Below are positions 1-39,164 of a stretch of 39,164 nucleotides of DNA, piece by piece. A program made the translations under genes and the position numbers. The DNA lies in the NCBI GenBank assembly GCA_964247135.1, contig CAXTTL010000015.1:1-39164 (forward strand). Reading direction: 5' to 3'. The notes beneath the pieces are model-generated. The model saw only the letters and a list, made by a program, of their open reading frames with translations. It was not told the origin of the DNA and ran no database searches. The stretch is from an uncultured Deinococcales bacterium. GTDB taxonomy: Bacteria > Deinococcota > Deinococci > Deinococcales > JAAFIG01. The first letter of the stretch is position 1; each line of letters opens with the position of its first letter.

Positions 1-1290
1 GGGATCGCATTTGGCTCACCGCCGCTCGAGCTTGCGGCATTGTTCTTGCTGCTGGGTGCGGCTGGTAAAAGTGCGCAGTTGCCACTTTCGACTTGGTTGC
101 CCGATGCAATGGCGGGTCCAACGCCCGTATCGGCTTTAATTCACGCTGCCACGATGGTCACGGCTGGCGTTTACTTGGTGGCACGTTCACACGCGATTTT
201 TGCCAATGCCCCTGGAGCGTCGAGTTGGGTGATGTGGATTGGCGCACTGACTGCCGTTTACGGGGCACTTTCTGCGATTGCCCAAACCGACATCAAGAAA
301 ATTCTGGCGTACTCCACGGTTTCGCAACTGGGTTATATGTTTATTGCCGTGGGTTCTGGCGCGTACTGGGTCGGGATTTTCCACGTGGCGACTCATGCGT
401 TCTTCAAAGCCTTACTCTTCCTCTCGAGCGGCAGTGTGATTCATGCTTTGGATGGTGAGCAAGACGTTCGTCAAATGGGTGGCTTGCGCGAGAAATTACC
501 AACCACACACATTGTGTCCTTGATTGGAACTTTAGCAATCGCAGGAATCATTCCGCTGGCGGGTTTTTTCAGCAAAGATGCGATTCTCTCCAGCGCGTTC
601 ACTTCGCCGTTTGGCGGCGAATTTAGCGGTTACCTCATCTGGGCAATTGGTCTGATCGTGGCGTTCCTGACGGCTGGCTACATGTGGCGTTGGTACACCC
701 TGGTTTTCTTGGGAACGTACCGTGGTCACGCGCACCCGCACGAAAGCTCGAGCGTCATAACCGTGCCACTTTGGACTCTGGCTGTCCTCAGCGTGGTCGG
801 AGGCTTTATCGGTCTGCCGCATTTCCTTGGCAAGAACGTCAACTGGCTCGAGCGTTTCCTTGAGGAAGCCGCACCGAATGCACTTGGTTTCCATGAAATT
901 CCACTTTGGGGTGAATTGATTTTGATTCTGCTGGCGCTCGCCGCCGCCGTTGGTGGCATCCTCCTCTCGAGATGGATTATCGCTCGAGACGGTGTGAACA
1001 GTGCGGGTTGGATTGCCACGCGATTTGGCAATGCTTCACGCAAAGCCTTGTTCCTCGACCAAACGTATGATGTCGCGGTTTCCGCTCCCGCCAAATTTAT
1101 TTCAGAACAACTCGAGCTTGCTGATACGCACGGTTTGGATCGCGGCATTGGCGCAATCGCCAACGGGACAGCCGAAGCGGGCGCAAGCCTCAGCGTTTGG
1201 CAATCTGGTTTTGTGCGGGCTTACGCGATTGCGGTGTTGCTTGGCACGGCAATTCTGGTTGGCTACTTGGCGTTAAGGAGCTTCGCATGA
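1..1290 (+). CDS. nuoL: NADH-quinone oxidoreductase subunit L (Nqo12), 5'-truncated by window
   Basis: GKSAQLPLSTWLPDAMAGPTPVSALIHAATMV, DIKKILAYSTVSQLGYM and HAFFKALLF motifs; frame open from base 1. Confidence 0.97.
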   Translation, partial: GIAFGSPPLELAALFLLLGAAGKSAQLPLSTWLPDAMAGPTPVSALIHAATMVTAGVYLVARSHAIFANAPGASSWVMWIGALTAVYGALSAIAQTDIKKILAYSTVSQLGYMFIAVGSGAYWVGIFHVATHAFFKALLFLSSGSVIHALDGEQDVRQMGGLREKLPTTHIVSLIGTLAIAGIIPLAGFFSKDAILSSAFTSPFGGEFSGYLIWAIGLIVAFLTAGYMWRWYTLVFLGTYRGHAHPHESSSVITVPLWTLAVLSVVGGFIGLPHFLGKNVNWLERFLEEAAPNALGFHEIPLWGELILILLALAAAVGGILLSRWIIARDGVNSAGWIATRFGNASRKALFLDQTYDVAVSAPAKFISEQLELADTHGLDRGIGAIANGTAEAGASLSVWQSGFVRAYAIAVLLGTAILVGYLALRSFA

Positions 1291-2750
1291 TTCACCTGAT
1301 TATTTTCATCCCGCTCCTGTTCGCGTTGGTTGGGCTGTTCTTGCGTGGTCAAGCTCGAGCTTCAATCTCGATTTTCGCGGCGTTGTCTTCGTTCGCGCTG
1401 ACGGCTGTCGTTTGGATTGCCAAGATTGACACCGTGTACCGCACCCCTTGGATTCCTGGCGCTGGTGTGTTTTACAGTGTGACCTTCGACGGTCCAAGTT
1501 TGCTGCTGGCACTCGTCGCCACGCTGATGACTTCAATCACCCTGATTTACTTTTCGTTCCGCAAAGACAGCCACCAAGCCGAGGGCATGTACCCGCTCGC
1601 GCTGGCGATGCTGACGGGTTTGCTCGGTATTTTCGCCGCTCGAGATTTGATTTTGTTTTACGTGTTCTTCGAGGCAACGCTCGTGCCAAGTTTGTTTATG
1701 CTCGGTTTGTACGGACGCAAAAATCGGGTTCGCGCCTTGATGAAAATGGCACTCTACACGATTTTCGGCGGTCTGTTGATGCTCGTCAGCATCATCGCCA
1801 CCAAGCTCTACACAAACTCCCCGAGCTTTGACTTCCTCGAGTTGTTCGGACGCACCTCGCAACTCGACCTCGAGACGCAGACTTGGTTGTTCCTGGGTTT
1901 TGTGGCTGCATTTGCGGTCAAACTGCCGTTGTTTCCGCTTCACAATTGGTTGCCCGATTTTCATGCCGAGAACCATCCTTCTGGCGTTGCCGATGTCATG
2001 GGAACGCTGTACAAGGTTGGTGGTTACGGTTTGTTCAGGTTTGCACTGCCGTTGTTTCCTGCCGCCGCGCAAAACCTGCAATGGGTTTTCATGACCCTCG
2101 CCGCATTCACCGCGCTTTACGGGGCTTGGATCGCCTTCTCGAGCAAGGACTTCAAGCGTTTGCTGGCTTACGCCGGACTTTCGCACATGGGCTTGGTCGC
2201 GCTTGGCATGTTCAGCCTCAACCCCATCGGTATGGCTGGCGCGTTGTTTTTGCTGGCTTTCCAAGGCGTTTACTCGAGCGCGTTGTTTTTGATCGTCGGG
2301 ATGCTCGAGGAACGCCTCAACAAAGATTCGCACAACGAAAAAACCACCTCGCAAGCCCTCGAGATTGGGCATGTTCGCGGTCTTGCCGCCAGCGCTCCAG
2401 CGTTCGCGGGAGTCGCACTCATCCTGTGGTTCGCCAGCATCGGCGTGCCAGGCTTGGCAGGTTTCATTGGCGAGTTCAGCGTGTTCTTGGGTGCTTACCA
2501 AGCCAACCCTTGGGCAACCGCGCTCGCCGTCTCAACCGTAATTGCCTCTGCTGCCTTCGCCCTGACCGCCTACCAACGCACCTGGCTCGAGGAAGCCACC
2601 ACCAGCATTCCAGAATTGAACACCAAAGATTGGTTTGTGCTCGTGCCGATTTTGGCTGTCACCGTGTTCTTTGGCGTGTTCTCGGGGTCTGCGCTCAAAC
2701 TGCTCGAGCCGAGCGTTCAAGCCGTCGCAGGACTCTTGGGGGGTAAGTGA
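1287..2750 (+). CDS. nuoM: NADH-quinone oxidoreductase subunit M
   Basis: FYVFFE, AFAVKLPLFPLHNWLP, PGLAGFIGEF motifs; AAGGAG RBS and ATGA overlap with nuoL stop put the start at 1287. Confidence 0.96.
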   Translation: MIHLIIFIPLLFALVGLFLRGQARASISIFAALSSFALTAVVWIAKIDTVYRTPWIPGAGVFYSVTFDGPSLLLALVATLMTSITLIYFSFRKDSHQAEGMYPLALAMLTGLLGIFAARDLILFYVFFEATLVPSLFMLGLYGRKNRVRALMKMALYTIFGGLLMLVSIIATKLYTNSPSFDFLELFGRTSQLDLETQTWLFLGFVAAFAVKLPLFPLHNWLPDFHAENHPSGVADVMGTLYKVGGYGLFRFALPLFPAAAQNLQWVFMTLAAFTALYGAWIAFSSKDFKRLLAYAGLSHMGLVALGMFSLNPIGMAGALFLLAFQGVYSSALFLIVGMLEERLNKDSHNEKTTSQALEIGHVRGLAASAPAFAGVALILWFASIGVPGLAGFIGEFSVFLGAYQANPWATALAVSTVIASAAFALTAYQRTWLEEATTSIPELNTKDWFVLVPILAVTVFFGVFSGSALKLLEPSVQAVAGLLGGK

Positions 2751-4174
2751 TGAATTTCGTTGCGCCTGATGTCAATTACTACTCGATGCTACCGTTCATC
2801 ACGGTGTTGCTGACCGCAATCTTCGCCACCATTCTGCCGTTTTACGTCTCGAGAAAAGCGATTGCGGGTTTGAGTGCCGTTGGTTTGCTGATCGCCCTGG
2901 TCGAAAGCATTGCCTTGTGGAACACCAACCTCTCGAGCTTTTACGGTGCATTTCGCGCCGATAACTTCGCGCTCGGATTTGACGTGGTGCTGATCGTCGG
3001 CGCACTCATCGCCATCATCTCGAGCGTCGATGTTGCCAAGCGCGGTGGTACGATGCAAGCTGAATTTTTTGCGATTTTGTTGTACGCCGTTTCAGGCACA
3101 ATGCTGCTGGCTCACGCCCATGATTTGATCGTGTTGTTGATCGGTTTTGAAGTCATGAGCCTTGGTGTGTACGTGCTCTCGAGCTTCCAAGAAACCGCCA
3201 AAAGCGAAGAGGCAGGCATGAAATACTTCCTGCTCGGTGGTTTCGCCAGCGCCATCTTAATTTTTGGCATTGCGCTGGTCTTTGGCGCAACAGGCAAATT
3301 CGGACTCGAGGCAATCAATACTTCAATCCTCAGCCCAGAATTTAAAAACTCGAGCATCGCCGCCGTGGGTGCGCTCTTTATCTTGATTGGTTTTGGTTTT
3401 AAAGTGGCAATGGCTCCGTTTCACCAGTGGACTCCAGATGTCTACACGGGTGCGCCAACCGTTGTCACACAATTCATGAGCGTTGCCGTCAAAGCTGCCG
3501 CGTTCGCGGGCTTCTTGCACATTTTCGGGCTTGCCTTGCAAAACGTTTCCGGCTGGCAAACCCCACTGCAATTCCTGATCGCCCTCACGCTGATGATCGG
3601 CAACCTTGCGGCGCTTCGTCAAAGCAAGCTCAAACGAATGCTGGCATACTCGAGCGTCGCCCACGCGGGTTATATCGGGCTGGCGGTGCTGGCAAGTCCA
3701 AGCCAAGGCTTCTCGAGCGCCCTGTATTACCTGGGCATTTACACGCTCATGAACGCTGGTGCGTTTGCGGTGTTGAACGTGCTTTCCAAAGACGATGACG
3801 GTCTGGAGATTGAAAGTTTGGCAGGTTTAGGCTCGAGCAAACCCTTGCTGGCAGCCACGCTGACCTTCTTCTTGCTGTCACTGGCTGGTATTCCGCCTTT
3901 GGGTGGGTTCATTGGCAAGTACCTGATTTTCAGTGCCGCCGCCAGCAGTGGTTATTACGGTTTGGTGATCCTTGCCGCCATCACCAGCGCCATTTCACTG
4001 GCGTACTACTTGCGCCCAATCGGGTTAATGTACTTCCGCCCTCGAGTGACCGTGTTGCCCGATTTCAGTGGACGCAGCACTCGAGTGTTACTGCTGGTTT
4101 GCGCGGCTGGGGTTTTGATTCTCGGGCTTGTGCCGAACGCGGTGTACGGTTTGCTCGAGCTTGTAAAGAGGTAA
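2747..4174 (+). CDS. nuoN: NADH-quinone oxidoreductase subunit N
   Basis: SEEAGMKYFLLG, GFKVAMAPFHQWTPDVYTGAPT, KRMLAYSSVAHAGY motifs; follows nuoM. Confidence 0.96.
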   Translation: MMNFVAPDVNYYSMLPFITVLLTAIFATILPFYVSRKAIAGLSAVGLLIALVESIALWNTNLSSFYGAFRADNFALGFDVVLIVGALIAIISSVDVAKRGGTMQAEFFAILLYAVSGTMLLAHAHDLIVLLIGFEVMSLGVYVLSSFQETAKSEEAGMKYFLLGGFASAILIFGIALVFGATGKFGLEAINTSILSPEFKNSSIAAVGALFILIGFGFKVAMAPFHQWTPDVYTGAPTVVTQFMSVAVKAAAFAGFLHIFGLALQNVSGWQTPLQFLIALTLMIGNLAALRQSKLKRMLAYSSVAHAGYIGLAVLASPSQGFSSALYYLGIYTLMNAGAFAVLNVLSKDDDGLEIESLAGLGSSKPLLAATLTFFLLSLAGIPPLGGFIGKYLIFSAAASSGYYGLVILAAITSAISLAYYLRPIGLMYFRPRVTVLPDFSGRSTRVLLLVCAAGVLILGLVPNAVYGLLELVKR

Positions 4175-4188
4175 GAATTTCGGGAGTT

Positions 4189-4221
4189 AAACGAGGCGCA
4201 AATTTGCGCCTCGTTTGTTTT
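4189..4221 (+). terminator. Intrinsic terminator of the nuo operon
   Basis: Perfect 28-bp palindrome AAACGAGGCGCAAA/TTTGCGCCTCGTTT followed by GTTTT, 14 bp after the nuoN stop. Confidence 0.8.
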
Positions 4222-4266
4222 GTGCGTCGGTTTTCGCTCGAGGCACGGTGAAATTCAGTAAAACAT

Positions 4267-4295
4267 TTGCGAAGAGTTCAAAAATGCGCTACGCT
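4267..4295 (+). promoter_or_regulatory. Sigma70-type promoter for the TA operon, leaderless-type
   Basis: TTGCGA-17 bp-TACGCT, then ATG at 4302 after a 6-nt gap with no RBS. Confidence 0.55.
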
Positions 4296-4301
4296 GAAAA
4301 C

Positions 4302-4475
4302 ATGAGCACGCCCACACCAAAAACCCGAGCAAAAAAACAGAGTGCGGCTGCGTATTTGGTGTCACTGGCACGAAAAATCGAAGCTGAAGCTCCTGCTGAA
4401 CAACTCAAACGCTTACCTCGAGATGGCGCTAAGAACCACAATCATTATTTGTATGGTGCGCCAAAAATCAAGTGA
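4302..4475 (+). CDS. Putative antitoxin (VapB-like), 57 aa
   Basis: Small ORF with C-terminal LPRDGAKNHNHYLYG motif of the kind seen in PIN-associated antitoxins; GTGA overlap with the PIN gene. Confidence 0.75.
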   Translation: MSTPTPKTRAKKQSAAAYLVSLARKIEAEAPAEQLKRLPRDGAKNHNHYLYGAPKIK

Positions 4476-4879
4476 AACAAGTTTTCATAGACGCTGCACC
4501 GCTAATCTCTCTGATAAACCCTCGAGATCAGTACCACGAAATCATTGTGCTCGCTTTTGATGATTTGGACGGCGCAGAGCTGATTATCACAGATGCTGTG
4601 CTCACAGAATTCCTGAATTACTACGCGGAACGAGGTTCTTATTTCCGAGAATTGGCGTTGGGTGCAGTGAAGAACCTGATGTTGCGACCTGATGTCACGG
4701 TGATACATCAAAGTAAATACTTGTTCCATTTGGCGCTCGAGCGTTTTGAAGACAGGCAAGACAAGGGGTACAGCCTCACCGATTGTCTGAGCATGATTGT
4801 GATGGAAACACACGGGATTTCTGAGGTCTTAACCACCGATTCGCATTTTAAACAACCAGGATTTAAGTTAATTCCATAG
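4472..4879 (+). CDS. vapC: PIN-domain VapC-family toxin (ribonuclease)
   Basis: VFIDA, VLTEF, YSLTDCLS, LTTDSHF acidic PIN motifs; 135 aa. Confidence 0.9.
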   Translation: MKQVFIDAAPLISLINPRDQYHEIIVLAFDDLDGAELIITDAVLTEFLNYYAERGSYFRELALGAVKNLMLRPDVTVIHQSKYLFHLALERFEDRQDKGYSLTDCLSMIVMETHGISEVLTTDSHFKQPGFKLIP

Positions 4880-4919
4880 TAAGTTCGAGATACTGCCGCA
4901 ACGAAAAGCTTAAGTTTTC

Positions 4920-4948
4920 AACAGGTCACAATATTGTGTCCTGTTTTT
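4920..4948 (+). terminator. Probable terminator after the TA operon
   Basis: AACAGGTCACAATATTGTGTCCTGTT hairpin (one T/T mismatch) followed by a T run. Confidence 0.6.
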
Positions 4949-5003
4949 GATTCTCAAGCTCGAGCTTTACGGTTATGATTGCCCTCAGAAACCCGAGGAT
5001 TGA

Positions 5004-6194
5004 ATGCGATTACTTCACACCGCCGATTGGCACGCTGGACGCAACTTGCGCGGCATTGACCGCACCCCAGAAATCCGTGAAAGCCTCTCCGAAATCCTCG
5101 AGATTGCCGTGTCCGAAAAAGTCGATGCCATTTTGGTGGCGGGTGATTTGTTCGATTCTCCCAACCCCAGCGCCGATGCCGAGGCTGCGGTTTACGATTT
5201 CTTCCTCGAGTCTGGTGCGGCTGGCATTCCGAGCGTGGTGATCGCGGGAAACCACGACAGTCCGCAGCGTCTCGAGAGCGTGTCAGGGCTTTTAAAACGC
5301 GTGAAAGTCAGCGCGTTTGGCGTGATGAAAGCCGATTCCAAAGCCTTTGAACTCGAGCTTGATGCGGGCAAATTGGTGGTGGCTGGACTGCCGTTTTTAT
5401 CCGAACGCCGTTTGGTGAAAGCCGCCAGCCTGATGGATGGCGAGTTTGACACTGGCGTCTGGCGGCAAAAATACCGTGAGGGTATGGGTTTTTTTATTGA
5501 TAAACTCAGCGCTGGTTTTCAGACCAATGCGGTCAACATCATGATGCTGCACACCACGCTCGAGGGTGGCACGCTTTCGGGTTCGGAGTTCTCGTTTTTT
5601 GTGACCAATTCTTACGCCATCAGTCCAGATCAGTTGCCCTCGAGTGCGCAGTACGTGGCATTGGGGCATTTGCACAAACCGCAACGATTGGGCGAAAACC
5701 CCGTGATCGAGTACGCGGGCAGCATCGTGCAACTCGATTTTGGCGAGGCGGGCGAGCAAAAACGCGTCAACCTGATCGAAGCCTTCCCGGGTCGTCCCGC
5801 CAAGGTTCACAGCATTCCCCTGACGCGCCACAAGACCCTTAAAAACGCATCCGTGAGCTTGGATGGTCTGGAGAGTAGGCTCGAGGAATTCAGAAGCTTT
5901 AACGGGCTTTTGAAGGTCACGGTCAAACTCGAGCATCCGATGCCAGGACTCAAAGACCGCGTGATGGGAATTTTGCCAAACGCGGTGGCGGTCGAGGTCG
6001 AACTCGAGGAGGGGAGTGCGGCAAAACGCGCCCTCGAAGCTCAATCCACGCAAAGCCTCGAGCCGATAGAAGCCTTCAAAAAGTATTACTCCGAAAAACG
6101 CGGCAAAGACGTGCCAGAAGATGTTCAGGCGGCGTTTCTCGAGTTGTACTCGCAAACGATGGGCGAATCTCGAGAACCTGAAACCTTGGTCTGA
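5004..6194 (+). CDS. sbcD: SbcD/Mre11 nuclease subunit
   Basis: HTADWH, AGDLFD, IAGNHDS, YVALGHLH phosphoesterase motifs; C-terminal SbcD region; sbcC nearby. Confidence 0.95.
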   Translation: MRLLHTADWHAGRNLRGIDRTPEIRESLSEILEIAVSEKVDAILVAGDLFDSPNPSADAEAAVYDFFLESGAAGIPSVVIAGNHDSPQRLESVSGLLKRVKVSAFGVMKADSKAFELELDAGKLVVAGLPFLSERRLVKAASLMDGEFDTGVWRQKYREGMGFFIDKLSAGFQTNAVNIMMLHTTLEGGTLSGSEFSFFVTNSYAISPDQLPSSAQYVALGHLHKPQRLGENPVIEYAGSIVQLDFGEAGEQKRVNLIEAFPGRPAKVHSIPLTRHKTLKNASVSLDGLESRLEEFRSFNGLLKVTVKLEHPMPGLKDRVMGILPNAVAVEVELEEGSAAKRALEAQSTQSLEPIEAFKKYYSEKRGKDVPEDVQAAFLELYSQTMGESREPETLV

Positions 6195-6233
6195 AATCAC
6201 GGCTCAAAGCGAAGTTCTCCCGTAAAATAACCT

Positions 6234-7004
6234 ATGCCTCGAGTGATGGGTTTTGATATCGGACGCGTGTTGGTCGTGCTGTTCATGGCATGGTACGGCT
6301 TGACCAATTTAAAATACCGTTGGATGTTTCTGGACAACGTCAATTTGATCATTCACGAGGCTGGGCATCCGTTGTGGGGTGTCTTCGGCGAGTTCTCAAT
6401 GTTTCTGGGTGGCTCATTGACCCAGATTCTGGTGCCGCTCGCGTTTCTGGGTTACTTCTGGTTCGCCCGTCAACGGTTTGCGGCTTGCGCCGTCGCGTTG
6501 TGGACTGCCAGCAGTCTGTTCAACCTCGCGGTGTACATCGGGGATGCTCGAGCGATGGAATTACCGCTGTTGGGTGGTGATAATTCGACCCACGATTGGA
6601 ATTGGATTCTCTCCGAGTTGAATGCCCTGCCTTCAGACCTGGCAATTTCGGGTTTTGTTCGTGGCGTGGGCGTGTTGTTTTTGGCGTTCAGCGTGATTGG
6701 AGGTTTGTACTTTGCTCGAGGTGACGAGATGCCCTTACTGTGGGAGGTGAAACGCGTCATGAAAATCTCGAAGATGCGCAATTTGGGTCCAAAATCCGAA
6801 GCCATGCTCGCCAAAATCGGGGTGAACTCGAGTGCAGACCTCGAGCATTTGGGTGCGGTGGAAGCCTTCAAACGGTTGCAATCTGGCGGTGAGAAAGTCA
6901 GTTTGCTGATGCTCTACGCCATGCACGGCGCTCTGACCAACCAAGCTTGGGAACTGTTGCCGCCCGACGAAAAACAAGCATTAAGACAAGCTGTTGAAGT
7001 ATGA
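6234..7004 (+). CDS. HExGH membrane protein (M50-like) fused to TfoX C-terminal domain
   Basis: Several TM segments with IHEAGH, YIGDA, HDWN; C-terminal NLGPKSEAMLAKIGV..LGAVEAFKRL..LLMLYAMHGAL matches TfoX_C. Confidence 0.75.
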   Translation: MPRVMGFDIGRVLVVLFMAWYGLTNLKYRWMFLDNVNLIIHEAGHPLWGVFGEFSMFLGGSLTQILVPLAFLGYFWFARQRFAACAVALWTASSLFNLAVYIGDARAMELPLLGGDNSTHDWNWILSELNALPSDLAISGFVRGVGVLFLAFSVIGGLYFARGDEMPLLWEVKRVMKISKMRNLGPKSEAMLAKIGVNSSADLEHLGAVEAFKRLQSGGEKVSLLMLYAMHGALTNQAWELLPPDEKQALRQAVEV

Positions 7005-7013
7005 CCCATTAAA

Positions 7014-7072
7014 GTAGGGTGCGCCTCGCGCACCGTTATTCCAATGTTCTTGGTGCGCGAGGCGCACCCTAC
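7014..7072. repeat. GTAG-type REP doublet (REPIN), copy 1
   Basis: GTAGGGTGCGCCTCGCGCACC and its perfect reverse complement, 17-nt spacer. Confidence 0.9.
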
Positions 7073-7080
7073 GATTGTTA

Positions 7081-7115
7081 TTCTGCTCTCTGCCCTCCGC
7101 TCTCTACCTTCTGTT
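7081..7115. repeat. Five tandem degenerate heptamers (consensus YTCTGCY)
   Basis: TTCTGCT CTCTGCC CTCCGCT CTCTACC TTCTGTT. Confidence 0.7.
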
Positions 7116-7168
7116 TTTCTAGAACTTTCTCGAGCAACGCGATAAGCTAAGACTCTTAGGAGTTTATC

Positions 7169-9940
7169 TTGCGTCCCATCAAACTCGAGTTAACCGGTTT
7201 CACGTGCTTTAAAGAACTGCAATCGATCAGTTTTGAGGATTTGGAATTGTTTGCGATTGTCGGACAGACGGGCGCGGGCAAGTCGAGCATTCTCGATGCG
7301 ATCACCTATGCGCTGTTCGGTGAAACCTCGCGGCTCGGCTCGAGGGGTTTGGAACAACTCGTTTCGCAGGGCGCGAACGGAATGCAGGTGGCGCTCGAGT
7401 TTGAATCTGGGCATGAGCGTTTTCGGGTGTCTCGAGCCTGGAGCGTCAAAGCCGCCGAGCGTCAAGTGCGCTTTGAAAAATTTGATGGCGCTCGCTTTGT
7501 CACGGCAGTCGAAGGTGTGAAAGTCAAAGACGTGGCGGGCGCCATTCAGGCGGTTGTGGGTTTGGATTTTGACGGTTTCACCCGAGCCATTTTGCTGCCC
7601 CAGGGCGAGTTTGATCGCTTCTTGCGCGGCGATGCCAAGGAGCGCCGCGAACTCTTGAAGGGCTTACTGAACCTCGAGCATTTTGAAGCCATGCGCGAAC
7701 GGGCGAACACGATTGCCAGGGACGCCAAAGCCCGTTCCGATCAGATCAAATTGTTGCTCGAGGGCGAGTACGCGGGGGCGACACTCGAGGCGAGTGAGGC
7801 GTTGGAGGTTGAACTCGAGGCGCTCAAAATCAGAATTACAGCCTTGGCATTGCAACTCGAGCGTGATCGGGTGTTGCTTGCTGAAGCCCGAGAATTGCAG
7901 AAATTCGGTCTTGAACTCGAGCGGGTCAAACAAAAATTAAAAGCACTCGAGCTTCAAAATCTCGAGGTTGCCACTGCTCGAGAACGTGCGGTTTTGGCGC
8001 GGCGCGTGGCATCGGTCATGCCACTCGTGACGGCGCTGGAACGTGCGGAAACTGGTTTGCAAAAATCGAATCAAGAACTCGTTCAAGCCAAACTCGAGCT
8101 TGAAAAAGTGAACGCGCTCGAGGTCAGTACGGATGCCAAACTCGATGCGGCACGCGAAGCGGCGGAAATCCTGCCCGAACTCGAGCATCAGGCGAACGAA
8201 CTCGCGTCGTCCATGCCCAAACTTGAGCGCCTGCGTGCTTTGGGTGGAAATTTGGAGTTGACGCACGAAGCGCCTGCGGTTTTTTCCGAGCGGCGCATGG
8301 CGGAACTCGAGGAGTTGAAAGCCAAACTCGGTGATCTCAAACGGGCGGTGACGGACGCTCGAGATGCGAATCGGGATTTGAGTGACGCAAAATCTAGTTT
8401 CGAGAAACTCGGTTTGCAACTCGAGAAACTCAAAACGGATTTGAGCGCTTGCAAAATTTCAGGCACAGAAACTGGTGCTCGAGTCAAAGAACTTGAGGTC
8501 GATTTGACCCAAGCCAGACGCGATGAAGGTGCGGCGGCACTCACGGTCGGTTTGAAGATTGGCGACCCTTGCCCGGTTTGCGGCACGCCGTTAAAAGTCC
8601 TGCCAGGGCAATCCGAATCTCGAATTCCCGACCTTGAACACCTCTTGGAACTCGAGCGGGTGAAGTTGGTTGACCTCCGTGGCGAATACCAGCGGCTGCT
8701 CGAGTCACAAAAAAACGCGCAGGTCAATTTTGAAAAAACCCAAGTTGAAACCGAAAAACTGACGCGTCAACTCAAACAAACCAGCGAACAAGTGACACTG
8801 ATCAAACTCGAGTTTGAACGGACGCTCGGCTCAAACGAAGACCCAAAAACATTGCTCGAGGACACCCGAAATCGCTTGCTGGCGGGGTTGGCGCTCGAGA
8901 TTCGTGAAGCCACAAACGGGCGCGACCCTGTGGCGGTGATTGCGGAGCTTTCCAAACGCCGCAAGACCTTGCAAACCAATTTGGATATGGCTCGAGAGGC
9001 AAAAGCCAAAGTGCAAGCCGCCAGCGCTCAAACCAGAACCGCGCTCGAGATTGCCGAAAAAACGGTGCAAGAAAGAAGCTTGGAACTCGAGGAGCGCCAA
9101 ACTGACGTGAATTCGGGTTTGCGTGAAGCTGGAATCTCGAGCATCGATCAAGCTCGGAGCGCGGCATTGCCCGAAAGGGAAATCTTCAAACTCGAGGCGC
9201 TGGAGCGCGAGCATCTGGAAGCCTTGAACGCCGCGCGAAACGATGAAATCAGGATTCTCGAGCAACTGGCGGGACGGGTGTTTGATGCTGAGGTTTTAAA
9301 CGAACTCGAGAAAGATGTCAGGCAAGCCGAGTTTGACCAGAAAACCGCCAACGGCGAACAGGGCAGGCTCGAGCAACTGCAAAAAAATATGGCAGAGCGC
9401 CGCGCCAAAGCCAAAGATTTAAGCCGCGAACGCAACCAACTCGAGAAGCGATACGATATTTACGCGGCGCTGGCGGCGGATTTAAAGGGCAACGAGTTTC
9501 AAGAATTCATGCTCGAGGGCGTGCAACAAGAATTGCTGCTGCGGGCATCACATATCATGCGAGAAGTCACCCGAGAACGCTATACCCTCGAGTTGAAAGA
9601 GGGCGAGTATGTGGTGCTGGACAATTGGAACGGACTGGATGCCCGCAGCGTCAAAACGCTTTCCGGCGGCGAGAGCTTTATTGCTTCATTGTCCTTGGCG
9701 TTGGCGCTCTCGGATTATCTGGCGGGACACAAGGCTTTGGGCGCGTTGTTCCTCGATGAAGGTTTTGGCACACTCGATGCCGACGCTCTCGATGCCGTGT
9801 CATCCGTGCTTGAGGCGATTCAGACCCAGGGGCGCATGGTCGGTGTGATCACCCATGTGGCGAGCCTTGCCGAACGCCTGCCGAACCGTTTGGTGATCGA
9901 AAAAGGACAAAGCACCAGCCGCGCCCATTGGGAATCCTAA
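7169..9940 (+). CDS. sbcC: SbcC/Rad50 SMC-like ATPase
   Basis: Walker A GQTGAGKS, LPQGEF Q-loop, coiled coils, CPVCG zinc hook, LSGGE signature, FLDEGFG Walker B; TTG start with AGGAG RBS. Confidence 0.96.
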   Translation: MRPIKLELTGFTCFKELQSISFEDLELFAIVGQTGAGKSSILDAITYALFGETSRLGSRGLEQLVSQGANGMQVALEFESGHERFRVSRAWSVKAAERQVRFEKFDGARFVTAVEGVKVKDVAGAIQAVVGLDFDGFTRAILLPQGEFDRFLRGDAKERRELLKGLLNLEHFEAMRERANTIARDAKARSDQIKLLLEGEYAGATLEASEALEVELEALKIRITALALQLERDRVLLAEARELQKFGLELERVKQKLKALELQNLEVATARERAVLARRVASVMPLVTALERAETGLQKSNQELVQAKLELEKVNALEVSTDAKLDAAREAAEILPELEHQANELASSMPKLERLRALGGNLELTHEAPAVFSERRMAELEELKAKLGDLKRAVTDARDANRDLSDAKSSFEKLGLQLEKLKTDLSACKISGTETGARVKELEVDLTQARRDEGAAALTVGLKIGDPCPVCGTPLKVLPGQSESRIPDLEHLLELERVKLVDLRGEYQRLLESQKNAQVNFEKTQVETEKLTRQLKQTSEQVTLIKLEFERTLGSNEDPKTLLEDTRNRLLAGLALEIREATNGRDPVAVIAELSKRRKTLQTNLDMAREAKAKVQAASAQTRTALEIAEKTVQERSLELEERQTDVNSGLREAGISSIDQARSAALPEREIFKLEALEREHLEALNAARNDEIRILEQLAGRVFDAEVLNELEKDVRQAEFDQKTANGEQGRLEQLQKNMAERRAKAKDLSRERNQLEKRYDIYAALAADLKGNEFQEFMLEGVQQELLLRASHIMREVTRERYTLELKEGEYVVLDNWNGLDARSVKTLSGGESFIASLSLALALSDYLAGHKALGALFLDEGFGTLDADALDAVSSVLEAIQTQGRMVGVITHVASLAERLPNRLVIEKGQSTSRAHWES

Positions 9941-9982
9941 ATTCCCTATTTTCTTTTCAGATGACGCGCTAAAATGCCAGTC

Positions 9983-11113
9983 ATGAAGTTCTTCACCACC
10001 GTTTTTTTAAGCCTGCTGTTTTTTCTCGGCTCGAGTTTTGCTGTCGCTCAAACTTCCAAGCCGAACACCAACACCGAGATCAGCGTACCAATGCTGCCCG
10101 AAGTCGATGTGCAAGCCGATCAAGCCGCGCGTGACTGGTTAAACAAAAAGTTTGAAACCAAAATCACCCAACCCAACATCATATCCTCGAGCGACCTGAA
10201 CTCGATTTTAAAAGATCAAATTGAAACCTTAAAGAAAACCCTGCGATTCTCGAGCGTGCCACCAAACCCTCGGGTCAATTTTAATTTGCGCTCGGTGCAA
10301 CAATCGGCAAATTTGCGGGAATATTCGTACCCGATTGCTTCGGACTACGGCGACGAAACCCTGACGGTGACGCTCGAGAAAAGCAATTCGGGTTTTAAGG
10401 TGCGCTCGATTCAATCTGGCGCCGAAACCTCGCTGACCCCAGATTTTGTTTCCCAGCCCGTCGGCATGTGGATTTTCCTGACGATGACGGCGCTGCTCGC
10501 CTATGCCAGCATCGCGCCGACGATTTGGCGCACCTGGCTGGTGCAGGGTCTAAGGCTGGCAAAAATTCATAAACGCACGTTTATTCTGACCAACGCTTTG
10601 CTGTACGGCACGTACTTGTTCGGCACAGCATTGGGTTTTGCCTACCCCGATCTGGTGCAAACCGTCGGCGAATTTTTGGGTGGCACATTGTCGCGCAGCG
10701 GCATCGGTGACACCCTGAAGGCGGGCGTGGTCAATGCCGCGTTTGGCATTGCGCTGAACAATGCCAGGGCAGGTATTTTGTTCGGCAGTTTTATTCCTGG
10801 CAGTTTGTTCGCCATTCCCGCGTATTTGTTTGACACCGCGCAATTTTTCGTTTACGGTTTCGCCCTCGCGCCCGTGACCAACGCCGCAGCCTTTTGGTGG
10901 CATGTGCCCACAATTATCCTCGAGTTGCAAGCCTATATTTTTGTCACCGCCAGCGCCGGCGCATTTTTGGTGCGAATTTTGCGCAAGCAAAGTTATGCCC
11001 AGAGTTTTCAAAGTTACCTCAAATGCTTGCCGTTCGCCTTGACGCTGCTGATTGTTGCTGCCTGGTACGAAGCCTTCGAGATTTTGGTATTGATTCCAAC
11101 CTTCGTGAAATGA
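9983..11113 (+). CDS. Membrane protein with N-terminal signal peptide and C-terminal SpoIIM/DUF95-like domain
   Basis: Signal peptide, soluble segment, then multiple TM helices with IALNNA, HVPTIILE, AAWYEAF; start chosen from TAAAAT 7 nt upstream (ATG at 9974 is the alternative). Confidence 0.7.
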   Translation: MKFFTTVFLSLLFFLGSSFAVAQTSKPNTNTEISVPMLPEVDVQADQAARDWLNKKFETKITQPNIISSSDLNSILKDQIETLKKTLRFSSVPPNPRVNFNLRSVQQSANLREYSYPIASDYGDETLTVTLEKSNSGFKVRSIQSGAETSLTPDFVSQPVGMWIFLTMTALLAYASIAPTIWRTWLVQGLRLAKIHKRTFILTNALLYGTYLFGTALGFAYPDLVQTVGEFLGGTLSRSGIGDTLKAGVVNAAFGIALNNARAGILFGSFIPGSLFAIPAYLFDTAQFFVYGFALAPVTNAAAFWWHVPTIILELQAYIFVTASAGAFLVRILRKQSYAQSFQSYLKCLPFALTLLIVAAWYEAFEILVLIPTFVK

Positions 11114-11703
11114 AACGCCAAATCTCGAGAATTGCGATTGGTGTTTTAAGTCTTTTCGTGTTGATTTACGCGTTGGCTTTGGTCTGGCTGGCAACCCAGA
11201 TCAAAGACGACGCTCGAGCCTCGGATGCCGTAATTGTGCTTGGGGCGCGGGTCAATTACAACGATCACCTCAACCCGTGTTTGGTCGCTCGGGTGCAACA
11301 CGGCGCAAAATTGCTGCGGGACGGACTGGCAAAATTCTTGATCGTCTCGGGCGGTAACGATGTTGAAGACGGCGCAAACGAGGCAAATGCCATGCGTGAA
11401 ATCGCGCTGGCTGCTGGCATCTCGAGCGAGCAAATCATCCTCGAACCCAAAGCCACCAGCACCTTTGAAAACCTCGCGTTTTCCAAAATCATCCTCGAGC
11501 GACGAAAACTCAAATCGGTGATTGTCGTGACCGAGCCGTACCACATGCCCAGGGCAGCCATGATCGCCCGTAAACTTAAACTGGAATTCTCGAGTTCTCC
11601 CGCCCCAGAGAGCGCCTGCTGGAGTCGTTGGAAGCACTTTTCCAGGTTCTTTTTGCGCGAACCGTTCGCGGTGCTCGAAAATTGGCTGAAAGGGAATTTA
11701 TGA
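11110..11703 (+). CDS. YdcF/DUF218 family protein
   Basis: DAVIVLGA, LIVSGG, EANAM, LEPKATSTFEN, VVTEPYHMPRA, RE motifs; ATGA overlap. Confidence 0.9.
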   Translation: MKRQISRIAIGVLSLFVLIYALALVWLATQIKDDARASDAVIVLGARVNYNDHLNPCLVARVQHGAKLLRDGLAKFLIVSGGNDVEDGANEANAMREIALAAGISSEQIILEPKATSTFENLAFSKIILERRKLKSVIVVTEPYHMPRAAMIARKLKLEFSSSPAPESACWSRWKHFSRFFLREPFAVLENWLKGNL

Positions 11704-12332
11704 AAGACATTCTGGTGATCGTCGCCACCGAACCCGAGGCGCAAAAACTGCCGAAATTGCCAGGAATGCGAACTCGGGTTTCTGGCATTGGTGCGGTTAA
11801 CGCCGCACTCGAGACGCAACTGGGGATTCTCGAGCAGCGTCCAGATTTGGTGCTTAGCGTCGGAATTGGCGGCGCGTACCCCAATGGCGGTGCAAAAATT
11901 GGCGAGGTCGTGGTTTCCAGCGAAATGGTTTACGCGGCTTTGGGCGCGATGGACGAAGCGCAATTTTTGAATCTCGAGGAATTGGGTTTTGCCCTCGTGG
12001 GAGATGTCTTCAACATGATCCCAGCCGCACCACAAGCTCGAGGTTTTGGAGAACTCACCAATGCCAAATTTGGCGCAATCCTGACGCTCGAAACCGTCAC
12101 AGGCTCAGACGCTCGGGCTTTGGAACTCGAGAAGTTATTTCCGAATGCCATTGCCGAAAGTATGGAAGGCGCGGGAGTCGCCCATGCCGCACTCAAAAAC
12201 GGCATTCCCAGTTTTGAGATTCGCGGAATATCGAATTTTGTTGGCGCTCGAGACCGCTCGAGTTGGCGGATTGGTGCTGCATTGAAGGCATTGCAGCAAA
12301 GTCTCGAGCTTGGTTGGAAAACATTTGAATAA
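11700..12332 (+). CDS. mqnB: Futalosine hydrolase (menaquinone futalosine pathway)
   Basis: VATEPE, SGIGAVNAA, GIGGAY, TLETVTG, ESMEGAGVA, EIRGISNFVGARDRSSW (MqnB-type C-terminus). Confidence 0.88.
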   Translation: MKDILVIVATEPEAQKLPKLPGMRTRVSGIGAVNAALETQLGILEQRPDLVLSVGIGGAYPNGGAKIGEVVVSSEMVYAALGAMDEAQFLNLEELGFALVGDVFNMIPAAPQARGFGELTNAKFGAILTLETVTGSDARALELEKLFPNAIAESMEGAGVAHAALKNGIPSFEIRGISNFVGARDRSSWRIGAALKALQQSLELGWKTFE

Positions 12333-12370
12333 ATGATGTATGGATTTGTTGCCAGGGTGTAAAATCGGTT

Positions 12371-12577
12371 ATGACACTCCGAATCACCCTCGAGCCAGAA
12401 TTGGAAGCCCAAGTGCAACGATTTGCTACCATGCGCCACAGCACGGCTGAAGCGGTTGTCTTGGAGGCAGTGCGTGACGCTGTACTTGCCAAACCAATAC
12501 CAAGTTGGGTTGGGATGGTGAGTTCTGGTGAGCCAGATTTGGGTTCTCGAGCCGAAAAATTATTGTTTCAAGATTGA
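12371..12577 (+). CDS. Small CopG/RHH-like antitoxin-type protein
   Basis: LRITLEPELEAQVQRFA..STAEAVVLEAVR RHH-like N-terminus; PSWVGMVSSGEPDLGSRAE tail; TAAAAT 5 nt before ATG. Confidence 0.65.
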   Translation: MTLRITLEPELEAQVQRFATMRHSTAEAVVLEAVRDAVLAKPIPSWVGMVSSGEPDLGSRAEKLLFQD

Positions 12578-13215
12578 AATTTCCCGAGTCCTTTTCCCTC
12601 TGACTCTGAAACCCTCGAGATCACCGCAATTCGGACGCGTTTCGCCCCCGCTTCAATCAATGCCAACGCGCATTCGGTGGCGGTGGCGCCCGAAGTGTAC
12701 ACATCGTCAACCAGCACAAGCTCGAGGTTGCGAACACTGCCGACAACTTCAAACGCTTCACGCACGTTGCTCGAGCGTTCAGTCTTACCAAGTTTTGCTT
12801 GGCGTTTGGTGGATTTGGTGCGCTTTAACGCCTCGAGTTTTGGCACACCAAGCGCGGTTGCCAGACTTTTTGCCAGCTCTCGAGCTTGGTTGTAACCGCG
12901 AGTTTGCTGACGCAATACAAACAATGGAATGGGCACAACCGCGTCCACATGCCAATCTGCTTCCTGAATACCCTGCGCCAATCGTTTCCCAAGTGGCACG
13001 GCAACATTGCGGTTCTTGCCGAATTTTAACGCCCTTACCGCCCGCTCGAGGTGTCCGTGATACGCACCCAAATGCACGATGTTGCCCTCAAGTTTGGGCG
13101 TTCCAAGTTTTGCCTGGCAATTTTTGCACAACCCAATTTCTGCCTCGAGGTACGTGCTGCACAAGGCGCAACGCACGGGCAAGATCAAATTGAGCATCCG
13201 CTCGAGTTGGTTCAC
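12568..13215 (-). CDS. comF: ComF-family phosphoribosyltransferase-like competence protein
   Basis: CALC..LCKNC zinc finger, VPIPL, RGYNQA, VLVDDVYTSGAT PRPP motif; GTG start inferred. Confidence 0.92.
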   Translation of the reverse strand: MNQLERMLNLILPVRCALCSTYLEAEIGLCKNCQAKLGTPKLEGNIVHLGAYHGHLERAVRALKFGKNRNVAVPLGKRLAQGIQEADWHVDAVVPIPLFVLRQQTRGYNQARELAKSLATALGVPKLEALKRTKSTKRQAKLGKTERSSNVREAFEVVGSVRNLELVLVDDVYTSGATATECALALIEAGAKRVRIAVISRVSESEGKGLGKFQS

Positions 13216-13232
13216 GCTTGTTACTTTAACGC

Positions 13233-13261
13233 TTGACACGCGTACAGTTGGTCATTACCAT
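13233..13261 (+). promoter_or_regulatory. Sigma70 promoter of tRNA-Pro
   Basis: TTGACA-17 bp-TACCAT just upstream of the tRNA. Confidence 0.8.
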
Positions 13262-13274
13262 ATCAAAAAGCATT

Positions 13275-13351
13275 CGGGGAGTAGCGCAGCCCGGTAGCGC
13301 ACCTCGTTCGGGACGAGGGGGTCGCAAGTTCAAATCTTGTTTCCCCGACCA
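13275..13351 (+). tRNA. tRNA-Pro (anticodon CGG)
   Basis: Cloverleaf: CGGGGAG/TTCCCCG acceptor, CCTCG-TTCGGGA-CGAGG anticodon arm, GTTCAAATC T-loop, encoded CCA. Confidence 0.98.
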
Positions 13352-13356
13352 ATCTC

Positions 13357-13386
13357 AACCTCCTGTAGCCCACAGGAGGTTATTCT
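13357..13386 (+). terminator. Terminator after tRNA-Pro
   Basis: AACCTCCTGT-agccc-ACAGGAGGTT hairpin followed by ATTCT. Confidence 0.75.
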
Positions 13387-13451
13387 GTCATCACCAAAGC
13401 TCGAGTCTTAACAAAATCCCCATTCGAGCCAAGCTCGAGAAAGTTTAAACC

Positions 13452-14153
13452 ATGCGTCTTTTTGCCATTGCCGACCCCCACCTCTCGAGCGTTCACCCCA
13501 AACCGATGAGCGTTTTTGGTGGCAATTGGTCCGGGCATCCAGAAATCTTTTTTCAGCGTTGGCGCGAGACGGTGCTCAAAGATGACGTGGTGATCGTGGC
13601 GGGCGATATTTCTTGGGCGTTAAAACTCGAGGATGCCATGCCTGATTTAGCCATGATTGCGGATTTGCCAGGGCGCAAAATCATTTTGCGCGGCAATCAC
13701 GATTATTGGTGGCCCAGCATCTCCAAACTTCGCAATGCGCTGCCATCCAACATGCAGGCGTTGCAAAATGACAGCCTCGTGATTGGTGACACCGCCATTT
13801 GTGGCACAAGAGGTTGGACTTGTCCGGGCAACGATGATTTCACGCTTGAGGACGAAAAAATTTATGCCCGTGAACTCGAGCGTTTTAAACTCGCGTTGCA
13901 AAGTTTGAACGGTAAAACCTACAAAAAACTGGTGATCGCGCTGCATTATCCGCCAACCAACGGCGCGTTTGCCCCGAGCGGTTTTACGGATTTGATCGAG
14001 CAAGCCAAACCCGACGCGGTGGTGTATGGGCATTTGCACGGTGTTCATCCGACCAGGGCGCTGTCGAATTGGCAGGGCATCAAACTGCATTTTGTGGCGT
14101 GTGACGCGGTGGAATTTAGACCGCAATTGCTGTTTGAGATTGAACAGGGTTGA
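13452..14153 (+). CDS. Calcineurin-like metallophosphoesterase
   Basis: ADPH, AGDISW, RGNHDYWW, HYPP, YGHLH motifs. Confidence 0.9.
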   Translation: MRLFAIADPHLSSVHPKPMSVFGGNWSGHPEIFFQRWRETVLKDDVVIVAGDISWALKLEDAMPDLAMIADLPGRKIILRGNHDYWWPSISKLRNALPSNMQALQNDSLVIGDTAICGTRGWTCPGNDDFTLEDEKIYARELERFKLALQSLNGKTYKKLVIALHYPPTNGAFAPSGFTDLIEQAKPDAVVYGHLHGVHPTRALSNWQGIKLHFVACDAVEFRPQLLFEIEQG

Positions 14154-14213
14154 GCCGCAAATCTCGAAACCACCCTCATGCGTTAAACTCGAGGCAAGCA
14201 CTGAAAGGACAAC

Positions 14214-14987
14214 ATGGCTGAGCTTATTTTGATTGAAAAACCAATTGATGGCGTTGGTCTGATTCGCCTCAACCGTCCCAAGGTTTTAAATGCCCTGAAC
14301 TCGAGCGTGATGGTTGAGATTGCCACGGCATTAAGCGCATTCGCTAGCGACCCGAACGTGCGGGCGGTGGTGCTCACGGGCAACGAAAAGGCGTTTGCGG
14401 CGGGTTCGGACATTGCGGAGATGAGCGGCAAATCCGAAGCCAACATTTTGCAAGACGCAGGCGTCAGGAACTGGCAAGTCATCGCCAATTTCCCCAAGCC
14501 ACTCATTGCGGCGGTCAGCGGTTTTGTGCTCGGCGGCGGACTCGAGCTTGCCATGATTTGCGACATCATGATTGCCAGCGAAAGCGCGAGGTTTGGTCAG
14601 CCCGAAATCAATCTGGGGATTGTTCCAGGTTCGGGTGGCACGCAACGCCTGACGCGGGTGGTGGGCAAAAGTTTGGCGATGGAAATGGTCTTGAATGCTC
14701 GAATGTTAAATGCCGATGAAGCCCTGCGGCTCGGTTTGGTTTCGAGGGTCGTTCCCAAAGAGACGTACCTCGAGATTGCTTTGGAACTGGCAAAACAAAT
14801 CGCGGCTCGAGCGCCGATTGCCGTGCAAGCCGCCAAAAAGAGTGTCAATGCCGCGTTCGAGTTGAGTCTTTCCAAAGGTTTGGAACTCGAGCGCCAACAA
14901 TTTGCCATGCTGTTCAACACCAGCGACCAAAAAGAGGGCATGAACGCCTTCCTCGAGCGACGCCGTGCAAAATGGCAGGGGAAATAA
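14214..14987 (+). CDS. Enoyl-CoA hydratase (crotonase, PaaF-like)
   Basis: LNRPKVLNAL, AFAAGSDI, GGGLEL, FGQPEINLG..GGTQRL, DQKEGM motifs. Confidence 0.93.
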   Translation: MAELILIEKPIDGVGLIRLNRPKVLNALNSSVMVEIATALSAFASDPNVRAVVLTGNEKAFAAGSDIAEMSGKSEANILQDAGVRNWQVIANFPKPLIAAVSGFVLGGGLELAMICDIMIASESARFGQPEINLGIVPGSGGTQRLTRVVGKSLAMEMVLNARMLNADEALRLGLVSRVVPKETYLEIALELAKQIAARAPIAVQAAKKSVNAAFELSLSKGLELERQQFAMLFNTSDQKEGMNAFLERRRAKWQGK

Positions 14988-14993
14988 TCACGC

Positions 14994-15461
14994 ATGGCAG
15001 CCCGAACCCGAGCCGGAGGCTTTGTTTGGCGCGAACGTGCGGGTGAGCTTGAAGTCATTTTGATGCGCCGCGTTCGGGCAGATCGCGGCGAGTATTACGT
15101 GATTCCTGGCGGTAGCCTCGAAGCCGGTGAGCCGATCAAAACCGCTGCCGCCAGGGAATTGCTCGAGGAAACCAATGTTAAATTTATTCTTCAAGACGAG
15201 TTGTATCAGTCGCACAATCCAAGCTCAAAACGAATTGGTCATTACTTCCTGGCGCGTTGGTTGGAGGGCGAACCCAGCCTGCATCCAAACAGCCCCGAAA
15301 TGGTCGAGCGCGAAGCCTCGAGCAACCAGTATTATCCCGAGTGGGTCAAGCTTTCCGAAGTCTCGGGCTTAAATTTGTTCCCAAGTGTCATCCGTTTGCG
15401 GCTCGCCAAGGATGTGCTTGAAGGGCGTGCGGGCGTAATTGAACTCGAGGAGACGGATTGA
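14994..15461 (+). CDS. Nudix hydrolase
   Basis: Nudix box GGSLEAGEPIKTAAARELLEET. Confidence 0.9.
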   Translation: MAARTRAGGFVWRERAGELEVILMRRVRADRGEYYVIPGGSLEAGEPIKTAAARELLEETNVKFILQDELYQSHNPSSKRIGHYFLARWLEGEPSLHPNSPEMVEREASSNQYYPEWVKLSEVSGLNLFPSVIRLRLAKDVLEGRAGVIELEETD

Positions 15462-15464
15462 GTT

Positions 15465-15836
15465 TTACGGGCAGTTCGGAACTTCGTTGAGGTTGTAATA
15501 CACTGGGATTCCGCGTTCTTGCGCCAATTTGACATCGTTGTCCGCGCCTTTGGAGGCGCCCTTTAAACGCAAAACGGCATCGCAGAGTTGCAGCAAACGT
15601 CCTGCGGTTGGATGCAATACTTGCTCGTACAGATCATCGCCGACGGTTTGACCACCTGCAACTCGCCAAATTGGCAAGGCGACCCATTCGCCAATCATTG
15701 GAACATAGCCCGCCTGAAACAGCGCCCATGACACCGATTCCAACTGCCGAAGGTTGGCTGCCATTTTGGTTGGGTCATCATTTGTGCCGCTGCGGTACGG
15801 ACCGGCAATCAAAATCATTTTGGGTTTGTTGGGCAT
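15465..15836 (-). CDS. DUF4406-like / nucleoside deoxyribosyltransferase-fold protein
   Basis: ILIAGPYRSG, PMIGEW, CDAVLRLKGASKGADND, GIPVY motifs; AGGAG RBS before ATG at 15836. Confidence 0.75.
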   Translation of the reverse strand: MPNKPKMILIAGPYRSGTNDDPTKMAANLRQLESVSWALFQAGYVPMIGEWVALPIWRVAGGQTVGDDLYEQVLHPTAGRLLQLCDAVLRLKGASKGADNDVKLAQERGIPVYYNLNEVPNCP

Positions 15837-15940
15837 GTTTGATCTCCTTTTTATCGAATTTAGTATACATGCAGTTTCGTGCAATATCAAGAGAAAACCT
15901 GCAAACTCGAATTTCATTTCAAGCGTATGATTTCAGTACC

Positions 15941-16696
15941 ATGCTGACCACACAACGCAGGCAACTGATCCTGAGCAGGCTGAAACGTGACGGACAAATT
16001 ATTGCCAAAGACCTCAGCCAGGAACTCGAGCTTTCAGAAGACACGATTCGCCGCGATTTGCGCGAACTGGCACAGGAAGGTTTGCTGCAACGGGTGCATG
16101 GCGGTGCGCTGCCTGCCTCGCCGGCGATTGCCGATTTCGCGGCTCGAGAACAGATCGCCACGGCTGCCAAGACTGCGATTGGACGGGCGGCGGCACGCAT
16201 GATTCAACCAAACAGCTTGGTCATTGTTGACGGTGGTACAACGGCGGTGCAACTCGTGCGAAACCTGAATCCTGAACTCGAGGCAACCATCGTCACGCAC
16301 AGCCCAAGCATCGCCCTCGAGTTGGTGCGACATCCGCACATTGAAGTGGTACTGCTGGGCGGCAAACTCTTCAAACACTCGGTTGTTGCCGTCGGTGCGG
16401 CGACCATCGAGGCAATCGCGCGAATCCGTGCGGATTTGTATTTTATGGGCGCGACAGGCATTCATCCAGAGGTCGGTCTGAGTACGGGCGATCTCGAGGA
16501 AGCGCATGTGAAACGGGCTTTGATTGCCAGTGCCGCCGAAACGATTGTGCTTGCCTCGAGTGAGAAACTCAATGCCGCCTCCAAATATGTGATTGCGCCG
16601 ATCAATCACATCAGTGGTTTGATTACCGAAAAAAGCGTCTCGAGTTCGGTGATTGCACCATTTCGCAAGCTTGGGCTAAGTGTCACTCGAGCTTAA
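15941..16696 (+). CDS. DeoR/GlpR family transcriptional regulator
   Basis: SEDTIRRDLRELAQEGLLQRVHGGA HTH; DGGTT in the sensor domain. Confidence 0.93.
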   Translation: MLTTQRRQLILSRLKRDGQIIAKDLSQELELSEDTIRRDLRELAQEGLLQRVHGGALPASPAIADFAAREQIATAAKTAIGRAAARMIQPNSLVIVDGGTTAVQLVRNLNPELEATIVTHSPSIALELVRHPHIEVVLLGGKLFKHSVVAVGAATIEAIARIRADLYFMGATGIHPEVGLSTGDLEEAHVKRALIASAAETIVLASSEKLNAASKYVIAPINHISGLITEKSVSSSVIAPFRKLGLSVTRA

Positions 16697-16726
16697 GGGT
16701 TGTTGATAGGATGATTCATCTCGAGC

Positions 16727-16778
16727 TTGATTTTTTGCACGGATATGGTACTTTGTCCTTACCGAAATCGATTTCAGT
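16727..16778 (+). promoter_or_regulatory. xylA promoter with LacI-type operator
   Basis: TTGATT-16 bp-TACTTT with TG extension; perfect palindrome GAAATCGATTTC at 16764-16775 just downstream; GGAGG RBS follows. Confidence 0.65.
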
Positions 16779-16798
16779 GGCACCCAGGAGGCAAGACC

Positions 16799-17965
16799 AT
16801 GGCAGATTACACCCCAAAACCAGAGCACCAATTCACCTTCGGACTGTGGACGGTCGGCAACATTGGACGCGACCCGTTCGGCTCACCGACGCGCGAAGCC
16901 ATCGGCGCAGATTACATCGTGCATAAACTCGCAGAACTTGGCGCTTACGGCGTCAACCTGCACGACAACGACCTTGTACCAATTGACGCAACCGCCTCTG
17001 AACGCGACGCCATCGTCTCGAGTTTCAAAAAAGCACTCGCCGACACGGGCTTAAAAGTTCCAATGGCGACCACCAACCTCTTCAGCGACCCAGCCTTCAA
17101 AGACGGCGCATTCACCAGTCCCGACGCTCGAGTTCGGGCGTTGGCGGTGCAAAAAACCATGAACGCGATGGATTTGGGCGCAGAGTTGGGCGCAAAAACC
17201 TACGTTTTTTGGGGAGGACGCGAGGGCGCAGAGGTGGACGCTGGCAGCAACGCCATCGAAGGCTTGCAGCACTTCCGCGAGGCTTTAAACTTTCTTGCCG
17301 AATACAGCGAAGACCAAGGTTATGGTTACAAATTCGCCCTCGAGCCAAAACCCAACGAACCGCGCGGCGACATTTACCTGCCGACCGTCGGCAGTGCGCT
17401 CGGGTTTATTGCGACCCTCGAGAAATCCGAGTTGTTCGGCTTAAACCCAGAATTTGCCCACGAAACGATGGCGGGACTTTCATTCGTTCACGCCGTCGCC
17501 CAAGCCATCGACGCCGGAAAACTCTTTCACATCGACCTGAACGACCAAAAAATGGGACGCTTCGACCAAGACCTCCGCTTCGGCGCGGAAAACCCCAAAG
17601 GCGCGTTTTTCACCGTCAAGCTGCTCGAGGATTCAGGTTATACCGGAATGCGTCACTTCGACGCCCACGCCCTGCGCACCGAAGACGAAGCTGGCGTTTG
17701 GGCGTTCGCCCGAGGCTGCATGAGAACGTATTTGATCTTAAAAGAGAAAGTGGCACAGTTCAACGCCGACGCCGAAATTCAAGCCGCCATCAAGCATTAC
17801 AAAGTTCAAGATGCAACCCTCGAGAACCTGGTCAAAACCTACTCGAGTGCCAATGCCAGCGCCCTCAAAGCACACGCCTTTGACCGTGACGCCCTGGGTA
17901 AACGTGGACCTGGACTCGAGCATCTGGACCAATTGACGATGGAATTGCTGTACGGCGTGCGGTAA
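16799..17965 (+). CDS. xylA: Xylose isomerase (class I)
   Basis: [55 protein letters not shown] motifs. Confidence 0.97.
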
Positions 17966-17993
17966 TACCTAAATTACATTCAAGTCTCGAGCA

Positions 17994-18052
17994 GTAGGGT
18001 GCGCCCTGCGCACCGTTGAGCACGTTTTGATGGTGCGCGAGGTGCACCCTAC
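17994..18052. repeat. GTAG-type REP doublet (REPIN), copy 2, between xylA and xylB
   Basis: GTAGGGTGCGCCCTGCGCACC..17 nt..GGTGCGCGAGGTGCACCCTAC. Confidence 0.88.
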
Positions 18053-18085
18053 GAGTTTTTTGCTTCATCATCTGGAGAATATTCC

Positions 18086-19555
18086 ATGCAAAAAGTCAGT
18101 ATCGGCATTGACCTCGGCACAAGCGGCATCAAAGCCCTCGCCATCTCGAGTTCGGGTGAGGCGATAGCGGAAGCCAGTGCCAGTTACCCGCTTTTGACCC
18201 CGCAACCTGGTTGGACCGAACAAAACCCCGCAGATTGGGTCGCGGCGGCTCGAGCGGTCTTAACAGAAATCACGGCGAAACTCGAGGGTTATGAAATCGT
18301 GGGTCTGAGCGCGGCAGGGCAGATGCACGGCGCGGTTTTCTTGGATGCGAACCTCGAGGTGGTTCGTCCTGCGCCACTTTGGAACGATCAACGCACGGCG
18401 GAAGCTTGCGCCGAGATCGAACGCGCCATCCCTCGAGCCGAGTTGATTCGGCGCACGGGAAACCCTGCGGTCACGGGTTTTCAATTGCCGAAACTGGTGT
18501 GGTTGCGTGCCGCCGAACCCGAAAATTTTGCCAAAACCAAACACGTTTTGCTGCCCAAAGATTATTTGACCCTGCAACTGACTGGTGAACTCGTGACCGA
18601 ACCCAGCGACGCCAGCGGCATCGGTTGCCTCAACCTCGAGACTCAAAATTGGGACTTGGAGATTCTAAAAGCTTTAAACCTCGAGCCGAGCTTGTTCCCG
18701 CGTGTTATTCCCTCGAGTTCGGTCGCAGGCGGTTTAAACGCCACCTGGGCACAAGCCACGGGACTTCCCGAGGGCTTGCCCGTGATTGCTGGCGCGGGCG
18801 ACAACGCGGGCGCAGCCATCGGGCTTGGACTCTCGAGCGCCCGCCCTGGCGTGGGCAGCGTCAGCCTCGGCACGAGCGGCGTGATTTTCTTGCCACTCGA
18901 GAAACCGAGCGTTGACCCCGAAGGTCGAGTTCATTTGTTCTGCCACGCCGACGGCGGCTATCACTTTCTGGGCGTGACCCTGGCGGCGGCGGGCAGTTTG
19001 CAATGGTTTAAAGATTCGCTGGCAGCCGACACCAGCTTTGAAACCCTGATGACCGAAGCCTCGAGCGTTCCCGCAGGTTCGGACGGCTTGCTGTTCCTGC
19101 CGTATCTGGCAGGCGAACGCAGCCCTCACCTCGACCCGAACGTTCGCGGCGCATGGATTGGTCTCAGCCTCGCGCACCACCGTCCGCACCTGGTTCGCGC
19201 CTTGCTCGAGGGAGTTGCCTTCAGCCTCGCCGATACGCTCGAGGTCATGCGACCACTCGCGCCACTCGAGAAACTGCTTTCAATCGGCGGCGGCTCAAAA
19301 TCCGATTTGTGGCTCGGCATTGTCGGCAGCGTTCTTGGGGTCAAACTCGAGCGTCCAGACTTTGAAGAGGGACCCGCTCGAGGTGCGGCGGTTCTGGCGC
19401 TCGTGGGCGCAGGAGTTTACCCGAATGTTGCGGCGGCGCTCGAGGCGACGGCGCCAAAATCCGTGGATTTCCCAACCACAGCAGAACCCGCGTACAAGCG
19501 GTCACTCGAGCGTTACCGTGCGGCTTACCCTGTGATTAAGGCACTCTCGAGCTAA
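18086..19555 (+). CDS. xylB: Xylulokinase (FGGY family)
   Basis: [45 protein letters not shown]; follows xylA. Confidence 0.96.
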
Positions 19556-19605
19556 TCGTGAATCTCTTTATGGTGTTTTGATCACCAAAGGTCTAAACTT
19601 CAAGT

Positions 19606-20217
19606 ATGGCGTACAGCAATTTCACACTCCCAAACGTGGTTAAACAATTTGGGTTGCACTTGGTCACAACCGAGCGTTTACCCTTAGAGTACACACCAAT
19701 CGCTCCATCATCAATTTTAAGCAGCAACCTCGAGCGCGGTGCAGATATTGCGATTCAGCAAGCCACCGAGAAGTCAAGAAGCGAATTTATCATTGCACCA
19801 ATTTTGCTCGAGGTACGTGGAATTGTGGGTCGTGAAGTCTCGGTTTTTAGCGGTGTTGAATTGAACGTGGACAGCGAACAGGGTTTGGTTGGTGTGTGTG
19901 ATTTTTTGTTTTCCAGATCGACCCAACAAATGTTCTTGGAGACCCCGATTTTGACTGTTGTAGAGGCAAAAAACGAGTATTTCAAACAAGGTATTGCCCA
20001 GGCTGCGGCAGAAATGGTCGCCGCCCAAATTCTCAATCAACGCGAAAACAAGCCTCAAGCACGAATGTTCGGGGCGGTCACGATTGGCAACGAATGGCAG
20101 TTCTTGCAACTCGAGGATGGTGTTTTGACGGTTGACAACCGTTTTTATGATTTGAATGATTTACCAGAAATCCTTGGTATTTTGGTCGCCATGCTCAGTC
20201 AAAAGGTTTCGGGATAG
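19606..20217 (+). CDS. PD-(D/E)XK nuclease-like protein (type I restriction HsdR N-terminal-like family)
   Basis: EKSRSEFIIAP, GVCDF, VVEAK, QAAAEM, GAVTIGNEWQF motifs. Confidence 0.65.
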   Translation: MAYSNFTLPNVVKQFGLHLVTTERLPLEYTPIAPSSILSSNLERGADIAIQQATEKSRSEFIIAPILLEVRGIVGREVSVFSGVELNVDSEQGLVGVCDFLFSRSTQQMFLETPILTVVEAKNEYFKQGIAQAAAEMVAAQILNQRENKPQARMFGAVTIGNEWQFLQLEDGVLTVDNRFYDLNDLPEILGILVAMLSQKVSG

Positions 20218-20278
20218 CATTCTCGAGTGCAACTGGGCGGCGTGTCCTGCGGTGACCAATACTCAGACTACGCTCGAG

Positions 20279-21037
20279 TCAAGCAATTTTAACGGCTCGA
20301 GCTTGTTCTTTTAATCCCGCCAAAAATTCTTCAGGCACATTCCCAGCCGTAATCAATAAATTCACTTCCTCGAGCTTGGCAAAACTCGAGAGTGTGTCAT
20401 GACCCAGTTTAGATGCGTCAGCCAGCACAAAACGTTCTTTGGCAGCATTTATCATGGCGCGTTTGGTTTGCGCCTCGAGCGGGTTGGGTGTGGAATACCC
20501 ACGGTCCAAGCTGACGCCTGTCGTGCCAAGAAACACTTTGTCCACATGGTAACCCTCGAGCAAACTCACGGTGCTGGGTCCAATCAGCGCAAGGCTGTGA
20601 TGCCGAACTTGACCGCCCAACAGCACCACATCCCAGTTTGTACCAGTCAACTCGAGCGCAATCGGGACGCTGTTGGTCAGCACGAACAACGATTCAAACT
20701 TGCCTTTGATGGCTTGAGCCAGCGCCAGGGTGCTGCTGCCCGCATCCAAAATAATTGCGTCACCCTCGCAGACAAACTCGAGTGCGGCGTTGGCTATCGC
20801 GGTTTTTTCGGGTTCTTGCAAGTGGAGTTTTTCCTGAAATGACGGATTGAAACGACTTTTTTGCGTGAACACCGCGCCGCCGTGCGTTCGTTGCAGCAAC
20901 CCCCGAGCCTCGAGTTCGGTCAGGTCTTTGCGAATCGTCACGAGTGAAACGCCAAATTGTTCAGCCAAATCTTCGACCCGCACGTTGAGGTTGCGCTCGA
21001 GCAGGTCAATGATTTGGGTGCGGCGCTCAATGGGCAT
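20279..21037 (-). CDS. DeoR family regulator, probable inositol regulon repressor
   Basis: VSLVTIRKDLTELEARGLLQRTHGGA HTH; directly downstream of iolB. Confidence 0.9.
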   Translation of the reverse strand: MPIERRTQIIDLLERNLNVRVEDLAEQFGVSLVTIRKDLTELEARGLLQRTHGGAVFTQKSRFNPSFQEKLHLQEPEKTAIANAALEFVCEGDAIILDAGSSTLALAQAIKGKFESLFVLTNSVPIALELTGTNWDVVLLGGQVRHHSLALIGPSTVSLLEGYHVDKVFLGTTGVSLDRGYSTPNPLEAQTKRAMINAAKERFVLADASKLGHDTLSSFAKLEEVNLLITAGNVPEEFLAGLKEQARAVKIA

Positions 21038-21109
21038 TTTTGAGACTCCAAGGGGAACTGAAAGAGAAATTGGATCAATGATCTTGGCTCACATTGGAAA
21101 TCGTTGTGC

Positions 21110-21139
21110 CGTAGGTGTGCATGGCAATGCGCCCCTACG
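21110..21139. repeat. GTAG-related palindromic REP, family B
   Basis: CGTAGGTGTGCATGGCAATGCGCCCCTACG; near-identical to 32616-32645. Confidence 0.75.
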
Positions 21140-21202
21140 TTGGAACGCCCAATCAAATGATGGGATTTGTTTGGTTTTCTGATATTTCGATATTTGAATC
21201 AT

Positions 21203-22027
21203 TCAAGATGAGGACTTTAACGGTAACTCGAGTGCATTGCCCGTCCAATTGTCTTTGACCCAATCGTAATCAGGATCGTTTTTGACAACGTAATCCCTGG
21301 TTGGACCTGCAAGGTAATTCAGAAAATACAAGTTTGTGCCTGGGGCGGTGCTGCCAGGGTGATAGCCTTCGGGCACAAGCACCAAATCCGAATCCTTCGT
21401 CACCATGATTTCGTCCAGGTCGGTGTCTTTGGTGTAAATCCGAAACACGCCAAACCCATTTTTTGGGCTGACTTTAAAGTAATAGGTTTCTTCCAAATAA
21501 CTCGAGCCTTCGCGTCCGTCGTGACGGTGCGGTGGAAAACCACTCCAGTTGCCACTGGGACTGTAAACCTCGAAGACAAACAATTTTTCGGTCTGAACTG
21601 GCTCGAGCGAGAGGTGCACGATCTGGCGGGTGACATTCGCGCCGCCGCGCATTTCGGTTTGAAATTCGTGTGGCTGGTACAAACGCACTGGGTACAAACC
21701 TTCGGCAGGAGCGCCGCCGATACTGAACTCGAGCGGACTGCTGGCGGTGATGGTGTAACTCGAGTTTGGCGGCAGGTACAGTGCGGTGGGTAAACCCGCA
21801 AAAACATTTTTGCGTCCCAAAATCTCAAATTCTTGCGTTCCCACGCTGGCTCGAGCGCCGCCCGAAAGGAACACGATCAATTCTTCGCAATTTTTAGAAT
21901 CTCCAGAGTACGATTCACCAGTCTCGAGTTTCACGACTTTAAACGACAAATGCTGCCAGCCTGCGTTTTCGGGGGTGACCTCATGCAGGACGCTCGAGTT
22001 GGCGTTGGCGGTTCGGTGCAGTTTCAT
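21203..22027 (-). CDS. iolB: 5-deoxy-glucuronate isomerase
   Basis: GRKNVF, EVYSPSGNWSGFPPHRHD, LEETYY, VPEGYHP, YFLNYLAGP motifs. Confidence 0.93.
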   Translation of the reverse strand: MKLHRTANANSSVLHEVTPENAGWQHLSFKVVKLETGESYSGDSKNCEELIVFLSGGARASVGTQEFEILGRKNVFAGLPTALYLPPNSSYTITASSPLEFSIGGAPAEGLYPVRLYQPHEFQTEMRGGANVTRQIVHLSLEPVQTEKLFVFEVYSPSGNWSGFPPHRHDGREGSSYLEETYYFKVSPKNGFGVFRIYTKDTDLDEIMVTKDSDLVLVPEGYHPGSTAPGTNLYFLNYLAGPTRDYVVKNDPDYDWVKDNWTGNALELPLKSSS

Positions 22028-23028
22028 AAGACCTCACTGACTTTGACGGGACGTTTCTCGCGCCAGCTTGTCCGTGCGGCAAGCGCCAAACGCAAGGTGG
22101 CGAGGGCTTCATCGACGCCTGGATTGGGCGGTGTGTCGTTTCGCAGACTGGCAAAAAATGCCTCGAGTTGCAATTTGTAGGCGGCTTCAAAACGATCTGG
22201 AAAGCAATCAAACACGTCCGCTCGAGATTCGGAATTGGTGAAATGCGTGATGGGTGTTTTGTTCGCGCCCTCGATCACCACTTTGCCGATTGAACCCGCG
22301 ACCTCGGTGCGAATGTCATAACCCCAATTGGAATGCCTCGAGTTTTCCACCACGCCAAGCACCCCGTTTTTGAAGCGCAACATGCAAACGCTGGTGTCGC
22401 AATCCTCGGCTTCAGAAAACATCTCATGTACGAGAACGCCGCCCCAAGCGCTGACCTCTTCGACCTCGCCAATCAAAAACCGTGCCAGATCAAGGTCGTG
22501 AACGCTCATGTCCAGAAACATGCCGCCGCTTGGGCGGATGTACGCGGGATTGGGCAGGTAGGTGTCGCGCCCGAGCGCCCGAAACGTCTCGAGTTTCCCG
22601 AGGCTGCCGTCATCAATTAATCGTTTGGCGTTGACATAACCAGAGTCAAAGCGGCGCATAAAACCGATCTGACACGGGACTTTTGCGGCATTCACAACTT
22701 TGATTGTCTCGAGCGTTTCGGCAATGGTCAACGCAATCGGTTTCTCGCACCAAATCGCTTTGCCCGCCTTTGCCGCCATCTGAATCAAACTGGCGTGGGT
22801 GTTGGTCGGCGTGACAATTACCACCGCATCCACATCTGGGCGCTCGATTGCGGCGGCAAAATCCGTGGTCGCAAGCTCGGCTCGAGCCAAAGTTTTCGCG
22901 TGTTCTGCAGCCTCGAGGTTGACATCCGCCACCACCACCACGCGCACGCTCGAGATGCCAGCAAGGTTTTTGATGTGCGTCAAACCCATGCGTCCCGCGC
23001 CGATAAACGCCACGTTGATCAAAATCAC
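22024..23028 (-). CDS. iolG: Gfo/Idh/MocA oxidoreductase, inositol 2-dehydrogenase
   Basis: GAGRMG, CEKP, GFMRRFD, SGGMFLDMSVHD, GYDIRTEV; within iol operon; start uncertain (23022-23031). Confidence 0.88.
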   Translation of the reverse strand: MILINVAFIGAGRMGLTHIKNLAGISSVRVVVVADVNLEAAEHAKTLARAELATTDFAAAIERPDVDAVVIVTPTNTHASLIQMAAKAGKAIWCEKPIALTIAETLETIKVVNAAKVPCQIGFMRRFDSGYVNAKRLIDDGSLGKLETFRALGRDTYLPNPAYIRPSGGMFLDMSVHDLDLARFLIGEVEEVSAWGGVLVHEMFSEAEDCDTSVCMLRFKNGVLGVVENSRHSNWGYDIRTEVAGSIGKVVIEGANKTPITHFTNSESRADVFDCFPDRFEAAYKLQLEAFFASLRNDTPPNPGVDEALATLRLALAARTSWREKRPVKVSEVL

Positions 23029-24038
23029 CAACCACCTTGGGCGGTTACAAGCTCGAGAATTTCATTCATGGTTGGCATGGCGTTGGCGCAGGCGTGGCGC
23101 GACACCACGATTGCGCCGCAAGCGTTGCCCAAGCGCACGCTCTTAAACCAATCCCAGCCTTGCAGTTGCCCGTAAATAAAACCGCTACCGAAAGCATCGC
23201 CAGCGCCAACCGTGTTATAAACCTCAACCTGGAAACCTGGGGCGCTGACGATTTCACCAGATCGCAAATGCACTTCAGCCCCCTTTGCACCCGTTTTCAC
23301 GACCAGCGCCTTTGGTCCACGCTCGAGAATCATTTTGATATTCGCGTTCAAATCGCCTGTGATTTCGGGCGCTTGAATTTGCGAGTTGACAATTTTCAGT
23401 TGGTCCGAAGATGTCAAACCCACCGCGTTGATTTCTTCTTCCGTGCCAATCGCAACGTCCACCATCGGCAATATCGCACGAACTGCCACGCCAAAAGCCC
23501 GAGGATCGTGCCATTGATTCGCTCTGAAATCAATGTCCATAAACACTTTTTTACCCAAAGCCTTGGCACGTTCAACCGCGTAAAACGTGGCGCTCCGGCT
23601 GGGGTCTTTGCACAGTCCCGTCCCAGAAATCTCGAGCGCCTTTGCCCGCTCGAGGTTCGCAGCAATCACATCATCAATGTTCAATTCAACATCGGCGCAA
23701 TGTTCACGGTAAAACACGAGCGGCGTTTTGTGATTCGCTTCAATGCCAAGCACCGCTGCGCTCGTTGGATGCCCAGGTTTACGTGGAATCAAGGTCAAAT
23801 CAAAACCCTCCTGCTCGAGAAAATTGAGAACAAAATCGCCAGTTCGGTCAGTCCCAACAGCCGTCAACAAACCAACCTCGAGTCCCAAACGTTTTACGCC
23901 CACCGCAATATTGGTTGGACTGCCACCCACATACGCATTGAAACTCGAGATGTCCTCAAACCGAGTCCCAATCTGATTCGAGTACAAATCAATGCTCGAG
24001 CGTCCCATTGTGATCAGGTCAAGCGGTTTGGTGTTCAT
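23025..24038 (-). CDS. iolC: 5-dehydro-2-deoxygluconokinase (PfkB family)
   Basis: GRSSIDLY, YVGGSPTNIAVG, DIDFR, GTEEE, GAGDAF, NACGAIVVSRHAC; TAAGGAG RBS. Confidence 0.93.
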   Translation of the reverse strand: MNTKPLDLITMGRSSIDLYSNQIGTRFEDISSFNAYVGGSPTNIAVGVKRLGLEVGLLTAVGTDRTGDFVLNFLEQEGFDLTLIPRKPGHPTSAAVLGIEANHKTPLVFYREHCADVELNIDDVIAANLERAKALEISGTGLCKDPSRSATFYAVERAKALGKKVFMDIDFRANQWHDPRAFGVAVRAILPMVDVAIGTEEEINAVGLTSSDQLKIVNSQIQAPEITGDLNANIKMILERGPKALVVKTGAKGAEVHLRSGEIVSAPGFQVEVYNTVGAGDAFGSGFIYGQLQGWDWFKSVRLGNACGAIVVSRHACANAMPTMNEILELVTAQGGW

Positions 24039-24065
24039 GCGCAACTCCTTATGGGATTGCCAAGG

Positions 24066-24129
24066 AGGGCGCAGCTTCTTGACCCTACAGCAGCACCTAA
24101 CGGGCTTGGGGCGCAAGCAGCGCCCCTAC
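24066..24129 (-). repeat. Two degenerate tandem GTAG REP units between iolD and iolC
   Basis: Minus strand GTAGGGGCGCTGCTTGCGCCCC and GTAGGGTCAAGAAGCTGCGCCCT. Confidence 0.6.
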
Positions 24130-24141
24130 ATAATTTCTGAA

Positions 24142-26022
24142 TCATTCCGTGACCTTTAAATACGAACGTTGTTTTTTGATTTTCTCGTCATATTCCGCTC
24201 GAGCTTCCTGCACGCCGTTTTGCCCTGAGACTTCAGCGGGTGGCGCATCCCACCAACTTTCAAAGCCGCCGACGCGTTTTTCGGGGTCAACAAAAACGTG
24301 AATCACCGCCACGCGATCTGACTTTTTGGCTTCGAGCAGCGCGGTCTTAAATTCGCTTTCGGTGTGTGCTGTCCACGCTCGAGCGCCCATCGCTTGCCCG
24401 TGCATGGCAAAATCCACGGGAATAAAAGGTCCATCGTAACGGCTGTTCTCTTCGCGGTAGCGCAGCTCGAGTCCAAACGTGGGGCTGCCTTGGCTGCGCT
24501 GGAGGCTGTGAATGCTCTGAAAGCCGTGGTTGTCCACGACGATGATGATTGGTTTCAAACCTTCTTGTACGGCGGTGACAATCTCAGAGTTCATCATCAA
24601 ATATGATCCGTCACCGACCATCACAAAAACGTCGCGGTTTGGTTCGGCAAGTTTGACCCCGATGGCGGCTGGAATTTCGTAGCCCATGCAGGAAAAACCG
24701 TACTCGAGGTGGTAACTTTTGGGGTCGGTGGGTCGCCAGAGTTTGGGTAAATCTCCTGGCATCGAACCTGCGGCGCAGATCACCACGCCATGCCCGCCCG
24801 CCACGTCGTTGACCATGCCGATCACTTCGGCTTGTGAGAGGTTGTCTGGTTCTTTGACGGTGCGCAGATCATCAACGATCTTGTCCCATTCGAGTTTCAG
24901 ATCAGTGATATTTTTTTGATACTCACTCGAGATTTTATGATTCTCCAGATGCTCGAGTAAAGTTTTTAAGGTTCGTTTGGCATCTCCCACCACGGGCAAG
25001 GCGTTTTGTTTGTGAGCGTCCATCGCACCCACATTGATGCCGATAAATTGCACGTTTGGGTTTTGAAATGCGCTCTTGGAAGCGGTTGGGAAATCTGCGA
25101 GGCGCGTACCAATCGCAATCACAAGGTCAGCCTCTCGAGCCAGTTTGTTGGCGGCACTCGTGCCGAGCGTTCCGACCACGCCCACATTCTGCGCGTGATT
25201 CCAGGGCAGCACGCCTTTGCTGGCTTGGGTTTCAGACACCGCAATGCCTGTACTCGAGACCAACTGCTCGAGTTCGGTGTTTGCGCCCGAATACGTCACG
25301 CCGCCACCCGCCACGATCAATGGTTTTTTGGCGGCACGAATTAGCTCACAGGCTCGAGCGATCAATTCTGGTTCGGCGACAGGGCGGCGAATCCGCCAGA
25401 CGCGCTTGGCGAAAAACTCGAGCGGGTAATCGTAAGCCTCAGTTTGCACGTCCTCGCACAAGCTTAAGGTCACCGCGCCCGTTTCGGCAGGGTCGGTCAG
25501 AATTCTGAATGCTTCGGGAAGGCTCGAGATGACCTGTTCGGGTCGTGAAATGCGGTCAAAATACCTCGAGACGGGTCTGAAGGCATCGTTGGCGCTGGAA
25601 TCGCGCTCGAGCGGATGCTCCATTTGTTGCAGCACGGGGTCGGGCAGGTGATTGGCGAAGTAATCGCTTGGAAGCAATAAAACTGGCAGGCGGTTGATGG
25701 TCGCCAGTGCCGCACCAGTCACCATATTGGTCGAACCTGGTCCGATGCTGGCGGCGCAGGCATAAGTCTGCAAACGGTTTTGATGCTTGGCGAAAGCCGA
25801 GGCGACATGCACCATGCCTTGCTCGTTTTGTGGGCGGTAATGCGGCATCTGCAAATCGCTGCCGTATTCCTCGAGCGCCTGCCCGATGCCCGCCAGGTTG
25901 CCGTGTCCGAAAATGCCCCAGACACCCGCAATAAAACGCTGCTCGAGTCCGTCGCGGAGGGTGTATTGATTGGCGATGAAATGCACCACGGCTTGTCCCA
26001 TTGTCAGTCGAATGGTTTGCAT
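24142..26022 (-). CDS. iolD: ThDP-dependent THcHDO hydrolase
   Basis: IRLTMGQA, GIFGHGN, NEQGMVH, SIGPG, PDPVLQQ, EYGFSCMGYE, GDGSYLM motifs. Confidence 0.96.
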   Translation of the reverse strand: MQTIRLTMGQAVVHFIANQYTLRDGLEQRFIAGVWGIFGHGNLAGIGQALEEYGSDLQMPHYRPQNEQGMVHVASAFAKHQNRLQTYACAASIGPGSTNMVTGAALATINRLPVLLLPSDYFANHLPDPVLQQMEHPLERDSSANDAFRPVSRYFDRISRPEQVISSLPEAFRILTDPAETGAVTLSLCEDVQTEAYDYPLEFFAKRVWRIRRPVAEPELIARACELIRAAKKPLIVAGGGVTYSGANTELEQLVSSTGIAVSETQASKGVLPWNHAQNVGVVGTLGTSAANKLAREADLVIAIGTRLADFPTASKSAFQNPNVQFIGINVGAMDAHKQNALPVVGDAKRTLKTLLEHLENHKISSEYQKNITDLKLEWDKIVDDLRTVKEPDNLSQAEVIGMVNDVAGGHGVVICAAGSMPGDLPKLWRPTDPKSYHLEYGFSCMGYEIPAAIGVKLAEPNRDVFVMVGDGSYLMMNSEIVTAVQEGLKPIIIVVDNHGFQSIHSLQRSQGSPTFGLELRYREENSRYDGPFIPVDFAMHGQAMGARAWTAHTESEFKTALLEAKKSDRVAVIHVFVDPEKRVGGFESWWDAPPAEVSGQNGVQEARAEYDEKIKKQRSYLKVTE

Positions 26023-26084
26023 GAATTCCTTTTTAAAGCTGGAGAATTGTGTTTTGGTTGTCGTTGAAGCACGTTCGATTTTAA

Positions 26085-26236
26085 AAACGAAACCTGATGG
26101 AAAGCTTGCACTTTGATCGTCAAGAAGGAAAAAATTCTAGATTTACATGCTTTTATTTTATTGGTTTGCGCTTTCGTTTGTCAAAGAAAAACTTTAAAAC
26201 GAAAGGATTTACTTTCGTTTGCGAAACTCGAGTTTC
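26085..26236. promoter_or_regulatory. Repeated operator-like sites in the iolD/recQ divergent region
   Basis: AAACGAAAG-6 nt-CTTTCGTTT inverted repeat (26197-26220), extra half-sites at 26171 and 26085; AT-rich. Confidence 0.55.
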
Positions 26237-26260
26237 AAAAATTGCGTATACTAAAAAATC

Positions 26261-28237
<1,977 letters not shown>

Positions 28238-28273
28238 CATTTGGAGCAGCCAACCACCGATCATCGCTCGAGT

Positions 28274-29617
28274 TTAACTGCCACTCTTGATCTTGTCCTC
28301 CAAGGCTTTGCGATCAAAAACAACAAGCCAAAGGTCATTTTTCAGTTCATTTTCAGTGATCTTGATTTCATCGTTGAGTACCTGCAAATTCTTTTTCAGG
28401 GCTTCTTCAACCTGTTTGCGTTGCTCGTCGGTGATGTTGGACATCTTGATTTCAAAAAACCGATCTTCGTCTTCCCGAAATTGCCTTAATTTGCCTTCCA
28501 AATCAAACCGCCGAATATCGTCGCGTTCGCGTTCCCAGACTTTGGTCTCCACCAGGGCTTCGCTAATATCTGGGCTGACCGGACCAAAAAACTTTCCTTG
28601 GTTGGCTTTGATAAATCGGTTAAAACTGGTTTCCATCGTGGACAGGTGCGTGCTCAGTGCTTTTAATGCCTCGTCCGCAAATTCTTTGCCGTCCTCGCGT
28701 TGCCCGGAGGTGCCTTCGCTCGAGAGTTGTTTTAAGTCGTCGCTGGCAAGACCGTACTCGCGTTTGGCTTGGTCAAAACCATTTTTTTCGATAAAGTCTT
28801 TGGTGTCCTTGCGAACATCGGTAAACAAAATTGCCATGCCGTTGGCTTCGGAATTGACCAACGATTTGTAACGGTCTATCAGTTCGATCAGGTTCTTTTT
28901 CTTTTGCTTTAACACGCCCGCCGTGCGCTCACCCAAGTCCAAAGCGATTGAAACCACTTGACCCAAAACCGGAACAAAATTGGCGACGCCTCCGGCTTTG
29001 TCCAGCACCCCTTCAACTTTTTCGGCAATGTTTTTCTTGTCAAAAGCCATGCCAACGATCATGTCTTGGATCAGTTTTTCCATTTCTTTGGAGGTGGCAA
29101 TTTCGGCTTGATCATACGTCCGATCATCGTTGTCCATTTGGGCATTCCATTTGATCTCGAGCTTGTCCGTCCAGTCGTTGAGGTTTTTGTTGAGTTCCAG
29201 AATCGTGTCGTGCCGAGTGGCGATGCTTGAATTCTGCATCAGGTCAAGGTATTTGAATTCGCTGACCTTAAACGATTGGTACAACTTGAGAACCGCCGGA
29301 CTCAATTTGGTCATGTCATTTTCTCGCTCTTCGACTTTCTGTTTGATGACATTGATGCGATCAATAAAATTGACCTTCTGAGCACCTTTTTCTTCGCGCA
29401 ACAGCCCAAGCAAACCATTAAAACCTTCATTGCGGGCATTGGTGTAATTCAAATACGTTTGAATCAATTCGCCGCGCTGAAACGGGTCGAGTTCGCTGGC
29501 TTTGACAGCCTCGTCTTTGAGTTCGGCAAAGCGTTTGTCGTAGCCAGAAGCGAAAGCCAAACTGAGCAAACCAACCAGCAACAACAGCAGTCCCAAACGA
29601 ATTCGATGCTTTTTCAT
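28274..29617 (-). CDS. Secreted alpha-helical hypothetical protein
   Basis: 447-aa ORF, AAGGAG RBS, signal peptide MKKHRIRLGLLLLLVGLLSLAFA, K/E/D-rich helical body. Confidence 0.8.
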   Translation of the reverse strand: MKKHRIRLGLLLLLVGLLSLAFASGYDKRFAELKDEAVKASELDPFQRGELIQTYLNYTNARNEGFNGLLGLLREEKGAQKVNFIDRINVIKQKVEERENDMTKLSPAVLKLYQSFKVSEFKYLDLMQNSSIATRHDTILELNKNLNDWTDKLEIKWNAQMDNDDRTYDQAEIATSKEMEKLIQDMIVGMAFDKKNIAEKVEGVLDKAGGVANFVPVLGQVVSIALDLGERTAGVLKQKKKNLIELIDRYKSLVNSEANGMAILFTDVRKDTKDFIEKNGFDQAKREYGLASDDLKQLSSEGTSGQREDGKEFADEALKALSTHLSTMETSFNRFIKANQGKFFGPVSPDISEALVETKVWERERDDIRRFDLEGKLRQFREDEDRFFEIKMSNITDEQRKQVEEALKKNLQVLNDEIKITENELKNDLWLVVFDRKALEDKIKSGS

Positions 29618-29664
29618 AACACTCCTTTTAGGCGATCAAAACTTGATTTCAAAACTCGAGGACG

Positions 29665-31398
29665 CTAAATTCCTTGTTCGCTGATGATTCGCCACGCGCC
29701 CTTATCAATGCGTTGCAAAATCCACAACGGATGAACGCTGAGGTCTACAAAAGCGCTGTAGGTATTCTCAAAACGACCAATGTGCCGCAGTTCGACACTG
29801 ACCTGCTCGATGCGCGGCGCTCCAACAAATTCCGTACCAGCCAAGATCACTTCGGGATCGCTGACAAATGCAACCTGCACATCGAACACTGGCTCGAGCA
29901 TCAAACGCCGCGAACGCAACCAATCGTCGTTCATGCTGTTGGTGCTGCGCAGCGAGTAACGGACTTGGTTTTTATCGTCAAGCCAAGCCTCGGATTCGGC
30001 AAACAAACTGTTCCAGAGTTTCTGATCGCCCCACTTCAAAGCACTGATGAGGGCTTGCATGACCTCTTTGGGGCTGGCATTGTCTTTTGGAATTGCCAGA
30101 CGCTGCGAACTGAGCGCCGCCTCGCCCGCAAACAGTGAAACACCGTCTTTAACCGCCGTCAAATCGACAAACACCCTGTCCTCAACCAGAACCCCCAGTG
30201 GCTCGAGCATCAACCCCGTGGCGGCTTGATCGTTGATGACCAACATTTTGGGTTCATCCAAAATCCGTCCCAGAATCGTGTAATTCTCGAGAAAATCGGG
30301 ATTGACGGTGCGTTGATAGCGGTCCTGGGCTTCAAAGATTCGTTGCATGGTTTTGCTTTGGCACGCCACAAAGTAATACCCGCGTTGAGCGTCACCGGAA
30401 CGCAAATAACAGCGGTCACCTTCGCTCACCCAATCGCTCGGTTTGATGACGGGCAAGAGCACCACTTTGCCCACGACTTTGCTTCGATCCTCGAGCGGAT
30501 TGACCGCCGGAAAGGGTGCAATCGTGTCTTTCTCGAGCTTTTTCTGCATGGCTTGAAACGCTGCCGTGCTGGCATCTTTGATTTGCGCACTGCGTTTCTC
30601 GCCCAGTTGTCGGAACTCGAGGTCTTTGTCGGTCAGCGTATAACTTCCCCCAGCCAGAATCTTCAAAACGCTTTGCCAGTCGTTTTCGACCGCAGTCGCA
30701 AATGCCCCAGGGTATTTTTGTTTTAAGCTCGCAATCCGAGGTTTGTCCTCGAGCCATTCTTTTAACAAGCTGCGACTGTTAAAGCGGCTGTTCCAGCCAG
30801 CATCCAGCACCCGTTCGGCGCGGCGCGTAAAGTCTTCGTACCAACTTGACCAAGCCGAATCAAAGCCGTCTCTCTCGAACTTTACTGGACCGCTGGCGCC
30901 AAACATCGGTTTGCCTTCGCTCGAGAAGTTATTTCTTTGCGCCCGCACTGAACCGCGAATCTCGAGGCTTTCCGAACCCTCGCCAGTGCTTTTGCGCCGC
31001 AGCACTTTTAAAACAAGTGGGCTGCCATCACGAAAACCCAGCGATTTCCAGGTGTTGCCCTCAGAGATGCCACCAATGCCCAGTTGGGTCATGTTTCTGA
31101 GGTACGCGCTGGCGGCTTCTTGACTGGCGGCATCCGTGACGGGTGGCGGACACGCCGTTAAGACGTTGTTGACGGTGGTGATCAAATCTCCAATTTGCAA
31201 GCCTGCCGCCCTGAATGGACTGTCCCACTCGAGCCAAGTCACACGGTGACCACATGGCGCACGTTCGGTCACGGTTCGGGTGTTGATGCCGCTCGAGAGA
31301 AAATCTGGGTCAATTTGTTCGGTTTGTGCCAGACTGGGCAAGATCGCTGTTGCCACCACCAAAAGAGTCAGTATTGTGATTTGAGGGTAATACTTCAT
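29665..31398 (-). CDS. Secreted PDZ-domain hypothetical protein
   Basis: 577-aa ORF, AGGAGG RBS, signal peptide, SPFRAAGLQIGDLITTVN PDZ-like motif. Confidence 0.78.
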   Translation of the reverse strand: MKYYPQITILTLLVVATAILPSLAQTEQIDPDFLSSGINTRTVTERAPCGHRVTWLEWDSPFRAAGLQIGDLITTVNNVLTACPPPVTDAASQEAASAYLRNMTQLGIGGISEGNTWKSLGFRDGSPLVLKVLRRKSTGEGSESLEIRGSVRAQRNNFSSEGKPMFGASGPVKFERDGFDSAWSSWYEDFTRRAERVLDAGWNSRFNSRSLLKEWLEDKPRIASLKQKYPGAFATAVENDWQSVLKILAGGSYTLTDKDLEFRQLGEKRSAQIKDASTAAFQAMQKKLEKDTIAPFPAVNPLEDRSKVVGKVVLLPVIKPSDWVSEGDRCYLRSGDAQRGYYFVACQSKTMQRIFEAQDRYQRTVNPDFLENYTILGRILDEPKMLVINDQAATGLMLEPLGVLVEDRVFVDLTAVKDGVSLFAGEAALSSQRLAIPKDNASPKEVMQALISALKWGDQKLWNSLFAESEAWLDDKNQVRYSLRSTNSMNDDWLRSRRLMLEPVFDVQVAFVSDPEVILAGTEFVGAPRIEQVSVELRHIGRFENTYSAFVDLSVHPLWILQRIDKGAWRIISEQGI

Positions 31399-31437
31399 TC
31401 TTAACCTCCTGAATTCGATTCATCTTGAATCAAGCTT

Positions 31438-31455
31438 GGTCACATCACGGTCACA
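31438..31455 (-). promoter_or_regulatory. Heptamer direct repeat with 11-bp period upstream of the secreted-protein pair
   Basis: GGTCACA-tcac-GGTCACA about 40 bp upstream of the 31398 start. Confidence 0.5.
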
Positions 31456-31645
31456 AGATCAAAACGCTCTGTTGAGCACGGCATTTCAGGATTTAGTATC
31501 AAATCGGGAGTCTCTCGAGTTGCGACGATCTCCGAATTTTGCAAACCTCAATGACGGCATAACCCAAAGCCCCTCAGCTCGAGCGTGAGTGAATTTAAGA
31601 TTCGAGAAAGGTTAAACTGCAAACTCGAGCTTCAAGGAGGAACGT

Positions 31646-32545
31646 ATGCTAAAAATTGCGAATGCACCCTGTTCATGGGGTGTGATTGAGGGCATCGAAG
31701 GTGACCGCAGCGGTTACTCGAAGTTGCTCGACGAGATGCACGAGACAGGTTATGACGGCACAGAGTTGGGCGATTGGGGCTTCATGCCCACCGACCCTGA
31801 AAAACTGAGCGCCGAACTCGAGGCACGAAAGTTAAAACTGCTGGCTTCATGGGTCAGCGTGTTCTTGCACGACCCAGAACGTCACGCGCAAAGTGAAGCC
31901 GAGGCGGTGCGCACCGCAGGATTGCTGGCGGCAGTCGGTGGCTCGAGTGCGCTGGTGGTGCTTGGCAATGATCCGTACATTCCGAATCACATCCGAAACA
32001 TCAACGCTGGGCGCATCACGCCCGAAATGGGCATGACCGACGCGCAATGGGAGGTTTTTGCTGAGGGTGCAAACCGTGTGGCTCGAGCCGTCAAGCGCGA
32101 GACGGGCTTGCGAACCGTGTTTCACCATCACATTGCCACGTGGATTGAAACACCAGCCGAAACCACCAAACTCCTTGAGCTAACAGACCCAAGCGTGATG
32201 GGTTTGTGCTTTGATACTGGGCATTACAGTTTTGCGGGCGGCGACCCGCTCGAGGGGTTGGAACGTCACAAAGACCGAATCTGGCACGTTCACTTCAAAG
32301 ACCACGATCCCAAAATTGCCGCCCAATCTCGAGTTGAGGGTTGGACTGGTGTGCAAGCCGTTGAACACGGTGTGTTCTGCGAACTTGGACATGGGAATGT
32401 CAACTTCCCTGCGGTCAAAGCCAAACTCGAGTCTTGGGGGTACGACGGTTGGATTGTTGTGGAGCAAGACGTGCTGCCAGGTATGGGCAACCCCAAAGAA
32501 AGTGCCAGACGAAACCGTGAGTATTTGCGGGGGATTGGGTTGTAA
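31646..32545 (+). CDS. iolE: Inosose dehydratase-like sugar isomerase (TIM barrel)
   Basis: [43 protein letters not shown] motifs; AAGGAGG RBS. Confidence 0.85.
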
Positions 32546-32615
32546 ATCTCGAGCGTTGCGGAAGTCTCGAGAATCCAAAACGCGCTTTAACTTGTGATTT
32601 GAAAAATTGTTTTGC

Positions 32616-32645
32616 CGTGGGGGCGCATGGCAATGCGCCCCCACG
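32616..32645. repeat. Palindromic REP family B, between convergent genes (may also terminate)
   Basis: CGTGGGGGCGCATGGCAATGCGCCCCCACG. Confidence 0.75.
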
Positions 32646-32680
32646 TGATGGGATATTTTCGTGTTGGAGCGTCTTAAGGT

Positions 32681-34105
32681 TTATACCTGCAACAATTTGC
32701 CCAACTCGAGCGTCACATCAATCAAGGTTTGAACATCGCTGTCGGACGTGCGGAAGTTAACAAAGCACGGGCGCAAGCAAATTTTGCCGTCCACCAACGC
32801 CGATGAAATATAAACCCGTCCATCGTCTTGCATGGATTTCACCAACTCGAGGTTGTGCTGATTGAGGGCGGTTTCGTTGCCCTTTAAACTGGTTGGAACA
32901 TGACGAAAGGGCACAGTCGAAAGTTGCGGTTCGACCAGCAATTCAAGCTGGCTCGAGCCTCGAATCAGATTGGCGCAGAGTTGCGCTTGGGCAATATTGC
33001 GGGCGATGGCGGCGCGGTACTGATCTGCGCCGTGAACGCGCAGTGCCAGCCAAAGTTTTAACGCCCGAAATGGTCGTGAATACTCGAGCGTCAAATCCAC
33101 AGCGTTGTACGGTTGATGCTCGTCGTGAAGCATGTACGATTCGTCATGGGTGAAGGCTGCCGCAAGGTTGCTGCGGTTTTTGACCAGCACCACACCGCAA
33201 GCTTTGGGCAGGTACAACCATTTGTGCGCATCGACCGAAATTGAATCGGCACGTTCCAAACCTTGAAAGCGATCTCGCATCTCGAGGACCGCCGCTCCAG
33301 GCAAACCGTAAGCGCCGTCCACGTGCAGCCACACCCCTCGAGCCGCGCAAATGTCTGCCAGTGCCTCGAGCGGGTCGATAGCACCGGTTAAAGTTGTACC
33401 TGCGGTAGCAATCACGGCAACGGGGACGATTCCGGCGGCAAGGTCGGCATCAATCGCCGCCGCCACAGCTTCAGCCTTGACCCGATGGTTCGCATCAATT
33501 GGCAAACTCCGTACTTGATTCGCGCCAATTCCCAGCACTTCCGCCGCTCGAGACACCGAGTAATGTGCCTCGCTCGAGCAGTACAGGGCACAAGGACGGC
33601 TGGCAAGACCAGTTCGCCTCACGCCAGGCAGTGCGCGTTCTCGAGCCGCCGTTAAAGCCGTCAAGTTGGAAATCATGCCGCCACTGGTGATCGTTCCAGC
33701 GCCCGACGGAAACCCCAGAAGTTCTGCCACCCACTCGAGCGCCTGACGTTCAATCAAATCCGCACTTTTCGCACTGGTCGCCAAATTGACATCAAAACAC
33801 GACGCCAGCGCATCCGCCAGCACCCCAATCTCGAGACCGCTCGAGCCGACAAACGCAAAGTAACGTGGTCTTGCCTGCGCCAAACTCGTGTCCAAGAATC
33901 CTCGAGCCTCCTCGAGCGCCACCAGCGCGGGCGTGGGCGCACTGCCGAGCGGTTTGGTGGTCAACTCACGCAAAACCTCAGAAATGGCAGGTTCAAACGC
34001 TCGAGCTTGATCAAAACTCGACCACGCCTCACCGATGATGTTTGCGGCTTGTTGAATCAATTCGGCTCGAGAAATGTCGAGGGGTAAACTCGGGCGGTTT
34101 TGCAT
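32681..34105 (-). CDS. Group II PLP-dependent amino-acid decarboxylase
   Basis: TSGGMISN, AHYSV, TAGTT, WLHVDGAYG, SISVDAHKWL (PLP lysine), LKLW; AAGGAG RBS before ATG at 34105. Confidence 0.9.
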   Translation of the reverse strand: MQNRPSLPLDISRAELIQQAANIIGEAWSSFDQARAFEPAISEVLRELTTKPLGSAPTPALVALEEARGFLDTSLAQARPRYFAFVGSSGLEIGVLADALASCFDVNLATSAKSADLIERQALEWVAELLGFPSGAGTITSGGMISNLTALTAARERALPGVRRTGLASRPCALYCSSEAHYSVSRAAEVLGIGANQVRSLPIDANHRVKAEAVAAAIDADLAAGIVPVAVIATAGTTLTGAIDPLEALADICAARGVWLHVDGAYGLPGAAVLEMRDRFQGLERADSISVDAHKWLYLPKACGVVLVKNRSNLAAAFTHDESYMLHDEHQPYNAVDLTLEYSRPFRALKLWLALRVHGADQYRAAIARNIAQAQLCANLIRGSSQLELLVEPQLSTVPFRHVPTSLKGNETALNQHNLELVKSMQDDGRVYISSALVDGKICLRPCFVNFRTSDSDVQTLIDVTLELGKLLQV

Positions 34106-34124
34106 GGGACTCCTTGTATGTCTA

Positions 34125-34251
34125 CCCTCATCCCCGACCCTTCTCCCAACATCAGGAGAAGGGAGTTTAGGTTCGCTACACGTTTGGCTCGAGGTTTTTG
34201 CTTTTCCTTCTCCCTGCGGGAGAAGGTGGCGAGGTACGAGCCGGATGAGGG
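34125..34251. repeat. CCCTC-type composite palindromic element
   Basis: CCCTCATCC..GGATGAGGG outer inverted repeat enclosing two CCTTCTCC..GGAGAAGG hairpins. Confidence 0.75.
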
Positions 34252-34277
34252 CTTTTAGGTGCGCCATAAACCGGTTT

Positions 34278-35210
34278 TTAAATCGGCATTGGAATACGCT
34301 CGAGGTAGGCTTCATTCTGGTCACTCTCGGACTTGATCGCCTCGGCATCGAACCGAAAATACGAACGCGGCGGCAGAATCCCCCAGGTGTTGCTGGTGTG
34401 CGCATCGTCGGGATAATAGCGTGGTTCGTGGTCGGGCACGAGTTGCTCGAGGTCGCAAAACAGTTCCATGAAAATGTCTTCCTCGGGCATTCGGATGTAG
34501 CTGTACAAATTTCTGGCGACACCGTGCCGTCCAGGTCCCCACACGACAGGTCGAGCGTTTTGCGCCAGATGATCGAGGGCGACGCGCATTTCGCCCCAGT
34601 CCACCAGCTCAAAGGCGACGTGGTGAATGTGGTTGTACCCTTTTTCCACGAATGCCAGCACGTGATGATCGGCGTTGACGTGCAACCAGCAGCCTTCGTC
34701 ACCCACCCAATCCGTCAGACCAAAACCGAGTTTTTCGATGTACCAACTGACGGCTTGTTTGGCGTTGCCGGTCAGGTAATTGACGTGGGCAAATTTGCGC
34801 GGATGAAACCCAGGAATACGGCTCGAGTATTGCACCTCGCTGGGGTAACTTGGATTTTGGCGTACTCGCTCGAGCAGCACCACGTTGTTGCCGTCAGGGT
34901 CTTGGAGTTTTAGACCAGTGCCGCGTTGTGGAACTTCCACTTCGGTCACACTCAAACCTCGAGTTCGCAATTCTTTCTTGGCTTCCTCGAGCGAGAGTTT
35001 TGGTGCAAGTTCGTATGCCACGTATTCCAAACCAGATTTCTCACTCGAGGCAAGGAGCAGCAAGCCGTAATCTTCGTGGCTGCAACGCAAAACCGCGTGA
35101 TCGCCGTGAATTTCGCCGTGAAGCCCGAGCGTGTGCGACCAACGCGCAAATGCCTCCTCGAGATTTTGCACGCGCAACGCGGCGTGGTGAATGGCGGAAA
35201 TCAATTTCAT
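34278..35210 (-). CDS. VOC-family type I extradiol ring-cleavage dioxygenase
   Basis: Two glyoxalase domains; AHVN, DHH, HHVAF, WGPGRHG, YSY and MEL fit the His/His/Glu metal triad. Confidence 0.85.
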   Translation of the reverse strand: MKLISAIHHAALRVQNLEEAFARWSHTLGLHGEIHGDHAVLRCSHEDYGLLLLASSEKSGLEYVAYELAPKLSLEEAKKELRTRGLSVTEVEVPQRGTGLKLQDPDGNNVVLLERVRQNPSYPSEVQYSSRIPGFHPRKFAHVNYLTGNAKQAVSWYIEKLGFGLTDWVGDEGCWLHVNADHHVLAFVEKGYNHIHHVAFELVDWGEMRVALDHLAQNARPVVWGPGRHGVARNLYSYIRMPEEDIFMELFCDLEQLVPDHEPRYYPDDAHTSNTWGILPPRSYFRFDAEAIKSESDQNEAYLERIPMPI

Positions 35211-36079
35211 CAGAACTCCTTCCTCGAGACGCGACGCTCGGCTTCGTCCTCGGGTATTGCCAAGGCAACATGCAGGGTTGCCGTCGTGACTTGCGGTTGA
35301 ATGCCAACAGGCTCGAGGTCATCCTTAAGTTCGACAATGCGGTTCTCGAGCCGTCCAATACCATCCACCTCCACCGCGACCAGATCGCCAATTTCGACGG
35401 GTCGAGAATGGGCTGGTGTGCCAGTCAGCAGCATGTCGCCAGCCTCGAGTGTAATCAACCTCGAGAGGTCAGCGATTTGGTACGCCACCGAGAACATCAA
35501 GTCGTTGCCCGTGTTGGTTTCTTGTACGACTTGCCCGTTGACAAAAGTCCGCAAGTGCAGATTTTCGGGGTCAACATCGGCAGCATCCACCATGACCGGA
35601 CCCGTCGGGCAGAAGCCATCTTGTCCCTTCACGCGAATCATCGCACCGCGATCTGCGTGACGAAAATCGTGAACGCCAAAATCGTTGACAATCGTGTAAC
35701 CCTGCACAAAACTCAGCGCATTCTCGAGGGTCGCGCCCTTGCAGCGCTTGCCGATCACCACCGCAATCTCGCCCTCGTAATTGAGGTACTGGCAACCCTT
35801 CGGACGCGCCACCGTCGCCTGATGGTGCGAGAGCGAACTGATCGGCTTTAAAAACCAAGCGGGCGAATCGGGCAGTGTTTTCATGTCATATTCCACACAC
35901 CTCGAGCGGTAGGTGAGGTGTGTGGCAAAAATCTGGCGCGGCATAACAGGGGAGAGGTAATGCGCAATATCTGCCTCGAGTTTTATCCCATTCTCGAGCG
36001 TGATGATGCCGCCCGTCGTGCCACCTTCAAGAATTCCCTTGCGAGCCAGTCCATTGTACAAAACCCGAACGTGTTTCAA
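35210..36079 (-). CDS. Fumarylacetoacetate hydrolase family protein
   Basis: FLKP, NYEGE, GYTIVNDF, KGQDGFCPTGP, TGTP motifs; TTG start with AAGGAGG RBS. Confidence 0.92.
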   Translation of the reverse strand: MKHVRVLYNGLARKGILEGGTTGGIITLENGIKLEADIAHYLSPVMPRQIFATHLTYRSRCVEYDMKTLPDSPAWFLKPISSLSHHQATVARPKGCQYLNYEGEIAVVIGKRCKGATLENALSFVQGYTIVNDFGVHDFRHADRGAMIRVKGQDGFCPTGPVMVDAADVDPENLHLRTFVNGQVVQETNTGNDLMFSVAYQIADLSRLITLEAGDMLLTGTPAHSRPVEIGDLVAVEVDGIGRLENRIVELKDDLEPVGIQPQVTTATLHVALAIPEDEAERRVSRKEF

Positions 36080-36900
36080 CGTCGTACCTCCTTGGCAGCC
36101 TCTTTGTTGTGCTGCAAAATCACTTCGCCGCCGTGAACGGTATAACCAAAACTGAATTTGTAACCCTTCATCATCTCGAGCGGTCGGATCGCGTGCAAAT
36201 CCTCGATGGTGTTGCTGCCAAACTCGAGCGTCGCATCACCCTCCCAAATTGAGGTGGCTTCACGGTCAAAACCGCCACTTCGCACCAGTTCAAACACATC
36301 AGGTTGCAAGCCGTTGTAAGCGGGAAAATGCCTCGAGTTGTACATCGGCGGATCGTTGACGGTCGGACCCGTTTTGGACGGTTCGCGCAAGGTGATGACA
36401 GTTCGCGCAATCTCTCGAGAACCCGCCGTACAGGTTGCGCCAAACCTCGAGCCAGCCTCTATTTTCGGTGCGGCTTTGCCCACCGCAAAGGTGCGCGTCA
36501 TGTGAATCGACCCCAGTTTTTTTGGGAAGCCCTGAATGTGCCCCCGATACATCGCAAAGTCTTTATCCACCCAAATGTACACGCACCTCGAGACGGGTTT
36601 CCCCTGGTATTTCGCGCCGACCACAATAAAAAATTCTTTGTACTGCGCTTGAATCGGGTCGGTCAACTCGTGAAAATCAGCGCTGCACGATTGCCAATCG
36701 GCAAAAATTGCGGCAACCGCGCCAGGGTCATCCGCAGGCTCGAGTTCGGGGGGCAACAGCGCGATCACGGCGTCAGGGTCGGTGCGGTATTCGGCAATCA
36801 AAAAATCGCCCGAATAATGCCAGGGCGGGGGCGGCACAAGGCTTGCGCGACCATCTGGCGAGAGCGGGAAGGTGTAACCAAGTGGCGGTTTGCGTGTCAT
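36076..36900 (-). CDS. Acetoacetate decarboxylase-like superfamily enzyme (MppR/Sbi00515-like)
   Basis: YTFPLSP, PPWHYSG, DWQ, QYKEF, RGHIQGFPKK (Schiff-base Lys); GAGG RBS before ATG at 36900. Confidence 0.88.
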   Translation of the reverse strand: MTRKPPLGYTFPLSPDGRASLVPPPPWHYSGDFLIAEYRTDPDAVIALLPPELEPADDPGAVAAIFADWQSCSADFHELTDPIQAQYKEFFIVVGAKYQGKPVSRCVYIWVDKDFAMYRGHIQGFPKKLGSIHMTRTFAVGKAAPKIEAGSRFGATCTAGSREIARTVITLREPSKTGPTVNDPPMYNSRHFPAYNGLQPDVFELVRSGGFDREATSIWEGDATLEFGSNTIEDLHAIRPLEMMKGYKFSFGYTVHGGEVILQHNKEAAKEVRR

Positions 36901-36910
36901 AAGAACCTCG

Positions 36911-36971
36911 GTAGGGTGCGCCGTGCGCACCGCGTCTTTCACGTGCTGATGGTGCGCGAGGCGCACCCTAC
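36911..36971. repeat. GTAG-type REP doublet (REPIN), copy 3
   Basis: GTAGGGTGCGCCGTGCGCACC..19 nt..GGTGCGCGAGGCGCACCCTAC. Confidence 0.88.
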
Positions 36972-37080
36972 AAAATCGCTTTTTGCTTGTATTTTTGATT
37001 GCTCGAGATTTTGAAAATAGGATTCAAATTTTATTCGCATTGTCAATAGTTTAAAGATCAAATTATTCAATTCTCGAGTC

Positions 37081-38154
37081 TCAATTCACCTCAACAAATG
37101 CCACATTGATGATCGATTGCAACCGTGCGTACCACGGGTCACGCCCAACCCGAAGGTGCGTGTTGGTCAGAATGCCAACCACGGTTTCGGTTTCTGGATC
37201 GCAAACCAATTGGCAACCACTCGCGCCACCATGCCCGAAAGCTCGAGGTGAAACAAGCTCAGAAAACAATCCTGGCAGGGCGGCGGTTTGTACCGACCAA
37301 CCAAACCCCCACGGCACTCGAGCGTCTTCGGGATAACCTTTCATGCTGGGGTGCAATCCTGGAACGCCGCCCGTTTGGTCACTGGTCATGGCTTTCACGG
37401 TCAAGCTCGAGTGAATCTGTTTGTGGTTTGGCATGAAGTGCAAGGCGAATTTCACCAGGTCGCTGGCGCTGGCAACCACTCCAAACGCGGGATGCGCCAA
37501 CCCTCGAGCGTAAGATGAGTTGTACATTGCACCGTCCGTGTTCTCCGCCATGACCGCTTTCACCCTGGCGAGCCGCGATTCTTGCTCGAGTGGTGGCGCA
37601 AAGAACGTGTTCTCCAAGCCCATCGGCTCGAGCACCAGTTCTTGAACGAGTTGCGCGAATGGAATTCCGGTAGCGACCTCTGCAACATGTCCCGCCAGCA
37701 AGGAGTTGTAATCGGCGTAACTGAGCCGAGTGCCAGGTTTAAATTGCAATTTGCTGGCGTACAATTCCTCGAGCAATTCGGGCATTGGTGTTTGGTTTTT
37801 CAAGCGCTCTTCCATGATCGGGGACTCGTAAATCAAGCCCGAAGTGTGCGTCAGCAAATGCCGCAAACGCACCTCCTCGCGTCCGTCACCCGTAAATGCT
37901 GGAATGACGCTCGAGATCAAACGTCCCAAAGTCAACTCACCCATTTCGACCAGCCGCATGACCATCGCCGCCGTATAGACCTTCGAGATGGATGCCGTTG
38001 CCCACAAAACATTTTCGCTCGAGGGCAAGTTTGGAGCGGCGTTGCCAGCGTAATGTTCGAGCACCAATTTGCCGTTTTTGGCGACCGCCAGCGCCGCGCC
38101 AGCAAAACCGCCCTCGTCAACATGACGCTGGATTAAACTCGAGATTCGGGTCAT
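37081..38154 (-). CDS. Beta-lactamase-fold serine hydrolase (family VIII esterase/amidase-like)
   Basis: ASISK (SxxK), LLTHTSGL, PG..SY, FGHGGASG; ATGA overlap with P450 stop. Confidence 0.88.
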   Translation of the reverse strand: MTRISSLIQRHVDEGGFAGAALAVAKNGKLVLEHYAGNAAPNLPSSENVLWATASISKVYTAAMVMRLVEMGELTLGRLISSVIPAFTGDGREEVRLRHLLTHTSGLIYESPIMEERLKNQTPMPELLEELYASKLQFKPGTRLSYADYNSLLAGHVAEVATGIPFAQLVQELVLEPMGLENTFFAPPLEQESRLARVKAVMAENTDGAMYNSSYARGLAHPAFGVVASASDLVKFALHFMPNHKQIHSSLTVKAMTSDQTGGVPGLHPSMKGYPEDARVPWGFGWSVQTAALPGLFSELVSPRAFGHGGASGCQLVCDPETETVVGILTNTHLRVGRDPWYARLQSIINVAFVEVN

Positions 38155-39164
38155 GCCCAACTCACTTTTAAAGGCAGGTGTTTGATGCCAGAAATAAAAT
38201 TCGAGCGCAATCGTTCGGGCGTGCCGTTCAGTGCAATGCTTGAGAGTTTGGGCAGCAATTCCTCGAGCAAGATTTTCACTTCGATTCGTGCCAGGTGCTC
38301 CCCCAAGCACTTGTGCGGGCTTTTTAAACCAAATGCCAGGTGCTCGTTTGGGTGGCGTTTGATGTTGAACGAGTACGGATGTTCAAATTGCCGTTCGTCG
38401 TAATCGCCCGCGATGTACCAGATCAAAACCTTGTCGCCCGCTTTGATGCTTCTGCCCTCGAGCGTCGTGTCTTGAATTGCTGTGCGTCTGAAGTGCATGG
38501 TGACCGTTCCCCAACGCAAAATTTCTTCCACCGCGTCATCCATCAAATTTGGATTCTCGCGCAACTCTGCCAGTTGCTCTGGATGCTCGAGCAGCGCCAT
38601 GATTCCTGCCGTCATGGTGTAGCGCGTGGTGTCCGTTCCCGCCGCAATCAGCAGGGTGAAGAAATTCTTGAATTCCATTTCCGAAAGCGGTTCGCCGTCG
38701 CGTTTGGGTTGCAGCAACCTCGAGATCACATCGTCGGTTGGGTTATCGCGCCTGATTCGGGCTTGTTCTTCGGCATACGCAAAAAGCTCGAGGCTGACTG
38801 GGCTGCGAAATGGAAGCAAACGGTATTGGTCGGTGTTGACCAAACTGACTGGCGTTTCGGTAAATTCGGGGTCGTCGTTGCCCAAGAGCGCATCGCCTTT
38901 TTTGACCAGCATCGGACCGTCCTGATCGGGCGTGCCAAGCATTTTCCCAAGCATCCGCATTGGCAATTGTCGCGCCAAAAGTTCAACAAAATCAAACTCG
39001 GTCTGCCCACCAATTTCGTCAATCACACCTCGAGCCAACAACCGAATGCCCATCTCGTAAGACGCGACCTCTCGAGCCGAAAATGGCGGCTGCACCATGC
39101 GCCGATATGCCGTGTGCTCGGGCGGGTCCATCTCCATCACGGTTTTTCTCGCCTCGAGTTCATT
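38151..39164 (-). CDS. Cytochrome P450, 5'-truncated by window
   Basis: DPPEH, AAGTDTT I-helix, EEILR, heme motif FGLKSPHKCLG; frame open to window end. Confidence 0.95.
   Translation of the reverse strand, partial: NELEARKTVMEMDPPEHTAYRRMVQPPFSAREVASYEMGIRLLARGVIDEIGGQTEFDFVELLARQLPMRMLGKMLGTPDQDGPMLVKKGDALLGNDDPEFTETPVSLVNTDQYRLLPFRSPVSLELFAYAEEQARIRRDNPTDDVISRLLQPKRDGEPLSEMEFKNFFTLLIAAGTDTTRYTMTAGIMALLEHPEQLAELRENPNLMDDAVEEILRWGTVTMHFRRTAIQDTTLEGRSIKAGDKVLIWYIAGDYDERQFEHPYSFNIKRHPNEHLAFGLKSPHKCLGEHLARIEVKILLEELLPKLSSIALNGTPERLRSNFISGIKHLPLKVSWA

Follow-up and report, generated by a model that had tools for sequence, protein, structure and literature searches.

CTCGAG as a genome-wide self word in an uncultured Deinococcales family

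Why does a stretch of DNA from an uncultured Deinococcales bacterium carry the palindrome CTCGAG 333 times? The window, that is, the whole stretch of 39,164 bases analyzed here, contains 8.50 sites per kb, while 100 dinucleotide-preserving shuffles of it gave 8.82 ± 2.84 sites (maximum 15) and none of them reached 333. According to the original prediction, made from the letters alone, CTCGAG behaves like the highly iterated palindrome HIP1 of cyanobacteria, with a different motif. All of its counts were reproduced on recounting (170 sites in the first 20 kb, 29 in positions 1-4200 and 36 within sbcC, in the ORF 7169-9940), and the eight intergenic sites that it named (4237, 4959, 7129, 13400, 16720, 26227, 31514, and 37073) are all present and outside gene calls. 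The sites and features of the window are as follows:

1..39164, whole window: CTCGAG 183 times in the Leu-Glu frame, 52 times as nCT-CGA-Gnn, 72 times as nnC-TCG-AGn and 26 times outside called genes
4237..4242: site in the gap that separates the last Proton_antipo_M gene from the ORF 4472-4879
4959..4964: intergenic site upstream of sbcD (5004-6194)
7129..7134: site in the gap that separates the TfoX_C-domain ORF from sbcC
7169..9940, + strand: sbcC-like ORF with AAA_23, SMC_N and SbcC Walker B domains; 36 sites (13 per kb), a dense in-gene example
11124..11594: five sites (11124, 11213, 11421, 11494, 11589) where the caller kept no gene; coding status uncertain
13400..13439: two sites (13400, 13434) in the intergenic DNA upstream of the ORF 13452-14153
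16720..16725: site in the gap that separates the DeoR regulator gene from the ORF 16727-17965
26227..26232: site in the intergenic DNA between two divergent genes, the TPP-enzyme gene (24142-26022, - strand) and recQ (26261-28237, + strand)
31514..31629: three intergenic sites (31514, 31578, 31624) in a single divergent region
37002..37078: two intergenic sites (37002, 37073)

Abundance and unit of the word

The genome to which the window belongs (G000; 5,091,702 bases, 386 contigs, GC 52.7%) holds 33,925 copies of CTCGAG, 6.66 per kb or about one site per 150 bp, which amounts to about 4% of its bases; the runner-up among hexamers that do not overlap it has 6,081 copies. Coverage is very even, with only 2 of 825 5-kb windows below 2 sites per kb. 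The ratio of observed to expected counts (O/E) is 24.7 by base composition and 24.7, 35.2, 14.4, 3.45, and 1.24 for Markov orders 0 to 4, the higher orders being circular, since CTCGAG itself dominates the 4- and 5-mers. For comparison, HIP-type words are short palindromes over-represented at least 15-fold genome-wide, and CTCGAG exceeds that figure both by base composition and under the first-order model (35).

The unit of enrichment is the bare hexamer, with unconstrained flanks. One-mismatch variants, which had been remarked to be far rarer, number 203 to 4,350 per variant pair, and their own O/E lies near normal at 0.5-1.7, except for the pair that contains CTAG (0.08). The flank logo around CTCGAG in G000 is almost flat, no base exceeding 39%, and the flank analysis revealed no extended palindrome; the flanks of conserved sites are 0.83-0.85 identical to those of a congener, against a genome background of 0.848. 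Spacing, examined at short range in this 386-contig assembly, is near-random (CV 0.96), with neither helical nor any other phasing apart from the codon period.

A directional force on the DNA itself

Gene calls for G000 were ORF-based and made in this analysis (4,852 genes, 88.6% coding). CTCGAG occurs 18,535, 4,399, and 6,755 times in frames 0, 1, and 2, compared with 3,238, 316, and 588 expected from five replicates of within-gene synonymous-codon shuffles, an excess of 5.7-, 13.9-, and 11.5-fold. A codon-pair Markov model, itself inflated by CTCGAG, predicts 2,422 and 3,608 sites in frames 1 and 2, and the observed counts are 1.8-1.9-fold higher. Intergenic DNA carries 4,270 sites where 115 are expected at its GC content of 45.6%, a 37-fold excess (7.2 per kb vs. 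6.6 per kb in coding DNA). Density shows a two-fold peak after stop codons, reaches 9.3 per kb in short intergenic stretches (up to 300 bp) and, by intergenic class, is 10.7 per kb in convergent, 9.2 in tandem and 7.9 in divergent regions. Expressed as a log-odds shift (hand calculation), the effect is about 4.2, 3.1, 3.1, and 3.6 in frames 0, 1, 2, and intergenic DNA, alike in all four contexts. The claim that the word occupies all three frames and the spaces between genes beyond what protein coding can explain is borne out, at 6- to 14-fold over synonymous shuffles within genes. Two outcomes had been named beforehand as refutations, loss of the excess under codon controls and confinement to the Leu-Glu frame; the excess survives these controls and is not confined to that frame.

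What does this do to the proteins? The Leu-Glu frame accounts for 55% of sites, CTC-GAG encodes 78% of Leu-Glu dipeptides, and Leu-Glu is the most over-represented dipeptide of G000 (O/E 2.35), the reverse pair Glu-Leu standing at 1.01. Elsewhere than in Leu-Glu pairs, Leu is spelled CTC in only 15% of cases and Glu is spelled GAG in 32%. Where G000 and the word-poor genome G020 align, the former has 241 Leu-Glu pairs and the latter 92, and only 20% of the CTCGAG-coded pairs of G000 align to Leu-Glu in G020. The Leu-Glu excess arises by amino-acid replacements.

The sites are also retained. Over 253 kb aligned between G000 and its congener G005 (85% identity), CTCGAG sites are conserved at 79, 67, 79, and 72.5% in the four contexts, compared with 45, 45, 45, and 37% for other hexamers, while one-off variants fall below average (41, 29, 34, and 27%). 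Among tested hexamers CTCGAG ranks first of 99 in intergenic DNA, and 2nd of 591, 48th of 544 and first of 503 in the other contexts. The same site-conservation test was applied to HIP1 (Xu, Lawrence and Durand, 2018, PMC5861425). Intergenic sites match the congener at 0.89-0.98 identity vs. a baseline of 0.78-0.82; for synonymous third positions inside CTCGAG the figure is 0.76-0.92 vs. 0.64-0.75. All six positions are protected, T and A as well as C and G, in genes and between them, and no excess of C-to-T change was seen at either C in this alignment. The density of sites is independent of orthologue protein identity (Spearman 0.03, 101 pairs), with no preference for poorly conserved genes. 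A directional force acts on the DNA itself, about equally strongly in all frames and in intergenic DNA, and it is powerful enough to replace amino acids.

Relatives, acquired DNA and candidate genes

CTCGAG is a genome-wide self word of this uncultured Deinococcales family. All 18 family relatives, from five genera, carry it at 4.3-6.8 per kb, and orthologous sites are common to separate assemblies. Other Deinococcales lineages have 1.4-3.6 sites per kb and one large genus is depleted; the two large genera without enrichment are presumably Deinococcus and Thermus. The flanks of the word form “dialects” between lineages. A 2,269-base contig of the record “MAG: Deinococcales bacterium” (RecQ 62% identity) has 10 sites (4.4 per kb), and a GC-rich relative that favors CTC and GAG codons has a single site in 100 kb.

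CTCGAG is scarce in recently arrived DNA. The site-free stretches of G000 are low-GC islands (GC 0.27-0.40), the lowest-GC 2% of its genes carry 3.4 sites per kb, and an MvaI/BcnI cassette has one site in 1.56 kb. Restriction-modification cassettes with GC 0.42-0.48 already have 4-8 sites per kb; the word builds up more quickly than base composition adapts to the host genome.

Which genes could be responsible? The original prediction had suggested a link to methylation, and gene content gives this no support. Searches for five Pfam methyltransferase families found no orthologue common to all family genomes, in assemblies 57-94% complete and with specificity unreadable from sequence. PF00145 occurs in 17 of 18 relatives, with none found in G008, and PF01555 in 16 of 18, with none found in G011 (a single 5.1-Mb contig) or G015. 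The PF07669 matches are a mixture of type I and type IIG/L enzymes, and the widespread D12 enzyme adjoins a SacI-family nuclease and is also present in a CTCGAG-poor genome. At least 11 DNA methyltransferase genes lie in G000, several of them without a recognized nuclease alongside, such as a C5 enzyme on contig C178 and a 798-aa HsdM-like protein on contig C169, whose neighbors lie outside the scan. The repair nuclease Vsr (PF03852) was found in none of five family genomes (G000, G005, G008, G009, and G011; 84-94% complete), in a search whose control matched in E. coli, B. subtilis, and Caulobacter. The XhoI-family PF04555 had no match in G000, in a search that matched no control genome either, and the site itself is enriched there, not avoided. 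The uptake genes ComEC (contig C337) and DprA (contig C148) are present, although near-universal and uninformative, and the analysis identified no receptor candidate for word-bearing DNA.

The HIP1-like part of the original prediction stands in every property tested (hyper-abundance, conservation and family-wide spread); the methylation link finds no support in gene content. Its list of roles (repair, recombination, uptake and nucleoid organization) was so broad that it could hardly fail; the data limit it no further than to a force at the DNA level, acting on the bare hexamer and on all six positions.

Possible origins of the force and known systems

How could such a force arise? Our tentative reading is that it is tied to natural transformation or homologous recombination. 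Word-bearing DNA, possibly only when modified, would be preferentially taken up, spared or recombined, and this preferential handling would spread CTCGAG by molecular drive. The same model has been put forward for DNA uptake sequences and, of late, for HIP1. Protection of T and A cannot be explained by deamination repair; templated recombination with word-bearing DNA can explain it, and so can selection. The word is lineage-wide with dialects, the uptake core genes are present, and the doubling of Leu-Glu, the replacements, the scarcity in arrived DNA and the excess near gene ends resemble the footprints of uptake sequences. However, density does not depend on protein conservation, and all known uptake sequences are longer, sparser and less symmetric than a six-base palindrome recurring about once in 150 bp. 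It also counts against drive that, to our knowledge, the transformable model organisms of Deinococcota take up DNA without sequence preference, as does the lack of enrichment in the two large genera that are presumably Deinococcus and Thermus.

For uptake sequences, published work describes an encoded peptide that is about doubled, scarcity in recent genes, a preference for poorly conserved genes and a possible molecular drive (Findlay and Redfield, 2009, PMC2817400). The USS of Pasteurellaceae and DUS of Neisseriaceae described there share with CTCGAG the over-representation in coding and non-coding DNA, the near doubling of a peptide (here Leu-Glu), the low number in newly acquired genes, a certain surplus around gene ends and family-level dialects (PMC2817400). 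Differently to CTCGAG, they are 9-12 bases long, non-palindromic, present at about 1 per kb and often arranged as inverted pairs in terminators, where CTCGAG shows only its peak after stop codons; CTCGAG lacks the preference for poorly conserved genes and belongs to a different phylum. More doubtful is a wider form of the reading, in which CTCGAG would mark DNA as self across an order or the whole phylum Deinococcota and serve in natural transformation or in recombination, whether by aiding uptake, by giving protection or by stimulating crossovers. On this view its strength would be graded from 1.4-3.6 per kb in several genera to 4.3-6.8 per kb in the family, would be lost or reversed in one large genus, and would suffice to rewrite some 13,000 dipeptides of a proteome.

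Drive and selection cannot be told apart from substitution patterns. Alternatively, though rather improbably, CTCGAG may be the site bound or acted on by an abundant protein with a role in nucleoid organization, chromosome segregation, DNA repair or the discrimination of strands, and purifying selection may keep each copy, a case that has been made for HIP1 (Xu et al., 2018, PMC5861425). Conservation of 67-79% against 37-45%, below-average retention of one-off variants, even coverage, protection of all six positions and independence from protein conservation are all consistent with such a role, but spacing is near-random rather than regular, without phasing beyond the codon period, and no candidate protein emerged. 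Moreover, with about 34,000 sites each would have a tiny marginal value, yet Leu-Glu is 78% saturated and amino acids are replaced, which drive fits more easily. Chi and other architecture words are non-palindromic, strand-biased octamers enriched few-fold; they too are short self words of host DNA acting in recombination or chromosome handling, whereas CTCGAG is palindromic, which makes strand bias impossible, and is 25-fold enriched. Strand-biased architecture words are named in PMC5861425.

Biased repair linked to modification, in which a methyltransferase and a mismatch- or patch-repair nuclease convert near-matches to CTCGAG or restore sites, is unlikely. Elhai reportedly proposed such a process for HIP1. 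CTCGAG is the XhoI/PaeR7I-type site, for which methyltransferases exist, several methyltransferase genes of G000 have no recognized nuclease beside them, and the sites already present in the cassettes of GC 0.42-0.48 are what a mutational process would give. A link between HIPs and cognate methyltransferases has been published (Elhai, 2015, PMC4390886). However, no methyltransferase class was found in all family genomes, Vsr was found in none of the five searched, transition variants are undepleted (O/E 1.74, 1.43, and 1.17), T and A are protected like C and G, and C-to-T changes are not in excess. In E. coli, Dcm/Vsr very-short-patch repair, a bias tied to a methylated palindrome, can lift the counts of that word and its relatives. 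Its effect is modest compared with 25-fold, it depends on Vsr together with a C5 methyltransferase (none was found in G008), and it acts on C positions only.

There is virtually no case left for a by-product of codon, codon-pair or Leu-Glu preference, which would suit the majority of sites in the Leu-Glu frame and the favored CTC and GAG codons of GC-rich relatives, but not intergenic DNA as rich as coding DNA, the excess in frames 1 and 2 over both codon models, the modest use of CTC and GAG outside Leu-Glu pairs or the near-absence of the word from a relative with the same favored codons. Just as negligible are mobile or REP-like repeat copies and an assembly or library artefact, which have high copy number and nothing else in their favor: sites lie in frame within ordinary housekeeping genes, recur in all 18 other family assemblies and at orthologous positions, and flat flanks at background identity rule out a REP/MITE-type dispersed repeat.

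HIP1 has stood unexplained for thirty years, partly as a single case in one phylum. Like HIP1 (GCGATCGC) and the alternate HIPs of cyanobacteria, CTCGAG is a short, GC-rich, hyper-abundant palindrome in all frames and non-coding DNA, conserved over control words between related genomes where one-off variants are not, and lineage-wide with exceptions and variants (PMC5861425, PMC4390886). Unlike HIP1, it is a hexamer rather than an octamer, of other sequence and in Deinococcales, reaches 6.7 per kb, measurably reshapes the proteome and has no cognate orphan methyltransferase found tracking it; HIP1 has a reported periodicity (10-90 kb), at a range beyond the short-range spacing examined here.

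We found no published account of the CTCGAG system. If the self-recognition reading is true, CTCGAG would be the first example of its kind beyond Proteobacteria and cyanobacteria and, as far as we know, the densest. A second independent word with HIP1-like evolution allows comparison: features common to both are candidate causes, and those not found in both, here a tracking methyltransferase, are weakened as causes. The graded series within one order (depleted, neutral, moderately rich and rich) offers contrasts for phylogenetic profiling, and the moderately rich genera may include cultivable organisms. CTCGAG is also a strong binning and taxonomic signature, and it skews gene finders and codon-pair statistics. 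Digestion of G000 DNA with XhoI would give a cut about every 150 bp, and the word may be needed in transformation constructs for word-rich Deinococcales. Finally, with Leu-Glu as the top dipeptide and 78% of it in one spelling, this family shows the extent to which a DNA-level force bends a proteome.

CTCGAG in the window and in the genome

The palindromic hexamer CTCGAG occurs 333 times in the window (8.50/kb). The counts made by eye in the original prediction were exact (170 in the first 20 kb, 29 in positions 1-4200 and 36 in the sbcC ORF), and the eight intergenic sites that it named are all present and lie outside the gene calls made here. Dinucleotide-preserving shuffles of the window (n=100) yield 8.82 ± 2.84 copies, none of the 100 reaching 333. 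The parent assembly (G000; 5,091,702 bases in 386 contigs, GC 52.7%, 84% complete, with the window as contig C15) holds 33,925 copies, or 6.66/kb, which corresponds to 24.7 times the compositional expectation and to 4.0% of all bases. The most frequent hexamer without overlap to CTCGAG has 6,081 copies, and the second most enriched palindromic hexamer has an observed/expected ratio (O/E) of 3.7. Contigs of at least 5 kb range from 2.6 to 10.5 sites/kb, and two of the 825 5-kb windows fall below 2/kb.

Within genes, the word can be read as CTC-GAG (frame 0, Leu-Glu), nCT-CGA-Gnn (frame 1) or nnC-TCG-AGn (frame 2). The 4,852 genes of G000 (88.6% coding, called by an in-house ORF and codon-score procedure) contain 18,535, 4,399 and 6,755 sites in frames 0, 1 and 2, against 3,238, 316 and 588 expected from within-gene shuffles of synonymous codons, a control that is conservative because CTCGAG itself inflates codon usage. 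Under a codon-pair Markov model, frames 1 and 2 would hold 2,422 and 3,608 sites, and frame 0 sites are 16 times as frequent as the product of their codon frequencies. Intergenic DNA, which under these gene calls may take in some missed small genes, has 4,270 sites (7.2/kb), where its GC content of 45.6% would give 115. The density is 9.3/kb in intergenic stretches of up to 300 bp, and is alike outside all ORFs of at least 120 codons (6.3/kb in 31 kb of a congener, 8.6/kb in the window). The excess thus persists under codon and dicodon control and extends beyond the Leu-Glu frame. By hand calculation, the log-odds shift relative to shuffled or context-free expectation is about 4.2, 3.1 and 3.1 in frames 0, 1 and 2, and 3.6 in intergenic DNA; a shift so similar in all contexts points to a force on DNA and not on codons or peptides.

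The window also carries features unrelated to the count of sites:

Other features of the window
5004-6194: sbcD
6234-7004 (+): 256-aa ORF inserted between sbcD and sbcC, its C-terminal domain of the TfoX type (a competence-regulator family); the N-terminal 176 residues have no Pfam match
7169-9940: sbcC
15608-26022: probable inositol or sugar catabolism cluster, with a DeoR regulator, xylose-isomerase-like TIM barrel proteins, FGGY kinase, GFO/IDH/MocA oxidoreductase, PfkB kinase and TPP enzyme
17994-18049 and 24067-24114: two short dispersed repeats, intergenic or at gene ends, each with about 7-10 copies on other G000 contigs and congener copies at about 90% identity

The site, its conservation and its imprint on proteins

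The unit is the bare hexamer. Its flanks are nearly flat, the strongest preferences being G before and C after (38-39% each in G000), and these are not positively coupled (both in 12.5% of sites, 14.8% expected). Extended palindromes or hairpins around the sites do not exceed chance. CTCGAG accounts for 62% of all TCGA, the remaining NTCGAN words being ordinary or low in number; its one-off variants have about normal frequencies, with the transition variant commonest at every position. Spacing between sites is near-exponential (mean 148, median 108, CV 0.96), and the codon period is the only one visible. The density is almost even along genes, peaks two-fold over the 40 bases that follow stop codons, and reaches 10.7/kb in convergent, 9.2/kb in tandem and 7.9/kb in divergent intergenic regions. 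The longest stretches free of the word, islands with a GC content of 0.27-0.40, extend to 2,644 bases, and the lowest-GC 2% of genes have 3.4 sites/kb. Among 3,767 genes of at least 450 bases, 67 lack the word (Poisson expectation, 32). Read in any of the six frames, the sequence CTCGAG is free of stop codons, which may explain why every context tolerates it.

Conservation was assessed in a single congener pair, by comparing 390 kb of G005 with G000; the 99 aligned blocks total 253 kb at 85% identity. Of the CTCGAG sites of G000, G005 keeps 79% in frame 0, 67% in frame 1, 79% in frame 2 and 72.5% in intergenic DNA, compared with 45, 45, 45 and 37% for other hexamers. Among sufficiently frequent hexamers, the word ranks 2 of 591, 48 of 544 and 1 of 503 in the three frames and 1 of 99 in intergenic DNA. 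Its one-off variants are kept below average (41, 29, 34 and 27% in the same order of contexts), and the remaining NTCGAN words are ordinary in all four (30-46%). Other palindromes with four G or C bases are conserved at 29%, 46% and 32% in frames 0, 1 and 2; their intergenic value, 67%, is close to that of CTCGAG and comes from only 24 occurrences. All six positions of intergenic sites are protected (identity 0.89-0.98, baseline 0.78-0.82), as are third-codon positions within sites (0.76-0.92, baseline 0.64-0.75). No added conservation is seen in the 30 bases on either side, where identity is 0.83-0.85 vs 0.848 for the genome. Where sites differ, 25% have at least three changed positions, vs 12% of control hexamers; the differences are mainly transitions and fall evenly across the three half-site positions. 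When six congeners were aligned together, just 29 positions could be compared (13 common to all, 4 singletons and 5 single absences), too few to polarise gains and losses. As far as sequence comparison goes, the conservation of CTCGAG shows a directional force, and alone it cannot part selection from a drive that restores sites.

How deeply does this force reach into coding sequence? Leu-Glu dipeptides number 22,995 in G000 and are written CTC-GAG in 77.7% of cases, where context-free codon usage predicts 5%; elsewhere than in this pair, Leu is encoded by CTC 15% of the time and Glu by GAG 32% of the time. For frames 1 and 2, the word is used in 42% of [SPTA]-Arg-[VADEG] and 49% of X-Ser-[Ser/Arg] tripeptides. 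No dipeptide of the proteome is more over-represented than Leu-Glu (O/E 2.35; Glu-Leu, 1.01), whose excess comes to about 13,000 pairs by arithmetic from the dipeptide counts. In 41 orthologue pairs shared with the word-poor relative G020 (54% identity), Leu-Glu occurs 241 times in G000 vs 92 in G020. Only 20% of the CTCGAG-coded Leu-Glu pairs of G000 lie opposite Leu-Glu in G020, the others facing Leu-Asp, Leu-Ala, Leu-Gly, Val-Glu, Ile-Glu and further pairs; in the reverse direction, 50% of the Leu-Glu of G020 is Leu-Glu in G000. The asymmetry indicates that CTCGAG has been written into proteins through amino-acid replacement.

Distribution in the phylum and restriction-modification

All 18 other genomes of the family of G000 (f1, five genera, most of them incomplete metagenome assemblies) have 4.3-6.8 sites/kb. 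The nearest named record, a 2.3-kb contig labelled 'MAG: Deinococcales bacterium', has 4.4/kb; the remaining 79 loci compared belong to other phyla, and their median is 0.35/kb. Across a phylum sample of 201 genomes (one order, five families, the relatives not being independent of one another), the density is graded.

CTCGAG density outside family f1
Genera g13, g14 and g15 of family f5: 25 genomes, 1.4-3.5/kb, CTCGAG outnumbering its reverse, GAGCTC, 5- to 40-fold
Family f2: 40 genomes, 0.3 to 2.6/kb
Family f4: 9 genomes, 0.7 to 2.9/kb
Genus g9: 30 small genomes, 0.6-1.6/kb, CTCGAG:GAGCTC ratio near 1
Genus g7: 83 genomes, uniformly poor at 0.01-0.27/kb, poor in GAGCTC too
G196, of another genus in the family of g7: 3.6/kb

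Sampled DNA of G196 (GC 67%) has a CTCGAG O/E of 10 and a Leu-Glu O/E of 2.10, with 68% of Leu-Glu written as CTCGAG. G020, a g7 genome at GC 66.5%, has one CTCGAG per 100 kb sampled, a Leu-Glu O/E of 1.00 and CTCGAG in 1% of Leu-Glu; it is poor in the word though CTC and GAG should be favoured codons at this GC content. Together with an f2 genome at GC 46% and a CTCGAG O/E of 11.8, these contrasts imply that GC-rich codon usage alone does not account for the moderate enrichments, most GC-rich genomes having been counted without frame controls. The flanks follow 'dialects': family f1 favours G before and C after the word, and C before and G after are favoured by G196 (45% of sites) and by G025, another relative outside the family (37%). 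In G196:C1:1-100000, octamers such as those starting with ATTTGAAC or GATTTGAA are found about 50 times in 100 kb (O/E over 100), pointing to a CRISPR array or some other repeat, tandem or dispersed. At least 80 viral loci carry three CTCGAG within 78 bases; they are mostly GC-rich, with 2-5 sites/kb, and among the viral matches listed none resembles family f1 in composition, so they are uninformative on the family's own phages.

G000 is rich in restriction-modification pairs, which explain words that are avoided and not the favoured CTCGAG.

Nuclease and methyltransferase pairs of G000
C320:1061-2985: SacI-family nuclease (PF09566) adjoining a D12 methyltransferase; avoided word GAGCTC
C14:36040-37936: NgoPII-family nuclease adjoining a C5 methyltransferase; avoided word GGCC
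C36:19235-21059: PvuII nuclease and methyltransferase; avoided word CAGCTG
C207:3-1650: NotI-like pair
C189:4077-5632: MvaI/BcnI-family nuclease and N4/N6 methyltransferase; GC 38-40%, one CTCGAG in 1.56 kb

GAGCTC has no copy in G000 (about 1,371 expected) or in the window, and 0-25 copies in most family genomes. GGCC has 380 copies in G000 (O/E 0.02) and one in the window; avoidance is likewise extreme for CAGCTG (15), GGATCC (7), CGGCCG (3), GGGCCC (1) and CTAG (O/E 0.07). The NgoPII-family, PvuII and NotI-like pairs match avoided palindromes of this set. The absence of GAGCTC is separable from the excess of CTCGAG: one genome has 9 GAGCTC and no CTCGAG enrichment, and G008, a family member, has 568 GAGCTC yet 4.3 CTCGAG/kb. 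The C189 cassette looks recently acquired. Older, resident cassettes at GC 0.42-0.48 carry 4-8 sites/kb, and CTCGAG therefore accrues faster than base composition ameliorates. Two MmeI-like enzymes, an HsdM-like fusion, ComEC and DprA are also encoded.

The original prediction proposed looking for methyltransferase, Vsr-like or DNA-binding genes that track the word. In five Pfam families of methyltransferases, each searched across 5 to 31 genomes, no class is found in every family genome and no universal orthologue came to light; Vsr is found in none of five family genomes.

Methyltransferase families in relatives of G000
PF00145: 17 of 18 relatives; not found in G008 (91% complete)
PF01555: 16 of 18; not found in G011 (a single contig) or G015
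PF07669: 17 of 18, heterogeneous enzymes; not found in G015
PF02086: G000 and all four family genomes searched; also in word-poor G020
PF02384: G000 and all four family genomes searched; also in word-poor G020

Two candidates were set aside: PF07669 matches of about 500 aa turned out to be type I HsdM, and a 466-aa protein on C4 resembles an RNA methyltransferase. The XhoI nuclease profile matched neither G000 nor any control genome.

Nature of the force

No description of CTCGAG hyper-abundance was found, for Deinococcota or elsewhere, in a literature search with few subscription journals and with the HIP1 supplementary tables outside its scope; term searches returned none from the matching passages of PMC4390886, PMC5861425, PMC13756078 and PMC4060949. 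The closest parallel is HIP1, the highly iterated palindrome of cyanobacteria, which CTCGAG resembles in behaviour, including the conservation result of Xu, Lawrence and Durand as given in passages of their paper (PMC5861425). The two differ in word, length, phylum and density. In addition, tracking methyltransferases define the cyanobacterial case, whereas for CTCGAG none emerged from the five Pfam families searched.

Three explanations remain. The first in rank, held tentatively, is a templated drive in which word-bearing DNA would be preferentially taken up, spared or recombined. Such a drive would fit the equal action on all positions and contexts, as well as the doubled peptide, the word-poor new DNA and the lineage-wide word with its dialects, all features described for uptake sequences in passages of PMC2817400. 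Against it stand a density unrelated to protein conservation (Spearman 0.03 over 101 pairs) and a word that surpasses every known uptake sequence in density and symmetry and is shorter than all of them. The other two explanations are direct selection for a chromosome-level role and a different form of biased repair. Several observations speak against an origin in Vsr-like repair of deaminated bases: no Vsr is found in the five family genomes searched, transition variants show no depletion, protection extends to the T and A positions, and the sites of G000 and G005 reveal no surplus of C-to-T change at either C. As causes of the excess, codon or peptide preference, mobile repeats and artefact are excluded.

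What the data show is a force at the DNA level that targets the hexamer alone, is about equally strong in every context and covers all six positions. In this lineage it saturates most synonymous opportunities and replaces amino acids.
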